A DNA stretch of 64,000 nucleotides from Patescibacteria group bacterium (GTDB lineage: Bacteria > Patescibacteriota > Patescibacteriia > 2-01-FULL-39-33). This document shows, piece after piece, positions 1 to 64,000 of the stretch (its first letter is position 1; every line of letters starts with the position of its first letter). The translations under genes were made by a program, and so were the position numbers. The DNA is taken from positions 85,785-149,784 of the forward strand of contig JBAZRV010000002.1 in NCBI GenBank assembly GCA_041662745.1, in the 5' to 3' direction. Under the pieces are notes generated by a model, which was not told where the DNA came from, did no database searches, and was given only the letters and a program-made list of their open reading frames with translations.

Positions 1-890
1 ATTACGGTTGCCCGGATCAAGGCACGGAAGACGGTTTTTGCCCGGCCGTTGATGACGAGACGACTTTTGATCTCAGTATCGCCGGCCTGAGTTTTATTCC
101 TGAGGCCTTTGATCATCCCGACTGGGATCATTTGGTTGCGGAAATCAACGCCACCGAAGTTCCGAGCGGGCCGTTCAAGGTGACGTTTTTCCTGGACAAG
201 ACGATTCTCGCCGAATATGAAGCCCAGCCCGTTTCGCAATCCTGGCTCTATGGCGCGCGTCTGCCCGATGACATTGAGCGTGGCATCAAGCATACGGCAA
301 CGGTGGAAGTTGATATTGACAGTCGTCTTGAAGAGACGGATGAGAATAACAACAACACTTTTAACATTACCTTTACCGTGCCCGAATCCGGCGAGGGTGA
401 GGGTGAAGGCGAAGGTGAAGGCGAGGGTGAAGGCGAGGGTGAAGGCGAGGGTGAAATAGAGCCAGTGCTCGTTCCAACCATTACTTTTTATTGTCCGACG
501 GCCGAAGACCGGATTGCGGTGTCCGTCATGATTCCGCGCGTTGATGATCTGCGTTCTTTCCTGGTTGATCCGACTATCGGAGAAATCGCTTATGTCGGAG
601 TCGCCGGCCCTCATGGCAATTGGAGCTGGGATCCGGAAAACAGTCCGAACAGTCCCGATGTGGTGCCGGTTGAGATTGCGGATCCGGATGTTATCGGCCT
701 GACGACCGGTTTTGAACCTTGGGCGTCGGACCATTTCCGAGGAAATCTGTTCGCCGTGGATAATGCCGGCCAAATGTCTTTCTTCAATCTGGAGCAATGG
801 ACGGTAAGTTACGGCGACAATGAGTCCGTGGTGATTCCGGATGGTGAGGGATTAGTCATTGATTTCTACCGTGATAGTGGCGGTTGTTGA
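1..890 (+). CDS. 5'-partial secreted/surface protein with (Gly-Glu)11 low-complexity repeat; hypothetical
   Basis: The reading frame of ORF 132..890 is open back to nt 3 with no stop, so the N-terminus lies upstream of the window. Internal GEGEGE... tract. Strong hairpin plus T-tract directly downstream. Confidence 0.5.
   Translation, partial: YGCPDQGTEDGFCPAVDDETTFDLSIAGLSFIPEAFDHPDWDHLVAEINATEVPSGPFKVTFFLDKTILAEYEAQPVSQSWLYGARLPDDIERGIKHTATVEVDIDSRLEETDENNNNTFNITFTVPESGEGEGEGEGEGEGEGEGEGEGEIEPVLVPTITFYCPTAEDRIAVSVMIPRVDDLRSFLVDPTIGEIAYVGVAGPHGNWSWDPENSPNSPDVVPVEIADPDVIGLTTGFEPWASDHFRGNLFAVDNAGQMSFFNLEQWTVSYGDNESVVIPDGEGLVIDFYRDSGGC
390..455 (+). repeat. 11 tandem GGNGAR (Gly-Glu) codon units inside the partial CDS
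   Basis: ggcgag/ggtgaa units read directly at 390-455. The antisense frame gives an SPSPSP shadow ORF (248..481). Confidence 0.9.
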
Positions 891-911
891 ATTAAACATT
901 GTACTTTGCAA

Positions 912-941
912 GCGGTTGGCACATTGCCGGCCGCTTTTTTT
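912..941 (+). terminator. rho-independent terminator of the partial surface-protein gene
   Basis: 10-bp stem gcggttggca/tgccggccgc (2 G-U pairs), 3-nt loop, then a T7 tract. Confidence 0.7.
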
Positions 942-984
942 GTTAAATGGCAAAAGAAAAACCGCTCCCTTTTTCCGCAACCCC

Positions 985-1030
985 CTGAATTTTTTGAAAA
1001 ATAAAACCCCCGGTTATCTGATCGGGGGGG
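985..1030 (-). terminator. probable terminator for minus-strand gene 1046..1384
   Basis: cccccg/cggggg hairpin at 1007-1028. On the minus strand it is followed by ttttatttttc. Confidence 0.5.
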
Positions 1031-1045
1031 TGCTAATGGTATTCG

Positions 1046-1384
1046 TTAGATTTCAATCTGGTTGTATGGCTCAAGATCCAATAAAATAATGATCGCCTTC
1101 AGCAGGATTCCCATTTTTTTCTGGTTGGGATAGCGGCAACTAACGACCAACTCGTTATGCTGTTTGCCCCGTCTAATCCAATAGTCATTGCCAGTGCCTA
1201 TTTGGAATTTTTGTTCTGCTACGTTTTCAAATAGTTGGCCGTCGGCGGTCAAGATTCTGGCGATTCTTTCGCAGTAGATCCGATAGTCCCTGGGCATGAA
1301 TTTGGGGTTGACGCAGAATCTAAAACAGAAATGATCCCATGACGGAATGTAGGGCTCTTTCGTTTCGCTTGCATCGGTCGCCAT
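1046..1384 (-). CDS. hypothetical protein (112 aa), no recognisable domain
   Basis: ORF only. It sits where rplJ would normally follow rplA, but it is not L10-like. Confidence 0.4.
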   Translation of the reverse strand: MATDASETKEPYIPSWDHFCFRFCVNPKFMPRDYRIYCERIARILTADGQLFENVAEQKFQIGTGNDYWIRRGKQHNELVVSCRYPNQKKMGILLKAIIILLDLEPYNQIEI

Positions 1385-1540
1385 CGCTTTTCTCCTTATG
1401 GTTTAAGTTTTAAACTTTCCAGTTGACTCGTTGGCTTATTATAGTGCCAATTATTGAATTTGTCAAGAGCTGTTAAATATAAAAACCGCCTTGGTAAGCG
1501 GCTTTTATATTATATAGCGGTTTCTGGTCGTGTAATCTAT

Positions 1541-2239
1541 TTATTGTAAATTAACCTTGATGCCGGGGCCCATGGCCGTAGTGATGGTAACGTTTTTAAT
1601 GAAAGTTCCTTTGGCGGCAACGGGTTTGGCTTTATTTAGGGCATCCATGAAAGCCTGGTAATTTTCCGCCAATTGGGCCGTCTCAAATGAAGACCGGCCG
1701 ATCGCCACATGGATGTTGCCGCTGTCGTCATTTTTGAAAGTAACCTTGCCTTTTTTCAGATTAATGACGGCTTCGGCGATATTATTGGTAACCGTGCCGT
1801 CTTTAGGATTAGGCATTAGGCCTTTGGGGCCAAGGATTTTAGCGATTGGCGCTAAAAGTTTCATGGCTTCGGGCGTAGCAACCAGGACGTCAAAGTTGAT
1901 TTTTCCGGTCTTGATTTCATTGACCAAATCCTGATCGCCGGCCAGGTCGGCGCCGGAGGCCTTGGCGTTCTTGATTTGATCGCCATTAGTGGAAATGACA
2001 GCCACCTTGATTGATTTGCCGGTGCCGTGAGGCAGGGCGGCCGAGCTTCTAACCTGTTGTTCGGTTTTTTTGGGGTTGATTCCCAACTTGACATGAACTT
2101 CTACGGACGCGTCAAATTTGACGGTTGAGGTTTTTTTGGCCAAATCCACCGCTTCGCCGATGGAGTAGGATTTATTGGCATCTACCAGTTCTTTGGCCGC
2201 CAGAAATCTTTTGGACGGCTTGTGATCTACTTTTTTCAT
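1541..2239 (-). CDS. rplA: 50S ribosomal protein L1
   Basis: GPKGLMPNPKDGTVT motif; full-length L1-like 232 aa; lies in the rplKA context. Confidence 0.95.
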   Translation of the reverse strand: MKKVDHKPSKRFLAAKELVDANKSYSIGEAVDLAKKTSTVKFDASVEVHVKLGINPKKTEQQVRSSAALPHGTGKSIKVAVISTNGDQIKNAKASGADLAGDQDLVNEIKTGKINFDVLVATPEAMKLLAPIAKILGPKGLMPNPKDGTVTNNIAEAVINLKKGKVTFKNDDSGNIHVAIGRSSFETAQLAENYQAFMDALNKAKPVAAKGTFIKNVTITTAMGPGIKVNLQ

Positions 2240-2338
2240 AATATTTTCGTTTAGTGGTCATGGCGAGCTTGGTCAGCTCTCCCACGTTAATTAATTTTTG
2301 TTTCACTTATAATCTTGTAACTTCGCCAATCGGCCGTA

Positions 2339-2764
2339 TTAGTCAACGACTTCCACGCCCATTTGTTTGCAGGTGCCTTCAATGGTTTTCATGGCAGCCT
2401 CAACACTGGTAGTATTTAAATCAGGCAGTTTTTTTTCGGCCACTTCGCGGATTTGCTTTTTGGTGATTTTGCCGACTTTCTCCTTAAGGGATTTGCCGGA
2501 GCCTTTTTCCAGGCCGATGGCCTTTTTGATTAAAGCGGAGGCCGGAGCGATTTTCAGGATGAAATCATAGGAGCGATCTTCATAAACCGTGATTTCCACC
2601 GGAGTGATTTCACCTTGGCGATCTTGGCTGGCCGCATTGAACCTTTGGCAGAATTCGGCGATATTAAGGCCGTGTTGGCCTAAAGCCGGACCGACCGGAG
2701 GCGCCGGATTGGCCGCTCCGCCGGGGATTTGCAATTTGATGATTGTCTTGATCTTTTTAGCCAT
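2339..2764 (-). CDS. rplK: 50S ribosomal protein L11
   Basis: N-terminal [15 protein letters not shown]11 signature; 141 aa; immediately upstream of rplA. Confidence 0.95.
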
Positions 2765-2879
2765 AAATTTAAGTTCGTAAAGCTCGCGATTAAGTCGCGA
2801 ACTAGACCCCTTTGCTTGTCCAACCTGAGCCGGACGAGAGTCGCCTCTTGCAAGAGTATCGTTTATTTATAATTAATTA
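2765..2879 (-). promoter_or_regulatory. candidate structured leader of the rplK-rplA (L11) operon, a possible L1 autoregulatory site
   Basis: The 115-nt nusG-rplK spacer contains hairpins (ctcttgcaagag; gcgacttaatcgcgagc). L1 is known to bind its operon leader in many bacteria (established knowledge). Assignment here is an inference. Confidence 0.25.
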
Positions 2880-3425
2880 TTAAATTTTCTTGATTTGTAA
2901 AAAGTCTAATTCCACCGGCGTTTCGCGTCCGAACATATTGATCATTACTTTGATTTTGCCTCTGGTTTCGTCTATTTCTTCCACTTTTCCTTCCATATTC
3001 TTGAACGGTCCGTCCACAATCCTGACCGGGTCGCCGGCGGCGATGTCAATCTGGAATTCCGGTTCGTTGACGCCCATGCGCTTCTGCAGGGATTTGACTT
3101 CCTCTTCAGAAACGGGAGTCGGGGTATTGCCGGAGCCGACAAAACCGGTAACGTGCGGCGTGTTGCGCACCACATACCAGGAATCATCGGTAACAATCAT
3201 CTCTACCAGCACGTAGCCGGGGTAGATTTTTTCTTCCACGATTTTCCGTTTGCCGTTTTTAATGCGGATTTTTTTCTCTTTGGGGATTATGACATTGAAG
3301 ATTTTGTCTTCCATGTCCATGGATTCAATACGCTGTTTAAGGTTGTGCTCCACGGCTTCCTCCAAACCGGAGTAGGTGTGGATAACATACCAGCGTCTGC
3401 CAAGTTGCAATGTTTGTTTGGCCAT
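2880..3425 (-). CDS. nusG: transcription termination/antitermination factor NusG
   Basis: NGN domain plus C-terminal KOW (GKIKVMINMFGRETPVELDF); conserved secE-nusG-rplKA order. Confidence 0.9.
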   Translation of the reverse strand: MAKQTLQLGRRWYVIHTYSGLEEAVEHNLKQRIESMDMEDKIFNVIIPKEKKIRIKNGKRKIVEEKIYPGYVLVEMIVTDDSWYVVRNTPHVTGFVGSGNTPTPVSEEEVKSLQKRMGVNEPEFQIDIAAGDPVRIVDGPFKNMEGKVEEIDETRGKIKVMINMFGRETPVELDFLQIKKI

Positions 3426-3544
3426 AAATTTAATTTGTAAAGCCTAAAACTGAAAGTCAAAAGTCGTCAACAGGGTAGCAGTTCAACAACTTTATGGAAT
3501 TTTCGAGCTTAAGACCTTACGAACTTAATGTGCTATTTAGTAAA

Positions 3545-3745
3545 TTATTTAACAAAATTAATCAGATTTTCCAGCCCTAAAGTCAAAAGGAAATCCACCA
3601 GGCCCAAAAACAGGGCGACGGCCAGAGAAATCCCGATTACCAAAATGGTGTGCTGTTTGATTTCTTTTCTGGTCGGCCAAGTGACGTTTTTCATCTCGGC
3701 GTAGGAATCTTTCAGATATTTTGCTGTGTTTTCAGTGAAAGACAT
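3545..3745 (-). CDS. secE: preprotein translocase subunit SecE
   Basis: 66 aa, single C-terminal TM helix, located upstream of nusG. Confidence 0.8.
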   Translation of the reverse strand: MSFTENTAKYLKDSYAEMKNVTWPTRKEIKQHTILVIGISLAVALFLGLVDFLLTLGLENLINFVK

Positions 3746-3760
3746 AATTTTTGTATTTTA

Positions 3761-3790
3761 AAACTCCCATTCGGGGGAGCTTTATTGTAG
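3761..3790 (-). terminator. weak terminator-like hairpin after the HTH gene
   Basis: ctccc/gggag stem. On the minus strand it is followed by ttttaaaataca. Confidence 0.35.
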
Positions 3791-3810
3791 CTGTATTATA
3801 TACTATTAAG

Positions 3811-4119
3811 TCAGGCGTTGTCAAGCGCCTCATTGCTCTTTTTTTTGGCTAAGTTATCGGGGTTGGGGGAGTAGAGCTTGTTTTTTATCTTCCATTGGCC
3901 GACAAATTGGCCGATACCGTCATTTTCCAGCTTGTGTTGGAGTTTTGGCCGGCTTTGCGACCATTTGAGCAGTGATTCAAAATTGATTTTATATACTCCG
4001 CGAACCACTATATAAAGCACTTCGCTGTTGGCGATGGCGCGGCGAACGGTCTTTTCGTTGACCCCAAATAAATTGGCTGCTTGGGATATTGTTACCCTTA
4101 CTGGCGCTTTTTCTGCCAT
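3811..4119 (-). CDS. helix-turn-helix DNA-binding protein (excisionase/MerR-like HTH_17 type)
   Basis: N-terminal VTISQAANLFGVNEKTVRRAI is a typical HTH segment; 102 aa. Confidence 0.5.
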   Translation of the reverse strand: MAEKAPVRVTISQAANLFGVNEKTVRRAIANSEVLYIVVRGVYKINFESLLKWSQSRPKLQHKLENDGIGQFVGQWKIKNKLYSPNPDNLAKKKSNEALDNA

Positions 4120-4186
4120 AAAATATCTAAATTTAGCAAATTATTGTCTTTTAGCTCAGTTTTAAATGCCTTTTGCTTATGATTTA

Positions 4187-4208
4187 TTGTCCGGACATGT
4201 CTGGACAA
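4187..4208. promoter_or_regulatory. two tandem copies of the self-palindromic decamer TGTCCGGACA (second copy TGTCTGGACA); candidate operator
   Basis: Read directly as ttgtccggacatgtctggacaa, ~70-90 bp upstream of the HTH gene start in a 510-bp AT-rich intergenic region. Confidence 0.35.
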
Positions 4209-4532
4209 ATCTTATCACGGCGGGGGATTAATGTCAAAAGTTTCGGGGGTATGGCTTTTAATCAATGCTTTATTCTAACAGCAGTCATCGGCGCCTGTGG
4301 ATAACATCAAGTTAGGTAATGTTTATTTTATATTTAATCGTATAGGCCTGCTTGCCAGATTGAGCCAAATGGTGCTATAATTAGTTTATTCTTACTCAAC
4401 TTAGCGGTCAGGGTAAGTCAAATAAAATAGTAAAATAGCTAAAATAAGCGATTTAATTAAAATCGTGAGTTTTTAGTGTCCGACTGCCGCAGAGGTAAAA
4501 AATAAAAAACACCTCGCCAAAGTCATTTTCAT

Positions 4533-4560
4533 TTGTTTAATTTTGTCTAAAATTAAACAA
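4533..4560. promoter_or_regulatory. perfect 12-bp inverted repeat ttgtttaatttt-gtct-aaaattaaacaa upstream of the ECF sigma gene
   Basis: Read directly; located 70 bp upstream of the ATG at 4630. Confidence 0.3.
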
Positions 4561-4629
4561 ATAAGTTAATAGTTTTTATTAATCAATAAATGCAAGTGTA
4601 ACATTTAGCTATTTTTTCCGTCTAATAAG

Positions 4630-5181
4630 ATGAAGAACCCTATCGCTGACAAAATACTGTTTTTACGGGTGAAAAACAAGGATCACGAGGCCTATGGCCG
4701 GTTTTATGATCTTTATGTTGAGCGGATTTATCGATTTGTCTATTTTAAGGTCAGTTCGGTTGATGATGCCAAAGACCTGACTTCCGAGGTGTTTCTGAAA
4801 CTTTGGCAGTACATTAAAGATGGCAAACCGATTAATAATTTGAATGCTTTGACTTACATGATCGCCCGCAATTGCGTGATAGATTTCTATCGCGCGCGCG
4901 CTCGCCGTGATGAGAATGAAGAAAAAGTCGCTGATGAGCATATCACTATCATTGATGATGAAGGCGACATCTTGATTCAGAAAATCAAAGACGCGGAGAT
5001 GGCCGAGGTGCTGGCAACATTAAAAAAGCTCAAAGACGAATATCGCGAAGTTATAGTGCTAAGATATCTGGATGAATTGTCCATCAAAGAAATTTCTAAA
5101 ATTTTAGATAAGTCACCCGGTTCGGTGCGCGTTTTGCTTTATCGGGCGCTCAATGCCATTAAAACGACGATTAAACAATAG
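4630..5181 (+). CDS. RNA polymerase sigma-70 family, ECF subfamily sigma factor
   Basis: Sigma region 2 (FLKLWQYI...YMIARNCVIDFYR) and region 4 HTH (LDELSIKEISKILDKSPGSVRVLLYRA). Confidence 0.85.
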   Translation: MKNPIADKILFLRVKNKDHEAYGRFYDLYVERIYRFVYFKVSSVDDAKDLTSEVFLKLWQYIKDGKPINNLNALTYMIARNCVIDFYRARARRDENEEKVADEHITIIDDEGDILIQKIKDAEMAEVLATLKKLKDEYREVIVLRYLDELSIKEISKILDKSPGSVRVLLYRALNAIKTTIKQ

Positions 5182-5183
5182 CT

Positions 5184-6368
5184 GTGTCTCACAAAAATCT
5201 CATCAAACAACTAAAGAAAGTCAAAAACCTCGAAACCGTAGGACGGCCCGAGGCTTCTTGGACTTCCGACAGCCGTGAGATTTTGATGCATCAAATCAAT
5301 CCGCAGAATAAGGCCGTGGAGTATTCTCCGATTAAATATTATGCCGAGTTTTTTTCTTCCACTCTGCAACAGAAATTTTTGCGTCCGGCCTTGGTCGCCT
5401 TAATGGTGGTCAGCACTTTTTTCACTTATTCCGCCTTTACTTTGGCCGCTAAGGCGTCTTTGCCCGGCGAAGCTTTGTATCCCGTCAAGGTGTTTAGCGA
5501 GAAAATCCAGTTAGTCGCGGCTATCGGCAACGAGGCTAAGGTTAAGTTGCAATTGGATTTCATCTCCCGTCGCGGCGATGAATTGCAACAGATTGCCCGT
5601 CAGCCGGAAGATGCCAAAGCCAAATCCGCCAAAATTTCCCAAACAGTCAAGCAAATTACCGAAGATGTTAAGAACATTCAAGATAAAGTGGACAAAATCG
5701 CCGTTTCTTCTCCGGCCACTACTGTTATCAGTACTGCCAAGGTGGTTGATGATAAGACTTTAAAAGTGGAAAAAGACATAGTTGACGCTCATACTGTTTT
5801 GTCTACGGAAGTGAAGAAGGATGTGGCCAAGGATGTCAAAGAAGCGATTGCCACCACTGAAGAAGCCGGTACTAAGGCGCTTTTAATGATGGTGGCCAAA
5901 TCCGAAGAAAAACAAGTCAAGGACAATAATCAAGCCGTTCCCACCAAGGAAATCGCCGCTCGCGTGCAAGAAAGAATCAAGAATACCGAGGCCGCGGTGG
6001 AAGTTGCCGCCGACGAGGTCAATAAAATCGCTACCGGTACGCCGGCCATTCTTAATTTGGTTGTTTTATCCAGTGATGGCACTAACAGAATCAGCGGTGT
6101 TTCCAGCACCGAAGCCAACACCACGACCACTTTGAAAGACGCAGTTCAAGATGTTACCGAAAAGCCCAAGCAAGCTCAGGAAGTGATTGAACAAGCCAAG
6201 CAAATGCTTGATAAGAATGATGTCGTTTCCGCCTTACAGAAGATTGTAGAGAGCAAAAACATCGCCGCTGACGCCTTGGAAAAGGCGCCGCTTATCAACG
6301 ATAAAATTCAAACCGAAATAACCAGTTCCACTGTTTCGGTTGTTACTGCGACCTCAACGGTCAAATAA
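5184..6368 (+). CDS. DUF5667-like membrane protein; putative anti-sigma factor partner
   Basis: GTG start 2 nt after the sigma stop; one TM helix; LPGEALYPVK motif as in DUF5667 proteins; long coiled-coil, K/E/A-rich C-terminus. Confidence 0.45.
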   Translation: MSHKNLIKQLKKVKNLETVGRPEASWTSDSREILMHQINPQNKAVEYSPIKYYAEFFSSTLQQKFLRPALVALMVVSTFFTYSAFTLAAKASLPGEALYPVKVFSEKIQLVAAIGNEAKVKLQLDFISRRGDELQQIARQPEDAKAKSAKISQTVKQITEDVKNIQDKVDKIAVSSPATTVISTAKVVDDKTLKVEKDIVDAHTVLSTEVKKDVAKDVKEAIATTEEAGTKALLMMVAKSEEKQVKDNNQAVPTKEIAARVQERIKNTEAAVEVAADEVNKIATGTPAILNLVVLSSDGTNRISGVSSTEANTTTTLKDAVQDVTEKPKQAQEVIEQAKQMLDKNDVVSALQKIVESKNIAADALEKAPLINDKIQTEITSSTVSVVTATSTVK

Positions 6369-6774
6369 TCAAATTAATAATTATTCGGAGTGTTGCGTCC
6401 AGAGCAGACATCCCGCTTTTAGCGAAGTCTCTGCCTTGTCCGCAATAAGCGTACAAGAACTTACAATTAAAACTTTAAGGGGTTTGAGGGCTAACTTTGC
6501 TGTCGCAAAGGTTTCGGCCTTCGGGATTCCATAATTTTATCGGCAAAGGTCGTTGAGGCAACCGCCCAGCTTATAAAATTATCGGTTTAATCCGTTGCTG
6601 GAAAAAGCTGCCTGTAGAGACGCCGCGATTGCGGTGGCTCCTAAGGCGCTTGTCGCCAGCGGAGACGCGACAATCTCGCGTCTTTACATCGGTTGCTGTT
6701 TTCAATTTCAACGGATAATCCCCAGTGTTCCGCCTTGAACTGATAAGGTTTTAATCTAACTATTAACACAAACT

Positions 6775-9700
6775 ATGAAAAAGTTTTTAACTTATTCCGT
6801 AGTCGTAGCCACTATTGCTTGGTCTATGGGCATCAGCGCCGTTTTACCGGCCGCTGCCGCTTATACTCCGGCTGACGGCGATCTGATCAAGACCGCCAGT
6901 TATTCGGCTGTGTACTATGTCACGGGTGGACAAAAATATCTTTTTGTCAACCGCGTAACTTATACGACCTGGTCAAATGCTGTTGGCGATGCCAATAACA
7001 ATTTTGCCGGTTTAAAGGTTATTTCCCAATCTGAATTTGATGCTTTGCCCTTAGGCGGCAACATCACTGCCAGAGCTGGTGTCAGCTTAGTCAAGTTTGA
7101 TAACTCGGGCATTGTCTATGCTGTCGCTCCGGGATCAAAATTGTGCAAGTTGGTTGATAGCGCCGCTCAGACCGCTTTATACGGTTCTGCCGCCCCTATT
7201 ATCATCCAGTCTTCTTTTGAGGCTAACTATACTAAGGATGCCTCTTGCGACCTGACCGCTACTTCTAAGTATCCCGATGGCTCTTTAATCAAGACCTCCG
7301 GCGATGCTTCAGTTTATTACATTGAAGGCGGAATGAAGCGCTTGGTTTCTGCTGATGGCTTTACTGCCAACAGTTTCAAATCCAGCTGGGTCAAGACCGT
7401 CAGCGATGTCAGTGGCTATACCACCGGCTCTGCTTTGACCATCAAGGAAGCCGCTGTTTCTAATGTGGTTTCCGGAGCTTCTGCCCCCGTTGTAACCTTA
7501 GGAACTTTAGGCGTGTCCTTATCCGCCAATAACCCGGTTTCAGCCACTATCGTGTCTGATACTGTTAACACCAGCCAGGCCTTAGTGCCGATGCTTGCCG
7601 TCAATTTGACTGCTTCATCTGCCGGCGATGTCAAGGTTACCGGCATGCAGTTCACTCGCACCGGTATCTCCAATGACACTGATGTCTCCGTTTCCTATCT
7701 ATATGAAGGATCCAAGAAATTGGCTGAGGGCGGTTCAATTTCTTCTAAGGTTTTAACCTTTAATGCCTCTAACGGTATTATTACGGTTCCGGCCGGCCAA
7801 ACCAAGACTGTTTGGTTGAAGATTGACACAACCATCGCTACCGGCGCTGGCAAGAGCATTGGTTTCAATTTGACCGGTGTTACTTCTAACGCCACTGCTA
7901 TTTCCGGCACTCCTTTGACTGGAAATTTGATGAGCACTGCTTCTGTTACTGATTTGGGTTATGTGGTTATCAGCTCCGGCAATGTGCCGACTGCCGCTTC
8001 CACTGTAAACTCCAATGAGACTGATTTTGAAGCCTATAAAGTCACTTTGACTGCTACCGATCAGGATATGCAGTTAGAGGGCTTGAGATTGACCGAAATC
8101 GGTTCAATCGGTAAGGATGATTTGACAAACATCAAATTGGTTTATGGCGGAACTACTTTGGCCACTGCCGCTTTTGACGACAATATGGAATTGTATTTTG
8201 ACTTATCAGCCTCTCCCTTCCAGATCGCGAAGGGCAATTCCAAGACCTTGTCTTTGAGAGTTGACATTTCCAAGGGTTCAACTCGAACCTTTAAGTTCTC
8301 CATCCAGTATGCTTCTGATATTGTGACTAAGGATTTGGGCTATAATGTTTATACCCAAGCCTTTAAGAGTGGAGCTGTCACTTGGAGCGCTGTTACCAGC
8401 GCCGCCAGCACCTATGTCTATACCATTAATTCTGGCACTTTGACTTTAGCTAAGGATGCCAGTTCACCTTCCGGCACCGTCGCTGGTAATGGTACTAATG
8501 TTAAGTTGGCAACCTACAAGATTACAGCTACCGGTGAAGATATGAAAGTTAAGAGCATGGATCTTAAGGTCAATACCACTTCCGGCCAAGAAGGCGGTTT
8601 GGACAATGCCAAGATTTATTTTGATGGCGTCCAGGTCGGTTCGACTAAGGATTTGACCACTGAAGCCACTAATGTAAACTTCACTTTCGGCTCCAGTTTC
8701 ATTGTCCCGGCCGGAACTTCTAAATTAGTTGATATCTATGCTGATTTGAAGACCTCCACTGGAACAGCTATTGTTTCTGGTGCTGCCACAGTTACTCTGT
8801 CTTCAAGCGAAACCCAAGGCGTTCTATCTTTGACTGCTGGAACTTTAGCAGCGGTTGATGGCAGCGCTTTGACTATTGGCGCTGTTTCAACCATTACTTT
8901 GGCTGAGTACACCGCCTATGGCGATCAGACTCTACCTTCTCCTTCATCTCAAGCTAAGATGGGATCATTTTCCGTCGCCGCTTCTGCCAGTGAAGGTGTA
9001 GTTGTCGAAAATATCTACATCAGCGGAGCCACTTCCGGCGAACTTGCCAACATGAATTTGAAGGTTGGCTCAACGATTATCGGCTCTAAAGCGACTTTCT
9101 CTGCTACCGATGCTTCCTCCACTATTTCTATCAGTGGCGGCAAGTTGACTTTAGCCAAGGGCGAAACCAAAGTTGTTGATATTTATGCCGATATCACTTC
9201 CGGTATCACTAATACCACTGGTATCACTTTGGGCGTAAATTGCGACGGTACCACTCCTGACACCAATACTGCCGCTACCGGCGCTTTCAAGGGCTTGCAG
9301 ACTATTGTTATTGGTGCTGGTTCTTTGACTTTGGATACCAACGGAGCTAAACCGGATTCAGCTGTTATTGTGGCTGGTGCAACCACAGCGGTTAGCGCTT
9401 TCACAATGTTGGCCGCCAATGATTCATTCACTATTAACACCCTGACTGTTACTTCTACTGTTGCCGCTTCCGATCGCTCAGTGGGCGCAGTCATCTTGGA
9501 ATATAAGAATGAAGCTGGTGAAACCAAGACCGCAACCGGTTATTTAAGCAGCGGTTCGGTTATCTTCAACAACCTGTCTATCTGGATTCCGAAGAGTGTC
9601 GGCGCAACCGTAACCATCAAGGCTATGGTGGCTGACGCTACCGGCGCCAAGTCTGGTGATATCGTTCGCTTGAACTTAAGCGCTTCTGATGGCACTTCCA

Positions 9701-10344
9701 CTGTTTTTGCCGCTACCAGCAAAGCGACCGGTTCAGCTGAATATGATTACACTGGTGCTAATGGTGTTACTGGCAATCCGATGATTGTCAGAAAGACCAA
9801 GCCGACCGTCTCTTTGATTTCCTTGCCGACCTCTGTTTTAGCTGATGGCACTCAGACCATCTCTAAATTCAGTATCGCTGCTGATGCAGCCGGTGATGTT
9901 ACTTGGAGAAAGATGGGTTTTGTCTATTCAACCAGCGCCATCGCCGTTGATGTAACTGATCTTAGTATCTATCTGTATAAAGATGGCGATTCCACTAAGT
10001 TGAATGCTACCGGTTTGAGTTTAAGCCGAACTTCAGCTAAAACTATCAGCTTTGTGGCTGATACCGAACAAACCATCACCAAGGGTACTTCCCAGACTTA
10101 TGTCTTGAAGGCTGATTTGACCGGCACTTCCGCTGGTACTTCCTTCACCACTAAGATCTCCGGTACTTCGGCTACTGCTGGAACTTCTACCACTTACGCA
10201 TTATTGCTCACAGAAACAATGTTCTGGTGGTCTGACCGTTCCGGCGCTGCCGATGATGGCGTTCATACCGCCACTTCTGATGACTGGTGCGATTCCAGCT
10301 ATATTAAGACTTTACCGACCGATTCTCAAACCTTATCCAGATAG
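6775..10344 (+). CDS. large secreted surface protein (1189 aa) with signal peptide, N-terminal conserved module and ~9 Ig-like repeat domains
   Basis: MKKFLTYSVVVATIAWSMGISAVLPAAAA signal peptide; Ser/Thr/Ala/Val-rich repeated beta-domains (...YKVTLTATDQDMQLEGLRL..., ...YKITATGEDMKVKSMDLKV...). Confidence 0.7.
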   Translation: MKKFLTYSVVVATIAWSMGISAVLPAAAAYTPADGDLIKTASYSAVYYVTGGQKYLFVNRVTYTTWSNAVGDANNNFAGLKVISQSEFDALPLGGNITARAGVSLVKFDNSGIVYAVAPGSKLCKLVDSAAQTALYGSAAPIIIQSSFEANYTKDASCDLTATSKYPDGSLIKTSGDASVYYIEGGMKRLVSADGFTANSFKSSWVKTVSDVSGYTTGSALTIKEAAVSNVVSGASAPVVTLGTLGVSLSANNPVSATIVSDTVNTSQALVPMLAVNLTASSAGDVKVTGMQFTRTGISNDTDVSVSYLYEGSKKLAEGGSISSKVLTFNASNGIITVPAGQTKTVWLKIDTTIATGAGKSIGFNLTGVTSNATAISGTPLTGNLMSTASVTDLGYVVISSGNVPTAASTVNSNETDFEAYKVTLTATDQDMQLEGLRLTEIGSIGKDDLTNIKLVYGGTTLATAAFDDNMELYFDLSASPFQIAKGNSKTLSLRVDISKGSTRTFKFSIQYASDIVTKDLGYNVYTQAFKSGAVTWSAVTSAASTYVYTINSGTLTLAKDASSPSGTVAGNGTNVKLATYKITATGEDMKVKSMDLKVNTTSGQEGGLDNAKIYFDGVQVGSTKDLTTEATNVNFTFGSSFIVPAGTSKLVDIYADLKTSTGTAIVSGAATVTLSSSETQGVLSLTAGTLAAVDGSALTIGAVSTITLAEYTAYGDQTLPSPSSQAKMGSFSVAASASEGVVVENIYISGATSGELANMNLKVGSTIIGSKATFSATDASSTISISGGKLTLAKGETKVVDIYADITSGITNTTGITLGVNCDGTTPDTNTAATGAFKGLQTIVIGAGSLTLDTNGAKPDSAVIVAGATTAVSAFTMLAANDSFTINTLTVTSTVAASDRSVGAVILEYKNEAGETKTATGYLSSGSVIFNNLSIWIPKSVGATVTIKAMVADATGAKSGDIVRLNLSASDGTSTVFAATSKATGSAEYDYTGANGVTGNPMIVRKTKPTVSLISLPTSVLADGTQTISKFSIAADAAGDVTWRKMGFVYSTSAIAVDVTDLSIYLYKDGDSTKLNATGLSLSRTSAKTISFVADTEQTITKGTSQTYVLKADLTGTSAGTSFTTKISGTSATAGTSTTYALLLTETMFWWSDRSGAADDGVHTATSDDWCDSSYIKTLPTDSQTLSR

Positions 10345-10391
10345 TTTCTATCTGTTAAGTTAAGGGTAAAAGTCAGGTAAATCTGATATAA

Positions 10392-10428
10392 AAGACCGTC
10401 CCGACGCAAGTTGGGGCGGTCTTGTTTT
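10392..10428 (+). terminator. rho-independent terminator of the 1189-aa surface protein gene
   Basis: 11-bp stem aagaccgtccc/ggggcggtctt followed by gtttt. Confidence 0.65.
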
Positions 10429-10441
10429 CGCCATAATTTTT

Positions 10442-10450
10442 TGCTATAAT
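10442..10450 (+). promoter_or_regulatory. extended -10 promoter element TGcTATAAT
   Basis: tgcTATAAT lies 28 bp upstream of the ATG at 10479. No good -35 was found. Confidence 0.25.
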
Positions 10451-10478
10451 AAAGACGTTATTATTAATTTGATTTCGT

Positions 10479-11243
10479 ATGTTCAACTCAAAAACCATCA
10501 TCAAAACTTTAGCCGTTGTTTTAGTTATTTTAGTTTTAGCCGGCTGTTTTTATGTCATTGCCAATTATCAGGAACTGTTCGGTCCCAAGATTGAAGGCCA
10601 AATCGGACAGCAGGTCTATAATCCGGAAGAAATCAAGAAGGATTTTAGCAATCGGGAAAGAAAGTCAGCTTCCGGCGTCGTGCCGCCGCAGGAAATCACC
10701 GATCGTTACAATGATCTGATCGCCAAATCCCGCCAGGCAATCGCCGACAATAAGCCGTCTGATCCGGCCAATCCCGATTTATCCTGGGATTACGTGATCA
10801 TCGCCAACAGTCAGGCGATTTTGGGCCAATATGATGAAGCGGAGCAATCGTATTTGCAAGCCGCTCAGAAATTTCCCGATAATTACCGCGCCCACATGAA
10901 TTTGGGTGATCTGTATATTTTAATGGAATTGCCCCAGAGCGCGGCCGTTAAATTCGCCGAGGCAGTCAATCTTTATCCTAAAGACGGCATGATTTACACC
11001 AAACTGGCTGATTTGTATTTTAAATATTCCACCGCGCCGGAAAAAGCCCAGGATATTTACGAATTGGGCTGGAAAAACGCCGATGATAAACGATTGGTTT
11101 TGAATTATTACATCATCTATTTGCAAACTCAGAAGAAAGACTTAGTGAAGTTGGAGGAAATCAAGCGCGAATACGAAAAGATTATCAGCGGCAAAGTGGA
11201 ACAGCAGAAACAGAAGATTGAGCAGACGATTGACGTTCAATAG
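10479..11243 (+). CDS. membrane-anchored tetratricopeptide-repeat protein
   Basis: N-terminal TM helix; TPR-like W/Y/A spacing (AHMNLGDLYILMELPQSAAVKFAEAVNLYPKD...). Confidence 0.6.
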   Translation: MFNSKTIIKTLAVVLVILVLAGCFYVIANYQELFGPKIEGQIGQQVYNPEEIKKDFSNRERKSASGVVPPQEITDRYNDLIAKSRQAIADNKPSDPANPDLSWDYVIIANSQAILGQYDEAEQSYLQAAQKFPDNYRAHMNLGDLYILMELPQSAAVKFAEAVNLYPKDGMIYTKLADLYFKYSTAPEKAQDIYELGWKNADDKRLVLNYYIIYLQTQKKDLVKLEEIKREYEKIISGKVEQQKQKIEQTIDVQ

Positions 11244-11244
11244 T

Positions 11245-13428
11245 ATGGACTGGCAAAAAAATATCAAGAATATCTTGCTTTGGGGAACACTTGCGGCCTT
11301 ATGGACCCCGCTGATTTTTTATCGCCAGGCGATTTTCCCCTATATTTCTCCCAAAAATTTCTTTTTCCGCTTTATTGTGGCAGTTCTTTCTGCATTGCTG
11401 ATTGGTTATATTTTACAGAGGAAGAAGTTGGTTTTTTCAAGCCATAAGATATATTTTTCTTTTTTAGTTTTTCTGTTGGTTAATCTTATTGCCGCGATTT
11501 TCGCCGTAAATCCGCAATTGGCTTTCTTCGGCAGTTTTGAGCGCATGGGAGGCTGGTTCAATTTATTCTTTTTGAGCCTGTTTTTTCTAATTGTTATTAA
11601 TGTATTTGAAACTAAGGATGATTGGCTTAAATTACTGCGGTCATCAGTGATCTGTTCGGCGATATTATCCATTTATTCTTTGATTGTCCGCTTCGGCCAT
11701 AACATTCCGGTCGGCTGGCCCAAAAACGGCGCCACCTTGGGAAATATTGATTTTTTGGGCGCTTACCTGATGCTTAGCGTATTCTTGGGCCTGTTAGCGT
11801 TTGTTTTGGAAAAAAACAATAAATGGCGGATGGCTTATGGAGCCATTATAGCCATAAATCTTATAGTTTTGCTTCTGACCGCCGCGCGAGCCGGAATATT
11901 GGGCCTATTTTTCGGCTTGTTTATTTTCGCGATTTTTATTTTTATCAAGGCTGGTAAAAAAATCAAATACAGCCTTGCCGGCTTGTTAGTGATATTAATT
12001 TTATTCGGCGGCATCGCTTATCAGCAAAAGGATTCCGCTTGGGTTAGATCATTGCCATTTTTATATCGCTTCACTCAGATTTCCCTTAACGATGCCAGCA
12101 CAAAAGACCGTTTGCTGGTTTGGTATGTTTCTTGGCAAGCCTTTGGAGATCGGCCGATCATCGGTTACGGATCGGAGAATGCCATTTACGGCTTGAATAA
12201 GTATTATAACCCCAGGGTGACGGAAATGTGGTTTGATCGGGCGCATAATTTTATTTTTGATATTTTGCTTGCCAGTGGTTTGATCGGCTTATTGTTTTAT
12301 TTGTCAATTTTCGGCTTGGCTTTTTGGCTGATATTGAAGAATTTAAACCGTAATTATTATCTTGGGGCTATTTTATTTAGTTCTCTGGCCGGATATCTTG
12401 CCAGTAATCTATTTAATTTCGATACCATCAGCTCCTGGCTACCTGTAATATTAATCTTGGCTTTTATCGGGCATTGGACAAAAAAAGAGAATAGTGAGAA
12501 TAATCTCCCCCGATTGCTCGTTAAATTTGATTTTATTACGGCCGGCACGCTGATTTTTATTCTTGCTTTAGTCAGTTATTTTACGGTCTTGAAGCCGGCT
12601 TATGCCGGCTATTTCGGTTCGTATGGAAGTGCTTATGCCGATCAATACCCGGATAAAGCGATAGTTTTTATGGAACGAGCAATAAGCTTGAATACTTATG
12701 GCAATCGAGAGTTGGCTATGCAGTTGTCGGAGTTTGATCGGCAATATAATGAATCGTCGGAACTTGACTCTGTTAAAAAGAAGGAATATTTTGACATATC
12801 CGAAAAAGCCTTGTTGGATTATCTGAAATCTGACCCGAATAATATCCAACCCAAGATTTTTTTGGCCCTGCTCTATCAAAGTTTTGCCAAGGAAAATTCT
12901 TTTTATATTAGTGAATCAATTCGGCTTATGGAGGGCAACATCAATAATTCACCTCAGAGAATCGAGATTTATAATATTTTAGCTCAGGGATATTATTTGA
13001 GGGGTGATTATGATCGGGCGGTTAAAAATCTAAAAGTTTCCTTATCAATCAATAATTGGGATGAAGACCAATATTTGAATTTGATCAATATCCTGTCGCA
13101 ACGGAATGATTTGGCAGAAATGAATAAGTATATTAATGAGTTTTTGACTAATATCAAAAGTATTTCTCCCGACGGCTATAAGCGCTTGGGGCAGTATTAT
13201 TTCAATGTCGGCAATGTCGATGAAGCTGAGCGCGTTGTCCGTGATTTGGCCATTCCTGCCAATCCTGACTATTTGCCGACCAGAATCGCCCTGGCCTCTA
13301 TTTATGAATCTCGCGGCGAGTATGATCGGGCTATAAATTATACCCAAGAAATGATCAATATCCATCCAGAATGGGCAGAAACCCTAAATAATTATATTAA
13401 ATATTTGAACGACAAGAAAAATAGGTAA
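11245..13428 (+). CDS. O-antigen ligase (Wzy_C) family polytopic membrane protein with C-terminal TPR domain
   Basis: More than 10 TM helices. DRAHNFIFDILLASGLIGLLFY motif matches the Wzy_C/O-antigen ligase family. C-terminal ~250 aa are TPR-like. The ATG at 11245 is preferred over the TTG at 11218 given in the ORF track. Confidence 0.65.
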   Translation: MDWQKNIKNILLWGTLAALWTPLIFYRQAIFPYISPKNFFFRFIVAVLSALLIGYILQRKKLVFSSHKIYFSFLVFLLVNLIAAIFAVNPQLAFFGSFERMGGWFNLFFLSLFFLIVINVFETKDDWLKLLRSSVICSAILSIYSLIVRFGHNIPVGWPKNGATLGNIDFLGAYLMLSVFLGLLAFVLEKNNKWRMAYGAIIAINLIVLLLTAARAGILGLFFGLFIFAIFIFIKAGKKIKYSLAGLLVILILFGGIAYQQKDSAWVRSLPFLYRFTQISLNDASTKDRLLVWYVSWQAFGDRPIIGYGSENAIYGLNKYYNPRVTEMWFDRAHNFIFDILLASGLIGLLFYLSIFGLAFWLILKNLNRNYYLGAILFSSLAGYLASNLFNFDTISSWLPVILILAFIGHWTKKENSENNLPRLLVKFDFITAGTLIFILALVSYFTVLKPAYAGYFGSYGSAYADQYPDKAIVFMERAISLNTYGNRELAMQLSEFDRQYNESSELDSVKKKEYFDISEKALLDYLKSDPNNIQPKIFLALLYQSFAKENSFYISESIRLMEGNINNSPQRIEIYNILAQGYYLRGDYDRAVKNLKVSLSINNWDEDQYLNLINILSQRNDLAEMNKYINEFLTNIKSISPDGYKRLGQYYFNVGNVDEAERVVRDLAIPANPDYLPTRIALASIYESRGEYDRAINYTQEMINIHPEWAETLNNYIKYLNDKKNR

Positions 13429-13556
13429 AATTAGGCAAATTAATAATTGTAAGTTATCCACAGCCGTACTTTTCTGTTCTTGATTATTATGTTATACTTA
13501 AATCAAGCTTTTTAGATAAATATCCGCGTTATAGCGGTATAAAAAATTAAAAAAAT

Positions 13557-14768
13557 ATGGAAGGTAACAAATTCGGCCGGTTTTTATTTCTGGCCAAGAC
13601 TTCAGTCTTAATGGTTGCGGTTATTTTTGCCGTAGTTATTTCGGCTTCAGTTGCTTTGGCAGCTGCTCCGGTAGCTCCGACAGGCGCTTATGTGTCAACT
13701 ACCTCGACAAACTCAATGGTTGTAACTTGGGTTTGGGGCAGTGGAACAGAAACATATTTTACGGTTGATCAATCAACTGACGGGTTAACTTACACTCATG
13801 TTTCATCGTCCATTGCGACCACAACTCTGAGTTATACTTTTGCTGGTTTATCTCCAGATACTTTGTACTATTTTAGAGTAGCTTCAGCCAGCAGTACTCA
13901 TACGGCGACTTCATCTTACTCTACCACTTCAGCGGCCTATACTTTAGCCACGGCTCCAACTTCATCTAACGCTGTTGTGCAAAGTCCAAGTGTTATTAAT
14001 TTTACTTGGACAGGCGATGCCACAGCATATTATGCGGAGAATATTACTGCCGGGACAAATTCTGGCTGGGTAACTGACACGAATTTCAGTTCGACCGGCT
14101 TATCATGCAATACAACTTATACCTTTTATGTTAAGGGCAGAAATGGCGATTTAGTTGCAACTGCATATTCCGATACTCAGTTGGCCACAATTAGTTGCGG
14201 CAGTGGTGGCGAAGACCCCTCTCCTGCGACTCCGGCCACACCTGCCGTACCCGCCACTCCGGCCACGCCGGCTGTGCCGGGCGAAACCCCAGCCATTCCC
14301 GCTGTTCCTGCTACGCCAGCCATACCCGCATCCATTACTGTTAGTAATGTCCCTGGTTCAATTATAAAAGTCAACGCCAGCGACCGTCCGGCTGTTTATT
14401 ATGTCATTGACGGCAAGAAATACTTGTTTGTCAATCGCGCCACTTATACGACCTGGAGCTCCGACGCCGGCGATAGCGCCAACAATTTCTCCACCCTTAC
14501 CATGGTTTCTCAAGCGGAATTTGATGCTATTCCTACCGGTGGCAATCTAATCGCCAAACCCGGCAGTTTGATCAAGTTTGATAACAGTCCGATAATTTAT
14601 GCCGTCGCCACCGGAGGCAAGCTGTATCAACTGGCCGATTCAGCCGCTCAGACCGCGCTTTACGGCACGGCTGTTCCGGCGGTAATCCAGACGGGCTTCA
14701 GAGACGGCTATTATGACCATGGCAACGCTGTCGGCACTCTGACCGCCAGTTCGCAGAAACCGGAATAA
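13557..14768 (+). CDS. secreted protein with fibronectin-III-like domains, Pro/Ala/Thr linker and a C-terminal module shared with the 1189-aa protein
   Basis: Signal/anchor helix. Tandem FN3-like segments (YTFAGLSPDTLYYFRV; CNTTYTFYVKG). PATPAVPATPATPAVPG linker. C-terminal YYVIDGKKYLFVNRATYTTWS...DSAAQTALYG is homologous to residues 33-165 of ORF 6775. Confidence 0.6.
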   Translation: MEGNKFGRFLFLAKTSVLMVAVIFAVVISASVALAAAPVAPTGAYVSTTSTNSMVVTWVWGSGTETYFTVDQSTDGLTYTHVSSSIATTTLSYTFAGLSPDTLYYFRVASASSTHTATSSYSTTSAAYTLATAPTSSNAVVQSPSVINFTWTGDATAYYAENITAGTNSGWVTDTNFSSTGLSCNTTYTFYVKGRNGDLVATAYSDTQLATISCGSGGEDPSPATPATPAVPATPATPAVPGETPAIPAVPATPAIPASITVSNVPGSIIKVNASDRPAVYYVIDGKKYLFVNRATYTTWSSDAGDSANNFSTLTMVSQAEFDAIPTGGNLIAKPGSLIKFDNSPIIYAVATGGKLYQLADSAAQTALYGTAVPAVIQTGFRDGYYDHGNAVGTLTASSQKPE

Positions 14769-14788
14769 TTTTTATCTAAAGTAATTCT

Positions 14789-14862
14789 ATAAAACTCCCG
14801 CCTCATTCCGAAGCGGGAGTTTTAAAAAAAAAATAAACCCCCGTTTTATAAACGGAGGTATT
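14789..14862. terminator. bidirectional terminator region between convergent genes
   Basis: aaaactcccgc...gcgggagtttt hairpin (A-tract/stem/T-tract) plus a second hairpin aaacccccgtttt...aaacggagg. Confidence 0.5.
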
Positions 14863-14872
14863 GAGAGAAGGT

Positions 14873-15577
14873 TCAAGCGCCGGCAATAAGCGGCGGTCCC
14901 AGTTTGTCGGCCGGCAAGGCCTTAGCTGTTTCCAGTGCTTCCCGCATTTCATGATTAAGGTAGCGACAGAAGTTCTGATTGATTTGTTCAATAGCCGGGA
15001 TCATGGGCAGATAAATCTCAACGGTTTCTTTGATTTTGCGGGATCGTTTTTCCGGAGCGCAATGGTGAATGGTGCGCATATTATGCAAGCGATCGCACAG
15101 TTTAATCAGCTTGACCCAGGAATTAGACCTATTGAGTTGCTGGAAATAGAATTGGTGCCTCTCGGAATCAGACTTGAAGCGCTGATCGTTTTTTGACGGC
15201 TTGGTCATGTTGACGATCAAACCGGAGGCGCGTCGGCCGAAAACAGCCGTTAGCTTGCTGGGGGTAGCCAGGCGCAATAGCAATTCCGGGGCGTCCTCGC
15301 GAAAATCATGGAGCAGAGCGGCGATAATCAAATCCTTGTCCCAGATGCCCAATTCTTGCATGATAATTCGCGCCGTGTTCTTGCAGTGTTCAATATAAGG
15401 CGTGCCGTCATCGCGTTTCTGTTCATGATGGCCGACCTTGCCCATTTCGTAAGCGAAATCAACCAATTCAATATCTCCCGGCGACATTTTAAATCTCAGC
15501 AATTCAAGGAATTCTTGGTGGGATAAATGCGTTTCCTGATGCTTTTGACGCTTGATTTCGGTGTTGGCCTCTGGCAT
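14873..15577 (-). CDS. HD-domain (p)ppGpp hydrolase-like protein (SpoT/Mesh1-type small alarmone hydrolase)
   Basis: HHEQKRDDGTPYIEH ... AALLHDFRED matches the RelA/SpoT HD hydrolase signature (H-x2-Q-x-R-x2-G-x-PY-x2-H ... LLHD..ED). No synthetase domain; 234 aa. Confidence 0.6.
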   Translation of the reverse strand: MPEANTEIKRQKHQETHLSHQEFLELLRFKMSPGDIELVDFAYEMGKVGHHEQKRDDGTPYIEHCKNTARIIMQELGIWDKDLIIAALLHDFREDAPELLLRLATPSKLTAVFGRRASGLIVNMTKPSKNDQRFKSDSERHQFYFQQLNRSNSWVKLIKLCDRLHNMRTIHHCAPEKRSRKIKETVEIYLPMIPAIEQINQNFCRYLNHEMREALETAKALPADKLGPPLIAGA

Positions 15578-15723
15578 GGCTAAGTCCTCCCGCGGTTGTT
15601 CTTTTTAGAAGGTTCTTTTTGATTATTTATTGTAGCAATTACACGGAATATGTCAAGTTTATCGGTTATTGGTAATTTTTAAGATTGAAAAACAAAGCAG
15701 TTTCTGCTACCATCTAAAATAGT

Positions 15724-16404
15724 ATGACAATAATTTTACCCTCCATAACCACCACCCGCCATGCCAATTGGCGACAAATGATCAGTGATTGCGATTCTTT
15801 GGGCATCAAAGAAACAGCTTTATTTTTAAGCGCCTTGCCGGCGGAAGAGCATGAAAAGCTTTATGAAGCGCTCAAGCAGTCAAATATCAAAAGCATACCT
15901 TTTGTGCATTTGCGTTCCGACATGCCGCCGGAGGAAGTTGATTATCTGATTGATAATTATGGCGCTAAAATGTTTAATATCCATAGCCAAAAACAATTTT
16001 ATTTGAAGTATGATTTGTCGCGTTTTAAGTCCATGATTTACCTGGAGAATACCAACAACTCCATAACCGATGAAATAGGCGAGTGGGCAGGATTATGCTT
16101 AGACGTGTCACATCATGAGAATAAACGGTTGTTGGGGCTGCCGCTTTACCGGGAAGTCGCAGAGTTGTTGAAAAAATATCCGGTTGGTTGTTGGCATTTG
16201 AATGCTATCGGACCGGAGCCGATAGTCAAGATTGAGGATGATGATTACGGCTATGACAAACACAACTTTGAAAATTTAAGCGAGTTTGATTATTGCGTCC
16301 GTTATCGGGAATACTTGCCGAAATATATTGCCTTGGAATTGGAAAACACCATAGCCGAACAATTGAAAGCGAAGGAATATGTAACTAAACTCTTAAATAT
16401 TTAA
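15724..16404 (+). CDS. hypothetical protein, possibly xylose-isomerase-like TIM-barrel (sugar phosphate isomerase/epimerase family)
   Basis: GLCLDVSHHE and CWHLNAIG resemble the LCLDTCH / HLND metal-binding motifs of the Endo IV/xylose isomerase TIM-barrel fold. Weak. Confidence 0.3.
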   Translation: MTIILPSITTTRHANWRQMISDCDSLGIKETALFLSALPAEEHEKLYEALKQSNIKSIPFVHLRSDMPPEEVDYLIDNYGAKMFNIHSQKQFYLKYDLSRFKSMIYLENTNNSITDEIGEWAGLCLDVSHHENKRLLGLPLYREVAELLKKYPVGCWHLNAIGPEPIVKIEDDDYGYDKHNFENLSEFDYCVRYREYLPKYIALELENTIAEQLKAKEYVTKLLNI

Positions 16405-16973
16405 TGGAAAAAACAGCCGATGAAAAATTAGTCGCCGATTATTTGTCCGGCAAGGAACAGGCCTTAGAGGAGTTGGTTGCCAGATATTTTAAAGCCATTT
16501 ATGGCTTTGTTTTCGGTTATGTCAGGAATCAGGACGAAGCCGAGGATTTGACTCAGGTAACATTCATTAAGGCTTGGCGGGGGATAAAGCGATTTGATTG
16601 CCGGAAAAATTTTAAGGTTTGGCTGTTTACTATCGCTAAGAACACCGCCTTGGACTATTTGAAAAAGAAAAAACCGCTTAACTTTTCCGCTTTTGAAAAC
16701 GATGAAGGCGATAATATGTTGGCAGAAACGTTAGCCGATCCCGGGCCGTTACCCGATGAGATTTTTGAACGCAATGATTTGAGCGAGTTATTAGCTGAGG
16801 CCGTAAACAATTTGCCGGCCCAATATCAGCCGGTTATCCGACTGCATCATGTTGCCGGTTTTTCTTTGTCGGAAATAGCGGAAATAACCGGCCAACCGCT
16901 TAATACGGTAAAAAGCCGGCACCGACGCGCCCTGCTGTTATTAAGGGAGTATTTAATCAAAAAATTTATCTAA
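16404..16973 (+). CDS. RNA polymerase ECF-type sigma factor (second copy)
   Basis: Sigma regions 2 and 4 (FIKAWRGIKRFD...; LHHVAGFSLSEIAEITGQPLNTVKSRHRRA). Start overlaps the upstream stop by 1 nt (TAATG). Confidence 0.8.
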   Translation: MEKTADEKLVADYLSGKEQALEELVARYFKAIYGFVFGYVRNQDEAEDLTQVTFIKAWRGIKRFDCRKNFKVWLFTIAKNTALDYLKKKKPLNFSAFENDEGDNMLAETLADPGPLPDEIFERNDLSELLAEAVNNLPAQYQPVIRLHHVAGFSLSEIAEITGQPLNTVKSRHRRALLLLREYLIKKFI

Positions 16974-17034
16974 ATTTAGAATAAAAATATTAAAGACGCA
17001 ACCTAATGCGTCTTTAAATCGTATTAACAACCAT

Positions 17035-17439
17035 ATGCCGAAAGAATTAGGGAAAATTTTTTCCTCTTACCGTTCCCCCGAGCCGTCCGAAGAGTTATTT
17101 AATAAAATAACTTTACGGCTTAAGTGGGAACAAGCTAAGCGAGCCAAGTTCCGTTTAGCGGTTTTTTCTTTGACTTTTGTCGCTTCATTAGCCGCCGTCG
17201 TACCGGCGTTACGTCTGATTTGGCAGGATGCCAGCCAATCCGGTTTTGCTGATTTTGTTTCTTTATTCTTTTCTGATCCCGATCTGGCGTTGGCTTATTG
17301 GCAGAATTTTGTTTTGGCGCTTTTGGAGGTCTTACCGGTTTTAAGCCTGGCTTTATTTGTGGCTGTTTTGGCTGTTTTTATGGAATCACTGAAATTACTG
17401 GTCAAAAATTTTAAGGGCGCTTATCCGCGTTTGGTTTAG
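17035..17439 (+). CDS. small membrane protein, putative anti-sigma factor partner of the ECF sigma
   Basis: Position immediately downstream of the sigma gene; two predicted TM segments; no recognisable domain. Confidence 0.35.
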   Translation: MPKELGKIFSSYRSPEPSEELFNKITLRLKWEQAKRAKFRLAVFSLTFVASLAAVVPALRLIWQDASQSGFADFVSLFFSDPDLALAYWQNFVLALLEVLPVLSLALFVAVLAVFMESLKLLVKNFKGAYPRLV

Positions 17440-17495
17440 CATTATCATCCGGCTTTCAGGCTTTTGACTTTATAAACCTTATAACTTATAAACAT

Positions 17496-17990
17496 ATGAT
17501 TGATTTTAACAAGTTTTTCCAATCAAAAGTATTCCTGGGTATTATTTTGGGCATGATGATTTTTGTCTTGCTGCTGTTGGTTTTTCAGGCCGGCGCTTTT
17601 GTCGGCTTTAAGAAAGCCGAGTTTTCCTATCATTGGAGTGAAAATTACCAGCGCAACTTTGCCGGACCGCAACGCGGTTTTGCCGAGCCTTTCCAGGGCA
17701 AGGACCTGATCAATGCTCACGGCACTGCCGGTCAAATCATAAAGATTGACGGTTCGACGATTATTATTAAGGGCAATGATAATGTGGAAAGAGCTGTGTT
17801 GACTAAGGAAGATACGGTTATTAGAAGTTTGCGCGATACCATTAAGACCGGTGATCTTAAATTGAATGATTTGGTGGTGGTTATCGGCGATCCGGCGACT
17901 ACCAGCGGCCAGATCACCGCTAAGCTAATCAGAGTTATGCCGACTCCGCCGGCCGGAGCGCCAGCGGTAAACGGGCGGATATATTTTTAA
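17496..17990 (+). CDS. membrane-anchored hypothetical protein (possibly DUF5666-like beta domain); paralog of 21872..22348
   Basis: N-terminal TM helix. Shared pattern G.V..ID..S..VKG.DG...T.V.R....T..DL..G..V.V.G....G.I.A..I.I.P with ORF 21872. Confidence 0.4.
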   Translation: MIDFNKFFQSKVFLGIILGMMIFVLLLLVFQAGAFVGFKKAEFSYHWSENYQRNFAGPQRGFAEPFQGKDLINAHGTAGQIIKIDGSTIIIKGNDNVERAVLTKEDTVIRSLRDTIKTGDLKLNDLVVVIGDPATTSGQITAKLIRVMPTPPAGAPAVNGRIYF

Positions 17991-18043
17991 AAAATAATCA
18001 TCGGATTACATCATTTATTTTATTGTTTAATGCTTCATAATTT

Positions 18044-19816
18044 ATGTTCAATAAGATCAAGGGTCTATTTAAAAAATTTGTTTTGGGCCATAAGGTTGTT
18101 GCCGGCATTGTTTTAGCTGTTGTAATTGCCGGCGGTTATTTTGGCTGGCAAGCGCTATTTGGCGGCAAACAACAGGTGAGTTATGTCACTGCCAAAGCCG
18201 TTAAAGACATAATCATATCAACCGTCTCCGGCAGCGGTACGGTAGCCGCTTCTAACGAAGTGGAACTTAAAACCAAGGCCTCCAGCGACGTGACGGCGGT
18301 TAAGGTCAAGAAGGGCGATACAGTTAAGGCCGGCGAAGTTTTGGTTCAACTCAACGCCAAGGACGCGGCTAAATCAGTTCGCGACGCTCAAGTCAATTTG
18401 GATTCCGCCAAGTTGTCATTGGAAAAATTGCAACAGCCGACCAGTGAATTATCCTTAATCCAAGCGCGAAACTCTCTGATCCAATCCCAACAGAGCAAGG
18501 AAAATTCCGAGTATGCCCTAATTAAAGCTTACGAGGATGCTTTTAACGATATTTCCAACGCTTTTTTGGATTTGCCGACTATCATGACCGATCTGAATGA
18601 TATCTTATACAGTGATGAAATAGGCAAGGCGGAGAAAACCGTCGGCAGTAATCAGACTAATCTTCCCGCCTTGCTTTATTCCTTGGCGGGCGAAGATCAG
18701 GACGGTTTTCAGGTTTACGAATTATCGGCGGAAAGCGATTATAAGGTCGCTTATGCCAAGTATCAGGCTAACTTCAGCAGTTTTAAGGCTACCAATCGTT
18801 ACGCCGACAATCAAACCATAGAAACGTTATTGGCTGAAACCATAGAAAACATCAAGGCTGTGGCGCAAGCGGCCAAGAGTGAAAATAATATGCTTGATGT
18901 TTGGGTGGAGGACAGATCGCAAAATAATTGGTCTATTTTTAATACGGTTGACGGCTATCAGAATGATTTGAGTTCTGATATCGGCAAGGTCAATAATCAT
19001 GTGACTACTTTGTTGGCCATACAGCAGACTTTAAAAACCGATAAAGATGCGATCGCTAATGCCGACAGGACGATTGCCGAGAAAACCGCCAGCTTGGCCG
19101 ATTTGGAAGCCGGAGTTGATGAGTTGGATCTCAGAGCGCAACAGATGAGCGTTCAGCAACGGCAGAATTCTTTGGCCGATGCCCTGGAGCAATATGCCAA
19201 TTATTCGGTAGTTGCTCCTTTTGACGGCGTAGTGGCTAATGTGGCCGTCACCAAAGGGGATACTGTTTCTTCCGGCGCCAGTGCCGTCACTTTGATCACC
19301 GACCAGAAAATCGCCAATATTTCTCTTAATGAAGTTGATGTGTCTAAGGTCAAAACCGGCCAGAAAGTCAGTGTTACTTTTGACGCCATCAGCGATTTAA
19401 CCGTCACTGGCTCGGTGGCTGACGTAGATATGATTGGCACGGTTACCCAGGGCGTAGCCAGCTATGACGTCAAAATAGTTTTTGATTCGCAGAATGATCA
19501 GATCAAGTCAGGCATGACGGCCAATGTTAGTATTGTGATTGACTCTAAAGTTGAGGCGTTGCAGGTTCCCAGCTCCGCCATTAAGACGCAAAACAGCGTT
19601 ACTTATGTCCAGATCATGGTCAATGGCCAGCCCCAGCAGAGAGAAGTTACGATCGGTTTGGCGAGCGATACCATGACGGAAATATTAAGCGGCATAAACG
19701 AGGGTGATGAGGTGGTAACACAAACCGTTACTGCGAATAAATCCAGTACCAAGACAACTAGTGGCAACAGTAACTCCAACAGTCGTCCTCAGAGCGGAAT
19801 GCTGATGGGATTATAA
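18044..19816 (+). CDS. efflux transporter periplasmic adaptor subunit (HlyD/membrane fusion protein, MacA-like)
   Basis: N-terminal TM, long coiled-coil, VVAPFDGVVANVAVTKGDTV beta-barrel motif, S/N-rich C-terminal tail. Upstream of the ABC ATPase and permease. Confidence 0.75.
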   Translation: MFNKIKGLFKKFVLGHKVVAGIVLAVVIAGGYFGWQALFGGKQQVSYVTAKAVKDIIISTVSGSGTVAASNEVELKTKASSDVTAVKVKKGDTVKAGEVLVQLNAKDAAKSVRDAQVNLDSAKLSLEKLQQPTSELSLIQARNSLIQSQQSKENSEYALIKAYEDAFNDISNAFLDLPTIMTDLNDILYSDEIGKAEKTVGSNQTNLPALLYSLAGEDQDGFQVYELSAESDYKVAYAKYQANFSSFKATNRYADNQTIETLLAETIENIKAVAQAAKSENNMLDVWVEDRSQNNWSIFNTVDGYQNDLSSDIGKVNNHVTTLLAIQQTLKTDKDAIANADRTIAEKTASLADLEAGVDELDLRAQQMSVQQRQNSLADALEQYANYSVVAPFDGVVANVAVTKGDTVSSGASAVTLITDQKIANISLNEVDVSKVKTGQKVSVTFDAISDLTVTGSVADVDMIGTVTQGVASYDVKIVFDSQNDQIKSGMTANVSIVIDSKVEALQVPSSAIKTQNSVTYVQIMVNGQPQQREVTIGLASDTMTEILSGINEGDEVVTQTVTANKSSTKTTSGNSNSNSRPQSGMLMGL

Positions 19817-19824
19817 TCAATTTT

Positions 19825-20511
19825 ATGCTGAGATGCGAAAATATAAATAAGATTTATCAGATGGGCGAGGATAATGAATTGGCGGTCCTGTCTGATATAA
19901 ATTTCAAAATAGACAGGGGAGAATTCGTTGCTATTATCGGTCCTTCCGGTTCCGGCAAAACCACTTTGATGAATATTTTGGGCGCCCTGGATCATCCCAG
20001 TACCGGCAAGTATTATCTTGATAATCAGGACGTGTTCAGTCTGTCTGACGAAGAGATAGCCTTGATCCGTTGCAAGAAAATCGGTTTTGTTTTCCAATCA
20101 TTCAATTTATTATCGCGTTCTACGGTGTTGCGCAATGTCATGGTGCCTTTGATTTATGCCAAAGTGCCGAAAGAACAGCGTTTGGCTTTGGCAGAACAGG
20201 CGCTGAAAGCCGTGGGCTTGGAAGAAAACCGCTGGCGTCATTTATCCAATCAGCTATCCGGCGGGCAGATGCAACGCGTGGCCATCGCCCGGGCGCTGAT
20301 TAATAATCCGGATATTATTTTAGCCGACGAACCGACGGGCAATCTTGATTCCAAGACGGGAGAAATTACTTTGGAAACTTTTAAGCGCTTGAACCGCGAA
20401 TACGGCCACACGATAATCCTTATTACTCATGATCATAATGTGGCCAGCCACGCCGACCGGATAATTGAGATCAAAGACGGCCGGATTACCAGCGACAAAA
20501 AAATAAGATAA
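19825..20511 (+). CDS. ABC transporter ATP-binding protein (MacB/LolD-like)
   Basis: Walker [13 protein letters not shown] signature [15 protein letters not shown], Walker [12 protein letters not shown]. Confidence 0.9.
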
Positions 20512-20514
20512 CTT

Positions 20515-21738
20515 ATGCTGTTTTACGATTTATCACAAGAAACATACTTTTCTTTATTGTCAAACAAGTCTCGGTCCGTTTTGACGATTTTAGGCATTGT
20601 CATCGGTATTGCCTCGGTGATTGCCATGGTTTCTGTCGGTCAAGGGGCAACTTCCAGCATCACCAACAGGATTGAGTCATTAGGCACCAACTTATTGGTA
20701 ATTTCCCCGACTTCGCAACGTCGTGCCGGAGAATTGGTGCGCGGCGGCATGGGTGAGGCCACAACCCTAATCCTGGAAGATGCTGAGGCGATTTATGCTT
20801 CTATTGATGGGATCACTTCGGTAGCCCCGGCAGTTACTTCCCGTAAACAAGTTACGGCTAAAGGCACTAACACTAATACCAGTATTTACGGCATTGACGA
20901 AAATTACTTTGCCATTAAAAGCGTGGCTACTGATTTGGGGGCGTTATTCGGCGCTCAGCAAGTTAATTCCAACGCTCGCGTGGCCGTGATCGGACCCGCT
21001 ACCAGAGACAGCTTATTCGGTGAAGGCGCCGATTCAATCGGACAGAAAATTCGCATCAGCGGTCAGGAGTTTACTGTTATCGGCATTGCTCAATCCAAGG
21101 GCGGCACTACGATGGGCAGTTCCGATGACTTGATTTATATTCCCATCGGCGTGGCTCAGCAGTATTTCACCGGCAACAAGGCCGTCAGCAATATCAGTGT
21201 TCAGGTAGCTTCGGCTGATTTAATGGATTCGGTCCAGCAACAAATTTCTGATCTGCTCATGGCTCGTCATGGCATTGGCGATGTCAATAATCTTGACTTC
21301 AGCATCATGAATCAGGCGGACATGTTAAGCACTATGTCTTCGGTCTCTTCCACTTTGACTTGGCTTTTAGGCGCTATTGCCGGCATCTCGCTGGTGGTTG
21401 GTGGCATCGGCATTATGAATATGATGTTGACCACCGTAACCGAGCGCACCAGGGAAATCGGCCTCAGGAAATCCTTGGGCGCCACGAATTCCGATATCAG
21501 CAGTCAGTTTTTAGCCGAATCCGTGGCCTTGACTTTTATCGGCGGGTTTTTCGGCATTATTATCGGTTGGCTGGCGTCTTATATTATCAGCGCTTTAGCC
21601 AGTATGGCAACGAGCGTTACCGGGACCTCGGTCTTGTTAGCTTTCGGCATTTCCGCTTTAATCGGTATCGTGTTCGGTTATTATCCGGCGCGACGCGCGG
21701 CCAAGCTTAATCCGATTGACGCGTTGAGATATCAGTAA
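20515..21738 (+). CDS. ABC transporter permease (MacB/FtsX family)
   Basis: N-terminal TM, large periplasmic domain, C-terminal FtsX-like 3-TM bundle (LTTVTERTREIGLRKSLGAT). Confidence 0.85.
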   Translation: MLFYDLSQETYFSLLSNKSRSVLTILGIVIGIASVIAMVSVGQGATSSITNRIESLGTNLLVISPTSQRRAGELVRGGMGEATTLILEDAEAIYASIDGITSVAPAVTSRKQVTAKGTNTNTSIYGIDENYFAIKSVATDLGALFGAQQVNSNARVAVIGPATRDSLFGEGADSIGQKIRISGQEFTVIGIAQSKGGTTMGSSDDLIYIPIGVAQQYFTGNKAVSNISVQVASADLMDSVQQQISDLLMARHGIGDVNNLDFSIMNQADMLSTMSSVSSTLTWLLGAIAGISLVVGGIGIMNMMLTTVTERTREIGLRKSLGATNSDISSQFLAESVALTFIGGFFGIIIGWLASYIISALASMATSVTGTSVLLAFGISALIGIVFGYYPARRAAKLNPIDALRYQ

Positions 21739-21871
21739 AAAAAATTACGAATTAATAATTACGAATTACTAATTTTATTATTATATTCGTATCCCAAAAT
21801 TGTATGCTGGATTACTGCTTTCACAGGAATAACAAATAATAAATATAATAAATTAATAAAATAAAAAACCT

Positions 21872-22348
21872 ATGAAACAAAAGCTACCTCTTCCTTTGAT
21901 GATTTTGGTCACCGTAGTTGTGATCGTACTTGTCGGCGCCGCTTCTTTTTATGTCGGTACCAAGTATTCTTCAGCTAAGAGATTTGGCGCGTTTGGCAAT
22001 GGCAATTTTGGCCAAGGGCAACAGTCGGGCGATGCCGCCATGGCCGGCCGCAGAGTCAATGCCCTCGGCGGGGGAATGATAAATGGTGATGTTTTGTCTT
22101 TGGATGAAAAGAGTCTCACAGTCAAGGGGCGTGATGGCAGTTCCAAGATGGTTTTTTTCGCCACTTCAACGGAAGTGGGTAGGTTTGCCGCCGGTACCGT
22201 CAGTGATTTGGCTGTCGGGCAGAATATTGTAGTGACCGGCAAGACCAACAGCGATGGCAGTGTTGTCGCTCAGTCAATTCAGATTCGTCCGGCTGCGGCT
22301 AACCCGGATCCTGGTACGCCTAATGCTCCCGCCAATCCAGTTAAATAA
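21872..22348 (+). CDS. membrane-anchored hypothetical protein; paralog of 17496..17990
   Basis: Same architecture and motif pattern as ORF 17496; Pro/Ala-rich C-terminus. Confidence 0.4.
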   Translation: MKQKLPLPLMILVTVVVIVLVGAASFYVGTKYSSAKRFGAFGNGNFGQGQQSGDAAMAGRRVNALGGGMINGDVLSLDEKSLTVKGRDGSSKMVFFATSTEVGRFAAGTVSDLAVGQNIVVTGKTNSDGSVVAQSIQIRPAAANPDPGTPNAPANPVK

Positions 22349-22372
22349 TAATAAAATAATTTTGACCGCTAA

Positions 22373-22408
22373 AAAATATCCTCCTTGCGGGGGATATTTT
22401 ATTTTTAT
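22373..22408 (+). terminator. rho-independent (bidirectional-type) terminator
   Basis: aaaatatcctcc-ttgc-gggggatatttt 12-bp stem followed by atttttat. Confidence 0.7.
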
Positions 22409-22618
22409 GTACACGATAATTAAGATAGTTCGAACGAATTTTAGGCCACCTGTGGCGGCCAAGGACAGCCCTCCCAAATAATTAATTTTATTTGAAGCGG
22501 GCAAAGCCCGCGATCTTTGACAATTTTCACTTTTTCTTTGGCGGAAAATTCTTTAATATTAAGGATTGGTTTGGAGTTGTTTCTATATTAAACACAATTT
22601 AATTTAACAATATCCAAG

Positions 22619-23392
22619 CTACAATCCTGACTTGCTTATAATTAAATCCACAAAAGAAGAGATTTTATTACTTAACGCCATGTCATCATTTGTATATTTA
22701 TCTAAATTTTCATCCGCAAATATGTAATCTGTTTCATTAAAGTGATTATTAATTCCAACTCTAAGAGGTTTATAAAAATTATGAAAAGATTCTTGAAATC
22801 TAAATCTTTCGCTTCCCTTAGTGCCGACACCCATTAGTCTTCCAGAAAATGGATTATTCTTTTTGAGATTTGAAAGATTGTTCTTAATACTTTTATCGAT
22901 TTCTATTTGACTAAAATGGTAAGATATTTTATTTAGTGGAAAAGCAGAAGATAAACAGTTTCTATTTGAAAAGATTTCTATGCCATTTTCTATGAAGTTA
23001 TAATCACAAACATATTCTTCATCTGGAAATGTCTGTCTTTCTTTGTATAATTCTAAATTAGTTGCTGAATTAGAAATATCTTTTTTTAGGATAAGAGATT
23101 TAGAAGTAATATCATATACGTATATAAGCGTTTTAAATTTTTCTATTTTTCTTTCTCGGCAATCATTTTCAAACAAGAATAGACTAGATTTAACACATAT
23201 TGGCTTTCTATAATATTTATAATCCACAACATACCTAACAAAAGATATGCTTCCTGAATCTATGTTAGTTTTAAACCCACCTACAACATCCACTCTGTTT
23301 AACGGAGCTAGTATCTCAGTAATATTATTGCCAAATAATAAAAAAATAGCCGCTATAGCTATAAGGACTATAATAAAGTAACGTTTTTTCAT
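22619..23392 (-). CDS. AT-rich hypothetical secreted/membrane-anchored protein (257 aa)
   Basis: N-terminal TM/signal helix. GC is clearly below that of its neighbours. No recognisable domain. Confidence 0.4.
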   Translation of the reverse strand: MKKRYFIIVLIAIAAIFLLFGNNITEILAPLNRVDVVGGFKTNIDSGSISFVRYVVDYKYYRKPICVKSSLFLFENDCRERKIEKFKTLIYVYDITSKSLILKKDISNSATNLELYKERQTFPDEEYVCDYNFIENGIEIFSNRNCLSSAFPLNKISYHFSQIEIDKSIKNNLSNLKKNNPFSGRLMGVGTKGSERFRFQESFHNFYKPLRVGINNHFNETDYIFADENLDKYTNDDMALSNKISSFVDLIISKSGL

Positions 23393-23561
23393 AAATTTAG
23401 TATTAATAAATAACTTGTATTTAAAAATGATAAAAATTTTCTTTTACCCTGAATGCGAATTCAGACAAAACCGCCAATTGATTTTTGATTATAAAATTCC
23501 GTATGATTTGGTCGCCGCAAGCGGCGGCCAGACCGAGGGAAATTTGACTTTTATTCGAATG

Positions 23562-23633
23562 TACCGCCACGGGGAATCGAACCCCGATTACAGCCTTGAG
23601 AAGGCCGCGTCCTAACCATTAGACGATGGCGGC
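23562..23633 (-). tRNA. tRNA-Glu (anticodon CUC)
   Basis: Hand-folded cloverleaf: acceptor GCCGCCA/TGGCGGT, D-arm GTCT-AATGGTTA-GGAC, anticodon stem CGGCC/GGCTG with loop TTCTCAA, T-arm CGGGG-TTCGATT-CCCCG, discriminator A. The + strand ORF 23415..23615 is a shadow of it. Confidence 0.8.
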
Positions 23634-23798
23634 AAAGTGTTATTTTTGTGAATTACTGAATTATTATATCACAAATATCTTAAATAATCAAGTCGGCAGA
23701 TGATTATTACCGGATTGGCCGATCATATCTCTTGCTTGTTTTCGCCTTGATTTTGATGTAAAATTAACTTAATTAATCCAAACATTTTAATTAATCTT

Positions 23799-26114
23799 AT
23801 GAATCTAAAGCAATTTTTGGCGCCGGCATTAAAAGTTGTAATCTGGGCCTGTTTGGCGGTGGTGCTGTTTTCCGCTTTATACGTCAGTTCCGCTCTGTTT
23901 TTCCCCTTTATCACCTCCAAGACTTTTGCTTTTCAAATTGCCGTAGAGGTAATGTTTTTGGCCTTTTTGTTGCTTTGTTTGGTTGATGACAAATACCATA
24001 TCCGGCTTAATGTCACCGTGCTTTTGCTCCTGCTTTATCTGATAATCTTAACTATCGCCTCGGCTTTTTCCGGCAACGACCTTTATCATTCTTTCTGGTC
24101 CAACAACGAGCGTTGCGACGGCATTCTATTGTTAATTCATTTATTTTTATTTTGCGCCGTCTTGTCGGGTTTTTTCCGCTCTGTCAAAGAATGGCTGTAT
24201 CTTTTTGACCTGTTCTTGTTAGCTTCCTTTGCCGTCGCTTTGGTGGCGTTGGATCAATATTTGGCTTTGACCTTCGTCGGCTCTTGGAAGGATCACTTTT
24301 TACCCTCGTCAAACGGCGCGCGTTTGGCCGGAACCATCGGCAATTCCGGTTATGTCGGCGGTTATATGGTGTTTGGGATTTTTATCGCTTTATTCATGGC
24401 CTTGAAACGATCGCAGTGGTGGGCCAAGAGTTTGTATGTCTTAGCGATTATTTTGGAATTGTTCATCGCTGTCCAAACCTTCACTCGCGGCGCTTACCTG
24501 GCTTTGGGGCTGGGCGGATTCATCACCTTGGTTTATCTGGGTTATTTCTATTACAATAAATTGCGGTTGAAGATCGCAACCACGGGTTTAGTCTTAATCG
24601 TTTCATTATTTATCGTTGTCATCTTCGGTTGCGGCAGCGGCAAGATTTTAACCCCGGGTTTTGGGTTTTCTTGGGAGCAAGGATTCCATAAAACCGCCGT
24701 CTGCAATAATTTCGCTTATGCCAATCCGGTTTTAAAAAGAATCAATTCCATTTCCTTGACCGACGTTACCAGCAATAATCGCATCGTGGCTTGGACTATC
24801 GGTTTGAAGGGTATCGCCGCCAGGCCGATCCTGGGTTACGGCCAAGAGAATTTTTATCAAGTTTTTGACAAATATTATACGACTAAAAGTTCCGAACAGT
24901 GGTTTGATCGTTGCCATAATATGTTTTGCGATCGCGCCGTAACCGGCGGAATTCCGGGTTTGCTGTCCTATCTGGCCGTTCTGTTATTACCCTTCTTCTT
25001 TTTGTGGAAATATTATTTTAAGGAATACGGCAATAACAAAGAACAGGGGGATGCGGACAGGGATTACAAGAAGTATTTGACGCCGGTTATTTTCAGTATC
25101 TTGATTATCGCTTATCTGATCCAGAATTTTTTCATTTTTGAGGCCTTGGCGATTTACATCCCGCTGATAATCGTGTTGAGTTTCGTCGGCCAGTACAGCC
25201 GAAGTTGGAATTTTGATTTTTTAGAAAATCATAATTTTAAAGTGGCTCTGGCCGTAATCGTCGGTATTTTGTTTCTGCCGGCGCTTTGGTTTTTCAGCTT
25301 GAAACCGTTTTACGCCAATGCCGATTTTATCAAAGCCCTGACCAGGCCTTGGCCGACCCTGCAAGATAAGATTGATTCCTTTGAAGAAGTTATCGGTCGC
25401 GGCACTTTGGGCAACCAAGAGTATCGCAAGCATTACTTTGATTTTTATGGCAACGAACTGATGAGTTATTTGTCCCAGGCAGCCAACCGCACATCGGACA
25501 AAGACCGGCAAATGGCCAATTGGTCCGATTTGATGGAAAACCAATTCTTAAATCAGTTGAAAGAAAATCCCCATAGCGTTACCAATTGGCTGTTGCTTGA
25601 AAGATTTTATAATATTTCTTATGTTTTCAATGTCAATCGCCTGCAGAAGGCTATCGGCATTGCCGATCAGATGATCGCTCTAAGTCCGGGCAGACCTCAG
25701 ATATATTACGAAGCCGGCTCCGCTAATTATTATCTGGGCTGTTTCCTGCTGACTGAAAAAAATAACCCCGTGGAAGCCAAAAAGCAATATCAGCAAGCTT
25801 TGACCAGATTTTGGCAGGGCGCCAAGATCAATAATCAGGTCGGCAACGGCTTTGATCAATTCAGTGATTTTGTCTTATCCATTAAAAATAACGCCCAGAT
25901 TGCCGATACGTTCGCTCAAGCCTTGGCTACGGGACCGCTAGACGATATAGCGCCCTTAGAATTAATCAAGCAATTGGCCGAATGGTCCAAGACGCCGGAT
26001 GATCAGGCAATTATGGCGCAAAGGGAGGAGAAGCTTAAAACCATGGCCGTTTGGCTAATCGCTTCCCGAGCCGGCAATCCCGAATTAAAACAATACCTGG
26101 AAACAATCAAATAA
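23799..26114 (+). CDS. O-antigen ligase (Wzy_C) family membrane protein with C-terminal TPR-like domain (paralog of 11245..13428)
   Basis: Polytopic; DRCHNMFCDRAVTGGIPGLLSYLAVL motif parallels DRAHNFIFDILLASGLIGLLFY of the paralog; C-terminal ~280 aa soluble repeat domain. Confidence 0.65.
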   Translation: MNLKQFLAPALKVVIWACLAVVLFSALYVSSALFFPFITSKTFAFQIAVEVMFLAFLLLCLVDDKYHIRLNVTVLLLLLYLIILTIASAFSGNDLYHSFWSNNERCDGILLLIHLFLFCAVLSGFFRSVKEWLYLFDLFLLASFAVALVALDQYLALTFVGSWKDHFLPSSNGARLAGTIGNSGYVGGYMVFGIFIALFMALKRSQWWAKSLYVLAIILELFIAVQTFTRGAYLALGLGGFITLVYLGYFYYNKLRLKIATTGLVLIVSLFIVVIFGCGSGKILTPGFGFSWEQGFHKTAVCNNFAYANPVLKRINSISLTDVTSNNRIVAWTIGLKGIAARPILGYGQENFYQVFDKYYTTKSSEQWFDRCHNMFCDRAVTGGIPGLLSYLAVLLLPFFFLWKYYFKEYGNNKEQGDADRDYKKYLTPVIFSILIIAYLIQNFFIFEALAIYIPLIIVLSFVGQYSRSWNFDFLENHNFKVALAVIVGILFLPALWFFSLKPFYANADFIKALTRPWPTLQDKIDSFEEVIGRGTLGNQEYRKHYFDFYGNELMSYLSQAANRTSDKDRQMANWSDLMENQFLNQLKENPHSVTNWLLLERFYNISYVFNVNRLQKAIGIADQMIALSPGRPQIYYEAGSANYYLGCFLLTEKNNPVEAKKQYQQALTRFWQGAKINNQVGNGFDQFSDFVLSIKNNAQIADTFAQALATGPLDDIAPLELIKQLAEWSKTPDDQAIMAQREEKLKTMAVWLIASRAGNPELKQYLETIK

Positions 26115-26117
26115 TAT

Positions 26118-26148
26118 AAAAATCCCCGATTTTATTCGGGGATTTTTT
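26118..26148. terminator. bidirectional rho-independent terminator
   Basis: aaaaatccccga-ttttat-tcggggattttt: A-tract, 12-bp stem, T-tract. Sits between convergent genes. Confidence 0.8.
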
Positions 26149-26163
26149 AGTCGGCCGGTTTTT

Positions 26164-27312
26164 TTATTTCCGATACGCTTCAATGGTTTTTTCTATCATT
26201 TCTCTTAGGTTGAATTCTTTTTTTACTTTGATCAGCCCCGCTTCGCCGAATTGCTTTCTTAATTTTTCATCGGCCAACAGCTTTATTTTTTCGGCTAGCC
26301 TTTCCGGCGATCGCGGTTCAATCAGATAACCGGTAACGCCATTGTCAATTATTTCGGGAATGCCGCCGACCTTAGCGGCTATGACGGGCAAGCCGGCCGA
26401 CATGGCCTCCAGTATGAAGTAGGGCAGGCCTTCTTTGGTTGACGACATCACGGCCAAGTCAAAAGCTTTCAAGTATCTGGCGGCTTCTTTTTTGTTGCCG
26501 GCCAGAATAATGTTAGCTTCTAATTTTAATCGTTTGATCTGTTGTTCTAATTCCTTCCTTAATTCTCCTTCGCCGATGATTATCAGCTTGTAATCGGCAA
26601 CCGGCAGGAGACTGACAGCGTCAATTAAATAATTCAATCCTTTAGCCGGGTAAAAGTTGGCAATAGTTCCGATTATCAGCTTATCATTATTTTTAGTAAC
26701 AGTCGCCGAGTCGTCGGTTTTTAATAATTCGCCCAAAGCCCCTTCTTTAGCCAAAAAATAATCAGCCGGCAGATCTATGCCGTTACGAACGATTATTAAT
26801 TTTTCAGCCGGAGCGATTTTTGCTTTAAGGCCGGCTTGCCGATCAAAATCAGACAGGCAAATGAAATAATCCTTAAAACCGGCAAATGATTTTTCTATCA
26901 AAAAATAAAACAGTTTAGTCAGGGGATTGAGGCTTTCATTAAAAACCCAGCCGTGTACCGTATAAACCACTTTAGCGCGATGGCGGGCTAATTTGGCGGC
27001 CAAGGATCCCACCGCTCCGGCTTTACTGCTGTTTAGATGGACAACATCGGGCCGTTCTTGTTCAATCAGTGTTTTTATCTCTTTGACTGCCAACAAATCA
27101 TTAATCAAACTGATCCTTCTCACCAATCTCTTAAGGGGAAGGAATTTTATATTTTCTTCTTGCAATCTTGCTGTTAATTCCCCGACAGACTCTTCCCCGC
27201 CGGCCACCGTAACGGCTATGTTATTATTTTTGGCTAAATTTACAGCAAAAGTATGGACATATTTTTGCGCTCCGCCCCAGGATGATTGAGTGATGATAAA
27301 TAACGCTTTCAT
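26164..27312 (-). CDS. glycosyltransferase family 4
   Basis: GT-B fold; E-x7-E motif EGLPYFILEAMSAGLPVIAAKVGGIPEII. Confidence 0.8.
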   Translation of the reverse strand: MKALFIITQSSWGGAQKYVHTFAVNLAKNNNIAVTVAGGEESVGELTARLQEENIKFLPLKRLVRRISLINDLLAVKEIKTLIEQERPDVVHLNSSKAGAVGSLAAKLARHRAKVVYTVHGWVFNESLNPLTKLFYFLIEKSFAGFKDYFICLSDFDRQAGLKAKIAPAEKLIIVRNGIDLPADYFLAKEGALGELLKTDDSATVTKNNDKLIIGTIANFYPAKGLNYLIDAVSLLPVADYKLIIIGEGELRKELEQQIKRLKLEANIILAGNKKEAARYLKAFDLAVMSSTKEGLPYFILEAMSAGLPVIAAKVGGIPEIIDNGVTGYLIEPRSPERLAEKIKLLADEKLRKQFGEAGLIKVKKEFNLREMIEKTIEAYRK

Positions 27313-27610
27313 AAGTTGTCGTCTTGATTTTTTTAGCTTATTTCTGATATAATATTAAGGTATTAATTGATAATTTACAAGACCGCCATGAACAAATTAA
27401 TCGGTTTTATCGGCCAGGGTTGGATCGGCAAAAGTATAGACATATTTTTGCGCTCCGCCCCAGGATGATTGAGTGATGATAAATAACGCTTTCATAAGTC
27501 GTCGTCTTGATTTTTTTAGCTTATTTTTGATATAATATTAAGGTATTGATTGATAATTTACAAGACCACTATGAACAAATTAATCGGTTTTATCGGCCAG
27601 GGTTGGATCG
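27245..27610. repeat. direct tandem duplication of a 183-bp unit (27245-27427 and 27428-27610, ~97% identical)
   Basis: Aligned by eye: the offset is exactly 183 with about 6 mismatches. Each unit carries the 5' end of the minus-strand GT4 gene, the divergent intergenic region and the 5' end of the + strand dehydrogenase-family gene. The junction has gcaaaa microhomology. Confidence 0.9.
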
Positions 27611-28422
27611 GCAAAAATTATGCCGATGACTTTGAAGTTAGAGGTTATCAAGTGATTCGCTATTCTTTGGAAGAACCCTATCTCGCCAACAAGGAAAAAA
27701 TCAGCGAGTGCGATATCGTGTTTATTGCCGTGCCTACTCCTACCACTCAAGCGGGGTTTGATGATTCCATCGTCAGAAGCGCCGTAAAGCTGGTCGGCCA
27801 AGGCAAGCTTGCGGTAATCAAATCTACGATTCTGCCCGGTACGACAGAGTCAATCCAAGCGGAAAACCCAGGCGTTTATTTGTTTCATTCGCCGGAGTTT
27901 CTGTCCGTTTCCACCGCTTATGACGATTCGCGCCATCCGCAAAGGAATATTGTCGGCCTGCCCATAGATAATGAGGAATATAAAACCAAAGCCCGAGAGG
28001 TGATGTCGGTGTTGCCCCAAGCTGATTTTTCTCTTATTACTTCCGCCAAAGAAGCGGAGTTGTTCAAATATTTACGGAATTGCTTTTTTTACACCAAAGT
28101 CGTCTATATGAATATGCTTTATGATCTGGCTAAGAAACTGGGTTGCCGGTGGGAAGTGTTAAGGGAAATCATGTCCAATGATCCCTGGATCGGCAACATG
28201 CATATTGATCCGGTGCATAAAAGCGGCCGGGGCGCCGGCGGAGAATGCTTTATTAAGGATTTGGCCGCGCTTAGGCGTTTCCACAAGCAAAATCTGAACG
28301 ATGAAACGACGGATTGGGTTTTTTCCGCCTTGGAGAAAAAGAATATTGAATTACTGCTAAAAAGCCAAAAAGATTTGGATTTGCTCAAAGGCGTTTACGG
28401 CGAAGATATATTTAAGAGATAG
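27571..28422 (+). CDS. short UDP-glucose/GDP-mannose dehydrogenase family protein (NAD-binding and catalytic-Cys region only)
   Basis: IGFIGQGWIGKNYA Rossmann motif; FIAVPTPT...VIKSTILPGTT; GAGGECFIKDL matches the catalytic GGxCFxKD motif. About 284 aa, so it lacks the usual C-terminal UDP-binding domain. The ATG at 27571 is preferred over track start 27550. Confidence 0.5.
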   Translation: MNKLIGFIGQGWIGKNYADDFEVRGYQVIRYSLEEPYLANKEKISECDIVFIAVPTPTTQAGFDDSIVRSAVKLVGQGKLAVIKSTILPGTTESIQAENPGVYLFHSPEFLSVSTAYDDSRHPQRNIVGLPIDNEEYKTKAREVMSVLPQADFSLITSAKEAELFKYLRNCFFYTKVVYMNMLYDLAKKLGCRWEVLREIMSNDPWIGNMHIDPVHKSGRGAGGECFIKDLAALRRFHKQNLNDETTDWVFSALEKKNIELLLKSQKDLDLLKGVYGEDIFKR

Positions 28423-28438
28423 TTTGCTATGTAACCTG

Positions 28439-28458
28439 TTACGTAGCATGCTACGTAA
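28439..28458. promoter_or_regulatory. perfect 20-bp palindrome TTACGTAGCATGCTACGTAA, 12 bp upstream of the first gene of the 22-gene array
   Basis: Read directly; its reverse complement is identical; overlaps the expected RBS region of the gene starting at 28470. Confidence 0.35.
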
Positions 28459-28469
28459 CAATTTATCAC

Positions 28470-29657
28470 ATGCCTGCGGAAAACAAAAAAAGAATCTTGA
28501 TTTTTTCTTTGGCTTACCATCCGTTTGTGGGCGGAGCCGAAGTGGCTATCAAAGAAATTACCGAGCGATTGGGTGAAGATTTTGAATTTGACATGATCAC
28601 GGCCAACTTGAGTGGCCATGAGCCGAAGGAGGTTGAGAATTTTAACGGCCTTAACAAAGTTTATCGCCTCGGTTCCGGGAAACTTGATAAATATCGTTTT
28701 CCTTGGCTGGCCTATCGGAAGGCCCTGGAATTGCAACGGCAGAACGATTATGACTTGATTTGGGCGATGATGGCTAATCAAGCGGGCTGGGCGGCTTGGA
28801 AATTCAAGCGCCGATTTCCGCAAATCCCTTATTTATTGACCCTGCAAGAAGGGGACAGCGAGCGGGATATTTGGCTTCGCACTTGGTTTATCCGGCCGCT
28901 TTATAAGGCGATTTACCGCCGCGCCGATCGGATTCAGGCGATCAGTAATTTTTTGGCCCGGCGCGCCAAGCGTTTGGGCGCGAAGTGTCCGATTGAGGTA
29001 GTGCCGAATGGAGTAGATCAGTTAAAAATTAATAATGAAGAATTAAGAAATAAAAGTAATAGCATAAAAAGGGTTATCTCAGTTTCAAGGTTGGTTAATA
29101 AAAATGGCTTAGAGGATTTGATTAAAGCAATTGCGATAGTCAATAAAGACAATGATAAGCCGGTAATTTTAAAAATTATCGGAGAAGGAAGATTAAGAAA
29201 CGAGTTAGAAAAACTGATTAAAAAATTAAAAATAAATGACCGGCCTGTAGTAAAGGAATTAGACAAGGAGGAAATAGTTTTGGCGGGGCAAGTTTCTAAT
29301 AAGCAGGTGTATCAATATTTATCTCAAGCCGATGTTTTTGTCCGTCCCTCATTGTCCGAAGGTTTGGGTAACGCTTTTCTGGAAGCGATGGCTGCGGGGG
29401 TGCCGGTAATCGGCACGCCGGTCGGCGGGATTCCTGATTTCTTAAAAGGCGAGGAAGCGGGAGACGGGCAGACCGGTTGGTTCTGCGAAGTGAAAAATCC
29501 TGAAAGCATTGCGAAAAAGATTAGATTGATTTTTGATCCCCAAAATCAGGAATTAGTTAAAGTAGTAACAACTCGGGCTAAAAAGTTGGTGGAAGAAGAA
29601 TACGATTGGGATGCAATCACTAGTAAGATAGATAAAATTTTTACACAATTATTATAA
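28470..29657 (+). CDS. glycosyltransferase family 4
   Basis: SEGLGNAFLEAMAAGVPVIGTPVGGIPDFL E-x7-E motif. An internal AT-rich segment lies at ~28990-29290. Confidence 0.8.
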   Translation: MPAENKKRILIFSLAYHPFVGGAEVAIKEITERLGEDFEFDMITANLSGHEPKEVENFNGLNKVYRLGSGKLDKYRFPWLAYRKALELQRQNDYDLIWAMMANQAGWAAWKFKRRFPQIPYLLTLQEGDSERDIWLRTWFIRPLYKAIYRRADRIQAISNFLARRAKRLGAKCPIEVVPNGVDQLKINNEELRNKSNSIKRVISVSRLVNKNGLEDLIKAIAIVNKDNDKPVILKIIGEGRLRNELEKLIKKLKINDRPVVKELDKEEIVLAGQVSNKQVYQYLSQADVFVRPSLSEGLGNAFLEAMAAGVPVIGTPVGGIPDFLKGEEAGDGQTGWFCEVKNPESIAKKIRLIFDPQNQELVKVVTTRAKKLVEEEYDWDAITSKIDKIFTQLL

Positions 29658-29668
29658 ACTCTAAATTT

Positions 29669-31372
29669 ATGGCCGAGACAAACAAAAACTTTTGGCAAAA
29701 AAATGAAAAAAAGATTTTGTGGCTGATTATAATTTTAGCGGTGATCTTAAGATTCTGGAATATTTCTACTTTTGATGTCATGGTTGACCACGCCCTTTAT
29801 TCCGTTCGCGCGCTGGGTTGGTTTGATTATTTGGGCGGCGGCCAAACCGCCCCTGTTCAGTGGTTCGGCACGATCCCTGCTTGGGCGCTATTATCTTTCC
29901 ATGACTGCCCACCCTTGGTTTTTTTCATCCAGAAAATATTTTTTTCTATTTTAGGTGATAATACTTTTGCCTCCAGATTACCCCATGCCTTAGCCGGAAT
30001 TTTGAGCGTACTCTTGGTTTATCTGTCGGTAAAGAAAATCAAAAGCGTCCAAGCCGCTCTGTGGTCGGCCGTTGTTATGGCTGTTTCTTCTTATGCCGTC
30101 TGGGCTTCTTATGCTGGCTATCTGGAGGGAGTGGAAGTTTTGTTTATCGTGTTAAGCTTGTATTTTTTCATTTGTTATCTGGCCGATGGCAAAAATAAGA
30201 ATCTTTATTGGTGGGCAGCAGCCGCCGGCTTGGCTTTCTTGTCTAAATACACTTCTGTTTTCTTGCTGCCCGTCGGCTTATTATGCTTACTTGGCCTTAA
30301 TTATCGCGCGCTTAAGAATAGTTGGCAGAAAATTTTTTACTCCCTGTTGATTTTTTTGGGCGTAATCTCACCGGTGATTTTTTATAATATCATGGTTTTT
30401 AAATACCGCGGTCATTTTGACGCTTCATTGTCCGCCATGGTCGGCATGCACCCGCAAGATTATTCGGCGATTGCCGTTCGGGTGGTCAACGCTAATATTA
30501 TTGGAAATTTTTCCAATTTAATAAATTGCTTTCCCCTGGGCAGTTCTTGGCCCTTGGTCGCGATTTTTATTTTGGCCCTGACTTATCTTTTATTTAAGAC
30601 CATTCGCGGTCGAAGCGGCAAGGCGGAAATTTTTATCTTAGCGAACGTCTTGGCCGCCGGATTAATGTTTTGCTTCGGCGAGCCGGCCTACCGGCAGGTT
30701 TCTATTTTTATACCGTTTTTAGTTATTGTGGCCGCCATTCTTTTTGCCGATCTTAGCGTTTACTTATCAGGCAAAAAATATCATTTAGGTGGTGTTTTTA
30801 AGTTATTGGCTTTAGCCGTACTAGTGGCGGAGTTCGGTTATTGCGTGAATACTAATATCTTGCTTAAGTCCTGGGGTAGCGCTCCCTGGTTTTCTTCTTC
30901 CCAGCGCTTAGCCAGTAATGGCTGGAATGAATTGGAAATATATTGGCGTGATAATTTATTGCCGCCGGTTATGGATCGGCAGAAAATCAGGCGGCTGGAG
31001 GAAATGCCGCTCAGTTCGCGGGATTTTTCCGGCAAGAATGTTATTTTTTATGATGATAATGTAAATTGGTTTTCTTCTATGTGGTATATCGAAAAATACC
31101 CGTTGTATTATCGCGTTCCGCTTTTGCCGCTGTCTTATTTATTGAATCAGCCCCAAGCCCTGGAGCAGTTTAGATCTTTTGGCGCTAAGGATTTTTATTA
31201 TGTTTCCATTGTTAATCCGCAAGCCACAGATCCCGTGGTCAGTAAAAATGAGTCTTTGATGAAAGCCATTGAGCAATTAAACGCCAAATTGGTTGAGGAT
31301 AAAATCGGTTTTGTGGAAATTAAAAACGCCGAGGGCGAGGCGGCCTTCAGGATTTATAAATTAAATTATTAA
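29669..31372 (+). CDS. GT-C fold membrane glycosyltransferase, family 39/83-like (ArnT/PMT-type, uses a polyprenyl-P-sugar donor)
   Basis: About 11 TM helices; N-terminal loop motifs typical of ArnT/PMT_2; large C-terminal soluble domain. Confidence 0.6.
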   Translation: MAETNKNFWQKNEKKILWLIIILAVILRFWNISTFDVMVDHALYSVRALGWFDYLGGGQTAPVQWFGTIPAWALLSFHDCPPLVFFIQKIFFSILGDNTFASRLPHALAGILSVLLVYLSVKKIKSVQAALWSAVVMAVSSYAVWASYAGYLEGVEVLFIVLSLYFFICYLADGKNKNLYWWAAAAGLAFLSKYTSVFLLPVGLLCLLGLNYRALKNSWQKIFYSLLIFLGVISPVIFYNIMVFKYRGHFDASLSAMVGMHPQDYSAIAVRVVNANIIGNFSNLINCFPLGSSWPLVAIFILALTYLLFKTIRGRSGKAEIFILANVLAAGLMFCFGEPAYRQVSIFIPFLVIVAAILFADLSVYLSGKKYHLGGVFKLLALAVLVAEFGYCVNTNILLKSWGSAPWFSSSQRLASNGWNELEIYWRDNLLPPVMDRQKIRRLEEMPLSSRDFSGKNVIFYDDNVNWFSSMWYIEKYPLYYRVPLLPLSYLLNQPQALEQFRSFGAKDFYYVSIVNPQATDPVVSKNESLMKAIEQLNAKLVEDKIGFVEIKNAEGEAAFRIYKLNY

Positions 31373-31390
31373 CGCTAATCGTTATTTGCT

Positions 31391-32113
31391 ATGAAAGATA
31401 TTTTATTATTGCCCACCTACAACGAGAGAGAGAATGTCAAAATGATTATTCCTGAAATTTTTTCCCTTATTCCCGAAATAGTAGTCATGGTTATCGATGA
31501 TAATTCACCTGACGGCACGGCGCAAGCGGTGCAAGAGTTGATGACGATTTATCCCCGGTTAAGAATTTTGAAACGAGAAAAAAAGACCGGACTGGGCAAT
31601 GCCTATAAGGAGGCGATGCGTTTGGTTATGGCTGAAGACGGTGTCCGCTCGGTTATCACTATGGATGCCGATGGTTCTCATCAGCCCAAGTATTTGGTTG
31701 ATTTTTTGGCTAATATTAATGATTATGATTTAATCATTGGTTCGCGCTATATCCGGGGTGGCGGCGTAGAGAACTGGGAATTTTGGCGCCGTTGTTTAAG
31801 CCGTTTCGGCAATATTTATTCCAAGATTCTTACCGGCCTGCCGATTAATGATTTCACCGCCGGTTTTATGTGTGTTAAGGTGGATTTTTTAAAGCAGTTA
31901 GATTTGGTTAGTGCCGGCGCCTCGGGTTATTCTTTTTTGATTGAATTGAAATTCAATTTGATCCATAACCTAAAAGCCAGAGTCAAGGAAGTGCCGATTA
32001 TATTCAAAGTGAGAAGGGAAGGAGAATCCAAGCTGTCTAACTCAATTATCGGCGAGGGAATAATGACCCCGCTAAGAATTTGTTCCAGAAGAATATGGCA
32101 GAACAAAAAATAA
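31391..32113 (+). CDS. GT2 polyprenol-phosphate glycosyltransferase (Dpm1/ArnC-like)
   Basis: LLPTYNERENV...VIDDNSPDGT...DADGSH GT-A motifs; 240 aa. Confidence 0.8.
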   Translation: MKDILLLPTYNERENVKMIIPEIFSLIPEIVVMVIDDNSPDGTAQAVQELMTIYPRLRILKREKKTGLGNAYKEAMRLVMAEDGVRSVITMDADGSHQPKYLVDFLANINDYDLIIGSRYIRGGGVENWEFWRRCLSRFGNIYSKILTGLPINDFTAGFMCVKVDFLKQLDLVSAGASGYSFLIELKFNLIHNLKARVKEVPIIFKVRREGESKLSNSIIGEGIMTPLRICSRRIWQNKK

Positions 32114-35100
32114 TTTGCCCGATTTGCCGATCGGCTGACAATAAATTTTACGGCCAGAAAAATAATTTCAATCTGCGGTTATGCCGGGATTGCGATTTGC
32201 TTTTTGTTTGGCCGGTGCCGTTTGATTTAAAAGGAATTTATTCTCAAGATTATTTTGTTAACAGTCGGAATAACAGTGATTTCGGTTATACCAATTATGA
32301 TCAGGATAAAGAATCAATGCGCGAGGTATTTGTAAAAATCATCAGTCAGTTGGAAAAGCTTATCCCAGGTAGAAGAATTTTTGATGTCGGCGCGGCCACC
32401 GGTTATTTTTTGGACTTGACTAAGCAGCGGGGCTGGCAGACCGCGGGAACGGAAATATCTGACTACGCCGCTAAGGTCGCTAATGAACGCGGACATAGGG
32501 TTTTTTGCGGTGAGTTGGATCAGCTGCCAATTGAGGGTAAATTCGATGTGGTGACGATGTGGGACGTACTGGAGCATATTGGCGATCCCCTGGCCTATCT
32601 CAAGAAGGCTAATGACCTATTGGTTGATGGCGGCTTAGTGGCCATCAATACTGTAGATCGGGGCAGCGCTTTGGCCAGGGTTCTTGGGTTGAATTGGCAT
32701 TTGATTGTCCCGCCGGAGCATTTGAATTTTTATTCCCGCGAAAATTTAGAGATCGTTTTGCGACAAGCCGGGTTTGAAATCATTAGTATTTCCACTATCG
32801 GAAAGAAATTTTCTCTGGCGTATATTTTTAAGACGTTGTATTTCTGGCAGGGCTGGGGCTTATGGCGCAGTTTGTCAGTGTTTTTTGACAAACCGTTTTG
32901 GCGCCGCTGGTCTTTGCCGGTAAACTTGCGTGACAATATTTATATTTTGGCGAGAAAGAGAAGCAGTTCGATTGTCCGATTGCCAGGGGAAAACGCCGGT
33001 AAGCGAAAAAATTTATTAATTTGTGCCGGCATTTATCCGCCGGATATCGGTGGCCCGGCAACTTATGTGAAGGGTTTAGAAAGGGGATTAGCCGAAGAAT
33101 TTAATGTCAAAATCGTGACTTACGGCGACCAAGAAGGCCAAGAACCCTCTCACGTTTATAAGATATCTCGCCAACAGCAAGTTGTTTTTAGATATTTAAA
33201 ATATTTTTGGCAGGTGGTTAAGTTATTGCCGCAAGCGGATGTTGTTTATATTCAGGGGCCGGTTTCCGAAGGCTTGCCGGCTGCTGTGGCTTGCGGTTTA
33301 AGGCGCAAGGCATACCTATTAAAAATCGTCGGTGATTTTGCTTGGGAGCAGGGCAGCCAGCGTTATGGCGTCAAGGAGAATCTTGATAATTTTCAGCACA
33401 ATAAATACGGTTTCAAGATTGAATTATGGCGGCGGATTGAAAAATGGGTGGCGCAGAAAGCCAAGTTGGTTGTCGTTCCCAGTAATTATTTGAAAAAAGT
33501 CGTTACCGGTTGGGGCATTAAAGCTGACAAAATAAATGTCATCTATAATGCGATTGAAAGAATTGATATTATTGAAAACCGAGAGCAGCTAAGAAATAAG
33601 TATGGCCTGGATGGTTTTGTTATGTTATCGGTCGGTCGCCTAGTCCCCTGGAAGGGCTTGGCCGCCCTGATTGAAGTAGTCAAAGAATTGTCTGCAGAAA
33701 TTAATGATTTAAAATTAGTGATTATCGGTGACGGCCCGGAGCGTCAGAATTTGGAGAATTCAGTTAAGGCCAAAGGGTTGGAGAAAAACATTATTTTTAC
33801 CGGGCAATTAAGCAGGTCTGAGGTGGCTGCTTACTTGAAGGCCGCAGATTTGTTTATTTTAAACACTTCCTATGAGGGGTTAAGCCATGTTTTAATTGAG
33901 GCTATTAAGGCCGATTTGCCGATAGTTACGACCGCTGTTGGCGGTAATCCTGAATTAATGGAGCAATATGGCCACGGCTTTATGGTGGCCTATAATAATA
34001 AGCCGGAGTTGATTCAAGCAATCAAACAAGCTAGAAAAATTAATCGTCCGATTGAGACGACTGGAGATTTTTTATTGCAGTTCGATTATGATTTTATGGT
34101 TAGTCAGACCGGTCGGTTATTGCGGGCTGAAGCGGTTAGAACCGATATTGCCATTACCGATCAAAGACGAGAGAAAATTTTAAACGACTGTGATCGGCAA
34201 ACTATTGTTTTAGTTCAGATTAATTTTAGCCAAGACCATTCGGAAACAGTTTTGCCCCTAGGCATCTTATCGGTCGGCAGCCATTTGAAACGTTGCGGCT
34301 ATAAAGTTGAACTGGTAAATATTACGGAAAAACAAATTACTGAGATAGCCGCGATTATCGCCGAGAAAAATCCGCTCTGTGTCGGCTTATCAGTTATGAC
34401 CGGCGTGCAGACGCGCCAGAGCGCTGAATTATCCAAAAAAATAAAAACTTTAAATAAGGCCATACCAATTATTTGGGGCGGTATTCATCCGTCGCTTTTG
34501 CCAGAGCAGTGTCTGGGTGAGGATTACATTGATTTCGTAGTTATTTCTGAGGGAGAGATAACTACGACGGAATTAGTAGAAAAAATAATCAGAGGAGGGG
34601 ATTTTCATGATGTTTTAGGCATCGGCTATAAGCAAGCCGGAAAAATTACCATCAATCCCAACCGCCCGTTTATTGCCAACCTTGATGATTTCCGCCTTGA
34701 TTGGTCTTTATTGGATTTGGAGCTTTATATTTCTCCGTTGAAAAATTTTAAGCGAGTTATTGCTTACAAGGCCTCGCGCGGTTGCCCGTTTAATTGCTCT
34801 TTTTGCTATAATAATGCCTTTAATCAGAATAAGTGGCGTGTTTGGTCGGTGGAGGCGGTAGCGGAGGACATTAATTGGCTGAAAGAGCATTATCAGATTG
34901 ATGCCGTTAAATTTTACGATGATAATTTTTTTGTTGATAAGAATCGCGCTTGGCAGATCTTAGAAAAAATAAATTTACCGACGCATTTGGAGGTGCGAAT
35001 TGATACGATTGACGACGACTTGGCTCAAAAACTCAAAGAGTTTAGGGTTTTTGACATGTTAATCGGCGTCGAGTCGGGCAGCGATCGCATTTTAAGTCTA

Positions 35101-35631
35101 ATCGATAAAAGATTTACCGTTGATCGTATTTTGGCCGGAGTAAAGCTTTTAGCCAAGTATAATTTACCGGCTACTTATTCGGCGATTGTCGGTTTGCCGA
35201 CGGAAACCAAGGAAGAGTTTGACCGAACAGTTGACTTGTTTAATCAAATTAAAAAAATTCAGCCGTCCGCGGTTTTTTCCTTAGGCGCTTATTTGCCTTA
35301 TCCGGGATCAAAAATGTATGATTTTGCCATTAAGCAGGGTTTTAAGCCGCCAACTAAAACAGAAGATTGGGGCAAGATTGATCGTTTTAGGAAAGATTTT
35401 AGTTCGCCTTGGGTGAACGCGCAAAAAGTTTGGCGGATTAGGGAATACTTTAAACTCCTGAATTGGCGGCTTGGTCCAATTATCAAGTGGTTTAAATGGC
35501 GCATTGAGCATCGATTTTTTGCTTGGCCGATAGATATTTATTTAGTGGAATACTTTGGCGGTATAGCTATTGAACAGAGGGGGTTTTTAGGCAAGACACT
35601 AAGAAAAATTTATAATTTATTAAGAAGATAA
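32095..35631 (+). CDS. tri-domain fusion: Zn-ribbon plus class I SAM methyltransferase / GT4 glycosyltransferase / B12-binding radical SAM
   Basis: aa ~1-300: CPICRS...CRDCD zinc ribbon and IFDVGAATGYFLD MT motif I. aa ~310-690: GT4 with SYEGLSHVLIEAIKADLPIVTTAVGGNPEL. aa ~700-1183: B12-binding Rossmann region then ASRGCPFNCSFCYN CxxxCxxC. One uninterrupted 1183-aa frame. ATG at 32095; the track begins at TTG 32080. Confidence 0.7.
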   Translation: MAEQKIICPICRSADNKFYGQKNNFNLRLCRDCDLLFVWPVPFDLKGIYSQDYFVNSRNNSDFGYTNYDQDKESMREVFVKIISQLEKLIPGRRIFDVGAATGYFLDLTKQRGWQTAGTEISDYAAKVANERGHRVFCGELDQLPIEGKFDVVTMWDVLEHIGDPLAYLKKANDLLVDGGLVAINTVDRGSALARVLGLNWHLIVPPEHLNFYSRENLEIVLRQAGFEIISISTIGKKFSLAYIFKTLYFWQGWGLWRSLSVFFDKPFWRRWSLPVNLRDNIYILARKRSSSIVRLPGENAGKRKNLLICAGIYPPDIGGPATYVKGLERGLAEEFNVKIVTYGDQEGQEPSHVYKISRQQQVVFRYLKYFWQVVKLLPQADVVYIQGPVSEGLPAAVACGLRRKAYLLKIVGDFAWEQGSQRYGVKENLDNFQHNKYGFKIELWRRIEKWVAQKAKLVVVPSNYLKKVVTGWGIKADKINVIYNAIERIDIIENREQLRNKYGLDGFVMLSVGRLVPWKGLAALIEVVKELSAEINDLKLVIIGDGPERQNLENSVKAKGLEKNIIFTGQLSRSEVAAYLKAADLFILNTSYEGLSHVLIEAIKADLPIVTTAVGGNPELMEQYGHGFMVAYNNKPELIQAIKQARKINRPIETTGDFLLQFDYDFMVSQTGRLLRAEAVRTDIAITDQRREKILNDCDRQTIVLVQINFSQDHSETVLPLGILSVGSHLKRCGYKVELVNITEKQITEIAAIIAEKNPLCVGLSVMTGVQTRQSAELSKKIKTLNKAIPIIWGGIHPSLLPEQCLGEDYIDFVVISEGEITTTELVEKIIRGGDFHDVLGIGYKQAGKITINPNRPFIANLDDFRLDWSLLDLELYISPLKNFKRVIAYKASRGCPFNCSFCYNNAFNQNKWRVWSVEAVAEDINWLKEHYQIDAVKFYDDNFFVDKNRAWQILEKINLPTHLEVRIDTIDDDLAQKLKEFRVFDMLIGVESGSDRILSLIDKRFTVDRILAGVKLLAKYNLPATYSAIVGLPTETKEEFDRTVDLFNQIKKIQPSAVFSLGAYLPYPGSKMYDFAIKQGFKPPTKTEDWGKIDRFRKDFSSPWVNAQKVWRIREYFKLLNWRLGPIIKWFKWRIEHRFFAWPIDIYLVEYFGGIAIEQRGFLGKTLRKIYNLLRR

Positions 35632-35637
35632 CTGTTT

Positions 35638-36768
35638 ATGAGGATTTTAGTTTTCGGATCAGATCCGGCAATTTTAAATAGTTCCTCCAGCGTCGCTCAA
35701 AGAGCTATTGATGCCAGTATTGGTATTGATAAATATTCAGTAATCGTTCCTAATTATTCCGATGTAATAAAGCAGCATCAAGAAAATCTCTGGATTTACG
35801 GAGTCAACGCTAAAAATAAAATAGTTGCTTCATATAAGATTTATCGCCTGGCCAATCAGCTTTTAAAAAAAGAAAAATTTGATTTAATTACCACCCCCGA
35901 TGCTTATTATCTGGCTTTGGCCGGTTGGCTGTTGACCAGAAAAAATAAAATAAAATTAGAAGTTCAAATCCATGGCTTTGAAAAATTTTTTGGTCTGCGG
36001 AAACTCATTGCTAAATTTGTTTTACCCCGGGCTGATGCCGTCAGGGTTGTCAGTGAGCGGCTCAGAAGAATGATGGTTAGGGAGTTTGGGGTTGTTAATG
36101 ATAAAATTACGGTCGTGCCGGTTTTTTCTCCGCCTTACATAAATAATGATAATAGTAATCAGCCAGCGGCAGAACGCCAAGCGGGCAAGTTTGTTTTTTT
36201 AACTGTTTCTCGGTTGGTCTCTATTAAGAATATTCCTCTGCAAATTGAGGCCATGGCTGAAATGGTAAAAGATTTTCCGCAGGCGGAATTATGGCTGACC
36301 GGAGACGGTCCGGAGAAAGACCATTTGACTGAGCAGATAAACCAACTGAATTTAACCCATAAGGTTAAGCTTTTAGGCCATAAGAATAGGGAAGAGCTCG
36401 ATGTTTTGTATCGTCAAGCCGATGTTTTTTTATTGACTTCATTGGCTGAAGGCTGGCCGATTGTGATTATGGAGGCGGCGCGTTATGGTTTGCCGATTAT
36501 TATGACTGATGTTGGTTCGGCTGGAGAATTAATCATTAATCAGAAAAGCGGTTTAGTGATCCCCATTAATGATAAGCAGAAATTGATTTCTCAGATGAAG
36601 CTACTGATAGTCAATCAGGAGTTAAGGGAGTTGATCGGCCGGGGAGCCTTAAAGGCGGTAAACAGCATGCCCAATAAGGAGGAGATTATAAGGCTGTATC
36701 AGCTGGGCTGGCAGCGGGCGGTGGCTGATAAAATAGCCGTCGCTGGATCAGTAGAGAAGCAAAATTAA
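35638..36768 (+). CDS. glycosyltransferase family 4
   Basis: SLAEGWPIVIMEAARYGLPIIMTDVGSAGELI. Confidence 0.75.
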   Translation: MRILVFGSDPAILNSSSSVAQRAIDASIGIDKYSVIVPNYSDVIKQHQENLWIYGVNAKNKIVASYKIYRLANQLLKKEKFDLITTPDAYYLALAGWLLTRKNKIKLEVQIHGFEKFFGLRKLIAKFVLPRADAVRVVSERLRRMMVREFGVVNDKITVVPVFSPPYINNDNSNQPAAERQAGKFVFLTVSRLVSIKNIPLQIEAMAEMVKDFPQAELWLTGDGPEKDHLTEQINQLNLTHKVKLLGHKNREELDVLYRQADVFLLTSLAEGWPIVIMEAARYGLPIIMTDVGSAGELIINQKSGLVIPINDKQKLISQMKLLIVNQELRELIGRGALKAVNSMPNKEEIIRLYQLGWQRAVADKIAVAGSVEKQN

Positions 36769-36772
36769 ATTT

Positions 36773-37810
36773 ATGAAATTATTGGTTTTAACACAAAAAG
36801 TAGATAAGGATGATGCCGTTCTCGGATTTTTCCATAAGTGGTTGGAAAAAATGGCTGCTCGCTGCGAGAGCGTGGTAGTTATTTGCCTTGGTTGTGGTCG
36901 TTATGATTTGCCGGTTAATATCAAAGTGTTGTCTCTAGGGAAAGAACAGGGAGCGAGCAGACTCAGATATGTGATTAATTTTTTTAATTATATTTGGCGG
37001 GAACGGCGCAATTATGATCGGATTTTTGTGCACATGAATCCGGAATATTTAGTGCTGGGCGGCTGGCTTTGGTTTTGTTTACGCAAGCCAGCTTATCTCT
37101 GGTTTAATCATCAATATGGCAATTGGCTTGCTCGCTGCGGTCAGATATGGACAACTAAAATTTTTTACACTTCACCCCAATCGTTTTTTGCCGGCAGTTC
37201 TAAGAGTATTTCTATGCCGGTAGGCATCGATACGGATAATTTTAGGCGACAGGGCGATGAGCCGCGTCAGAATAATTCCTGTTTATGTTTAGGTCGGATT
37301 TCTCCAGTTAAGAATATTGAAGTTTTGATAGAAGCCGTGAAGATGCTTGATAAAAATGGCGTTGGATTGGTAGTAAAAATAATCGGCAGCGCTTTAAATA
37401 AAGATCAGGATTATCTTAAGGCACTGAAGGCTTCTTCAGCCGAATTAGTTTCTATCGGCAAAGTTTTTTGGCAAGAAGAAATTCCTAATTACCAAACCCC
37501 TACAATTTATCGCCAATATGATTTTTTTGTTAATTTGACCAATTCTGGTTCTTTGGATAAGGCGATTTTGGAGGCCATGGCTTGCGGTTGCCTAACTCTG
37601 GTTTCTAATACTTCATTAGAAGCGGTTTTGCCTGCCGAGCTGCTATTCAAAGAAAAGGATAGCATTGATTTGTCCCAAAAGATTATTGAAATTCTTGGCT
37701 GGACTGAAGAGAAAAAAGAAGCCCTCAGGGTTTCGTTAGCCGATTACGTCGAAAAAGCACATAGTTTGAATATGTTATTGGATAGAATATTTTTTTATTT
37801 GAATTCATGA
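36773..37810 (+). CDS. glycosyltransferase, GT4-like
   Basis: C-terminal LDKAILEAMACGCLTLVSN EAM motif; GT-B-like size. Confidence 0.55.
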   Translation: MKLLVLTQKVDKDDAVLGFFHKWLEKMAARCESVVVICLGCGRYDLPVNIKVLSLGKEQGASRLRYVINFFNYIWRERRNYDRIFVHMNPEYLVLGGWLWFCLRKPAYLWFNHQYGNWLARCGQIWTTKIFYTSPQSFFAGSSKSISMPVGIDTDNFRRQGDEPRQNNSCLCLGRISPVKNIEVLIEAVKMLDKNGVGLVVKIIGSALNKDQDYLKALKASSAELVSIGKVFWQEEIPNYQTPTIYRQYDFFVNLTNSGSLDKAILEAMACGCLTLVSNTSLEAVLPAELLFKEKDSIDLSQKIIEILGWTEEKKEALRVSLADYVEKAHSLNMLLDRIFFYLNS

Positions 37811-38562
37811 AGCTAAAATCGTTGCTTAAAAATTTAATTTATCGTTGTTTATATTTTTTTCCGGCCGGTTCTAATCAGGCCGTCATATTAATGTATCATT
37901 CTATTGGCGAAAATAATGTTTATTTTACCGTTAGGGCGGAAGAATTCTCTAAACAGATGGATTATTTAGTTAAAAATAACTATAATGTTGTAACTTTGAA
38001 TAATTTGATTAAGCTGTTAAAAACAGGGACTATTCCGTCTAAAACGGTGGTTTTGACTTTTGATGATGGTTATAAGGATAACTATGTTAATGTTTATCCG
38101 ATCTTAAAAAAATATAATTTTTCGGCTACTATATTTTTGGCCACGGGCCTGATCGGACAAAAGATTCCTAATTCGTCGGGTGAAGCGCTAGCAGCCCTTA
38201 GCTGGAAAGAAATTAAAGAGATGAATCAGGGGGGATTAATTGATTTCCAGCCGCATACGGTTCAACACCAAAAAAATTATCTTAATAATGAAACCAATAT
38301 TGCCAGCGAGGTTTCTAATTCTAAGCGGGAAATTGAAGAAGGCCTGCTTAAGACCTGCCAATTATTCGCCTATCCTTCGGGCAAATATAATGACTCAATA
38401 ATTAAGGTTTTGAAAAATTTGGGTTTTATCGCCGCTTTAACTGTCAGTAGGGGTGTGGTTAAAAGTTATGATGATTTATTCCGCTTAAAACGTAATTCTA
38501 TTGATAGTCGAATAAGTTTAAATATGTTCAAGACCATTATTAAGCGAGGGAGAATTAATTAA
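37807..38562 (+). CDS. polysaccharide deacetylase (CE4/NodB homology domain)
   Basis: VVLTFDDGYKDNY...FSATIFLATG...FQPHTVQH motifs. Confidence 0.75.
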   Translation: MKLKSLLKNLIYRCLYFFPAGSNQAVILMYHSIGENNVYFTVRAEEFSKQMDYLVKNNYNVVTLNNLIKLLKTGTIPSKTVVLTFDDGYKDNYVNVYPILKKYNFSATIFLATGLIGQKIPNSSGEALAALSWKEIKEMNQGGLIDFQPHTVQHQKNYLNNETNIASEVSNSKREIEEGLLKTCQLFAYPSGKYNDSIIKVLKNLGFIAALTVSRGVVKSYDDLFRLKRNSIDSRISLNMFKTIIKRGRIN

Positions 38563-38566
38563 AATT

Positions 38567-39214
38567 ATGCATAAAGCTTTTGATTTTGTTAGGGAAGTGC
38601 TGAGGGGTAAGACCATTTATCGGATTCTATTCAATTGGGAGGTGCAAAAGCATTGCCGGAATTTATCTGGGGAGGTTTTGGATCTGGCAAGCGGCGGTTT
38701 GGCTAGTTATTATCGCTATCTGCCTAAAAATACAAAATTGATAAGGACCGATTATCGACCAGGAAAGGATATTGATTTAGTCGTTGATTTAAACCGGCCA
38801 TTACCTTTGCCGGATAATCAGTATCAAAATATATTATTATTTAACGCGATAAATATTTTAGTAAATACCACTGACGTGTTCAAGGAAATAAATCGTATTT
38901 TAACAGTTGGAGGCAAATTATTTCTTTCCTCATTATTTATCGCCAATGAGATGCCGGAACCCCACGATTTTAATCGCTTAACTTATGAAGGCATAATGAA
39001 ACAATTAACGGCCGCAGGATTTTCTCGGGTGGAAATTTATCGTATAGGAGAACGGGCGACTGCCGCTACCCATATCATGGCCCCTTTTTATCCTTTCAGT
39101 TTTATACGCTTGTTTATTTATCCTATGGCGATATTGCTTGATCGCTTAATTTCTAAATCAGTCAGAACCAAGTATCCTTGCCCGATCGGTTATTTTGTAA
39201 TCGCTCAAAAGTAA
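38567..39214 (+). CDS. class I SAM-dependent methyltransferase
   Basis: VLDLASGGLASYY motif I; ~215 aa. Confidence 0.6.
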   Translation: MHKAFDFVREVLRGKTIYRILFNWEVQKHCRNLSGEVLDLASGGLASYYRYLPKNTKLIRTDYRPGKDIDLVVDLNRPLPLPDNQYQNILLFNAINILVNTTDVFKEINRILTVGGKLFLSSLFIANEMPEPHDFNRLTYEGIMKQLTAAGFSRVEIYRIGERATAATHIMAPFYPFSFIRLFIYPMAILLDRLISKSVRTKYPCPIGYFVIAQK

Positions 39215-39230
39215 GCAAAAAATTAGAATT

Positions 39231-40349
39231 ATGAATAAGTCATTGACATTAAAAAAGATAATTAAGAAAATCGGCATTTATCAGTCGCTGCGAAATAGTT
39301 GGGAAAAACTCCAATCTCGAAAATATCGCGATACTTTGTTTTTGATTGAAAACAAAAAAGATCTGCCTCTGCCCAAAGATATTATTTTCGAGCCAACAAC
39401 CCGTTGTAATTTAAATTGTTGCATGTGTCCGCAACGCGAAGAGCGCAAACAACTAAAACCGGATTTGCCTCCCAGCCAAACCAAGGACTTATTGATTAAA
39501 CTTAAAAAAGAGCTCGATATCAAATCAATTAGTTTGATCGGCGGAGAGGTTCTGGTCAGAAGTGATATCTTGGAAATCATAAAGACGCTCAAAGATTTAC
39601 ATATTAAGGTTTTTATTTCAACTAATGGAACATTGATTGATGAAAGATTGGCTGGAGAGTTTAATAAATTTAAGAATATTTCCGGCTTGGCTTTTTCTCT
39701 TGATGGCTTAAGGGAGAGGCACAACCAGATTAGGGGCAAGGATTATGCTTTTGATGGTGTTAAACAGGCCGTGGCTTTGCTTAAAGATGATTTTTCTTTG
39801 ACCATTAACGCTGTATTGATGGATGAAAATCTTAATCAGTTGGTGGATTTAGCCCGACAAATCAAGGCTTGGGGGGTGCCTAATTATTCTTTACAGTTTG
39901 AAATGTTTTCTACTGCCGCTGAAGTGGCTGCATCGGCGAAAATACTAGGGTTAGAGAATCAGGAAGATATTGCTGTAGAAATTAAAGAAAATCAGGATTA
40001 CAGTTTTTCCCAAGAGGCGATTAGCGCGATTATTGAGGAATTAAATAAAATTCCCGGTTTAGCTTTGATGATCCAACCGCGTCTTTATTCTCGTTTTCCC
40101 GAATTTTATTTAAAAGGAGAATTAAGGCAAAAAGTAAAATTAGATTGCAAGTATGTTAATACCTTGAGAATTAGCGCTCAAGGGAAAATGATTTTTTGTC
40201 CTTTTATCAAAAAAAGTTTTGGCAGTTTATTAACTAATGATATCGCTAAAGTTTGGAATAGTGCTGAGGTGAAAGACTTCAGGCAAAAACTTTATGCTAA
40301 TAATTTAACGCCGGTCTGCAAGCGTTGTTGCCGCTTGGGCGCGAAATAA
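39231..40349 (+). CDS. radical SAM protein with C-terminal SPASM/twitch-like Cys cluster
   Basis: EPTTRCNLNCCMCP (CxxxCxxC); C-terminal CPFIKK...CKRCCRLG cysteines. Confidence 0.75.
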   Translation: MNKSLTLKKIIKKIGIYQSLRNSWEKLQSRKYRDTLFLIENKKDLPLPKDIIFEPTTRCNLNCCMCPQREERKQLKPDLPPSQTKDLLIKLKKELDIKSISLIGGEVLVRSDILEIIKTLKDLHIKVFISTNGTLIDERLAGEFNKFKNISGLAFSLDGLRERHNQIRGKDYAFDGVKQAVALLKDDFSLTINAVLMDENLNQLVDLARQIKAWGVPNYSLQFEMFSTAAEVAASAKILGLENQEDIAVEIKENQDYSFSQEAISAIIEELNKIPGLALMIQPRLYSRFPEFYLKGELRQKVKLDCKYVNTLRISAQGKMIFCPFIKKSFGSLLTNDIAKVWNSAEVKDFRQKLYANNLTPVCKRCCRLGAK

Positions 40350-40353
40350 TATT

Positions 40354-41490
40354 ATGAAGATTATATATTTAGCTAATTTGCGGTTACCGACTGAAAGGGC
40401 CCATGGTTTGCAAATCATGAAGATGTGCGAGTCTTTCGCCGAAGCAAAAAATGAGGTGGAATTGGTGGTGCCGCAACGGTTTAATAAAATTAAAGAAGAT
40501 TATTTCTCTTATTATAATGTTAAGGATAATTTTAAGGTTACTAAGTTGCCCTGTTTTGATCTATTGCCGCTCGATCGCTGGTTGGGTGTTTTTGCGTTGT
40601 GGTTAGAGCTGACGACTTTTTTGCTGGCAGCTAAGGCGTATTTATTTTTTAGGGTTTATGGCATGATTTATACCCGCGAGCCGTTAGTCGGTTTATTTTT
40701 TAAGAATTGCATTTTAGAGGTGCACTCATTGCCCAAGTTTAATTATTATTTTTTCCGTTTAGCTGTTAAGAGGTCTAAATTATTGATAGTTTTAACCGAA
40801 GGGATAAAACAAGCGTTAATCACGCAAGGAATTAGCGCTGATAAAATCATGGTTTCTCCTGATGCTGTCGATTTACAGCAATTTAAAACAGAATTAAGCC
40901 AGGCTGAAGCGAGAGAAAAATTATCCTTGCCCTTAAAATCAAAAATTATCGTTTATACTGGACATTTATATCCCTGGAAGGGAGTTGACGTGTTAGCTGA
41001 AGCGGCGTCTTTATTGCCGGCTGATTGCTTGGTGGTTTTTGTCGGCGGAGTTAAGGAGGATATTGATGAATTTAGAACTAAATATGCCAGCGTAAAAAGT
41101 ATTTTAATTTTTGGTCATCGACCACATCAAGAAATGCCGATTTTTTTGAAGGCGGCTGATGCCCTGGCTTTGCCTAATAGCGGTAAGGAGGAAATTTCCA
41201 GAGTTTATACTTCACCCATGAAATTGTTTGAATATATGAGTAGTGGTACGCCCATAGTCGCTTCGGTTCTGCCGTCATTAAGGGAAATTTTAGACAATAA
41301 AAATTCTTATCTAGTTGAACCGGATAATGCTCAGGCTTTGGTTGATGGTATTAAATATTTATTAAATAATGAAGATATCGGGGGAAAATTAGCAGCTGCG
41401 GCTTTGCAAAAAGTAGAACAATACACTTGGGTTAAGCGAGTAAAAAATATTTTAAATTTTATTAGCACCGCTGATCAGCGATTTAAATAA
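40354..41490 (+). CDS. glycosyltransferase family 4
   Basis: GT-B size; SPMKLFEYMSSGTPIVAS motif. Confidence 0.65.
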   Translation: MKIIYLANLRLPTERAHGLQIMKMCESFAEAKNEVELVVPQRFNKIKEDYFSYYNVKDNFKVTKLPCFDLLPLDRWLGVFALWLELTTFLLAAKAYLFFRVYGMIYTREPLVGLFFKNCILEVHSLPKFNYYFFRLAVKRSKLLIVLTEGIKQALITQGISADKIMVSPDAVDLQQFKTELSQAEAREKLSLPLKSKIIVYTGHLYPWKGVDVLAEAASLLPADCLVVFVGGVKEDIDEFRTKYASVKSILIFGHRPHQEMPIFLKAADALALPNSGKEEISRVYTSPMKLFEYMSSGTPIVASVLPSLREILDNKNSYLVEPDNAQALVDGIKYLLNNEDIGGKLAAAALQKVEQYTWVKRVKNILNFISTADQRFK

Positions 41491-41511
41491 AAGTAATCAT
41501 TCTAAATAGTT

Positions 41512-42864
41512 ATGAAATTTTTTTTGTTAGTGCCGAATTTTAATCAAGGAAAAAAATCAATTATGAGTGTCAGGGCTAGACAGCCGCTGTCTATGGCGAT
41601 TATCGCTGCTATATTGATTAAAGATAGTCACCAGGTAAAATTACTGGACGCTAATGTTTTAAATTTATCTTTAACGGAGGTTCTGGCCGAGATTGCGGCT
41701 TATGGGCCGGATTTTTTTATTTTGACTTCAACTAAAATTGATCGCTGGGAGTGTCCCAATTCCAATATTGAAAATATTTTTCAGATTATCAATCAGGTTT
41801 CAGCTAAGTATAAAATTTTAATTGGCAGTCATGGCACTACTATGCCGGAATGGGTATTTGAAAATTGCCAAACAGATTTTATTATTCGAGGCGAACCTGA
41901 GTTAGCCGTTCAGAATTTGATTATCAGCCTGGTTAGTGGTCAAACTATTTCAAATATCGCCGGCTTATCTTATCGTCAAGGAGAGAAGATAATAAATAAT
42001 CCCAGCGAAAGAATAACTGACTTGGATATTTTGCCACTCCCGGCTTATAATTTATTGCCGATGGCTGAATACTCTTGTAATGATTTTGAAAAGCCTTTTT
42101 CAATTGTGATGACCTCGCGTGGCTGTCCCTATAATTGTATTTTTTGCCTTAAAGCAATGATGCCGGGTCAATATGTTGTTAGAAGTGTTGATAAGGTGCT
42201 CGAAGAAATAGAATACCTGATAAAAAATTTTCAAATTAAATCTATTTTTTTTCAAGATTGGGAATTTTTTATTGATAGTGACAGAGTCGAAAAAATTTGC
42301 TTGGAAATTATTAGACGTGGTTTAAAATTCACTTGGGGCGCTAATGCCCGAGCGACGGATATTACCAAAAGCGAATATCTCATGCCTTTAGTTAAGCAGG
42401 CTGGTTGCATTCTGATTAATTTGGGTATGGAATCTGCCAGTAATCGAGTTTTGGAACGAATTAATAAAAGAATAACTCAAGCTGATTTGCAACAAGCTGT
42501 AGATATTTTTAAGATTCATGGTATTAGTGGTGGTTATTGCGTCCTTTTAAATGCACCAGGGGAGAACCATCAAACGATTCAAGAAACGATTGATTTTGTG
42601 GTTAAAAATGATTTACAGGTTAAGCAATTTTTGCCAGTCATTCCTTACCCCGGCACAGTCCTCTTTGATCTTATTAAGAAGAAATTTCCTAATCGAATTT
42701 TAAATTGGAATAATATCGAACAATATGCTGGTTTAATCGAAGTTGAAAGTAAACCTTTTTGGAGCCTGTGGTTTTTAAGAAATTATAAAAATCATCTGAA
42801 ATATGGCCGAGGCTACTGGTTAAGGCCGGTTTTTTGGCGCGAAGTTGTTCTAAAAAATAAATAG
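41512..42864 (+). CDS. B12-binding domain radical SAM protein (class B)
   Basis: N-terminal cobalamin-binding Rossmann-like region; MTSRGCPYNCIFCLK. Confidence 0.8.
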   Translation: MKFFLLVPNFNQGKKSIMSVRARQPLSMAIIAAILIKDSHQVKLLDANVLNLSLTEVLAEIAAYGPDFFILTSTKIDRWECPNSNIENIFQIINQVSAKYKILIGSHGTTMPEWVFENCQTDFIIRGEPELAVQNLIISLVSGQTISNIAGLSYRQGEKIINNPSERITDLDILPLPAYNLLPMAEYSCNDFEKPFSIVMTSRGCPYNCIFCLKAMMPGQYVVRSVDKVLEEIEYLIKNFQIKSIFFQDWEFFIDSDRVEKICLEIIRRGLKFTWGANARATDITKSEYLMPLVKQAGCILINLGMESASNRVLERINKRITQADLQQAVDIFKIHGISGGYCVLLNAPGENHQTIQETIDFVVKNDLQVKQFLPVIPYPGTVLFDLIKKKFPNRILNWNNIEQYAGLIEVESKPFWSLWFLRNYKNHLKYGRGYWLRPVFWREVVLKNK

Positions 42865-42865
42865 T

Positions 42866-44281
42866 ATGAAGATCGCTTTAATTTTTACACCCTCCATTTA
42901 CCAAACCAAAGAAACTATGCCGCCGCTCGGCTTAGCTTGGTTGGCTGCGGTTTTGCAAAAAAATGGTTTCAACGACGTTTATATTATTGATAGTGTCATT
43001 AATAAATACGATAATCAAAAAATAATCGAATTATTAAAAGAACAAGGCGCTGATCTGATTGGGCTTTCTTTTGGCACGCAAAACCGTTTTTATGCTTTTC
43101 AATTAGCAGAACTTATCAAAAAAAACTTCCCCTCCGTACCGCTTGTGGCGGGCGGACCGCATGTCACCTTGACTGCTGATGACACCTTAAGGCAGATTCA
43201 GTCTATTGATATAATTGTGCGAGGGGAGGGCGAATTTACTTTTTTAGAATTGATTCAGGCGATTGAGCGGGGAAATGACATCAGAATGATTAACGGCCTC
43301 TCTTATCGGAATAGCCAGGGCGAAATTTTCCACAATACTGAACGAACGCCGATTATCGATTTGGATGTCTTGCCTTTTCCGGCCCGGGAATTGTTGCCAA
43401 TAAAGAATTATCAGCAGAAAATTCCATTATCGGATAAAATTTGCACGAGTATGATTACTAGCCGGGGTTGTCCTAATAATTGTATTTATTGTTCTACGGC
43501 CAGTCAGTGGGGGCATAATATTAGATTTCGTTCGCCCAAGAATATTGTGGATGAGATAGAAATAATTGTTAATAAGTATGGTCTTGAAGGAGTTGGCTTT
43601 TTTGACGATTGTTTCACTGTTGATAAAAAAAGAGTTATCGCTATTTGCCAAGAGATTATAAATCGAGGTCTAAAAATCGGTTGGTGGTGTGAGGCTCGAG
43701 CTAATACGCTTGATCCTGAAGTTTTGGCTTGGATGAAACGCGCTGGTTGCGAGTATATTGCCATGGCGATCGAGTCCGGCAGTAATGAGGTTTTAAAAAG
43801 AATAAAGAAAATGATTACAGTTGAACAGGGTATTGCCGCCGCTAAAATGATCCATGCCGTTGGTATTAAGCAAAAAATATTTTTTATGCATGGTTTGCCT
43901 GGAGAAACCTATGAAGACATTAAAAAAACTGTTTTTTTAAGTCGTTATTTATTAGACCGAGTGGGCGTGGAAGAAGCGACCCAAGGCGTAACTATTATTT
44001 ATCCGCATACGGAAATAGAAACGATAGCTAAGGAATTAAATATCTTGCCCCAGGATTTTTCTTGGAGTCGGATTTTCCATGAGCCGCGTTCGTATCCGCC
44101 GCTGATAGTTTCGCAAAATATGCCGATTTTTGAACAGCCGAATTTGAGTTATGAAAATATTTTTCAATTTGCTCGGCGAGCAAAAATGGAATATTACTTA
44201 TCGCATCCTCTATTTTTAGCACGGAAATTATGGAAACATAGAGATAATATCACTAAGTGGTTCACGACTAGAACAGTCTAA
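42866..44281 (+). CDS. B12-binding domain radical SAM protein (class B)
   Basis: ITSRGCPNNCIYCST; same architecture as 41512. Confidence 0.8.
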   Translation: MKIALIFTPSIYQTKETMPPLGLAWLAAVLQKNGFNDVYIIDSVINKYDNQKIIELLKEQGADLIGLSFGTQNRFYAFQLAELIKKNFPSVPLVAGGPHVTLTADDTLRQIQSIDIIVRGEGEFTFLELIQAIERGNDIRMINGLSYRNSQGEIFHNTERTPIIDLDVLPFPARELLPIKNYQQKIPLSDKICTSMITSRGCPNNCIYCSTASQWGHNIRFRSPKNIVDEIEIIVNKYGLEGVGFFDDCFTVDKKRVIAICQEIINRGLKIGWWCEARANTLDPEVLAWMKRAGCEYIAMAIESGSNEVLKRIKKMITVEQGIAAAKMIHAVGIKQKIFFMHGLPGETYEDIKKTVFLSRYLLDRVGVEEATQGVTIIYPHTEIETIAKELNILPQDFSWSRIFHEPRSYPPLIVSQNMPIFEQPNLSYENIFQFARRAKMEYYLSHPLFLARKLWKHRDNITKWFTTRTV

Positions 44282-44288
44282 AAAATCT

Positions 44289-45437
44289 TTGAATATGAAT
44301 TTTGATTTGTTTAATACTTTAAAGAAATTATTGTCATTACCGCTGGCCGGTTGGTTAAGATTGGTTGGTCTTATTTTTATTCGTAAAACCACTAGCCGCG
44401 CAGTAGTAGTTTTTTATAACGGCAAATTGGGTGATATGGTTTGCTTGACACCGGTGTTAGCCGCCTTAAAAAGTAATTATCCAAATCAGAAGCTGATCGT
44501 CTATGCCCGGAATAATTTTTTAGATGTTTGGCAGAATAATCCCAATTTGGATGAAATTATAGGTTTCGCTGGGGAGCAAGAATCCGGCCGATTTAGTTGG
44601 TTAATTAAACAATGGCAACGATTAAACTCTTTTCAGATTACTGCTTATTATAATTTGATGAATAATTTCGAAGGTGGGATTTTGGGGTTAATGTTGGCGG
44701 CCGATTGCCATTATACTGTTTCTACCGAGTTGGATGGCCGGTTATTACGTTTGCTTTATCATTTTTATTCAACGAACGAATATAAATTTGATTGTTTGAT
44801 AAAAGATTTCTATTTTGAATGGCTGAAAAAAAATGGTTTGAAGATTGAGGGTAATTTGCGGAATCAACTTTTTTTTCCGGGTGATCAAGATGAGGTGGAA
44901 GATTTTTTTTCTGCCAACTCTTTAGCCGGGCAAACGGTTATCAGCGTCATTATTTCTTCTGGTAAGGATTATAAAATTTGGCCTTTGAGCTATTGGTTGG
45001 AATTATTAAAAAGATTACAGAATGAATATCAGCCGGTTTTTTTGCTGTTTGGGTTGAAAGAGGATGAAAATTATTTAGAACAGATCAAAACTGAGATTGG
45101 TGTTAATGTTTATTTAATTTTGGGTAAAGATTTAGAAATTATTCCTTACTATTTAAAAAAAAGTCACTTGTTTATCGGCGTTGATACTGGCTTGTTGTAT
45201 ATGGCTGATGCTTTGTCAATTCCCGTGGTTGATATTTTGGGACCCTGTGATGATAATAACCAACGGCCGGAAAATACTTATCGCTTGGTGACTGATCGGG
45301 CCGTTTGCCGGCCGCAATGCAAAATGTTGTACAATGCGCCGATTAATAAAACTGAAGTAGCGGCTTGTTTTTTAGCAATCAGGCCGGAACAAGTTTTCGG
45401 GGCTTGTCGGGATTTGTTATTATTAGTAATTAGGTAA
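44289..45437 (+). CDS. glycosyltransferase family 9 (heptosyltransferase-like)
   Basis: GKLGDMVCLTPVLAALKSNYPNQKLIVYA resembles the GT9 N-terminal motif. Confidence 0.6.
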   Translation: MNMNFDLFNTLKKLLSLPLAGWLRLVGLIFIRKTTSRAVVVFYNGKLGDMVCLTPVLAALKSNYPNQKLIVYARNNFLDVWQNNPNLDEIIGFAGEQESGRFSWLIKQWQRLNSFQITAYYNLMNNFEGGILGLMLAADCHYTVSTELDGRLLRLLYHFYSTNEYKFDCLIKDFYFEWLKKNGLKIEGNLRNQLFFPGDQDEVEDFFSANSLAGQTVISVIISSGKDYKIWPLSYWLELLKRLQNEYQPVFLLFGLKEDENYLEQIKTEIGVNVYLILGKDLEIIPYYLKKSHLFIGVDTGLLYMADALSIPVVDILGPCDDNNQRPENTYRLVTDRAVCRPQCKMLYNAPINKTEVAACFLAIRPEQVFGACRDLLLLVIR

Positions 45438-45454
45438 AATATTAATTAAAATAA

Positions 45455-46813
45455 ATGAAATTATTTTTTAATAAAATAAAATCAGTAATAAAAGCAGTTT
45501 GGGATTATTTTTGGAAACTTAATTTTTTTCGCGATCTTTTATTTTTACAATGGGGCTCATTTTGGGATTTAGGCTTGTCGCTGATGGCTTCAGTTGTTTA
45601 TGCCCACCTGTTGGGAGTCGGGACTTATGGCGATTACGCTTTGATTTTCGCCCTAGCCGCTTTAATCGGGTTATTTATGGATTGGGGGACTGGTTATGCC
45701 ACCTTGACTTTACTTGCTGAAGCCTATACCAGAAAAAACCGTTCTGAGATTAAAGATATTATTACTTATTTTTTAAAGCTCAATTTGATTATTACGGTCA
45801 CTTTCGGTTTGGTGGCAATAATTTTTACTCCGACTTTAGCGGGTTGGTTTTACCATAACCCACTGATTGGTCAGTTAGCCCGGTTGGTTATTATTGGCTC
45901 TATTTTTAAAATTTTCTTTTCCTTGCTTATCAATTTGTTGCAAGTCATGCGTAAAATTAAGTATTTGACGATAATTGAGAATGTAAATAAATTTTTTGCG
46001 GTTGTTTTGCCGGTTATCCTGGTCTTAATGGGTTTTGGTTTGGCCGGCATTGTTTACGGCTATTTATTGACGATCATCGGCTCCATGGTTTTTTCTATTT
46101 TAGTTTATCGCAATTTTTCTCGACGCAATCCCTTGGTGCCTTCTTTCTCTGAAATCATTGATAATTTTTTTAAGGTTAAAATAAAAAAATATTTTAAATT
46201 CGGATTTATTTTGGCTATAGATAAAAATTTGTCTAATTTATTCGGTATTTTGCCGCTGATAGTTTTGGGTTACTTGGCCGCTTCCACTGATGTAGCTAAT
46301 TTAAAAATCGCCTTGGCTTATTTGGCCCTGCCGAATGGTTTTTTAAATCCGATCAGCCGCTTATTGCAAGTGCAGCTGCCTAAGGCCAAAGTCGCCGGCA
46401 TCAAAGATTTAAAAGTTAATTTTTATAAATCATCTTTTTATGCCGGCACAATTTTCATTTTTCTGACTTTGGGATTTTTATTTTTCGCCCCGTTTTTGAT
46501 TAAATTGGTTTATGGCAAGTCCTTTGCCGCCAGCGCTCAATTAGTCTATCCACTTAGTTTGAGCGTGATTTTTTCCGGTTTTGCAATCGGCTTCGGTTCC
46601 ATTTATCGGACGATCAATAAGAATATTTTTGCCATCGCTATCAATTCAGCCAGTATTCTATCCGGATTTATCGTGTTGTTTTTCGCCTTAAAATCGTTGT
46701 CTCCATTAAATAGCGTCGTCTTACTGATAGTCTATTGGTCTCTGTTTAATCTTATCAGCCATCTTCTTTACATCAGGGGCTACTTTTTAAAACTAAGTTC
46801 CCAAAAAATATGA
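45455..46813 (+). CDS. oligosaccharide flippase family protein (Wzx-like, polysaccharide biosynthesis protein)
   Basis: About 12-14 TM helices; 452 aa; lies within the GT cluster. Confidence 0.55.
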   Translation: MKLFFNKIKSVIKAVWDYFWKLNFFRDLLFLQWGSFWDLGLSLMASVVYAHLLGVGTYGDYALIFALAALIGLFMDWGTGYATLTLLAEAYTRKNRSEIKDIITYFLKLNLIITVTFGLVAIIFTPTLAGWFYHNPLIGQLARLVIIGSIFKIFFSLLINLLQVMRKIKYLTIIENVNKFFAVVLPVILVLMGFGLAGIVYGYLLTIIGSMVFSILVYRNFSRRNPLVPSFSEIIDNFFKVKIKKYFKFGFILAIDKNLSNLFGILPLIVLGYLAASTDVANLKIALAYLALPNGFLNPISRLLQVQLPKAKVAGIKDLKVNFYKSSFYAGTIFIFLTLGFLFFAPFLIKLVYGKSFAASAQLVYPLSLSVIFSGFAIGFGSIYRTINKNIFAIAINSASILSGFIVLFFALKSLSPLNSVVLLIVYWSLFNLISHLLYIRGYFLKLSSQKI

Positions 46814-47979
46814 GGATCGGCTTGGATTACATTAATGCACTAGGCGTGGGCGGGCTAAGCACCTACAGTCAGAATTTAATCGAAAGCTTGGCGTTGATTG
46901 ATGAGGAAAACCAATATTTTCTTGGCAATTATTGCCATGATTTTTTGCCTGGACGATCAAGGCAAAAATTCAACAATCCCAATTTTAAGCTGGCTCCAGT
47001 TTATGTAAGTCCGTTGGGCCTAAGTCTTCCGGAAAAGTTTATGGCGGCTGTTAATCGGCGATCAGTCAAACTAAATTATAAGCTGAGGCGATTGGATTTT
47101 TTTCATTTCACTAATCCCTTAAATTATGTTTTGGGCGTTAAATGCGGCATTGTAACGATTCATGATTTGGCCTTGTTGCATAATCGGACTTGGGCCAAGG
47201 ATTATGTTGTTTCAGCTTTTGTTGATAATATCGGAAAAATCATCGGCGAATCAAAAAGGATTATTGCCGATTCCGAATTCACTAAGAATGACATTGTCAA
47301 GTTTTTCAGTACTGATGAGAAAAAAATTTCCGTCATTCACTTGGCGGCATCCGCAAAATATTATCCGGATATTGACCGTGAATATTTGGCGGCTGAATTC
47401 GGCCTTAAAAATTTTATTTTTTATGCCGGCCAATTGCAGCCAAGAAAAAATATCTTGCGATTGTTGGAGGCCTATAGTTTGTTGCCGAATGATTTAAAAG
47501 ACAGGTATCAATTAATTTTGGCCGGCCGGCCGCGCAACCAAGAATTTCTGTCGGAGATAAATAAGGCCTTAGAGCGATTTAATTTGGTCGGCCAGGTAAA
47601 GATCATGGGGTTTGTTTCAAACACAGATTTGCGGAAACTTTATAGTTGTGCTAAATTTTTTGTTTATCCGTCGCTATTTGAGGGTTTTGGTCTGCCGATT
47701 TTGGAAGCCTATAATTGCGGTACTCCGGTCATAACTTCCAACACTTCGTCTTTGCCGGAAGTGGCCGGGACTAAAGCGGCGATTTTAGTCGATCCGGAGG
47801 ATGTCAAAACTTTGGGAGCGGCGATGGAAAAATTGTTGGTTGATCAGGAATTATACGAAAGTTTAAAAAGCCATGCCTTATTGGAAGCAAAAAAATTCAG
47901 TTGGCAGGCAACGGCAGAAAAAACCAAAGCCGTTTATGAAGATGTTTATCGGGAATTAAAACAAAATTATGGCCGTTAA
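46810..47979 (+). CDS. glycosyltransferase family 4
   Basis: FEGFGLPILEAYNCGTPVITSNTSSLPEV. Confidence 0.8.
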   Translation: MRIGLDYINALGVGGLSTYSQNLIESLALIDEENQYFLGNYCHDFLPGRSRQKFNNPNFKLAPVYVSPLGLSLPEKFMAAVNRRSVKLNYKLRRLDFFHFTNPLNYVLGVKCGIVTIHDLALLHNRTWAKDYVVSAFVDNIGKIIGESKRIIADSEFTKNDIVKFFSTDEKKISVIHLAASAKYYPDIDREYLAAEFGLKNFIFYAGQLQPRKNILRLLEAYSLLPNDLKDRYQLILAGRPRNQEFLSEINKALERFNLVGQVKIMGFVSNTDLRKLYSCAKFFVYPSLFEGFGLPILEAYNCGTPVITSNTSSLPEVAGTKAAILVDPEDVKTLGAAMEKLLVDQELYESLKSHALLEAKKFSWQATAEKTKAVYEDVYRELKQNYGR

Positions 47980-48925
47980 TTATCCTAAAGTGGACATTAT
48001 AATTTGCTCGTATCGCAACAAGGATTTGACAGCTAAATGCCTTGACTCTTTGCTTAATTCTATTTATACTGATTATAGAATTATTTTAGTTGATGACGAT
48101 TCGCCGGACGATTCCGTTGCTTTTTTTAAACAAAATTATCCGACTATCACTATTATTGAAAACTCGATTAATTTAGGCGCCGCCCTGGCCCGCAATGTAG
48201 GTATTGATGCCGGTCAAGCCGAATACGTGGTTACAATGGATAACGATGCTTCACTTTCGCCAGCTTGGCTTGGACAAATGGTGGAATTGATGGATGCTGA
48301 CAAAACAATCGGCCAGGCGGTTGGCAAAATTTTATTTGCTGATAAACCGGACATAATTGCCGCCGCCGGAGGCAGTATGTTTTTTCGCGGTAAAGGATAT
48401 GACATCGGACAAGGGAATGACGCTAATGATGCCAAATATAATCAGCCGAGGAACGTGTTGTTTGCCTGCAGTGCCGCCATGATTGTCCGGCGTGAGATTT
48501 TGCAAGCCGTGGGTGGATTTTATGGCGGTTTTTTCCATGGTTATGAAGATGTTGATTTATCATTAAGAATAAATATTGCCGGTTACCGTGTTTTCTATTA
48601 TCCTTCGGCAACCAGCTATCATTTGATAAGTGCTACGATTGCTGACACGATTAAGCGGCGGCACAGCACTTATTTGTTTATGCGCAATCGTCTTTTAATC
48701 ATGCTGAGGAATTATGAATTAAAAAGCTTAGTGAAGTATTTGCCGCTTAATCTGCGTTTTAATTTAAGATTATGCCTTGACAATCGGGAAAACATTTGGC
48801 CTTTTATCCTTAGTCACTTTTCCTTTATCAGGGAAATTCCTAATATTATCCGAGCGCGCCGTTTATTAAATAAAATTAGAACCGCAACCGACCGGCAACT
48901 GGAATCATTATTTAATCTTGATTAA
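47969..48925 (+). CDS. glycosyltransferase family 2
   Basis: VDIIICSYRN...ILVDDDSPDDS...DNDA GT-A motifs. Confidence 0.75.
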   Translation: MAVNYPKVDIIICSYRNKDLTAKCLDSLLNSIYTDYRIILVDDDSPDDSVAFFKQNYPTITIIENSINLGAALARNVGIDAGQAEYVVTMDNDASLSPAWLGQMVELMDADKTIGQAVGKILFADKPDIIAAAGGSMFFRGKGYDIGQGNDANDAKYNQPRNVLFACSAAMIVRREILQAVGGFYGGFFHGYEDVDLSLRINIAGYRVFYYPSATSYHLISATIADTIKRRHSTYLFMRNRLLIMLRNYELKSLVKYLPLNLRFNLRLCLDNRENIWPFILSHFSFIREIPNIIRARRLLNKIRTATDRQLESLFNLD

Positions 48926-48933
48926 ATTTTATT

Positions 48934-50022
48934 ATGAATCTTTATACTAGACTAAAAATAATTAAACAAAATTGGCCAATAGGCAAGTTCTATTTTTATC
49001 ATCTATTTAGGCGGGATTGGCCGCTTTATAGTTTGATTTTTCAAGTAACCAATCAATGCAACTCTCGTTGCCTAATGTGTTTTAATTGGCAAATTATCAA
49101 TACGGAGACCGATGAGCTTTCTTTGGCGGAAATAGAAAAATTTTCTAAAAGCATCGGTACTGTCAGTAGTGTTATTCTGGGCGGCGGCGAACCTTGTTTG
49201 CGTGTTGATCTGCCGGAAATCTGCAAAATTCTTTATCAAAGCGGCGTCACTAAGAAAATTGTTTTGCCGACTAATTGCCTATTGCCGGATTTGATAATCG
49301 ATCAGACTAAAAAAATATTAGAAATCGCCCCGGTTAAATTGAAAGTTGTTTTATCTTTAGACGGAATCGGAAATGTTCATGATGAAATTCGCGGCATTCA
49401 AGGCAATTTTGAAAAATTTATTGATACTTACAACCGTCTGGAAGAAATATCTCACACCCATGATTTATTGCAGGTTAGCGTCAACACTACGATTTCTGAC
49501 AAAAATCAGGATAATATTTCGGCGATTATTGATTATATTGATCAGCATCTCAAATTCAAATATCATACCGCCGAAGTTATCCGCGGCACATTTGATAAGG
49601 CTAAAATTGGACCGCCGGCCCTGGCTAAATACGAAGAATTAATTGATCAAACTTTACTCAAGAGCCAAACCACCGATCGTGATCCGGCGCATAAATTATT
49701 CTATGCCTATTATCATAAATTGGCGCTAAAAATGATGAAGCGGAAGAAACAAATTTTGCCTTGCCGTTCCTCCTCTTTTTTTCCGGTGATTGACGCTTGG
49801 GGTAATGTTTATAATTGTGAGATGCTGCCTAAATTGGGAAATTTAAGGGGTTATGATTACGATTTAAAGAAAATTTGGCATTCTCCGACCGCTCAAAACC
49901 AGCGTCACAATATTAGAAATAAAAAATGCTGGTGTACCCATTATTGCTATCAATCACCAAACATTTTAATAAGTCCTTGGCATCTGTTCAAGGCGGTTTT
50001 TGGCGATTATTTTTTCAAATAA
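48934..50022 (+). CDS. radical SAM protein with SPASM-like C-terminal domain
   Basis: QVTNQCNSRCLMCFNW; C-terminal Cys-rich CRSS...NCEML...CWCTHYC. Confidence 0.7.
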   Translation: MNLYTRLKIIKQNWPIGKFYFYHLFRRDWPLYSLIFQVTNQCNSRCLMCFNWQIINTETDELSLAEIEKFSKSIGTVSSVILGGGEPCLRVDLPEICKILYQSGVTKKIVLPTNCLLPDLIIDQTKKILEIAPVKLKVVLSLDGIGNVHDEIRGIQGNFEKFIDTYNRLEEISHTHDLLQVSVNTTISDKNQDNISAIIDYIDQHLKFKYHTAEVIRGTFDKAKIGPPALAKYEELIDQTLLKSQTTDRDPAHKLFYAYYHKLALKMMKRKKQILPCRSSSFFPVIDAWGNVYNCEMLPKLGNLRGYDYDLKKIWHSPTAQNQRHNIRNKKCWCTHYCYQSPNILISPWHLFKAVFGDYFFK

Positions 50023-50046
50023 ACTATTGGCCGCTATTTTAAACTT

Positions 50047-51819
50047 ATGGTTGGATTAAAAAAAACGGCAGTTGCTTTTTTAAAAGATAATTATTTAATA
50101 ATTTCAATCTTGGGTTTAGGATTGCTGATTCGGCTGTGGGGCGTGGCGAACGACTTGCCGATGATTTCTACGGTCGCCGATGAATCATTGATGATTTTTC
50201 CAAGTATTGGCATGCTGGCTCGGCATAGCTTTATTCCGGAAGCGACTTTAGGCACTTATTTCCCTTTTCTTCATTATGTGTATATTGTTGCTTTTTTGCC
50301 GCATATATTTTGGCTGTTCATTGTTAACGGCTTTAGCTTTTTAGCCGTTGAAAAATCGATTATTTTTGATTTATCGGGGTTAACATTAATGGCTAGGCTA
50401 TCCTCGATTTTAATGGGTACGGCGACTATCTGGCTAATTTATGCGATTAGTCTAAAAATCTTCAAACGCCAGTTGCCGGCTTATTTAGCTGCTCTTTTCT
50501 TCGCTTTGGATCCGCTCAATGTCGCTTTAAGCCATGTAGCAAGGGTGTGGGGTCCGCAGACTTTCTTTATTTATTTGTCATTATATTTTTCTTTGCGTTA
50601 TTTTGGAGATCAGGATCAAAAGGTGAAGGTTAGAGGATATTTGATTACGGCTATTTTCATACTTTTATCCATCGGCGTTAACCCGCCCGGGATCTTTGCT
50701 TATTTTTTATGGCTGATAATTATAGCTGTTTATCGTTTTAATTTAGATTGGAAAAAATATTTTAAATTTTTATTTAGTAAACCCTCGATTTTTTTCCATG
50801 GTATATTATTATTGGGTGGTGCCGCCATCTTATCGCTGGCCAGCGGTTCTTTGATTTTATTGTATAAAGACGCCTATTCTGTTTTTTTTGATGCCGGCAG
50901 CAGCGCAGTGATTTCCGGACACACAGTTACTCGTTCTGTCTTGCCGCTTTGGCAAAAAATTCTTTTATCGTTCAATACTTTTTGGCAGTATGAAAGCGTG
51001 GCGATTATTCTTTTTATTCCCGCATTATTCCTGATTTTTAGGAAAGATAAGAAACTTTTTTTCTTTTTGTCCTTGTCTTTTTTGGTATTTTTTATTTGTC
51101 TGAATCCGCCTTTGATAAATTTTGTTCGAGCTCGATACTTGGCGACGATGATGCCGTTTATCGTCTTGCCGGCCGCTTGGCTGTCGGCGGAAATATTCCT
51201 TCGGCTAAAAAATAAAAACTTTTTATTAGCCTTAATATTCATCGGGCTAATTGCGGCACCGGCGTTATTTTTGGATTTACGAAATGACTATTTATTGGCG
51301 CGAAGCAGCTCTAACTTGGATCTTTATTATTGGCTGAAGGATAATTTAAAAGCTGATGAGCGAGCCTTTATTTTCGGCAACTATTTGTCTCAAGATCTTT
51401 TGCCTAGTCGAGAATTATTAGCCCAGATCAAAAAGTCGGCTCCGGATTATTATTCGGCACGATTCAAATATTTGTCAGATAACAAGTCCGGGGACTGGGC
51501 GGGTTATAATCTTTACTCGGAAGGTTTTTTATGCCGGTTTTCGCCGGAGCAAATTAAGCAGTTAAAATTTAAATATTTGATAATTTCAGAGAATTCAGAT
51601 TTAGAAATCAATTTAGCCGAATTTAAGATTTGTGGTTTAATACCAGTTGATTTATTTAACAGCAATCCGGTTTTTATTCGAGATACTGCTCCGTTTTACA
51701 AATATTCCCTTACTGATTCCTACTACATCGACGGCAATCTTTTTGCGGAAAGCTATAAGCCGTTGCTGTCAATAAAACAATTCGGGCCGCGAATTAGAGT
51801 TTATCAAATTAATCAATAA
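50047..51819 (+). CDS. polytopic membrane protein, GT-C (family 39-like) glycosyltransferase candidate
   Basis: More than 10 TM helices; N-terminal loop resembles the ArnT/PMT family; C-terminal soluble domain. Confidence 0.5.
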   Translation: MVGLKKTAVAFLKDNYLIISILGLGLLIRLWGVANDLPMISTVADESLMIFPSIGMLARHSFIPEATLGTYFPFLHYVYIVAFLPHIFWLFIVNGFSFLAVEKSIIFDLSGLTLMARLSSILMGTATIWLIYAISLKIFKRQLPAYLAALFFALDPLNVALSHVARVWGPQTFFIYLSLYFSLRYFGDQDQKVKVRGYLITAIFILLSIGVNPPGIFAYFLWLIIIAVYRFNLDWKKYFKFLFSKPSIFFHGILLLGGAAILSLASGSLILLYKDAYSVFFDAGSSAVISGHTVTRSVLPLWQKILLSFNTFWQYESVAIILFIPALFLIFRKDKKLFFFLSLSFLVFFICLNPPLINFVRARYLATMMPFIVLPAAWLSAEIFLRLKNKNFLLALIFIGLIAAPALFLDLRNDYLLARSSSNLDLYYWLKDNLKADERAFIFGNYLSQDLLPSRELLAQIKKSAPDYYSARFKYLSDNKSGDWAGYNLYSEGFLCRFSPEQIKQLKFKYLIISENSDLEINLAEFKICGLIPVDLFNSNPVFIRDTAPFYKYSLTDSYYIDGNLFAESYKPLLSIKQFGPRIRVYQINQ

Positions 51820-51822
51820 AAT

Positions 51823-53547
51823 ATGAATAAATTTGTCCTCACTCCGCTTTGGAAACGGTTGCTATTTAGTCTTTTTTTAATCTTTGCCTTTTTATCGGCA
51901 GTCGGTTTTTGGTATTCCCCGGTGCTGTTTAAAGGTTATTCAACCGAATCAATAGGTGAGGGGATAATCTTAGCCAGAAATTATGTTAAAAGTGGCACTT
52001 TGGGGATAGAGAATGATTTGAATGTGGTGGTGGCTTCTGATTTAGCCAAGACTTCTGTGCATAACAGTTATATCAGCAACGGTTTTAATGCTATTTCCGA
52101 TGTGGCTATTTTTAAATTGTTCGGCTGGCAAAGTTGGAATAATTTAGTTTTGATTTCGGTGGTTATTTATGCTTTAAGTTTGGTATTTCTGGCCATAACA
52201 ACTTATTGTTTATTTGGCTTTCCAATCGCCGTGATTTTTTCTTTGGTGTATATTTTGTTGCCTTTTAGCGGCCAAACTGCCAGAGCCGTCAGTTTATATG
52301 AATTCGCTCAATTATACTTATCTTTATTTATTTTATTTTTCTTCCTTGGCCGCGGTAAGAAATTTTATTATTTGTATTTGGCGATAGCCGGGGTCTTTTT
52401 AAGCCTAGCCTGTTTGTCCCGAGAAACTTTTTTTATATTTTTGCCCATCTTGTTTATTTGGCTGGTTATTTCCGGCAAGAAAAAAGAATTGCTTAGCCTG
52501 TTTATTCCAATCGGCTTGATCCTGTCATTTTTTTGGCTGCCCTCGATGATTGGGCCGGGTAGCGGCAATACTTATGCCAGCCTGTTTGTGGCTCAAGATC
52601 AGAATCAAAGCCAGTGGTCGGAATTTGATTCTTATGGTCATATTTATCCCGATCCCTACACTTTTCATTTTGACCGTCAACAGGTAATTGATCAGATAAA
52701 TACTGATTTAAAAAATAACAATTCCAGTTTTTTATATAAAATCGATCGTTTAAAAGTCGGCAAGAATTCCGGCATTATTGATATCGGAATTTTGGAGCGG
52801 TTAGTAGTTGGAACTTCTATTTTAATCGCTCATTTGTCAAAATTTTTAGCGATTGAATTTATCGGCGGACCGATTATTTTCATTTTAATATGCTTAGGCT
52901 TATTGGAGCTGAAGAAAAAAAACATCAGTTTATATTATTTATTTTTATCATGGCTGGTTGGATCGGTGGTGTTAATGAGTTATGTTGTTTTGTCCAGCCG
53001 AAGCCATTTGATGGATTTTACTTGGCCGATTGCCGTTTTAAGCGCTTTGGGTTTGGCGGGTTTGGTTAAATCAATAACCGATCATTACCAATTTAAAAAA
53101 TATTCCAGCTTGGTCTCTTTAGGTTTAATCGTCTTAACGCTGTATAGTTTAGTGGTGGCTAGCCATGTGTATTTAGGGCGAAGTTATGATGACAATAGGA
53201 ATTTAGTTTTGGATTATTTGGCCCAAAAAATTAATGAAAGGAATATCGGTTCAACCGAAGTCATTGCCGTCGGTGAAAGAACCGCTCATCCCATCTTAAA
53301 TTATTTGACTGATAAATCAATCGTTTATTTTGATCCGGCTACCATTAAAAAAATGGCCCAGACTGGCAATTTACAACAGGCTTTTGATAAATTCAATGTT
53401 AAATACGTGGTTGGCTTTAATAGTTCGACAAGTGATTTGATAACTCAAAAAAGCCAAGCCGTCAATATTGCCGTTTGGCCGGAAACTGGCTTTTTGGAAC
53501 AGCCGGTCGGCTTTAATAAGATGTGGCTGCTTAATATTATCAAATAG
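51823..53547 (+). CDS. polytopic membrane protein, hypothetical (possible GT-C glycosyltransferase)
   Basis: More than 10 TM helices followed by a ~250-aa soluble C-terminal domain; no confident motif. Confidence 0.4.
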   Translation: MNKFVLTPLWKRLLFSLFLIFAFLSAVGFWYSPVLFKGYSTESIGEGIILARNYVKSGTLGIENDLNVVVASDLAKTSVHNSYISNGFNAISDVAIFKLFGWQSWNNLVLISVVIYALSLVFLAITTYCLFGFPIAVIFSLVYILLPFSGQTARAVSLYEFAQLYLSLFILFFFLGRGKKFYYLYLAIAGVFLSLACLSRETFFIFLPILFIWLVISGKKKELLSLFIPIGLILSFFWLPSMIGPGSGNTYASLFVAQDQNQSQWSEFDSYGHIYPDPYTFHFDRQQVIDQINTDLKNNNSSFLYKIDRLKVGKNSGIIDIGILERLVVGTSILIAHLSKFLAIEFIGGPIIFILICLGLLELKKKNISLYYLFLSWLVGSVVLMSYVVLSSRSHLMDFTWPIAVLSALGLAGLVKSITDHYQFKKYSSLVSLGLIVLTLYSLVVASHVYLGRSYDDNRNLVLDYLAQKINERNIGSTEVIAVGERTAHPILNYLTDKSIVYFDPATIKKMAQTGNLQQAFDKFNVKYVVGFNSSTSDLITQKSQAVNIAVWPETGFLEQPVGFNKMWLLNIIK

Positions 53548-53588
53548 CCGAAGGAAGCGGCAGGAGATAAAATGAAATTATAACTGGC

Positions 53589-53617
53589 TTGATTTTTTGT
53601 TAGTTTTTAGTTAAAAT
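53589..53617 (+). promoter_or_regulatory. sigma70-like promoter TTGATT-N17-TAAAAT in the only >100-bp gap of the array
   Basis: Read directly; ~80 nt upstream of the ATG at 53699. Confidence 0.25.
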
Positions 53618-53698
53618 ATGTCTAAGCTTGGGGCAATAAATTGGCAAGATTTTGATTCCTAACCGGGCGCGTTTAAGAAGTTTTATTTGAAAGCTTGA

Positions 53699-55147
53699 AT
53701 GATTTCAGGCTTTAAATCTATGATTGATATCCTCTTAATTAATCCAAATGTGTCAAAAATTTCTGATACCGGCGAAGGCGTATTACCCCCTTTAGGCTTA
53801 TGCTATATTTCCGCTTATGTAAAAAATCAAGGCGGCAAATCGGAAGTTTTAGACGCTAATGTTTTAAATTTGGATGATCATCAGCTATTGCAACTTATTA
53901 AAGAAAAAGCTCCGAGAATAATCGGTTTTACGGCTACAACTCCGCTGATTACGGAGGTTGGCCGGCTTTCGGCTTTAATTAAAAAACAATATGGCGATTT
54001 AATCATTATCGTCGGCGGTCCGCATGTGACGGTATTGCCGGAACTGACATTAAAACAGAATCACGATATTGACATCGTAGTGAGGGGCGAAGGAGAGAAA
54101 ACGACGTTTGAGCTTATTGACCATTTAAAAAAGTCAAGTCAGATTGATTATTCCCAAATTAAAGGCATCACTTATCGCGATTCGATTGGGCAAATAGTTT
54201 CTAGCGCGTCTCAGGAGATTTTGGCTGATTTGAACTCTTTACCCTTGCCCGATCGGAGCGATCTGCCTAATCATAAATATCATCCTTCCATTAAGTGGTT
54301 TAATCGAACCCCCTTTGCGACTGTCATGACTTCGCGAGGCTGTCCCAATGATTGTATTTTTTGCGCTTCAAAATTTATTTTGGGCCGCACGGTCAGATTT
54401 CGATCGCCAGAAAATGTTTTGGAGGAACTGGAGCAATTAGTTAAGAATTACGGCGTTAAAGAAATAATGTTTTATGATGATACTTTCACCATTGATAAGG
54501 ATCGCATTTATAAATTATGCGATTTGATGATTACCAGCAAACTTAATATTACTTGGGGCTGTTTGAGCCGCGTTGATCGAATTGATAAGGATCTTTTGTT
54601 CAAAATGAGGCAGGCGGGCTGCCATATCATGTGCTATGGTGTGGAATCCGGTTCTGAAGAAATGCTCAAGGCCATTAGAAAGAATATTAATTTAAAACAG
54701 GTTAAGGAAGCAATCCTGGCCACTCGGCAGGTAGGCATAGATTGCTCGGCTTCTTTTGTATTCGGCGTGCCGGGAGAAACCGCGGATACCATGAAGAAGA
54801 CCATTGATTTTGCCTTAGAAATTGATCCTTTATTCGCTCAATTTTATCGGGTCGTGCCTTATCCTGGCACTGATTTGTTTAAAATGTATCTGGATAGCCA
54901 TGATATTTCCTCCATTGACTGGGAAGAATTCTTGGAAATCGGCAATGCTGATAAATTAATGAAACTCGACACAATTTCGGAAGAAGAATTCAACCGTCTG
55001 CTTAAGCTCAGTTATTTGCGTTTTTATCTTCGTCCTAAAAAAATCATGCAGTTAATCATAAAGATGGTCTCTCCCTATAAGATTAAGGGAGTTATTTTGG
55101 CCGGCGCGTATTTTATTAAAATACTTTTTGGCAAAAAGAAAAATTAA
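53699..55147 (+). CDS. B12-binding domain radical SAM protein (class B)
   Basis: MTSRGCPNDCIFCASK; N-terminal B12-binding region. Confidence 0.8.
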   Translation: MISGFKSMIDILLINPNVSKISDTGEGVLPPLGLCYISAYVKNQGGKSEVLDANVLNLDDHQLLQLIKEKAPRIIGFTATTPLITEVGRLSALIKKQYGDLIIIVGGPHVTVLPELTLKQNHDIDIVVRGEGEKTTFELIDHLKKSSQIDYSQIKGITYRDSIGQIVSSASQEILADLNSLPLPDRSDLPNHKYHPSIKWFNRTPFATVMTSRGCPNDCIFCASKFILGRTVRFRSPENVLEELEQLVKNYGVKEIMFYDDTFTIDKDRIYKLCDLMITSKLNITWGCLSRVDRIDKDLLFKMRQAGCHIMCYGVESGSEEMLKAIRKNINLKQVKEAILATRQVGIDCSASFVFGVPGETADTMKKTIDFALEIDPLFAQFYRVVPYPGTDLFKMYLDSHDISSIDWEEFLEIGNADKLMKLDTISEEEFNRLLKLSYLRFYLRPKKIMQLIIKMVSPYKIKGVILAGAYFIKILFGKKKN

Positions 55148-56117
55148 TTTTACCATGCTGAAAAATTTTAAAATAAAGAATCTTTTAAGCCTGCTGGGCC
55201 CGATTATTTTGATTTACATCTTGACCAGAATTAATTACGGCTTTTTGTTTGAACAAATAAAATTAATAAAATTGCCGTTTTTGATTGCCGCCGCCATTGT
55301 TGCTATACTGGGAATTGTTTCCCGATCGTTAAAATGGCGTTTAATCTTAAATAATCTTAATATTAAGATCAGCAAGTTGGACGGTTTGAATTTGTTTTGG
55401 CTTGGCCTTTATGCTGGAATAATTACTCCTGGCCGTTTAGGAGAGCTGATCAAGGTTTATTTTTTAAAATTAAGGAACCATGCGCCCCTCCCGTCTTTTT
55501 TGAGCATTTTTGTGGATCGCATGATCGATATCATGTTTTTGCTCGGGTTAGGGTTGCTTGTTTCCATTTTTTATTTAAAGGGCATTGTCATCCAAGTGTT
55601 AGCGCTAATTATCATCCTGATGTTAGCGATTACGTTGTTTTTATTGGTGCTTGATCAGCGCACGGGTTTGCATCGGTTCTTTAATGTTTTTATAAAGAGA
55701 TTTTTCTCCTTTGATTTGGCAAAATATAGCAATTTTACTTTTCTCAAACTATGGAAGGGAATTAAACGGGTAAAAATCGGAGACGTACTGATTTATCTGG
55801 CTTATTTGCTATTCAGTTGGTTCCTTTATTTCTTTTCCAGTTATTTGATTGCCTTGGCTTTGGCTTTAAATTTATCTTTTTTTAATCTTTCCGCGATTTT
55901 AGTGGTAGTGGCGATTGTTTCTATCTTGCCGATCACTATTGCCGGCATTGGCACCCGTGAGGCGGTAATCATATATTTTTTTAGTTTGTTGGGTTTTAGT
56001 TCCGAACGCGCTTTGATTTTTTCTTTTTTTATTTTTATTAATGATCTTGTTACGATCGCCGTGGGTATCATTCCTTATTACCGAGAAAGTATTTTATTAG
56101 GAAAATTTAAAAACTAA
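55128..56117 (+). CDS. lysylphosphatidylglycerol-synthase-TM-region (UPF0104) flippase-like membrane protein
   Basis: 8 TM helices; ILPITIAGIGTREAVIIYFF matches the GxGxRE motif of the UPF0104/LPG_synthase_TM family. Confidence 0.5.
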   Translation: MAKRKINFTMLKNFKIKNLLSLLGPIILIYILTRINYGFLFEQIKLIKLPFLIAAAIVAILGIVSRSLKWRLILNNLNIKISKLDGLNLFWLGLYAGIITPGRLGELIKVYFLKLRNHAPLPSFLSIFVDRMIDIMFLLGLGLLVSIFYLKGIVIQVLALIIILMLAITLFLLVLDQRTGLHRFFNVFIKRFFSFDLAKYSNFTFLKLWKGIKRVKIGDVLIYLAYLLFSWFLYFFSSYLIALALALNLSFFNLSAILVVVAIVSILPITIAGIGTREAVIIYFFSLLGFSSERALIFSFFIFINDLVTIAVGIIPYYRESILLGKFKN

Positions 56118-56122
56118 GATAT

Positions 56123-56770
56123 ATGATATTTCAAAATAAATATTGGGAGCGGAGAGTTTTAAATAAAAGAAGGCAACCATTTAACGAAGTAGTACGGTGT
56201 TATGTTTTTCCAAAAATATGTCAAATTTTAAAAGTAATCCCGATAAATAAAAATACTCAACTTTTAGATGTGGGGTGTGGAAATGGATTCTATAGTTATT
56301 ATTTTAATGAGATATGCGATGTTACTGGAATAGATTATTCCCATGAACTTATTAGACAAAATCCGATAAAAAAAACAATTCTTATGGACGCAAATGATAT
56401 TAGGTTTGCTGATGATTCTTTTGATATAACATTCTGTGGCGCGTTACTTCATCACGTGTTAAATGAAAAAAGAGTTATTAATGAAATGAAAAGAGTGTCT
56501 AAGGAGTATGTTATTATTATCGAACCAAATAGGAATAATCCATTTTTATTTTTATTTTCACTTTTTGTAAAGGAGGAAAATAAAGCATTGAGGTATTCTA
56601 TGAAGTATTTAAAAAAAATGGTTAAAGATTGTGATTTAAAAATAATATCAACATTCTCACATGGATTAATAGTGCCAAATAAAACTCCAAGAATTTTATT
56701 ACCAATATTAAAATATTTTGAGATTAAATATCCATTAGGTATGATGAATATACTAATTTGTAAAAAATAA
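56123..56770 (+). CDS. class I SAM-dependent methyltransferase (AT-rich gene)
   Basis: LLDVGCGNGFYSYYF motif I. GC is markedly lower than its neighbours. Confidence 0.65.
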   Translation: MIFQNKYWERRVLNKRRQPFNEVVRCYVFPKICQILKVIPINKNTQLLDVGCGNGFYSYYFNEICDVTGIDYSHELIRQNPIKKTILMDANDIRFADDSFDITFCGALLHHVLNEKRVINEMKRVSKEYVIIIEPNRNNPFLFLFSLFVKEENKALRYSMKYLKKMVKDCDLKIISTFSHGLIVPNKTPRILLPILKYFEIKYPLGMMNILICKK

Positions 56771-56793
56771 ACGCAAAGGTATTTTTTTATCAA

Positions 56794-57495
56794 TTATTTT
56801 TTACCCAAACAAATTATGTTTGGGTAAAAAAATAATTGAGTCGGCAGATCATGGATTTCAATAGAATGCCAACCGGTTTTCTCTAATATTTTTTTGTATT
56901 CTGAACTTCGATAATAATGCGGTTTATTTATTCTATGGCCAAAAATTTTGCTGGAGGCTTTGTCGGCGGAGAAGAAATGGAAAAAAGCAACAAGCTTTTC
57001 AATGATGAGCGAGCTGGAGATGGAAAGCAGATAACGGAAGAAGCGATCCCGACTCATGGTTTTAATAATAATGACCCCATTCGGTTTGGTTTTTTTTCGG
57101 CAATCTTCTAGCATATTCAGGACTTCTTGGCGGGACATTAAAACCTCCACATCAATGACGATTGTGGCGTCGAACTCCTCTTCTTGCAGACTCCCGACTT
57201 CCGTTTGGATAAATGTTAAATTTTCAGGCTTGAATGATACCTGATTCGCTTGCTTGATGCGATCGGCTGAAGGGTCAATGGCCACTACTTTTAAGGTGGG
57301 TCGTTTAAAAGCGAAAAAATAGGAAAAAACTCCGAACCCGCAACCCAGGTCAAGCAATTTTCCGCTGGTCGGCACGTATTGGGAAATTGTTTCCAGCGGC
57401 GTTGTCGTGAATCTGACGAAGGTAATTAATTTTTCTACCGCTCCCAATCCGAGATAATTATTTTTTATCTGTTGGTATTCTTTTTGGAATCTCAT
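56794..57495 (-). CDS. class I SAM-dependent methyltransferase (paralog of 56123..56770)
   Basis: LLDLGCGFGVFSYFF motif I. Confidence 0.65.
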   Translation of the reverse strand: MRFQKEYQQIKNNYLGLGAVEKLITFVRFTTTPLETISQYVPTSGKLLDLGCGFGVFSYFFAFKRPTLKVVAIDPSADRIKQANQVSFKPENLTFIQTEVGSLQEEEFDATIVIDVEVLMSRQEVLNMLEDCRKKTKPNGVIIIKTMSRDRFFRYLLSISSSLIIEKLVAFFHFFSADKASSKIFGHRINKPHYYRSSEYKKILEKTGWHSIEIHDLPTQLFFYPNIICLGKK

Positions 57496-57521
57496 AAATA
57501 ATATTTTTCTAAAATGAATTT

Positions 57522-58949
57522 TTAGGCTTTTTTAATCATAATTCTAACGAAAATCCTAAATCCTTCAAACATTGTTTTTAAGGAATCAAAAGAGTTTATT
57601 TGTTTAAGCTTCCGCCAAACATAGATCGGCCGCAAATAGAATTCGCGGAAACCTCTTTTCTGCCAATAAACCAATTCTTCCGCCGTTAAGTTTTTTTGCA
57701 CCAGTAGCGGCGACGTGTTAGTAAGGGGAGCGAAGGCTTCCCAGGGCGTATCGGAAGCGATAAAGCCTTCATCTTTGGCGTAGTAATACAGATCTGAGCC
57801 AGGCACCGGGCAGGTGATAAAAAAGGTCGCATTATCTAAATCCAGGCTTTTGGCGAAATTGATCGTCTCTTTAATGGTTTCTATCGTCTCGCCGATGTTA
57901 CCCAGCATGAAACTGGCATGAGCCAATATATTGTGGTGTCTTAAGATCGCCACTGCTTGCCGCCCCTTGTCCGTGGTGGTTTGCTTGCGCATAATGTCTA
58001 ATATTTTCTGCGAGCCGGATTCTAGTCCTAAGGAAATTTTCTTACAGCCGGCCTTTGACATGATGGAGGCTAATTCATCGTCGATGGTATCGGCTCGGGA
58101 AAAACAGATCCAAGCAATCGGCAGTTTTTTGTCTATGATTTTTTGGCAGACTTCAATCGCTCTTTTTTTGTTTAAAGTGAAATTATCGTCCAAAATGCTG
58201 AATTCTTTGATATTGTATTTATTGATGCATTCTTCAATTTCAGCCAGCAAATTGTTAGCGCTGCGATAGCGTAAACGGCGATTCCAAATGCTTTTGGAAA
58301 CACAATGGATACAGTTGTGGGCGCAGCCGCGGCTGGTTTGGATCGGTGAGCATTGCTCCTCAGTCAATTTTTTAGTTGGGGCGGAACGGTAAAGTTTTAA
58401 ATCAAATAAATCGCGGGCTGGAAAAGGGATTTCATCAAGATTTTCAATCATTGGCCGTGGCAGATTGCCTATAATTTTGCCGTCGCGCTTAAAATACAAG
58501 CCGGAAATATTTTCCCAATCCGTCCGTTTGTCTTTGACGGCTTGGACCAATTCAGAAAAAGTCACTTCGCCTTCCCCAATGACAGCAAAATCTACGAATG
58601 GGTTGGTTAAAACTTCAATTGGCAGAATCGTCGGATGAGTGCCGCCTAGTATGGTGACGCAATCCAGTTTTAATTCATCTTTAATGATTTGGCAAATTTT
58701 AAAAACGTGATTGACGGTTGGCGACAGACAAGTAAAGCCGACGACGTCGGGCCGCTCATGCGCAAAATAATCCTTTATTTCCTTATAGCCGATGCCTAAG
58801 GCTTCAGTATCTAATATTTTAATTTCGCAATCAACCTTATTGCGCAAATAACCAGCTAAGTAAGCCAGATTAAAAGGCATTGCATGGCCGCCGGATTCTT
58901 TCATGCCTTCAAAGTTTATGTAGGGCGGATTTACCAAGATAACTTTCAT
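57522..58949 (-). CDS. B12-binding domain radical SAM protein (class B)
   Basis: QTSRGCAHNCIHCVSK; B12-binding N-terminal domain. Confidence 0.8.
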   Translation of the reverse strand: MKVILVNPPYINFEGMKESGGHAMPFNLAYLAGYLRNKVDCEIKILDTEALGIGYKEIKDYFAHERPDVVGFTCLSPTVNHVFKICQIIKDELKLDCVTILGGTHPTILPIEVLTNPFVDFAVIGEGEVTFSELVQAVKDKRTDWENISGLYFKRDGKIIGNLPRPMIENLDEIPFPARDLFDLKLYRSAPTKKLTEEQCSPIQTSRGCAHNCIHCVSKSIWNRRLRYRSANNLLAEIEECINKYNIKEFSILDDNFTLNKKRAIEVCQKIIDKKLPIAWICFSRADTIDDELASIMSKAGCKKISLGLESGSQKILDIMRKQTTTDKGRQAVAILRHHNILAHASFMLGNIGETIETIKETINFAKSLDLDNATFFITCPVPGSDLYYYAKDEGFIASDTPWEAFAPLTNTSPLLVQKNLTAEELVYWQKRGFREFYLRPIYVWRKLKQINSFDSLKTMFEGFRIFVRIMIKKA

Positions 58950-58961
58950 AATTATATTTTA

Positions 58962-60389
58962 TTATATTTTGAGCAGTTTCAGACCCGCTTTAAAATTATT
59001 TTTTAAATTATTCCAGTTTCTTATTTCTTTTAATCTTCGCCAGATATAGCGGGGAGCTAAGTAATATGAACGATAAGCTTGAATTAATGTTTTAAATAAC
59101 TGTTCGCGAGTAAAATTTTCTTCCCAGGCCGGTGGATGAAAATCTGCCTGAGGATGTTTAGAAAATTCACGCCAATAATCCTGTTTGATAATGCCTTCTT
59201 TTAGGCCTTTTAAATACAAGTCAGTCGCTGGAAAAGGGGTAAGTACGGAAAAGTGCACATAATCAGGAAATAGTTCTTTAGCTAGTTTAATTGTTTCTTT
59301 AATATCATCTTCGGTTTCCGTTGGTGAGCCGATCATGAAATAACCCGCTGTCTCAATGCCGGCTTTTTTGGTTAATGCAAAAGCTTTTTTGATCATCGGA
59401 ATTGTAATGCCTTTTCTTAAAACATTAAGAATTTTTTCGGTGCCGGCTTCTACTCCATAATGGATTCTGGTGCAACCAGCTTTTTCCATTAATATTAGTA
59501 ATTCTTCATCAACCGTATTAACTCGAGCGCGAATATCCCAATTGAGGATTATATTTTTTTCCATTATCAATCGGCAGATGTCTACCACTCTTTGACGATC
59601 AATCGTAAAAGTATCGTCGTAAATAAAAACCTCTTTAATGCCCAGGGCGGCGATCTCGGCCAATTCCTGGACGACATTTTGTGCTGAACGTGCTCGGAAA
59701 ATTTTGCCTAAATGGGGCCGATCGCAAAAGAGACATTGATAAGGACAGCCACGGGAAGTGAACATTGTGGTTGTCGGATTTTTTTGCGCGATGATGGAAT
59801 AGTATTTTTTGTAAGGGGTTAAGGTACGCGCTGGAAATGGCAGATCGTCTAACTGCATAATCAAATCTCGGCAACCGTTATTAATGATATTACTCGCTTG
59901 TCTGAAGACAATACCCTTAATCGTTGGCCATTGTTCCGGTTGTTGGAGATTATTAATTAAATCATAAAAAGGCTGTTCGCCTTCACCCAGGATTAAAAAA
60001 TCAATTTCTGGATTAGCCATCGTTTCTTCCGGGTAAATATTGACATGCGGGCCGCCGAGGACAATGGGAATTTCTGGCTGAGCCGCTTTAATTTTTTTGG
60101 CTGCCATCAAAACATCAATAATCGTGAAAGTCATAGCGGTAATGCCAACGAGTTCTGGTTTTTCTAATTTAATGATTTCTGCTAGCGCATCAAGATTGAT
60201 TTTTTCTACTGGGCAGTCGATAATTTTTACTTCATGGTTAGAATGTTTCAATAGGTAGCCAGCCAGATACATAAGTCCTAGTGGTGGTAAAAAATCCATA
60301 CCCGATTCTAGCTCCTTAGGCATATCGCTTTCTATAATGTGTTGAATGGGGGGATTAATCAAGAGTATTTTCATAGAGGTATTTTTCAA
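58962..60389 (-). CDS. B12-binding domain radical SAM protein (class B)
   Basis: TSRGCPYQCLFCDR; B12-binding N-terminal domain. Confidence 0.8.
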   Translation of the reverse strand: MKNTSMKILLINPPIQHIIESDMPKELESGMDFLPPLGLMYLAGYLLKHSNHEVKIIDCPVEKINLDALAEIIKLEKPELVGITAMTFTIIDVLMAAKKIKAAQPEIPIVLGGPHVNIYPEETMANPEIDFLILGEGEQPFYDLINNLQQPEQWPTIKGIVFRQASNIINNGCRDLIMQLDDLPFPARTLTPYKKYYSIIAQKNPTTTMFTSRGCPYQCLFCDRPHLGKIFRARSAQNVVQELAEIAALGIKEVFIYDDTFTIDRQRVVDICRLIMEKNIILNWDIRARVNTVDEELLILMEKAGCTRIHYGVEAGTEKILNVLRKGITIPMIKKAFALTKKAGIETAGYFMIGSPTETEDDIKETIKLAKELFPDYVHFSVLTPFPATDLYLKGLKEGIIKQDYWREFSKHPQADFHPPAWEENFTREQLFKTLIQAYRSYYLAPRYIWRRLKEIRNWNNLKNNFKAGLKLLKI

Positions 60390-61203
60390 TTGATTGGCAA
60401 TCGTATGAGTTTAATAAATAAATTAATTTTTTCCAACTATTCTTAGTATTGAAAAATTTTATGATTTTTTTTATGATTGGCATTGAAATATCTGGCGGTT
60501 TGGCTAGGAAATCAAAGGGATGAAAATGGATAGTGGTTGCACCTTGAGTGGTCTTTTTTGTTAACATTTTTTTAAAAATTTTCCAAGGTGTAATTCTTAT
60601 GTAGATACCGCCGGTCACTGGCCAATTAAGAAGTGACCCGCTATATACGGCCAAAGGAAACTCGTATAGATGTTTGTTTATTAAATAGGGCAATCGCGGC
60701 GCTTTCTTGATACCGTAGGTGCTGTTTGGAAAAATCAGGGACGTGAGTCTTGGTAATTTTAGCGGAAAAACAGAGGAGTCATATCTTAACTGGTTGTCTT
60801 CAAGCACTTTTATGACCCAATTTTGGTTATCATTAGTTAAAGAAAAATTAACAGCGCGATGACCCAGTACGGCCTTTCCGGTTAAAGAAAGTATTTTTTC
60901 TTTCATGATCTTAATTTCTTGATCAAAGTTTTGATAATTCTTTACCCAAAGTGGGCGATGATCAAAGGAGTGAATGGCAATTTCGTGTCCATGCACAGCG
61001 AGTTTTTTTATCATCGCCGGTTCTTGTTCAATAACTTTCCCAGTGACGAAGAAAGTCGCAGTCGCTTGGTTGGATTTAAGAGCGGCAATCAGTTGATCGA
61101 CAAATTCTTCTAAATGTTCAGTTTCTGATCCATTAAGATGGGGTTGGAGGGATAATGATTCAAACCAGTATTCAAGATCAAAAGTCAGAATGAGTTGTTT
61201 CAT
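60355..61203 (-). CDS. polysaccharide deacetylase-family protein (DUF3473/PEP-CTERM-locus-type sugar deacetylase-like)
   Basis: N-terminal ILTFDLEYWF and HGHEIAIHSFDH motifs. Confidence 0.5.
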   Translation of the reverse strand: MKQLILTFDLEYWFESLSLQPHLNGSETEHLEEFVDQLIAALKSNQATATFFVTGKVIEQEPAMIKKLAVHGHEIAIHSFDHRPLWVKNYQNFDQEIKIMKEKILSLTGKAVLGHRAVNFSLTNDNQNWVIKVLEDNQLRYDSSVFPLKLPRLTSLIFPNSTYGIKKAPRLPYLINKHLYEFPLAVYSGSLLNWPVTGGIYIRITPWKIFKKMLTKKTTQGATTIHFHPFDFLAKPPDISMPIIKKIIKFFNTKNSWKKLIYLLNSYDCQSIEKYLYENTLD

Positions 61204-61215
61204 AAGAGCTTTTCT

Positions 61216-62091
61216 TTAGCGGTAGATTTCTCTTCTTAAGGCGGCAATCTGATCGGCTAAAAGTCCAAAAAAGAAAATAATAATAGCGGATAAGACAACT
61301 AAAATAGTACTTTTGGCGATGTTATTCATAATTAATCCGGCAATTAGCATAATTAATCCGGTTAGCCCCAAAAGCAGGCCGATTGGCAGGAAAAATCTAA
61401 GTGGGGAAAAGAGCATTGTTAGACGCATGACCAGGATTAGGTAAGTAAAAAATTCCCTGGGCTTAACCATGCTTTTGCCACCGCCTCGTTTGTCGATTTG
61501 GATTGGAATAAATTTTACATTAAGCCCTTCTTTTATGAAAGCGAAAAGGGAAGTCGTAGAGCAAGAAAAACCATTAGGTAGAATGTGTGAGAACCTAAGA
61601 AATTCATTTTTTTTGATCAACCTTAAACCGCAATTAAAATCAGAAATTTTTTTGTTTAAAAGGTATATCGCTAACCAATGTATAAGTTTTTTTCCGGGTT
61701 GCCTTAGCCAGGGGCCTTGGTAGCCGACGCGTTCACCGGAAATCAGATCGAAATTATCCATAAAGGGAACCATTTCTTTAATGTATTCCGGGCGATGTTG
61801 GCCGTCTGCATCAAAAAATATTAGCCACTCGGACTGGGCAGTTTTGGCGCCGGTTTTGAGCGCAGCACCATAACCCTTATTGTAGGGTTGAACGATTATT
61901 TTTATATCGGTAATATTTTTTAAAATATCCGAAGTATTGTCAGTTGAAGCATCATTGACGACAATAATCTCGAAATTTAATGACAAATTGTTGATGGAAT
62001 TTTTAAGCCCCTCGATAGTTTTGCCGATCGTCTCCGCCTCATTGTAGGCAGGTATAATGATTGAAAGGGATTTTTCTGATGTTTCTGGCAT
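61216..62091 (-). CDS. GT2 polyprenol-phosphate glycosyltransferase with C-terminal TM helices (GtrB/ArnC-like)
   Basis: LSIIIPAYNEAETI...VVNDASTDNT...FFDADGQH; two C-terminal TM helices. Confidence 0.75.
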   Translation of the reverse strand: MPETSEKSLSIIIPAYNEAETIGKTIEGLKNSINNLSLNFEIIVVNDASTDNTSDILKNITDIKIIVQPYNKGYGAALKTGAKTAQSEWLIFFDADGQHRPEYIKEMVPFMDNFDLISGERVGYQGPWLRQPGKKLIHWLAIYLLNKKISDFNCGLRLIKKNEFLRFSHILPNGFSCSTTSLFAFIKEGLNVKFIPIQIDKRGGGKSMVKPREFFTYLILVMRLTMLFSPLRFFLPIGLLLGLTGLIMLIAGLIMNNIAKSTILVVLSAIIIFFFGLLADQIAALRREIYR

Positions 62092-62099
62092 AATAATTT

Positions 62100-63095
62100 T
62101 TAGGATTTATTAAATTCAACATGCCAACCCATAAAATCAGATTGACTTAGTGAACAATTCTGGCATAGCTTATATTTTTTGCATAAACCATCTTTTCTAA
62201 CTTGTTTTGCTTCGGGGCTGAAGAATTGTTTCAACAATTTCGATCCTTTAATATTAGGCATTTTGACATCGGTATTCACATCAATACAGCAAAGTCCCAG
62301 ATCGCCATTCCAGCAAACAACGGCCTGAGTCAGCGGTACGGTGCAGACGGTTTTTTTGATTTTTGATTTTTTTCGTAAATATTTTTCATTTTTTGGCAGT
62401 AGATACTGGTATTTATCACGCATCTCCAGTGTTGTCACCGAACCCAAGCTTAAGGATTTAAATTGGATGCTGTCAGCCCCAATGGATCGTGCCCAATCCA
62501 GGATTTTAGTATTTTCATTTTCCGAAAACGATGTTAATAGGGATTGAATACAAACGCTCGGATACTGACGATTCAAGTTGCGTTTTATTGTTAAGAAATT
62601 TTCAATATTTTGTTTAACTGTTTCAAAATTAGAGCCAAAACGGTAGGCCTCATGTGATTCTTTAGTGGCGCCATCAAGGCAGAGATGAATTAATTTTAAA
62701 TCCGCCGCTATTATTTTTTTTGATAATTCTTCTGATAGCATCATGGCGTTGGTGCTTAAGAAGGTGTCATGACTATGCTGGCTGGCATAAGCAATAAATT
62801 GATCGATTTGAGGATGAAGCAATGGTTCGCCGGCAAAAATAAAAGTTATTCGCGGCTTATCTTGAAATTCTTTAAATTCGTCAATAATTGATTTATACAT
62901 TTCAAAATCCATAAAACCTCGTTCGCGGTTCATGGCAAAGTTCGTGGGACAGACCGGACAACGCAGATTACAATTATTTGTCACTTCAATCGCAATATCC
63001 TTAGGCGACTTGTCAAAGTTGCTTAATGGATAAAAGTTAGCCATGAGGCCAGCTATATCCCAAAAAAATTGAGATTTTTTAAGCTGTTTTATCAT
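62100..63095 (-). CDS. radical SAM protein with SPASM/twitch-like C-terminal Cys cluster
   Basis: EVTNNCNLRCPVCPT; C-terminal CTVP...CWNGDLGLCCIDVN...CQNCS cysteines. Confidence 0.7.
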   Translation of the reverse strand: MIKQLKKSQFFWDIAGLMANFYPLSNFDKSPKDIAIEVTNNCNLRCPVCPTNFAMNRERGFMDFEMYKSIIDEFKEFQDKPRITFIFAGEPLLHPQIDQFIAYASQHSHDTFLSTNAMMLSEELSKKIIAADLKLIHLCLDGATKESHEAYRFGSNFETVKQNIENFLTIKRNLNRQYPSVCIQSLLTSFSENENTKILDWARSIGADSIQFKSLSLGSVTTLEMRDKYQYLLPKNEKYLRKKSKIKKTVCTVPLTQAVVCWNGDLGLCCIDVNTDVKMPNIKGSKLLKQFFSPEAKQVRKDGLCKKYKLCQNCSLSQSDFMGWHVEFNKS

Positions 63096-63165
63096 AATAA
63101 AATTTTACAAATTAACGATCGCGGTATAAATCATATTTTTTAGCTTTGTTGCGTACTGAAATAAA

Positions 63166-64000
63166 TCACTGTCCTCGGCCGCCAAAAACAACCCCAATCG
63201 TCTTTAAGGTGATGCTTAAATCAAGAAGCAGCGAGCGGTTTTTTATATAATATAAATCATATTTTAGTTTTTCCACAGTTTCCTTTTGTGAACCGCCGTA
63301 AGCCGGACCCAGTAGCTGTGCCCAGCCGGCCAGTCCTGGTTTGACTAAGAGCCGTTCGCTGTAGAATGGTATCTCTTGCGCTAGGGTAGCAGTAAATTCC
63401 GGTCGTTCCGGCCTGGGGCCGATCAGTGACATTTCGCCCCGGAGAATATTAAGCAATTGAGGAATTTCGTCCAACCTGGTTTTTCTCATTATCCGGCCGA
63501 AACGGGTAACGCGCGCGTCATTTTTTGTCGCCCATTGAGCGCCGTTTTTTTCGGCATCCTTGACCATGGAACGGAACTTCATCGCCAAGAACTCCTTGCC
63601 ATTTTTGCCCACCCGGATTTGCCGGAAAATAACTGGTCCAGGGCTTTCTATCTTAATAATTAAAGCGATAAACGGCATTAGTGGGGTAGCAACTATTAAA
63701 CCGGCAATTGCTAGAATAACGTCTATTAGGCGCTTGAAAATCTCATAGGATTTTTTGGAGTTTTCAGTCAGGTTTTCCAAAAACCAGCCCAGCTCAATGG
63801 ATTCTACCGGAACTTTCTGCGCAATGGTCTCGTAAAAATCAGTTAACCGATGCACGTCAATGCCCAGTGACAAGCAGTCAAAAATTTTCTTGGCGGTTGA
63901 GGCATCAGCATGCAGGGTATTATCGGCAGTTAAAATATCAATATTATTATCTATGCAATATTTTTTTAGATCTTCAGGTATCTGGCTGCTTACTTGCGCG
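63166..64000 (-). CDS. polyprenyl-phosphate sugar phosphotransferase (bacterial sugar transferase, WbaP/PglC family), 5'-partial
   Basis: IESPGPVIFRQIRVGKNGKEF...RLDEIPQLLNILRGEMSLIGPRPERPEF signature. The frame stays open from the track's TTG at 63873 up to nt 64000, so the N-terminus lies outside the window. Confidence 0.75.
   Translation of the reverse strand, partial: AQVSSQIPEDLKKYCIDNNIDILTADNTLHADASTAKKIFDCLSLGIDVHRLTDFYETIAQKVPVESIELGWFLENLTENSKKSYEIFKRLIDVILAIAGLIVATPLMPFIALIIKIESPGPVIFRQIRVGKNGKEFLAMKFRSMVKDAEKNGAQWATKNDARVTRFGRIMRKTRLDEIPQLLNILRGEMSLIGPRPERPEFTATLAQEIPFYSERLLVKPGLAGWAQLLGPAYGGSQKETVEKLKYDLYYIKNRSLLLDLSITLKTIGVVFGGRGQ

Follow-up and report, generated by a model that had tools for sequence, protein, structure and literature searches.

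In the genome of an uncultivated groundwater Patescibacteria bacterium, the region between two divergently oriented genes at the head of a glycosylation gene cluster is present twice in direct succession. This arrangement raises the question whether the repeat is a genuine feature of the genome, how it arose, and whether it serves to regulate the adjacent genes or is the trace of a mutation. The original prediction, which was based on the letters of the window (the whole 64-kb stretch of DNA that was analyzed), had proposed a tandem duplication of a divergent promoter together with both gene starts, which could either double transcription initiation or act as a length-variable expression switch.

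Tandem Repeats Finder reported an array at positions 27245–27616 with a period of 183, 2.0 copies, 96% matches, no indels, and a score of 702. A repeat search returned two head-to-tail units of 97% identity, which abut at 27427/27428 with no spacer and 0% indels (Table 1). Direct comparison of the units yielded exactly six mismatches, all of them transitions and corresponding to 3.3% divergence, and the longest stretch identical between the units measured 61 nt. Hence, the proposed duplication of 2 × 183 bp at ~97% identity was confirmed. The predicted contents of the units were likewise borne out, except for small corrections to the sizes. On the GT4 side, each unit contains 22 codons plus 2 nt (68 nt), on the side of the dehydrogenase-family gene 13 codons plus 1 nt (40 nt), and the intergenic region between them measures 75 bp. 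The repeat runs 6 nt past the right end of unit 2, so that the hexamer GCAAAA, which had been predicted as microhomology at the breakpoints, is present at all three boundaries (27245, 27428, and 27611); an extension of 6 nt would occur by chance with P of about 3e-4. The sequence spanning the duplication junction is GGATCGGCAAAAGTATAGAC. The right hexamer is held by a hairpin (ATCGGCA-AAAATTA-TGCCGAT, 27607–27627; DNA fold −8 kcal/mol, z = −3.2), which may represent a polymerase stall site; the same hairpin was flagged in the related locus L087. Besides the 183-bp duplication, the window contains no other long repeats, no third copy of the unit, no occurrence of the promoter motif outside the two units, and no hallmarks of a mobile element as the source of the duplication, such as relevant inverted repeats or dispersed copies. 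A dispersed or mobile promoter element was rejected because the motif is confined to the two units and the window lacks another long repeat.

Table 1 Features of the duplicated region and of the adjoining genes, with positions counted from the first nucleotide of the window
Feature	Position	Strand	Details
GT4 glycosyltransferase gene	26164..27312	-	full length, 382 aa
Short nucleotide-sugar dehydrogenase-family gene	27571..28422	+	full length, 283 aa; without the usual C-terminal domain
Repeat unit 1	27245..27427		5' start of the working GT4 gene (68 nt), intergenic copy 1, and 40-nt decoy dehydrogenase-family start
Repeat unit 2	27428..27610		68-nt decoy GT4 start, intergenic copy 2, and start of the working dehydrogenase-family gene (40 nt)
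Left GCAAAA microhomology	27245..27250	+	
New junction GCAAAA	27428..27433	+	reads ...GGATCG/GCAAAA/GTATAGAC...
Right GCAAAA microhomology	27611..27616	+	just after unit 2, within the hairpin in the dehydrogenase-family gene start
Unit mismatch	27255/27438		G/A
Unit mismatch	27317/27500		T/C
Unit mismatch	27344/27527		C/T
Unit mismatch	27365/27548		A/G
Unit mismatch	27385/27568		G/A
Unit mismatch	27387/27570		C/T
Rightward promoter copy 1, P_R1 (predicted)	27324..27353	+	TTGATT, 18-nt spacer, TATAAT, extended -10 TG; 10/12 matches plus TG
Rightward promoter copy 2, P_R2 (predicted)	27507..27536	+	hexamers identical to P_R1
Candidate leftward promoter copy 1 for GT4	27352..27380	-	TTGTAA, 17-nt spacer, TAATAT; 8/12, below scan threshold
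Candidate leftward promoter copy 2	27535-27563	-	
Decoy ORF, 26 codons	27388..27468	+	MNKLIGFIGQGWIGK, then junction read-through SIDIFLRSAPG, stop
Decoy ORF, 32 codons	27397..27495	-	MKALFIITQSSWGGAQKYVYTFA, then DPTLADKTD, stop

The identities assigned to both genes were borne out, with a GT4 glycosyltransferase on the minus strand and, on the plus strand, an ORF that contains the UDPG_MGDP_dh N-terminal and central domains. The latter is the first of ~29 kb of co-directional glycosylation genes, and its divergence from the related locus L084 (dS = 0.23, dN = 0.0045) indicates strong purifying selection. The anatomy had also been described correctly, as the outer copies join the full-length genes and the inner copies form decoy starts; deletion of one unit from the window in silico restored a normal gene start. 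A TTG at 27550 is unlikely to be the true start of the dehydrogenase-family gene, because L087 lacks this TTG and the Rossmann GxGxxG motif begins five residues after the ATG.

The comparison with related genomes that had been suggested as a check found the duplication in none of them and a single copy in all eight related lineages examined (L084, L087, L003/L086, L165, L166, L167, L169/L170). The duplicated form is therefore the derived state. Self-comparison of ~170 related loci (165 + 5) revealed no comparable tandem duplication at the same gene start; other direct repeats, which were seen in L035, L141, and L147, were unrelated. The single-copy locus L087 shares the same GT4/intergenic/dehydrogenase arrangement and contains GCAAAA at its positions 5858 and 6041. 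These are the homologous sites, exactly 183 bp apart, and thus constitute a substrate for one-step microhomology-mediated slippage.

These results point, with a probability of roughly 0.7, to a genuine, lineage-specific tandem duplication that arose in one step through slippage at GCAAAA, and which is a mutation and not a programmed or reversible switch, with an effect that was most likely neutral or modest. We infer that a single-copy ancestor would have carried the GCAAAA pair 183 bp apart, in codons 22–23 of the GT4 gene and codons 14–15 of the dehydrogenase-family gene, with a 7-bp hairpin enclosing the second hexamer. While the DNA was replicated, or in an exchange between sister strands, a 3' end terminating in GCAAAA would have re-paired with the upstream hexamer, and the 183 bp between the hexamers would then have been copied a second time, leaving both outer genes intact and every element of the segment doubled. 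The locus would accordingly illustrate that a bidirectional promoter can double in one step with neither gene damaged, and would offer a natural example of a textbook mutation that was caught soon after the event and whose pre-duplication substrate is preserved in a relative.

Microhomology-mediated duplications are also familiar from the classical lacI and gene-amplification literature. In E. coli, spontaneous tandem duplications and deletions with breakpoint microhomologies of 3–12 bp have been shown experimentally to rewire promoters (PMC6614815). Like the promoter-capture duplications described there, the repeat studied here is head-to-tail and spacerless, has a 6-bp direct repeat at both ends in the single-copy state, bears no mobile-element signature, and changes the promoters upstream of a gene. 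It differs from them in that its 183 bp contain no complete gene but a divergent promoter and two gene starts, resulting in two decoy ORFs and a convergent inner pair. Moreover, it was found in uncultivated Patescibacteria with no selection experiment, and its copies have diverged asymmetrically.

Several observations bear on the age of the duplication. The decoy and working coding pieces show one difference in 108 nt (GT4 1/68, dehydrogenase 0/40), which indicates that the duplication event is young and rules out an old duplication followed by neutral drift. As a proxy of age, this amounts to about 0.008 substitutions per site versus dS = 0.23 to the nearest relative. The coding difference affects residue 22 of GT4, which is His in the working gene and Tyr in both the decoy copy and L087; the change at 27255 is thus derived in the working GT4 gene. 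All five remaining differences are transitions that are derived in unit 2 (27500, 27527, 27548, 27568, and 27570), and unit 1 has the ancestral state at all five of these intergenic variable sites. They are packed into 71 nt of the intergenic/promoter copy of unit 2, where about 0.6 would be expected (P about 4e-4). None of the seven other lineages carries the unit-2 variants, and no donor lineage was found among them. Strand-coordinated deamination was ruled out as the cause of the clustered changes, as these mix all four transition types. Together with the identity of unit 1 and L084 described below, the clustering may mean that a second event took place, for instance recombination over a short patch or selection acting on this promoter copy, or that the units stem from different alleles. 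The spread of the six differences departs from simple drift after a young duplication, and their clustering is an oddity.

Recombination between two diverged alleles, through homology-facilitated illegitimate recombination (HFIR) upon DNA uptake from a related strain or through unequal crossover between strains, would be another route to the repeat, but we consider it unlikely. A donor fragment spanning GT4, the intergenic region, and the dehydrogenase start would have used a homology anchor on the left and an illegitimate join at GCAAAA on the right, and the 3.3% would reflect the divergence of donor and recipient. This scenario draws on the typical microhomology of 3–10 bp at HFIR junctions (PMC3240628), which, as here, lie beside homology in a locus that is mosaic between lineages. 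Gene content at the locus indeed varies between lineages, and while the dehydrogenase-family gene is 95% identical to that of L084, the flanking genes are 74–77% identical or not homologous. Furthermore, the intergenic region and dehydrogenase start of unit 1 match L084 at 117/117 bases (123/123 counting the adjoining GCAAAA at 27428–27433), whereas unit 2 differs at five sites and the dehydrogenase body by 4.6%. However, with a conserved intergenic region this identity exceeds expectation only slightly (about 3 differences according to our own estimate), and the working dehydrogenase-family gene equals L084 over its first 74 nt. With alleles as far apart as the dehydrogenase bodies (pS 0.20), several synonymous differences would be expected in the coding pieces beside the variant sites, yet these pieces are near-identical between the units. 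Neither a donor nor a recipient allele was seen in the seven other lineages, and no protein at least 90% identical to GT4 was found elsewhere in the collection. In addition, HFIR normally produces an insertion plus a deletion and joins foreign to resident DNA, whereas the present structure is a clean tandem repeat of resident type for which no donor allele was identified in these comparisons. L084 could not be established as a conspecific single-copy strain, as its contig begins within the start codon of GT4 and its downstream genes reach no more than 74–84% identity to any other locus.

As had been claimed, the duplication takes in the entire divergent promoter region. In the promoter scan, a near-consensus rightward core (TTGATT-18-TGaTATAAT) was intact in both units. 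This core is kept in seven lineages as CTTGAT-N17-TCTGnTATAATATTARGGTA; the C that immediately precedes the extended -10 TG is otherwise invariant but is replaced by T in P_R2 (27527). No strong leftward promoter passed the scan, whose sole leftward match falls inside the GT4 coding sequence. The candidate leftward hexamers are conserved in L003 and L087, and the element at 27352–27380 and its copy might, tentatively, be regarded as the GT4 promoter. A symmetrical effect of the duplication on GT4 is therefore weakly founded.

Two predicted promoters of the same orientation lie 5' of the dehydrogenase-family gene, as is the case for tandem promoters, and no terminators were found between the two copies. 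The doubled transcription initiation suggested in the original prediction is plausible from the sequence. The dehydrogenase-family gene and the ~29-kb cluster would be transcribed from two near-consensus promoter copies arranged in tandem at a distance of 183 bp, with plus-strand starts predicted near 27360 and 27543 and minus-strand starts of the leftward copies near 27345 and 27528. Transcription from the upstream copy would yield a leader of about 210 nt with the 26-codon decoy ORF, and GT4 would show the mirror-image arrangement with the 32-codon decoy ORF. The two inner promoters would face each other, which should lead to overlapping antisense RNAs and some transcriptional interference. 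These expectations of promoter activity, face-to-face transcription, interference, and any effect on fitness were derived from the DNA sequence. The leaders of the inner promoters folded no better than shuffled sequences (27360–27620, plus strand, z = +0.2; 27525–27270, minus strand, z = +1.9), and an Rfam scan of the window yielded a tRNA at 23562–23633 as its sole match and none in the repeat. Some tandem repeats in promoters raise expression, for example TR34/TR46 in the cyp51A promoter of Aspergillus fumigatus, and tandem P1/P2 promoters are comparable. As in these systems, copies of the same orientation are located 5' of one gene and were made by duplication. The present case differs from them in being known from sequence alone, in including translated gene starts, and in being bidirectional, with extra copies predicted to fire towards each other. 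On balance, the duplication was most probably neutral or altered expression modestly; if the copy number varied or the extra promoters altered cluster expression, it would matter more.

A regulatory module kept by selection, in which the tandem promoters raise or buffer cluster expression, the inner pair couples GT4 and the cluster via interference or antisense RNA, and the five clustered substitutions in unit 2 represent adaptive retuning, is very unlikely in our view, as is its variant in which the copy number still varies as an expression dial.

The duplication is very probably real. A second assembly, made with MEGAHIT at k = 141, agrees with it at every base over 12.8 kb, and the two separately assembled contigs (150,369 vs 238,918 nt) have the same structure, although the two assemblies may go back to one sample or to related samples. 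The 238,918-nt contig comes from a JGI/IMG sample (NCBI proteins MFA6227906.1 and MFA6227907.1), and the ENA assembly is ERZ27249449. As the longest identical stretch is 61 nt, a k = 141 graph separates the units. The unit-1-specific bases 27385 and 27387 and the unit-2-specific bases 27438, 27500, and 27527 are situated within 141 nt of the junction, and from the way de Bruijn assemblers work, the MEGAHIT contig should imply that unit-specific bases were linked on single reads. The original argument, by which the mismatches tell against an assembly collapse, is hence sound. In metagenome assemblies with coexisting related strains, the overlapping ends of two contigs or two strain versions of one locus could in principle be concatenated instead of merged; L165 originates from the same ENA sample, and the contig of L084 breaks inside the same intergenic region. 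Such an artefact is nonetheless highly improbable, since the junction sequence is absent from both single-copy forms and thus obtainable by a de Bruijn assembler from reads only, since both assemblies contain the identical junction, with unit-specific bases less than 141 nt away on either side, and since a microhomology of 6 bp (P about 3e-4) in agreement with the hexamer pair of L087 is not expected from plain end-to-end concatenation. This position of the assembly can consequently be marked as trustworthy and not as a collapse.

Surface-glycan loci are often phase-variable in other bacteria, and contingency loci such as the TA repeats of Haemophilus hif consist of many copies of units of 1–10 bp, which vary between close strains and within populations. 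The present locus resembles these in that the repeated DNA belongs to a divergent promoter region by which surface-associated genes are controlled, but it has two copies of a 183-bp unit that are the same in both assemblies. Convergent promoters are known to cause transcriptional interference (PMC5001618, PMC10349824). A selected regulatory device, be it a phase-variable array of promoters whose copy number changes or a toggle of convergent promoters for GT4 and the cluster, would fit the location at the head of a surface-glycan cluster, the intact promoter copies, the face-to-face pair that the duplication necessarily creates, and a substitution excess in the dehydrogenase-proximal promoter copy that could reflect adaptive retuning, but it is very improbable, given that the repeat is confined to a single lineage, while eight relatives have one copy and ~170 loci contain nothing comparable, has two copies only, would once lost have to be regenerated by rare 6-bp slippage and is therefore not readily reversible, produces long leaders without RNA structure or Rfam match, and is accompanied by no invertase, recombinase, or short-unit repeat. 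The predicted length-variable expression switch is unsupported in view of the same distribution of copy numbers, with two copies in both assemblies of the population and one in all other lineages, of the rare slippage needed for regeneration, and of the 3.3% divergence that the copies have already accumulated.

Gene regulation in Patescibacteria is, to our knowledge, almost unexplored, and the conserved promoter core and the mosaic cluster anchored on the conserved dehydrogenase-family gene are useful by-products of the analysis. The gene calls of the JGI/IMG and ENA copies of the contig include the 32-codon decoy ORF.

Tandem Repeats Finder reported a period of 183 with 2.0 copies, 96% matches, no indels and a score of 702 at positions 27245-27616, and a repeat search of the window found the two head-to-tail units to be 97% identical. 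Base-by-base comparison gave six mismatches, all of them transitions. Six nucleotides past unit 2 still match, which places GCAAAA at 27245, 27428 and 27611. The original prediction of a tandem duplication was correct in its description of the repeat, with slightly amended codon counts: each unit contains 68 nt of the GT4 gene, the 75-bp intergenic region and 40 nt of the dehydrogenase-family gene. The inner, truncated gene copies are referred to as decoys, and the outer, full-length copies as working genes. No other long repeat is present in the 64-kb window.

Coordinates of the repeat, its internal differences and associated features in the window
Feature	Position	Strand	Detail
Unit 1	27245-27427		183 bp
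Unit 2	27428-27610		183 bp
GT4 glycosyltransferase	26164-27312	-	
Short UDP-glucose/GDP-mannose dehydrogenase family member	27571-28422	+	283 aa; N-terminal and central domains only
Rightward promoter copies (predicted)	27324-27353 and 27507-27536	+	
Decoy ORF	27388-27468	+	26 codons
Decoy ORF	27495-27397	-	32 codons
Hairpin with downstream GCAAAA	27607-27627		7-bp stem
Mismatch	27255/27438		G/A
Mismatch	27317/27500		T/C
Mismatch	27344/27527		C/T
Mismatch	27365/27548		A/G
Mismatch	27385/27568		G/A
Mismatch	27387/27570		C/T
Radical-SAM genes	39231-40349, 41512-44281, 48934-50022, 53699-55147	+	
Fusion ORF	32080-35631	+	1183 aa
Wzy_C (O-antigen ligase-like) proteins	11218-13428, 23799-26114	+	C-terminal TPR repeats
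12-nt tandem repeat	396-455	+	4.8 copies, within ORF 132-890

The sequence stems from a metagenome-assembled Patescibacteria genome (proteins MFA6227906.1 and MFA6227907.1; 238,918-nt contig, also in JGI/IMG). A separately assembled MEGAHIT contig (ENA ERZ27249449, k141_1089370; 150,369 nt) matches the window at every base, including the duplication, over the 12,852 nt compared, and the 32-codon decoy ORF is annotated as a gene in the JGI/IMG and ENA copies alike. De Bruijn assemblers cannot invent k-mers. Across the junction, the unit-1-specific bases 27385 and 27387 and the unit-2-specific bases 27438, 27500 and 27527 lie within 141 nt; by assembler logic, their occurrence together in a contig built at k=141 means that they were physically linked on reads. 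An assembly artefact, for example careless concatenation of overlapping contig ends, is highly improbable, as the junction sequence ...GGATCGGCAAAAGTATAGAC... is absent from either single-copy form yet present in the MEGAHIT k=141 contig, and a 6-bp microhomology would not be expected from such concatenation (P about 3e-4).

Homologues of the dehydrogenase-family protein in Patescibacteria comprised 5,732 matches at E <= 1e-20, mostly 280-315 aa long, and the closest loci were drawn from species-representative genomes, JGI metagenomes, ENA and Logan. All of these relatives carry one copy: L087, a locus on a 957-kb contig with about 81% nucleotide identity and the same GT4/intergenic/dehydrogenase order; L003/L086 and L165 from Candidatus Buchananbacteria, with a more diverged GT4 gene and a spacer 8 bp longer; L169/L170 (ENA and Logan), with a 129-bp spacer; L166 and L167 (Logan and ENA), with an epimerase gene inserted after the promoter; and L084, whose dehydrogenase is 99% identical at the amino acid and 95.4% at the nucleotide level. 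L165 and the window's twin contig share an ENA sample. Self-comparison of 165 loci, and of five further ones, revealed no further tandem duplication at the dehydrogenase gene start. The comparison with related genomes that had been suggested as a check thus shows that the duplication is derived and private to the window's lineage. The 43-kb L084 contig (JGI Ga0172379_10001653) starts inside the GT4 start codon, a break in the same intergenic region; in that metagenome, too, strains may vary here or a repeat may be present.

Slippage in a single step within the window's lineage is our main explanation (probability about 0.7). In the single-copy locus L087, two GCAAAA hexamers at the homologous positions are exactly 183 bp apart, which provides the substrate on which slipped strands or sister strands could misalign: a 3' end that terminates with GCAAAA would re-pair with the upstream hexamer, and the intervening 183 bp would then be copied a second time. 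The downstream hexamer lies inside a hairpin (ATCGGCA-AAAATTA-TGCCGAT; DNA fold z = -3.2) and the upstream one forms the start of a weaker hairpin (z = -1.1), and polymerase stalling at these structures is a plausible trigger. Deleting one unit in silico restored a normal gene start. In E. coli, spontaneous promoter-rewiring tandem duplications and deletions with break-point microhomologies of 3-12 bp have been recovered experimentally (PMC6614815). The window repeat behaves like such microhomology-mediated tandem duplications in all their tested defining features and is a new instance of this known kind of mutation. Its interest is modest and lies in its being a natural case, well documented, from a lineage that has not been cultivated; it also draws attention to a conserved promoter of Patescibacteria and to a glycan cluster of mosaic make-up.

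The proposed role as a length-variable expression switch was unsupported. Every relative has one copy, the duplication does not recur, both assemblies contain two copies, the two units already differ by 3.3%, and a collapsed repeat could be regenerated only by rare 6-bp slippage. In its tested features, the repeat differs from a contingency locus.

The six differences were polarised with L084, L087 and L003. At 27255, the coding difference, it is the working GT4 gene that has the derived state (Tyr22 to His). Unit 2 carries the derived base at each of the five intergenic differences, which span 71 nt (27500-27570) and occur in no relative. The change at 27527 alters a C shared by every one of the seven other lineages, directly 5' of the extended -10 TG, and two changes fall at positions -3 and -1 relative to the dehydrogenase start codon; none affects the core promoter hexamers. 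The decoy coding pieces (108 nt in total, presumably unconstrained) show one difference from their working partners, and the age of the event is therefore roughly 0.008 substitutions per site; dS between the window and L084 is 0.23 for the dehydrogenase gene. At that age, ~0.6 changes would be expected in one 76-bp intergenic copy, compared with five seen (P about 4e-4, or about 0.007 if both copies are counted), and this region is normally more conserved than coding sequence (3/77 positions versus 15%, L084 versus L087).

Three tentative explanations for this clustering were considered. A short tract recombined in from a diverged allele would suit the mosaic locus, in which the dehydrogenase gene is 95% identical to that of L084 at the nucleotide level, yet neighbouring genes are 74-84% identical or non-homologous; the unit-2 allele, however, was found in no lineage. 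Selection may instead have retuned the promoter and 5' UTR next to the dehydrogenase gene once the duplication existed. A further possibility is that the duplication itself arose by recombination between two alleles, resembling homology-facilitated illegitimate recombination (HFIR), whose junctions typically carry 3-10 bp of microhomology (PMC3240628), but here too no lineage has the unit-2 allele, and the flanking coding pieces are too alike between units. We therefore keep to one-step slippage for the origin and ascribe the clustered changes to some later event. Strand-coordinated deamination was rejected, as all four transition types are present.

Both units contain an intact predicted rightward promoter (TTGATT-18-TATAAT, extended -10 TG, 10/12), and the scan found the same site in L087. 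The dehydrogenase-led cluster is therefore now preceded by two strong-looking promoter copies 183 bp apart, a tandem-promoter arrangement at the sequence level, and no terminator was found between them by scanning. The core CTTGAT-N17-TCTGnTATAATATTARGGTA (27324-27360) is kept in seven lineages (besides the window, it was seen upstream in L087, L003, L165, L166, L167 and L169), also in cases where an epimerase gene and not the dehydrogenase gene comes first downstream, and might be of use as a reference promoter in work on Patescibacteria. Transcription from the upstream copy would yield RNAs with a ~210-nt leader including the 26-codon decoy ORF. A leftward candidate (TTGTAA-17-TAATAT) is weak, scoring 8/12 and thus below the scan threshold; if real, it would place GT4 behind the same arrangement in mirror image, including the 32-codon decoy ORF. 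Since the divergent promoter was duplicated, the inner putative pair is face-to-face, a configuration reported to cause transcriptional interference and overlapping antisense RNA (PMC5001618, PMC10349824). RNA structure in the long leaders was not significant (z = +0.2 and +1.9), and Rfam gave no match there. From these predictions, we would expect the effect on expression to be quantitative and to lie between neutral and modest. In L169/L170 (about 2415-2475), and also upstream of the gene in loci L088 and L091, ~58 nt are inserted between promoter and dehydrogenase start; the insertion holds a hairpin resembling a terminator and, after it, a run of T (GGGGGAAGCACCCCTCTTTTTG), and may act on the cluster as an attenuator in the leader.

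The dehydrogenase-family gene is the first of ~29 kb of co-directional genes encoding GT4, GT2, GT9 and PMT_2 transferases, a polysaccharide deacetylase, a flippase-type transporter, methyltransferases and several B12-binding radical-SAM enzymes. Its product has no C-terminal domain of the kind usual in UDP-glucose dehydrogenases, and the short form recurs in thousands of homologues from Patescibacteria, so that it is perhaps not a UDP-glucose 6-dehydrogenase of the conventional type. Downstream gene content varies among the window, L084, L003, L165 and L087; the locus is clearly mosaic, and the dehydrogenase-family gene is a conserved island in it that may act as a recombination anchor for the exchange of glycosylation cassettes. 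Over this gene plus 86 bp (27494-28508 region), nucleotide identity to L084 is 95%, and the adjacent genes reach 74-77% or have no homology. The cluster holds unusually many radical-SAM enzymes for one concerned with glycosylation (three bind B12, one has a SPASM domain, one is plain), which suggests elaborate sugar or peptide modification. A single ORF fuses methyltransferase, GT4 glycosyltransferase and B12-binding radical-SAM domains; L084 and L165 have a separate B12/radical-SAM gene of 481 aa. One of the two large Wzy_C/TPR genes lies directly upstream of the GT4 gene. Dispersed direct repeats occur in three other loci: in L147 (4263-4393 / 5333-5463), the promoter and gene start common to two epimerase paralogues 1 kb apart, and in L035 (5869-5975 / 7662-7768) and L141 (5802-5860 / 6965-7024), hairpin-rich elements of 60-107 nt on either side of the dehydrogenase gene. 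Near the start of the window, a short tandem repeat with the unit GAGGGTGAAGGC lies within an ORF.

Follow-up and report, generated by a model that had tools for sequence, protein, structure and literature searches.

The window, the whole 64,000-nucleotide stretch of DNA analysed here, comes from a tiny, uncultured Patescibacteria (CPR) bacterium. Pfam scans of all 30 open reading frames between positions 27571 and 64000 identified six proteins combining a B12-binding with a Radical_SAM domain, and three SPASM radical SAM proteins, together with four class I methyltransferase domains; an initial annotation had given the same numbers (Table 1). These genes stand among ten Leloir glycosyltransferases (six GT4, three GT2 and one GT9), three GT-C enzymes (two by Pfam, one by predicted fold), a Wzx-like flippase, two deacetylases, an LPG_synthase_TM protein and a priming phosphoglycosyltransferase (PGT), and the radical SAM enzymes make up a third of the protein encoded across this sugar-chain locus of more than 36 kb. 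The proposed B12-binding domain was recovered in all six proteins, with PF02310 scores of 43.6–88.3 bits (cut-off 32.1), the three SPASM proteins exceed the PF13186 cut-off of 21.5, and the CxxxCxxC motif is intact in all nine radical SAM proteins. The genes are as tightly packed as previously described: the median gap at the 29 junctions is 8 nt, 19 gaps measure 12 nt or less, five are overlaps (-4, -4, -11, -19 and -20 nt), and the coding fraction is 98.7%. The only sizeable gap yielded no precursor-peptide ORF.

Table 1. Features of the locus, with positions in the window; scores are given with their cut-off where marginal.
Feature	Position	Strand	Evidence
Wzy_C (O-antigen ligase/polymerase-like) + TPR membrane protein	23799..26114	+	Pfam Wzy_C 60.7 bits
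GT4, divergently transcribed	26164..27312	-	Pfam Glycos_transf_1 142 bits
Short NDP-sugar dehydrogenase-like protein, 283 aa	27571..28422	+	PF03721 + PF00984
GT4_a	28470..29657	+	Pfam
GT-C, PMT_2/ArnT-like	29669..31372	+	PF13231 89.5 bits; 9 TM-like segments
Small GT2, polyprenyl-phosphate sugar synthase-like	31391..32113	+	PF00535
Zinc-ribbon + class I methyltransferase::GT4::B12-binding + radical SAM fusion	32095..35631	+	Pfam; CPFNCSFC
GT4_b	35638..36768	+	Pfam; 72% ortholog in L001
GT4_c	36773..37810	+	Pfam; 70% ortholog in L001
Polysaccharide (HexNAc) N-deacetylase, PgaB/IcaB-like	37807..38562	+	PF01522 98.8 bits
Methyltransferase-like protein, 215 aa, marginal	38567..39214	+	PF08241 22.9 vs 21.2
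SPASM1, Radical SAM/SPASM	39231..40349	+	PF04055 81.8, PF13186 33.2, CNLNCCMC
GT4_d	40354..41490	+	Pfam
B12_1, B12-binding-domain radical SAM	41512..42864	+	PF02310 43.6, PF04055 82
B12_2, B12-binding-domain radical SAM	42866..44281	+	Pfam
GT9 (heptosyltransferase family)	44289..45437	+	PF01075 51.8
Wzx-like MOP flippase	45455..46813	+	PF01943 56.7; 12 TM-like segments
GT4_e	46810..47979	+	Pfam
GT2_b	47969..48925	+	Pfam
SPASM2, Radical SAM/SPASM	48934..50022	+	PF04055 50.3, PF13186 24.1, CNSRCLMC
GT-C, PMT-like	50047..51819	+	PF02366 23.7 vs 22.7; 10 TM-like segments
GT-C-fold membrane protein + C-terminal alpha/beta domain	51823..53547	+	Predicted fold
B12_3, B12-binding-domain radical SAM, HpnJ/AprD4-like	53720..55147 (alternative start 53699)	+	PF02310 82.4, PF04055 98.3
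LPG_synthase_TM flippase-like membrane protein	55128..56117	+	PF03706 132 bits
MT_b, class I SAM methyltransferase	56123..56770	+	Pfam
MT_c, class I SAM methyltransferase, adjoins B12_4	56794..57495	-	Pfam
B12_4, B12-binding-domain radical SAM, BchE-like	57522..58949	-	Pfam
B12_5, B12-binding-domain radical SAM, HpnJ-like	58962..60389	-	Pfam
Polysaccharide deacetylase + DUF3473, XrtA-type-like	60355..61203	-	PF01522 65.3, PF11959 64.2
GT2_c, polyprenyl-phosphate sugar synthase-like	61216..62091	-	PF00535 125
SPASM3, Radical SAM/SPASM	62100..63095	-	PF13186 32.1; 7 C-terminal Cys
Priming polyprenyl-phosphate glycosylphosphotransferase (PGT)	63166..64000, truncated by window end	-	PF02397 228.7

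Two other sequencing runs match the locus at 100% identity, over 28438–40223 (L002) and 43720–64000 (L085), so it is not an assembly artefact. L085 also confirms that the cluster runs past the window edge: there the full-length PGT of 445 aa reaches position 64503, followed by GtrA-like and epimerase genes. On the left, the cluster very likely starts at 23799 or earlier, since a relative (P0003) keeps the order Wzy_C, minus-strand GT4, dehydrogenase, fusion, including the position of the GT4 at 26164 and a 285-aa counterpart of the dehydrogenase-like protein. The Wzy_C+TPR protein is probably the left part of the cluster and a candidate ligase, polymerase or O-oligosaccharyltransferase. The dehydrogenase-like protein has N-terminal and central domains only, and its TIGR03026 score (125 bits) lies below the cut-off of 190.

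No protein of the locus, the nine radical SAM proteins included, reaches a curated equivalog cut-off of the NCBIfam profiles, and enzymatic assignments therefore stay at family level throughout. For the conserved pair B12_3/B12_5, the top family and structure matches are HpnJ, BchE and AprD4 (Foldseek TM 0.77/0.80), with HpnJ scores (250 and 234 bits) that do not reach half the value of 578 set as cut-off for this family. AprD4 is the top PDB match of B12_3 by both sequence and fold, and B12_4 scores 250 bits with BchE, below the cut-off of 481. HpnJ, BchE and AprD4 are not methylases, and the glucosaminyl groups that HpnJ and AprD4 modify are borne by an aglycone. Because HpnJ and AprD4, the closest characterised relatives of B12_3 and B12_5, are non-methylating, C-methylation, previously assumed as the class B default, is no longer the default reading. 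AprD4 does not bind cobalamin (PMC12931638), whereas the putative cobalamin-binding N-domains of the B12-type proteins of the cluster score well on PF02310; HpnJ belongs to a pathway with the glycosyltransferase HpnI and the deacetylase HpnK (PMC12583986, PMC13459092). Most likely, the radical chemistry of the locus is a mixture of C–H functionalisation (e.g. C-methylation) and non-methylating reactions, with dehydration/deoxygenation, ring contraction and oxidation/epimerisation as candidates.

In L001, a 74% relative, the radical SAM proteins are 81–89% identical to those of the window, as compared to 69–74% for the glycosyltransferase, methyltransferase and deacetylase genes. B12_2, located 7 nt upstream of the GT9 gene, is the best-conserved gene of the left module (89%); SPASM1 is retained at 81% and the methyltransferase-like protein at 69%. 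B12_1, which has a degenerate N-domain devoid of the GGxH and GEGE motifs, is exactly the gene missing from L001, where the junction joins 41517 to 42865, and is an accessory gene. The earlier assignment of the SPASM enzymes to the BtrN type holds for SPASM3 only, and there for the first ~100 residues: its N-terminal core (residues 25–123) is nearest BtrN (4m7t, E 4e-14). SPASM1 and SPASM2 are nearest, weakly, to peptide- or lipid-acting SPASM enzymes.

The fusion protein, whose start at ATG 32095 is backed by an N-terminal CPIC...CRDC motif, is very rare, the GT4 plus B12-type radical SAM architecture occurring in only three clusters among 5.8e9 proteins. Members of its radical SAM subclade (36–43% identical) are fused elsewhere to GT4 (P0236), GT9 (P0241) or a class I methyltransferase (P0235, P0252, P0334 and P0361), and a 75% relative encodes a GT4_a-like::GT4::radical SAM protein, with a GT4::methyltransferase fusion as the next gene. 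The fusions of this subclade elsewhere are independent and, together with the one in the window, argue for a functional link of the radical SAM enzymes to both glycosylation and methylation. Of the four methyltransferase–glycosyltransferase–radical SAM cassettes that the initial annotation had described, two contain a glycosyltransferase and two, at 53699–56123 and 56794–58962, do not. Nor are they duplicated modules, since the methyltransferase and radical SAM paralogs within the cluster are 25–36% identical or show no detectable similarity.

The view of the region as a polyprenyl-linked glycoconjugate locus was strengthened by its lipid-carrier genes: the PGT passes TIGR03025 (312 vs 295.6), and the locus also encodes Wzx, three GT-C enzymes and a pair of small GT2s. 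Top NCBIfam matches of the GT2 at 31391 are PpgS, AglJ and Dol-P-hexose transferase, and those of GT2_c, which has three C-terminal TM-like segments, are AglJ, ArnC, PgfS and PpgS, all under cut-off. The ORF at 51823 has no Pfam match at threshold (PMT_2 is subthreshold), but its earlier tentative GT-C label agrees with the AlphaFold (AF2) model (pLDDT 90.2), for which Foldseek lists GT-C structures throughout its first 22 PDB matches, comprising STT3/AglB/PglB, ArnT, ALG9/12, AftA/B and Pmt; its counterpart in P0184/L001 is fused to a GT4. Both deacetylases score below their family cut-offs (37807, TIGR03938, 119 vs 322 bits; 60355, TIGR03006, 152 vs 276 bits). The protein at 55128–56117 was rejected as a glycosyltransferase, as it matches LPG_synthase_TM and passes TIGR00374 (70 vs 43.2). 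We know of no proof that LPG_synthase_TM proteins flip glycolipids.

We consider the locus to be a chromosomal cell-surface glycoconjugate assembly locus, in which the radical SAM proteins would tailor sugars, being tied to glycosyltransferases both physically and genetically; to this explanation as a whole we assign a probability of about 55%. Domain identities, synteny and fusions are its observed basis, from which we infer substrates, step order and reaction types. In a first tier, the PGT would prime polyprenyl phosphate, and GT4, GT2 and GT9 enzymes would lengthen the polyprenyl-PP-oligosaccharide at the cytoplasmic face, while the fusion, B12_1, B12_2, SPASM1, SPASM2, the PgaB-like deacetylase and methyltransferases may modify single residues during addition. 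Wzx would flip the product, and the upstream Wzy_C+TPR proteins could polymerise it or ligate it to an acceptor. In a second tier, a small membrane-anchored GT2 would make polyprenyl-P-HexNAc and the DUF3473 deacetylase would free its amine; B12_3/B12_5, with B12_4, SPASM3 and two methyltransferases, would tailor the lipid-linked aminosugar, the LPG_synthase_TM or GtrA-like protein would flip it, and one of the three GT-C enzymes would attach it to the glycan on the extracellular side.

The gene content of the second tier is the portion conserved across phyla. This right-hand cassette (GT-C, small GT2, deacetylase, two B12-type radical SAM proteins, flippase-like protein and PGT) resembles the ArnC/D/T and HpnI/K/J logic, by analogy with which a lipid-linked aminosugar would be made, deacetylated, radical-tailored, flipped and transferred, although the deacetylase family differs in detail from HpnK and ArnD. 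It is found in part in other phyla at 47–58% identity. There (L003, L004, L086 and L087) the set comprises B12_3, B12_5, LPG_synthase_TM, a GT2 of ~290 aa and PGT, with SPASM and deacetylase/amidotransferase variably present. B12_3, with orthologs at 56–73% in all four, is its core; B12_5 orthologs (50–55%) lie beside those of B12_3 in L003, L004 and L086, LPG_synthase_TM orthologs adjoin the B12_3 orthologs in L004, L086 and L087, and GT2_c has orthologs at 49–50% in L086 and L087, where an AsnB-like amidotransferase replaces the deacetylase.

The radical SAM-rich glycan locus is a real, uncharacterised and widespread theme. The abundance of radical SAM enzymes, initially regarded as unusual, is so relative to characterised loci, whereas arrays of several paralogs with glycosyltransferases are common among uncultured Bacteria and Archaea. 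If our reading is correct, unexplored radical chemistry would act on cell-surface sugars here and recur in many other uncultured microbes. In a census of 90 related family loci of at least 12 kb each, about half contain arrays of at least two paralogs, 58 (about 60%) carry a glycosyltransferase of any kind, and 51 carry a small Pren-P-type GT2.

Pfam scans of all 30 ORFs listed between 27550 and 63873 agreed almost exactly with the gene inventory of the initial annotation. The genes are packed densely, as had also been noted: the coding fraction of the region is 98.7%, the 29 junctions have a median gap of 8 nt and five of them overlap. About 33% of the encoded residues lie in radical SAM proteins or domains. 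Because two further sequencing runs yielded contigs with 100% identity to positions 28438-40223 (L002) and 43720-64000 (L085), the arrangement is real and not an assembly artefact. The four cassettes of methyltransferase (MT), glycosyltransferase (GT) and B12-radical SAM enzyme described earlier survive in part, as two of them contain a GT and two do not. The protein at 55128, inside one of these cassettes, is no GT but an LPG_synthase_TM flippase-like protein (132 bits) that passes the cut-off of TIGR00374; it matched this generic flippase-like model only and no HpnL model, so that an identification as HpnL was dropped. Since the radical SAM paralogs within the window share just 25-36% identity and the MTs have no detectable similarity to each other, the cassettes are not duplicated copies, and an origin by module duplication was ruled out.

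Genes and other features of the cluster and its flanks; minus strand marked (-)
Feature	Position	Domains or match	Remark
Fusion enzyme	32095-35631	MT, GT4, PF02310 + PF04055	MT N-terminal, B12-radical SAM C-terminal
B12_1	41512-42864	PF02310 + PF04055	
B12_2	42866-44281	PF02310 + PF04055	
B12_3	53699/53720-55147	PF02310 + PF04055	
B12_4	57522-58949(-)	PF02310 + PF04055	
B12_5	58962-60389(-)	PF02310 + PF04055	
SPASM1	39231	Radical_SAM + SPASM	
SPASM2	48934	Radical_SAM + SPASM	
SPASM3	62100(-)	Radical_SAM + SPASM	
MT-like	38567	class I methyltransferase	marginal, 22.9 vs 21.2 bits
MT_b	56123	class I methyltransferase	
MT_c	56794-57495(-)	class I methyltransferase	adjoins B12_4
GT4 (n=6)		GT4	includes the fusion's GT4 domain, GT4_a (28470) and GT4_d (40354)
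GT2 (n=3)		GT2	includes GT2_c (61216(-))
GT9 (n=1)		GT9	
GT-C	29669, 50047	GT-C by Pfam	
Polytopic protein	51823	none at threshold	subthreshold PMT_2
Flippase-like protein	55128-56117	LPG_synthase_TM	
Wzx-like flippase	45455	PF01943	
Deacetylases	37807, 60355(-)		
Priming phosphoglycosyltransferase (PGT)	63166(-)	Bac_transf	window entry 63166..63873
Dehydrogenase-like	27571-28422		NDP-sugar type
Tandem duplication	27245-27427 / 27428-27610		183 bp
Divergent GT4	26164(-)	GT4	left of cluster
Wzy_C+TPR	23799	Wzy_C	left of cluster
fn3 protein	13557-14768	fn3	upstream
Second Wzy_C+TPR	11218-13428	Wzy_C	upstream
1189-aa protein	6775-10344	no Pfam domain	upstream

The cluster runs off the window edge, as the initial annotation had stated. 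Its last entry, a PGT gene with a TTG start, is an edge artefact whose reading frame is open to the window end. Contig L085 is identical and reaches about 1.4 kb beyond the edge; there (19447-21428 region) the PGT is complete at 445 aa, and behind it lie genes for a GtrA_DPMS_TM protein (143 aa) and an NAD-dependent epimerase/dehydratase. The cluster therefore extends past the window. On the left side, a Wzy_C+TPR gene and a divergent GT4 gene precede the fusion gene in the same order in a 75% relative, and these two genes probably belong to the locus.

All nine radical SAM enzymes contain the CxxxCxxC site and score 50-100 bits against PF04055 (cut-off 29.5), and PF02310 precedes the radical SAM core in all six putative class B proteins (43.6-88.3 bits versus 32.1), bearing out the initial domain calls. 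The N-domain motifs GGxH and GEGE, invariant in the family, are both present in four paralogs; the fusion enzyme has GGxH alone, and B12_1, which has the weakest B12-binding domain score among the six, has neither. None of the window's radical SAM proteins reached a curated NCBIfam cut-off. B12_3 and B12_5 best matched the HpnJ model (TIGR03471) over nearly their full length (250 and 234 bits; cut-off 577.6), and the other four class B proteins the BchE model (TIGR02026; 137-250 bits, the 250 being that of B12_4; cut-off 481.35). With these scores, and with hopanoid genes lacking in the 64-kb window, B12_3 and B12_5 stand outside the HpnJ family proper. Methylase models scored lower than HpnJ and BchE and far below their own cut-offs, with 76-128 versus 650 bits for HpnR, 68-110 versus 700 for KedN5, 39-56 versus 500 for the TsrM type and 122-170 versus 600 for PhpK. 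The AprD4 diol-dehydratase family NF033070 gave 61-131 bits versus 500.

When the PDB was searched with the B12_3 sequence, the top match was AprD4 (E 1.6e-31, identity 22%), followed by 9CCB, the MCR glutamine C-methyltransferase (PMC12931638). The AlphaFold model of B12_3 (pLDDT 92.6) shows a Rossmann plus TIM-like fold, which is closest over its whole length to AprD4 (TM 0.77/0.80), with MgmA, TsrM, OxsB, CysS and TokK at TM 0.63-0.73. AprD4 dehydrates sugar 1,2-diols and binds no cobalamin (PMC12931638), and class B enzymes have no diagnostic sequence motif for cobalamin binding. Because of the AprD4 precedent, we use 'B12-radical SAM' as a domain-level label that makes no claim of cobalamin use.

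The initial annotation leaned towards methylation. On a strict form of this view, all six class B enzymes would be cobalamin-dependent C-methylases of the GenK, GenD1, Fom3 or MoeK5 type and would, together with the four MTs, yield a heavily C-/O-methylated lipid-linked oligosaccharide. The PF02310 domains, the paired motifs in four proteins and the fold match to the cobalamin-bound MgmA, TsrM, TokK and CysS are consistent with this view, as is the fact that most characterised B12-radical SAM enzymes are methylases, among them GenK, GenD1, Fms7 and MoeK5, which C-methylate sugars (PMC12931638). However, the best-matching families are HpnJ and BchE, the best structure is the non-methylating AprD4, the recurrent fused or adjacent class I MTs would be partly redundant if the radical SAM enzymes themselves methylated, and the 64-kb window contains no genes for the uptake or salvage of cobalamin. 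GenK, GenD1/GntE, Fms7 and MoeK5 share the architecture of B12 domain plus radical SAM core and act on glycoside sugars (PMC12931638); unlike the window proteins, they come from actinomycete secondary-metabolite clusters and none is fused to a GT. As the methylase models score under HpnJ and BchE, the window enzymes have no specific affinity to the sugar C-methylases. We thus abandon methylation as the default and regard a set of six C-methylases as unlikely. A mixture of methylating and non-methylating radical reactions is more likely, because HpnJ, AprD4 and BchE are non-methylases and distinct class I MTs recur as fusion partners or neighbours.

In the three remaining radical SAM enzymes, PF13186 follows the core (33.2, 24.1 and 32.1 bits for SPASM1, SPASM2 and SPASM3, versus 21.5), and the C-terminal parts contain 5, 5 and 7 Cys residues, respectively. 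Their earlier description as BtrN-type enzymes applies to SPASM3 over residues 25-123, short of a full-length match, and fails for SPASM1 and SPASM2, which lack a BtrN match and are weakly closest to SuiB/SkfB-type and GDGT-MAS enzymes. The latter similarity bears on the idea that the radical SAM enzymes act on a lipid, be it the polyprenyl carrier, a glycolipid anchor or membrane lipids (compare HpnP/HpnR, GrsA/B, Tes and the ladderane or membrane-spanning lipid synthases), the GTs just building a head group. Weak matches of the class B proteins to the lipid-biosynthesis model TIGR04072 (106-149 bits, cut-off 360) and of the SPASM proteins to Tes and GDGT-MAS (40-48 bits; PDB 7tol, E 1e-5 to 6e-9) point the same way, as does the membrane-associated setting with its flippase-like protein. 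Yet these scores do not exceed generic radical SAM-core similarity, the fusion partners are GT4, GT9 and MT and not lipid-synthesis domains, the window has no lipid-biosynthesis genes, and TM segments are absent from the radical SAM enzymes except for a marginal one in B12_5. A lipid target is accordingly improbable. The lipid of this locus is most likely polyprenyl phosphate.

Of the parts expected in a Wzx/Wzy-type polyprenyl-PP pathway, the priming PGT exceeds the cut-off of TIGR03025 (312 versus 295.6) and the Wzx-like flippase that of PF01943 (56.7 versus 28.2); the flippase and the two Wzy_C proteins are assigned at the domain level only. The small GT2s are closest to the polyprenyl-P-sugar synthases PpgS, AglJ and ArnC, and the deacetylases to PgaB/IcaB and to an XrtA-type deacetylase. 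Candidates for all three part types of a Pren-P-sugar decoration system (GT2 synthase, small flippase and GT-C) are present, none at an equivalog cut-off. The protein at 51823 has 11 TM-like segments and had been called a possible GT-C. Sequence searches alone did not support this (hhalign probability 0.7%, PDB profile search empty), but the fold search did, given that the first 22 Foldseek matches of its AlphaFold model (pLDDT 90.2) are all GT-C enzymes, namely STT3/AglB/PglB, ArnT, ALG9/12, AftA/B and Pmt. In L001, a 74%-identical relative, the homologous GT-C-fold protein (10574-13274; P0184, 982 aa) carries a fused N-terminal GT4, an unusual pairing of a cytoplasmic Leloir GT with a GT-C that acts extracytoplasmically. 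Like O-antigen, EPS and S-layer glycan loci of the Wzx/Wzy kind, the cluster combines a PGT, Leloir GTs, Wzx, Wzy_C-domain proteins and an MT fused to a GT, WsaE and WbdD being multidomain MT-GT enzymes of such loci. It differs from them in its nine radical SAM enzymes and its CPR host, and no chain-length regulator was found at the locus.

The same machinery argues against a small-molecule glycoside, secreted or anchored in the membrane, as the product in place of a structural surface glycan; an antibiotic resembling the aminoglycosides or the phosphoglycolipid moenomycin would be an example. In favour of such a glycoside, the closest solved relatives of B12_3 and of the SPASM3 core, AprD4 (C3' deoxygenation of apramycin) and BtrN (butirosin), are aminoglycoside-tailoring enzymes, both working on aminosugar or aminocyclitol substrates. 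MoeK5, which is among the enzymes listed in PMC12931638, would moreover be a precedent for a B12-radical SAM enzyme on a lipid-linked sugar; it acts in a phosphoglycolipid pathway. In contrast, AprD4 and BtrN belong to aminoglycoside clusters and not to lipid-linked glycan loci, NF033070 scored 131 bits at best, and the BtrN match covers only ~100 residues. PGT, Wzx, three GT-C and Wzy_C proteins and at least 10 GTs are hallmarks of envelope glycan assembly, Pfam scans detected no 2-deoxy-scyllo-inosose synthase, aminotransferase, prenyl-phosphoglycerate synthase or resistance/export genes, and the cassette recurs in GT-rich loci of many phyla, leaving this explanation little credence. Least credible is a glycosylated RiPP, whose precursor peptide would be modified by the SPASM and B12-radical SAM enzymes before the GTs act: SPASM1 and SPASM2 weakly resemble the peptide maturases 5v1q (SuiB-like) and SkfB, and the B12-radical SAM enzymes match the RiPP enzyme ApyD (101-190 bits, cut-off 750), but the sole sizeable gap (172 nt) holds no plausible precursor ORF, peptidase and RiPP recognition element genes are absent, and the PGT, Wzx and GT-C enzymes form a lipid-linked machinery.

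The fusion enzyme places an MT, a GT4 and a B12-radical SAM module on a single polypeptide, which offers a self-contained start for biochemistry. Its start at ATG 32095, as originally called, retains an N-terminal CPIC...CRDC zinc ribbon. The combination of GT4 and B12-radical SAM domains occurs in just three protein clusters among 5.8e9. In an exhaustive search over 1.84e9 representatives with Pfam and BLAST follow-up, members of one radical SAM subclade were 36-43% identical to the radical SAM part of the fusion enzyme, versus 23-30% to the other window paralogs. Independent fusions within this subclade involve GT4 (P0236), GT9 (P0241) and, in four proteins, a class I MT (P0235, P0252, P0334, P0361). 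The window itself contains split counterparts of these pairings, in which B12_2 is followed by the GT9 after 7 nt, MT_c by B12_4 after 26 nt and GT4_d by B12_1 after 21 nt. Relatives keep the gene order of this left module (fusion, GT4, GT4, deacetylase, MT-like, SPASM, GT4, B12-radical SAM), although in one of them it is the next GT4 that carries the MT domain, and the fusion bears a GT4_a-like domain at its front. The radical SAM proteins are the most conserved in the left module of L001, at 81-89% versus 69-74% for GT, MT and deacetylase genes. B12_1 varies by presence or absence: it is precisely missing from this relative, where 9141-9160 joins the GT4_d stop to the B12_2 start.

The right module extends across phyla. 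B12_3 orthologs with 56-73% identity occur beyond this lineage, for example in a Thermodesulfobacteriota MAG and in unclassified bacteria; scans of public genome and metagenome contigs with a B12_3 alignment returned no close ortholog, the best reaching 38% and 43%. Four ortholog contexts were retrieved. A GT2 of ~290 aa adjoins in 4/4, LPG_synthase_TM and PGT genes are present in three, a B12_5 ortholog (50-55%) in three, a SPASM radical SAM enzyme in two, an AsnB-like amidotransferase in two and a deacetylase in one, and often there is also a GT-C or unannotated polytopic protein. The ~665-aa AsnB-like glutamine amidotransferase (GATase_6/7) sits where the window has its deacetylase (L086 6579-8585 and L087 4578-6572), which suggests an alternative nitrogen chemistry on what may be the same lipid-linked sugar.

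For a family-wide census, 90 loci of at least 12 kb were collected with the B12_3 family alignment (30-43% identity) and scored by BLAST against the window proteins. They stem from highly diverse uncultured Bacteria and Archaea. At least two B12-radical SAM paralogs were present in 49 of the 90 loci and at least three in 29, a small Pren-P-type GT2 in 51, any GT in 58 and a SPASM radical SAM enzyme in 25. At 1.2-2.75 GT ORFs per 20 kb, determined without a matched control set, GTs appear several-fold enriched in a rough comparison with their usual share of about 1-2% of genes. The extreme arrays comprise nine B12-radical SAM paralogs in 21 kb (L139, Ga0315268_10000637, the maximum), seven together with four SPASM enzymes in 17.6 kb (L047, Omnitrophica UBA6253), and six or seven radical SAM-family paralogs each in L035, L113, L132/L152 and L034; a small GT2 is usually close by.

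From the domains, synteny and fusions observed, we propose a two-tier envelope-glycan pathway with radical SAM sugar tailoring, to which we give a probability of roughly 55%; its substrates and reaction types are inferred. In the first tier, polyprenyl-P would be primed by the PGT and the chain extended by GT4, GT2 and GT9 enzymes, while the fusion enzyme, B12_1, B12_2, SPASM1, SPASM2, the PgaB-like deacetylase and the MTs would tailor its residues at the cytoplasmic face; the product would then be flipped by Wzx and polymerised or ligated by the Wzy_C+TPR proteins. In the second tier, which corresponds to the cross-phylum cassette, GT2_c would make a polyprenyl-P-HexNAc, the DUF3473 deacetylase would free its amine, and B12_3 and B12_5 would tailor the lipid-linked aminosugar with B12_4, SPASM3 and two MTs, before the flippase-like protein translocates it and a GT-C enzyme adds it to the glycan.

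By analogy, the second tier would parallel both the Arn-/PpgS-type decoration systems and the hopanoid HpnI-HpnK-HpnJ route. Decoration by the Arn, PpgS and Gtr pathways (ArnC/ArnD/ArnEF/ArnT, PpgS/Rv3779, GtrA/GtrB/GtrV) is established knowledge, and the window shares with them a putative GT2 Pren-P-sugar synthase (GT2_c) with C-terminal TM helices and best matches including ArnC and PpgS, a deacetylase, placed at the lipid-linked stage, a GtrA-like small flippase just past the window and GT-C transferases. Unlike them, it has radical SAM enzymes, which to our knowledge occur in no three-component system of this type, and all component matches stay under equivalog cut-offs. In common with the hopanoid system, it has a GT2, a deacetylase and an LPG_synthase_TM-superfamily protein, a superfamily to which HpnL presumably belongs, beside the HpnJ-like B12_3 and B12_5. 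It departs from that system in its HpnJ scores (250/234 versus 578), its PF01522-type deacetylase, the absence of an HpnL match and of squalene-hopene cyclase and hpnH from the window, and its several radical SAM paralogs, as compared to one. In the hopanoid route, the GT HpnI, the deacetylase HpnK and the radical SAM enzyme HpnJ act in sequence to turn a lipid-linked GlcNAc into a cyclitol ether, and for the calditol synthase Cds, an action like that of HpnJ has been suggested (PMC12583986, PMC13459092).

For parts of this pathway our confidence is lower. That B12_3 and B12_5 act on a lipid-linked monosaccharide is a tentative assignment, at somewhat below even odds. At least one ring contraction or deoxygenation among the reactions of the locus is possible but doubtful, and ring contraction specifically is a good deal less likely. 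Equally speculative is the idea that B12_3 and B12_5 are non-methylating and rearrange or deoxygenate polyprenyl-phosphate-linked glucosamine, giving a carbocyclic aminocyclitol or a deoxy or branched sugar that a GT-C enzyme would install at the surface. If so, the multi-paralog arrays of dozens of uncultured lineages among Bacteria and Archaea would encode a class of surface glycan residues that has gone unrecognised, is made by radical chemistry and may resist hydrolysis.

Class B radical SAM enzymes are among the largest enzyme groups of unknown function. Full-text literature searches returned no description of B12-domain radical SAM enzymes in polyprenyl-linked surface-glycan loci or in CPR, and the sugar-acting class B enzymes of a 2026 review are from antibiotic pathways only (PMC12931638). 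The locus combines two known kinds of system, a Wzx/Wzy-type glycan locus and radical sugar tailoring; it is not unique, being a well-resolved case of a genomic theme that is widespread and uncharacterised. Judged from gene content, the locus, the cassette and the fusions of radical SAM enzymes with GTs and MTs appear to tie a large uncharacterised radical SAM clade, spread over CPR bacteria, DPANN and other archaea, Omnitrophota, Elusimicrobia and others, to lipid-linked surface glycan assembly. The value of the locus lies in the fusion enzyme, a delimited cross-phylum cassette and a default hypothesis moved off methylation. If the proposed pathway is true, the envelopes of many uncultured microbes would bear radical-made sugars (C-branched, deoxygenated or carbocyclic), with a bearing on host attachment of episymbiotic CPR bacteria, phage and immune recognition, corrinoid dependence in minimal genomes and new biocatalysts.

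A defence-system reading, prompted by PF20706 'GT4-conflict' matches, was rejected, as the PADLOC model sets gave only generic radical SAM-core matches (pVip ~50 bits, PDC-M51A 68-79 bits) and none for the GT4s. MT_c weakly matched CpaM, a 'corrinoid protein-associated methyltransferase' (35 bits versus a cut-off of 180), which probably reflects generic class I similarity. A scan of 53400-57000 for promoters and terminators gave the same counts as shuffled sequence.

The 51823 protein has an identical database copy, annotated as hypothetical and deposited from a MAG of a 'Patescibacteria group bacterium', and the closest homologs of the cluster's GT4s are from Patescibacteria lineages. The upstream 23 kb encode L1, L11, NusG, ECF sigma factors, DUF5667/DUF5666 proteins, a MacAB-type ABC system, the second Wzy_C+TPR protein and tRNA-Glu. 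On account of these matches and this gene content, we assign the cluster to the chromosome of a CPR bacterium. ECF sigma factor genes and a DUF5667 gene flank the upstream 1189-aa, Wzy_C+TPR and fn3 genes, whose products are candidate surface proteins or glycan acceptors. GC content is about 0.42-0.44 at 28-34 kb and 0.35-0.40 at 34-64 kb, with positive GC skew all along, and the drop may reflect a mosaic origin. At the left border lies a perfect-register tandem duplication with 97% identical copies, which covers the 5' ends of the minus-strand GT4 and dehydrogenase-like genes together with the divergent promoter region and results in an additional, truncated gene start; the duplication is either genuine or an artefact of assembly or strain variation. 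The dehydrogenase-like protein lacks the C-terminal UDP-binding domain, and as this short form is conserved at 283-285 aa, also in the contig of P0003, a 75% relative (gene 4688-5545), the gene is not a truncated pseudogene.

What the first reader, a model, noticed from the sequence alone, without database searches (positions are those of the whole stretch)
32080..35631. Single 1183-aa ORF fusing Zn-ribbon/SAM-methyltransferase, GT4 glycosyltransferase and B12-binding radical SAM domains
Three enzymatic modules that occur as separate neighbouring genes elsewhere in the locus (38567 MT, 40354 GT4, 41512 B12-rSAM) are joined here in the same order in one continuous frame. A covalent glycosyltransfer/methylation/radical-modification assembly line would be a new architecture. 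It implies the three activities act on the same acceptor.
Basis: seen in the sequence. Interest (0 to 1): 0.75.

Follow-up and report, generated by a model that had tools for sequence, protein, structure and literature searches.

The report
Three-enzyme fusion in a Patescibacteria glycan cluster
A real 1178-residue gene in an uncultured Patescibacteria genome joins a methyltransferase, a glycosyltransferase and a B12-type radical SAM enzyme that related bacteria encode as separate genes of the same sugar-polymer cluster, so it is a rare gene fusion and not a new kind of machine.

Summary
The ORF is real. It runs 32095 (ATG) to 35631 and encodes 1178 aa. It contains three complete enzymes:
- a Zn-ribbon class I SAM methyltransferase (aa 1-289);
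- a GT4 glycosyltransferase (aa 307-680);
- a cobalamin-type radical SAM enzyme (aa 702-1178).

The modules are joined by linkers of 17 and 21 aa. It is not a frameshift artefact. A separate assembly gives the identical protein. A 74%-identical ortholog keeps the frame, with only in-frame linker indels. All modules have dN/dS of 0.03-0.13.

It is not a copy of genes 38567/40354/41512. Each module has abundant stand-alone orthologs in Patescibacteria, at 48-49% (GT4) to 71-72% (MT, B12-rSAM) identity. In the closest unfused relatives these sit in the same conserved cluster. One block move plus lost stop codons explains the fusion.

The exact tri-module architecture appears only in this lineage, among 5.8 billion clustered proteins and 1.84 billion representatives. 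Related fusions of the same parts exist: GT4-GT4-rSAM, rSAM-GT4, rSAM-GT9, rSAM-MT and GT2-MT.

The chemistry of the rSAM module is undetermined. Methylation and dehydration or ring contraction are all possible.

Verdict: a new variant of the known multi-module glycan-assembly enzymes, of moderate interest. Its main value is as evidence linking an uncharacterised B12-rSAM family to glycan tailoring.

The parts
32095..35631 (+). Fused gene, ATG to stop; 1178-aa protein. The mechanical ORF starts at TTG 32080.
   Evidence: The identical 1178-aa protein is in NCBI as MFA6227911.1, from a Patescibacteria MAG. The identical sequence also occurs in Logan contig L002.
32116..32193 (+). Four-Cys zinc ribbon (C8, C11, C30, C33).
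   Evidence: CPxC...CxxC is visible in the translation. All four Cys are invariant in 46 family members.
32095..32961 (+). Module 1, aa 1-289: a complete class I SAM-dependent methyltransferase (Methyltransf_23).
   Evidence: Pfam 102.6 bits. Stand-alone orthologs of 288-294 aa align end to end at 68-72%. Motif I D97/G99/G103 is invariant. dN/dS is 0.13.
32962..33012 (+). Linker 1, aa 290-306.
   Evidence: It lies beyond the end of the stand-alone MTs and before the first residue of stand-alone GT4b proteins. It holds the only indels against the ortholog, all in frame, net 7 aa. dN/dS is 0.46.
33013..34134 (+). Module 2, aa 307-680: a complete GT4 (GT-B) glycosyltransferase, here called 'GT4b'.
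   Evidence: Pfam PF13439 and PF00534. G319, G320, R515, K520 and E594-x7-E602 are at least 95% conserved in 66 relatives. The closest relatives are P0004 (50%) and the C-terminal half of ~750-aa double GT4s. dN/dS is 0.12.
34135..34197 (+). Linker 2, aa 681-701.
   Evidence: Its length is the same in the three fused orthologs, but the sequence is divergent. pN is 0.41 and dS is saturated. Stand-alone rSAM orthologs start at residues equivalent to 702-704.
34198..34704 (+). Module 3a, aa 702-870: a B12-binding (Rossmann-like) domain.
   Evidence: Pfam PF02310, 73.6 bits. The family-invariant MTGxQT and GGxH motifs are present. dN/dS is 0.08.
34705..35334 (+). Module 3b, aa 871-1080: the radical SAM core, with the CxxxCxxC cluster motif (C897, C901, C904; nt 34783-34806).
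   Evidence: Pfam PF04055, 87.7 bits. The Cys residues are invariant in 113 orthologs. The AF2 model has pLDDT 92, and Foldseek matches OxsB, MgmA, TsrM, TokK, AprD4 and CysS. dN/dS is 0.03.
35335..35628 (+). C-terminal helical tail of the rSAM module, rich in basic and aromatic residues.
   Evidence: The last 83 aa contain 18 K/R and 18 W/F/Y, with no transmembrane segment. The region is helical in the model and conserved in stand-alone orthologs. A membrane- or substrate-binding role is inferred.
31391..32113 (+). Upstream GT2 gene (polyprenyl-phosphate glycosyltransferase-like). Its 3' end overlaps the fusion's start by 19 nt.
   Evidence: The same GT2-then-MT overlap (16 nt) occurs in unfused relative L042. 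GT2 and MT are fused in P0376.

Best explanation
This is a genuine gene of a Patescibacteria (CPR) genome. It encodes a soluble or peripheral 1178-aa protein made of three complete enzymes placed end to end: a Zn-ribbon class I SAM methyltransferase, a retaining GT4 glycosyltransferase and a cobalamin-type (class B) radical SAM enzyme.

Origin. It arose by gene fusion inside a conserved Patescibacteria glycan-assembly cluster. In the nearest unfused relatives the gene order is A (GT4), B (GT4b-like), C (B12-rSAM), D (GT4), E (PMT_2), F (GT2), G (MT), H (GT4). The window has A, E, F, G~B~C, D, H. One block move brought the MT next to GT4b and the rSAM gene, and the stop codons were then lost. 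The GT4b~rSAM join happened once, in the ancestor of the window protein, P0002 and P0003.

Inferred mechanism. The protein works at the cytoplasmic membrane face on a polyprenyl-phosphate-linked oligosaccharide, which is started by the Bac_transf enzyme at 63166-63873.
- The GT4 module adds a sugar from a nucleotide sugar.
- The radical SAM module modifies an unactivated carbon of that or a neighbouring sugar. C-methylation is the most likely reaction.
- The N-terminal methyltransferase adds an O- or N-methyl group, possibly as a cap.
- Fusion gives fixed stoichiometry and proximity.

Shown: gene integrity, module identity, intact catalytic motifs, purifying selection, origin by fusion and cluster context. 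Inferred: substrates, reaction chemistry, order of action and any channelling.
For: Integrity:
- The ORF is continuous.
- The identical protein occurs in an independent Logan assembly and in NCBI/JGI at 1178 aa.
- The ortholog in L001 (73% nt, 74% aa) keeps one frame, with only in-frame linker indels.
- P0003 (75%) and the fragment P0331 (66%, spanning aa 516-759) keep the GT4-rSAM junction.
- dN/dS is 0.13 (MT), 0.12 (GT4), 0.08 (B12 domain) and 0.03 (rSAM core), against 0.46 in linker 1.

Modules and motifs. The rSAM module model has pLDDT 92 and matches the class B fold.

Origin:
- Stand-alone orthologs map to aa 1-289, 307-680 and 702-1178.
- The B12-rSAM ortholog stands alone in about 33 species genomes, within a conserved gene order.
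- The closest unfused loci are L041 and L042.
- The fused rSAM modules are monophyletic.

Pathway context: the locus also encodes Bac_transf, a Wzx-like flippase, GT2/PMT_2 pairs, deacetylases and many GT4s.

Precedent: WsaE has an N-terminal O-methyltransferase plus GT modules (PMC2943079). [quoted passage not shown]
Against: - There are no biochemical data for any member of these three families.
- No module reaches a curated NCBIfam equivalog cut-off.
- The nearest solved relatives of the rSAM module are all 13-19% identical. They include non-methylases that act on sugars or nucleosides, AprD4 (dehydratase) and OxsB (ring contraction), as well as methylases.
- There is no evidence for an inter-module interface. 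The full-length AF2 model failed (pLDDT 38) and the linkers are unconstrained.
- In most genomes the GT4 next to the rSAM ortholog is only 25-42% identical to the fused GT4, so strict partner orthology is uncertain.
- Patescibacteria are not known to synthesise cobalamin (my own knowledge, not tested here).
Confidence: 0.6

Rival explanations
1. The architecture and pathway are the same, but the B12-type radical SAM module is not a methylase. It instead performs a rearrangement, dehydration, epimerisation or ring contraction on the sugar just installed. The analogy is HpnI (GT), then HpnK (deacetylase), then HpnJ (B12-rSAM, glucosamine to cyclitol), or AprD4 diol dehydration.
For: - AprD4 is the best PDB sequence hit (7e-15) and has the highest TM-score (0.70/0.73).
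- OxsB is the top Foldseek hit.
- HpnJ is the second-best NCBIfam hit (128 bits).
- A polysaccharide deacetylase gene lies three genes downstream (37807) and is syntenic in relatives.
- The HpnI/K/J scheme is described in PMC13459092.
Against: - All of these matches are far below family cut-offs: HpnJ 128 vs 577.6, AprD4 65 vs 500.
- Four of the six nearest solved structures are methylases: MgmA, TsrM, TokK and CysS.
- To my knowledge, most characterised class B enzymes are methylases.
Confidence: 0.25
2. The fusion is a neutral by-product of genome compaction. The three enzymes belong to one cluster but act on different intermediates or different acceptors (for example a glycolipid or the lipid carrier), and being joined confers no coupling.
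For: - Genes in the cluster routinely overlap or abut.
- The same parts are fused in many different combinations and orders: rSAM-GT4 (P0309), rSAM-GT9 (P0314), rSAM-MT (P0141 and P0308), GT2-MT (P0376), MT-GT4-sulfotransferase (P0437) and GT2-GT4-GT4-GT-C (P0004).
- The linkers evolve freely.
- Most species keep the genes separate.
- B12-rSAM enzymes that act on lipids are well known (PMC13459092).
Against: - The fusion has persisted across at least 26% protein divergence, with all modules under strong constraint.
- Linker 2 has kept its length in three lineages.
- The rSAM ortholog is found almost exclusively among glycosyltransferase genes.
Confidence: 0.12
3. The long ORF is an artefact (missed stop, frameshift or chimeric assembly) or a decaying pseudogene, and the organism really has three genes.
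For: Only the general prior that very long multi-domain ORFs in MAGs can be assembly errors. Read-level data could not be inspected.
Against: - An independent assembly gives the identical sequence.
- Two divergent orthologs and one fragment from other samples keep both or one junction in frame.
- No Met or start codon remains at the former gene starts.
- dN/dS is 0.03-0.13 in every module.
Confidence: 0.03

Closest known systems
WsaE of Geobacillus stearothermophilus NRS 2004/3a (S-layer glycan biosynthesis)
   Same: It is a single soluble polypeptide with an N-terminal O-methyltransferase domain followed by glycosyltransferase modules. It is encoded in a glycan cluster with tightly packed or overlapping genes and acts on a lipid-linked glycan (PMC2943079).
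   Different: WsaE has two rhamnosyltransferase modules and no radical SAM module. It belongs to an ABC-transporter-dependent pathway. Sequence relatedness to the window protein was not tested.
Multi-module O-antigen enzymes (Klebsiella O7 ORF6 methyltransferase-kinase plus two GT modules; the WbdD/WbdA type)
   Same: [quoted passage not shown]
   Different: The tailoring chemistry there is polar (methyl or phosphate capping) and uses coiled-coil rulers. No radical SAM or cobalamin module is involved.
Cobalamin-dependent (class B) radical SAM enzymes that act on sugars after glycosyl transfer (GenK/GenD1 C-methylases of gentamicin; HpnJ after HpnI/HpnK; the AprD4 dehydratase)
   Same: They share the two-domain fold (B12-type Rossmann domain plus radical SAM barrel) and they modify an unactivated sugar carbon after a glycosyltransferase step (PMC4340712 is listed).
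   Different: Those enzymes are separate proteins in secondary-metabolite or hopanoid pathways. The window module is only 13-19% identical to any solved member and lies far below every curated family cut-off.
Unannotated database fusions from the same toolkit (P0003 GT4-GT4-rSAM; P0309 rSAM-GT4; P0314 rSAM-GT9; P0065 GT4-rSAM; P0141 family rSAM-MT)
   Same: Each links a B12-type radical SAM enzyme covalently to a glycan-pathway enzyme. P0003 shares the very same GT4b~rSAM junction.
   Different: None has all three modules in this order. P0309, P0314, P0065 and the P0141 clade are independent fusion events in other branches, or with a different methyltransferase.

Membership tests
Class I SAM-dependent methyltransferases (Pfam Methyltransf_23, PF13489) | Profile match above the gathering score. 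| tested here: met
   102.6 bits against a cut-off of 27, aa 78-231.
Class I SAM-dependent methyltransferases (Pfam Methyltransf_23, PF13489) | A conserved Gly-rich SAM-binding motif I with its following acidic residues. | tested here: met
   D97, G99, A101, G103 and W156-D157-V158-x-E160-H161 are invariant in 46 members.
Class I SAM-dependent methyltransferases (Pfam Methyltransf_23, PF13489) | Methyl transfer to a defined acceptor. | not testable with these tools
   The nearest PDB entries are uncharacterised methyltransferases (1vlm, 3cc8). No NCBIfam equivalog is reached.
GT4 glycosyltransferases (GT-B fold, retaining) | Both Rossmann halves are recognised (Glyco_transf_4 plus Glycos_transf_1). 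| tested here: met
   54.1 bits and 132.9 bits, both above cut-off.
GT4 glycosyltransferases (GT-B fold, retaining) | The EX7E motif and the basic residues that bind the donor phosphate. | tested here: met
   E594-x7-E602, R515, K520, G319 and G320 are at least 95% conserved in 66 relatives.
Cobalamin-dependent (class B) radical SAM enzymes | An N-terminal B12-binding domain followed by a radical SAM core with CxxxCxxC. | tested here: met
   PF02310 at 73.6 bits and PF04055 at 87.7 bits. C897, C901 and C904 are invariant.
Cobalamin-dependent (class B) radical SAM enzymes | Fold similarity to solved members. | tested here: met
   The model has pLDDT 92.2. Foldseek E-values of 1e-21 to 1e-17 and TM-scores of 0.62-0.70 link it to OxsB, MgmA, TsrM, TokK, AprD4 and CysS.
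Cobalamin-dependent (class B) radical SAM enzymes | Actually binds cobalamin and uses it in catalysis. | not testable with these tools
   AprD4, one of the closest structures, is a dehydratase and not a methylase. Cofactor content needs a biochemical test.
HpnJ (TIGR03471) | Score at or above the curated cut-off of 577.6. | tested here: not met
   128 bits.
BchE (TIGR02026), PhpK family (TIGR04479) and AprD4 family (NF033070) | Score at or above the curated cut-offs of 481, 600 and 500. | tested here: not met
   137, 125 and 65 bits respectively.
TIGR04157 glyco_rSAM_CFB (a glycosyltransferase family named for its association with radical SAM genes) | Score at or above the curated cut-off of 400. 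| tested here: not met
   90.5 bits for the GT4 module alone.
WsaE-type trifunctional glycan enzymes | An N-terminal methyltransferase followed by glycosyltransferase module(s) in one chain. | tested here: met
   The domain order is MT then GT4. The WsaE description is in PMC2943079.
WsaE-type trifunctional glycan enzymes | Two glycosyltransferase modules that form the repeat unit; sequence homology to WsaE. | tested here: not met
   There is only one GT module, and the third module is a radical SAM enzyme. Homology to the WsaE sequence itself was not tested.

The most novel reading that the evidence does not exclude
The fusion may mark a previously unrecognised way of building bacterial surface glycans, in which each sugar is radically rewritten as it is added. 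On this reading the GT4 module installs a sugar and the tethered B12-type radical SAM module immediately converts it into a C-branched or carbocyclic (cyclitol-like) unit. The six B12-rSAM and three SPASM radical SAM enzymes of this one locus would together make a heavily radical-tailored polymer unique to Patescibacteria. The organism would have to scavenge cobalamin from its host to make that polymer.
Probability: 0.12. Interest if true: 0.75.

Novelty: new variant of a known kind. Interest (0 to 1): 0.4.

Why it matters
Substrates are unknown for most cobalamin-type radical SAM enzymes. Here a family with more than 1100 detectable members (E<=1e-30), nearly all in Patescibacteria glycan clusters, is covalently tied to a specific GT4 glycosyltransferase and a methyltransferase. 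That is a concrete, testable pointer: the substrate should be the glycan intermediate made by that GT.

It also shows that these reduced-genome bacteria devote a large, radical-SAM-rich locus to their surface polymer, with nine radical SAM enzymes in about 37 kb. The locus is being reshuffled by repeated gene fusions.

The protein is already public (MFA6227911.1), annotated only as 'glycosyltransferase'.

Tried and rejected
1. I first read the genome scan (query residues ~303-1178 matched) as showing that the GT4-rSAM fusion is widespread. ORF mapping showed that tblastn had joined adjacent genes. The rSAM ortholog stands alone in all of about 33 genomes, and I corrected the reading.

2. I built a deep full-length alignment for AlphaFold (A2). 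MAFFT misplaced the single-module rows (about 22% identity where BLAST gives 55-72%), so I discarded it.

3. I ran full-length AF2 on the only valid alignment (A1, three sequences). The result was pLDDT 38 and pTM 0.29, which says nothing about domain packing or linkers.

4. NCBIfam scans of the whole protein and of the separate modules reached no curated family.

5. Sequence search of the PDB found only distant relatives.

6. Literature searches found no paper describing the cluster or a GT-rSAM fusion. The terms covered Patescibacteria/CPR with radical SAM, glycosyltransferase and cobalamin, and fused GT with B12-binding domains.

7. A promoter and terminator scan of 27-37 kb found nothing above shuffled controls and no terminator-like signal specific to the junctions.

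8. I rejected the artefact or pseudogene reading (see rivals).

9. I rejected the idea that the fusion duplicates genes 38567/40354/41512.

Full report
**Observation**

The window has one uninterrupted + strand ORF at 32080..35631, 1183 aa from a TTG. The real start is the ATG at 32095, giving 1178 aa. That is the length under which the identical protein is deposited: NCBI MFA6227911.1, 'MAG: glycosyltransferase [Patescibacteria group bacterium]', on a 238,918-bp contig. The Cys pairs that follow the ATG are part of a conserved domain. The start overlaps the stop of the upstream GT2 gene by 19 nt.

- Methyltransf_23, aa 78-231;
- Glyco_transf_4, aa 318-488;
- Glycos_transf_1, aa 496-646;
- B12-binding, aa 720-827;
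- Radical_SAM, aa 893-1048.

**Is it an artefact?**

No.
- A separately assembled Logan contig (SRR6484324, L002) encodes the identical protein, including the N-terminus. Its gene caller merely picked a later start.
- A JGI contig from another sample (L001, protein P0002) is 73% identical in DNA and 74% in protein. It keeps a single frame through both junctions. The only indels are in frame, inside the first linker, net 7 aa.
- P0003 (75%) and the fragment P0331 (66%, spanning aa 516-759) keep the GT4-to-rSAM junction.
- Window-versus-L001 dN/dS is 0.13 (MT), 0.12 (GT4), 0.08 (B12 domain) and 0.03 (rSAM core). Linker 1 is at 0.46 and linker 2 is saturated.
- No Met remains at the former gene starts.

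**Anatomy**

Stand-alone orthologs align end to end with aa 1-289, 307-~680 and 702/704-1178. The protein is therefore three complete enzymes joined by linkers of 17 and 21 aa. Catalytic signatures are intact:
- four invariant Cys (C8, C11, C30, C33) and SAM motif I (D97/G99/G103) in the MT;
- G319/G320, R515, K520 and E594-x7-E602 in the GT4;
- C897-x3-C901-x2-C904 plus the family-invariant MTGxQT and GGxH motifs in the rSAM module.

There is no transmembrane segment (maximum 19-residue hydropathy 1.48). The last 83 residues carry 18 K/R and 18 aromatic residues and are helical in the model. From that composition I infer, as a possibility only, a peripheral membrane- or substrate-binding tail. 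The rSAM module alone models confidently (pLDDT 92.2, pTM 0.87).

**Relation to the other genes of the locus**

Those genes do have MT, GT4 and B12-rSAM domains. However:
- a SPASM radical SAM gene (39231) lies between the first two;
- the fused GT4 is closest to g35638 and g28470 (26-30%);
- the fused rSAM is closest to g53699 (30%), against 25% for g41512;
- the fused MT has no BLAST similarity to g38567.

**Where the parts come from**

*B12-rSAM module.* It belongs to a large family: 1102 hits at E<=1e-30. The best 120 are 59-71% identical and almost all are about 478 aa and stand-alone.

*MT module.* It has stand-alone orthologs of about 290 aa, up to 72% identical.

*GT4 module.* It is closest to P0004 (50%), a GT2-GT4-GT4-membrane domain protein. 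It also matches the C-terminal half of the ~750-aa double GT4s common in Patescibacteria.

*My corrected misreading.* I first misread a genome scan as showing the GT4-rSAM fusion in about 33 species. ORF mapping corrected this: in every one of those genomes the rSAM ortholog is a separate ORF of 476-517 aa.

*Conserved gene order.* Those loci share this order: w28470-like GT4; GT4b-like GT4; often a second rSAM paralog; the rSAM ortholog; sometimes a small MT; w35638-like GT4; w36773-like GT4.

*Closest unfused relatives.* L041 and L042 have this order, with percent identity to the window genes:

| Gene | Product | Identity to window | Note |
|---|---|---|---|
| A | GT4 | 67% | |
| B | GT4b-like | 39% | |
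| C | B12-rSAM | 71% | starts 4 nt after B |
| D | GT4 | 45% | |
| E | PMT_2 | 63% | |
| F | GT2 | 77% | |
| G | MT | 68% | overlaps F by 16 nt |
| H | GT4 | | |

The window order is A, E, F, G~B~C, D, H. One block move plus the loss of two stop codons accounts for it.

*Single fusion event.* In a neighbour-joining tree the rSAM modules of the window protein, P0002 and P0003 form one clade nested among stand-alone genes, which indicates a single GT4b~rSAM fusion event. P0003 has a second GT4 in place of the MT at its N-terminus, and in its genome an MT is fused to the next gene instead.

**How rare is it?**

In 5.8 billion clustered proteins, only the window protein (with its Logan twin) and P0002 have MT-GT4-B12-rSAM. 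An exhaustive phmmer scan of 1.84 billion representatives found nothing that covers all three modules. The best hit is a stand-alone rSAM at 787 bits.

The same toolkit is fused in many other ways:
- rSAM-MT, with a different, Zn-ribbon-less MT (the P0141 clade; P0308, P0325);
- rSAM-GT4 (P0309);
- rSAM-GT9 (P0314);
- GT4-rSAM in a high-GC organism (P0065);
- GT2-MT (P0376);
- DUF2334-MT-GT4-sulfotransferase (P0437);
- triple GT4s.

A covalent GT/B12-rSAM link is therefore recurrent in sequence data. I found no paper that describes it.

**What does it do?**

The context is a polyprenyl-phosphate-based glycan pathway. The locus encodes:
- a Bac_transf initiating transferase (63166-63873);
- a Wzx-like flippase (45455);
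- two GT2/PMT_2-type pairs;
- Wzy_C/O-antigen-ligase-like proteins;
- deacetylases;
- about nine GT4 genes, and one GT9.

No module reaches a curated NCBIfam family. The rSAM module has the class B fold. OxsB, MgmA, TsrM, TokK, AprD4 and CysS are all about equally distant (TM 0.62-0.70, 13-19% identity).

My best-supported model is that the GT4 module adds a sugar to the lipid-linked intermediate, the rSAM module then modifies an unactivated sugar carbon, and the N-terminal MT adds an O- or N-methyl group. C-methylation is the commonest chemistry of this class, and GenK/GenD1 are sugar precedents. WsaE's N-terminal MT is the precedent for the third step (PMC2943079). A non-methylating reaction (AprD4-like dehydration or HpnJ-like ring contraction; PMC13459092) is a serious alternative. 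All of this mechanism is inference.

The fusion argues for a shared pathway. It does not prove channelling. The linkers are unconstrained, most species keep the genes apart, and a full-length AlphaFold model was uninformative (pLDDT 38).

**Verdict**

This is a lineage-specific gene fusion within a widespread but uncharacterised Patescibacteria glycan cluster. It is a new variant of the known multi-module glycan-assembly enzymes (WsaE, Klebsiella O7 ORF6; PMC2943079, PMC11231755), not a categorically new system. Its main value is as a Rosetta-stone link that makes the substrate of a large B12-rSAM family experimentally approachable.

Noticed in passing
window 27550-63873: The glycan locus holds six B12-binding radical SAM domains (the fusion, 41512, 42866, 53699, 57522(-), 58962(-)) and three SPASM radical SAM genes (39231, 48934, 62100(-)) in about 37 kb. 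That is an unusual density for a reduced-genome Patescibacteria MAG, which presumably cannot make cobalamin.
   Followed up: partly
window 41512-42864 vs L001 9110-10573: The B12-rSAM gene 41512 is absent from the syntenic ortholog contig L001. There the w40354-like GT4 is followed directly by the w42866-like rSAM, at 86% nt identity against about 73% for the flanks. Window genes 44289-51819 are also missing or replaced in L001.
   Followed up: partly
window 51823-53547; L001 10613-13274: This 574-aa ORF has no Pfam or NCBIfam match. In L001 the homologous region (69% nt) is the C-terminal part of an ORF of more than 982 aa that begins with GT4 domains, which is another lineage-specific fusion.
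   Followed up: no
window 6775-10344: This 1189-aa ORF has no Pfam or NCBIfam hit. It lies just downstream of an ECF-type sigma factor (4630-5181) and a DUF5667 protein (5184-6368).
   Followed up: no
window 31391-32113 / 32095; L042 7288-8016 / 8001-8867; P0376: The GT2 gene overlaps the start of the MT (or of the fusion) by 19 nt in the window and by 16 nt in unfused relative L042. In P0376 the two are fused into one 527-aa GT2-MT protein.
   Followed up: partly
L010, L014, L016, L032 (gene just after the rSAM ortholog); P0141, P0161, P0171, P0174, P0179, P0183: A different small class I methyltransferase (GCGxG motif, no Zn ribbon) sits immediately downstream of the rSAM ortholog in several genomes. 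In about 5% of the top hits it is fused to the rSAM C-terminus, giving ~720-aa proteins. This is a second, independent rSAM-MT association.
   Followed up: partly
window 27550-28422: This UDP-glucose/GDP-mannose dehydrogenase-like ORF is only 290 aa and lacks about the first 70 profile positions of the NAD-binding domain. The same short form (285-288 aa) occurs at the equivalent place in the P0003 locus and in L041, so it is conserved and not a truncation artefact.
   Followed up: no
window 11218-13428 and 23799-26114: Two large membrane proteins resemble O-antigen ligase/Wzy_C/IctB proteins, and the first has C-terminal TPR repeats. They may be polymerase or ligase candidates for the glycan.
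   Followed up: no
L003 (CAZEWH010000001.1) and L029 (MGVC01000008.1): A MAG labelled 'uncultured Gammaproteobacteria' carries the typical Patescibacteria cluster with a 69%-identical rSAM ortholog, which suggests mis-binning or mislabelling. An Elusimicrobia MAG has a 49% ortholog in a similar context.
   Followed up: no
window 1541-3425 (-), 23561-23633 (-): Chromosomal markers are present: ribosomal protein L1, NusG and tRNA-Glu(CTC). They show that the window is chromosomal and not from a mobile element.
   Followed up: yes
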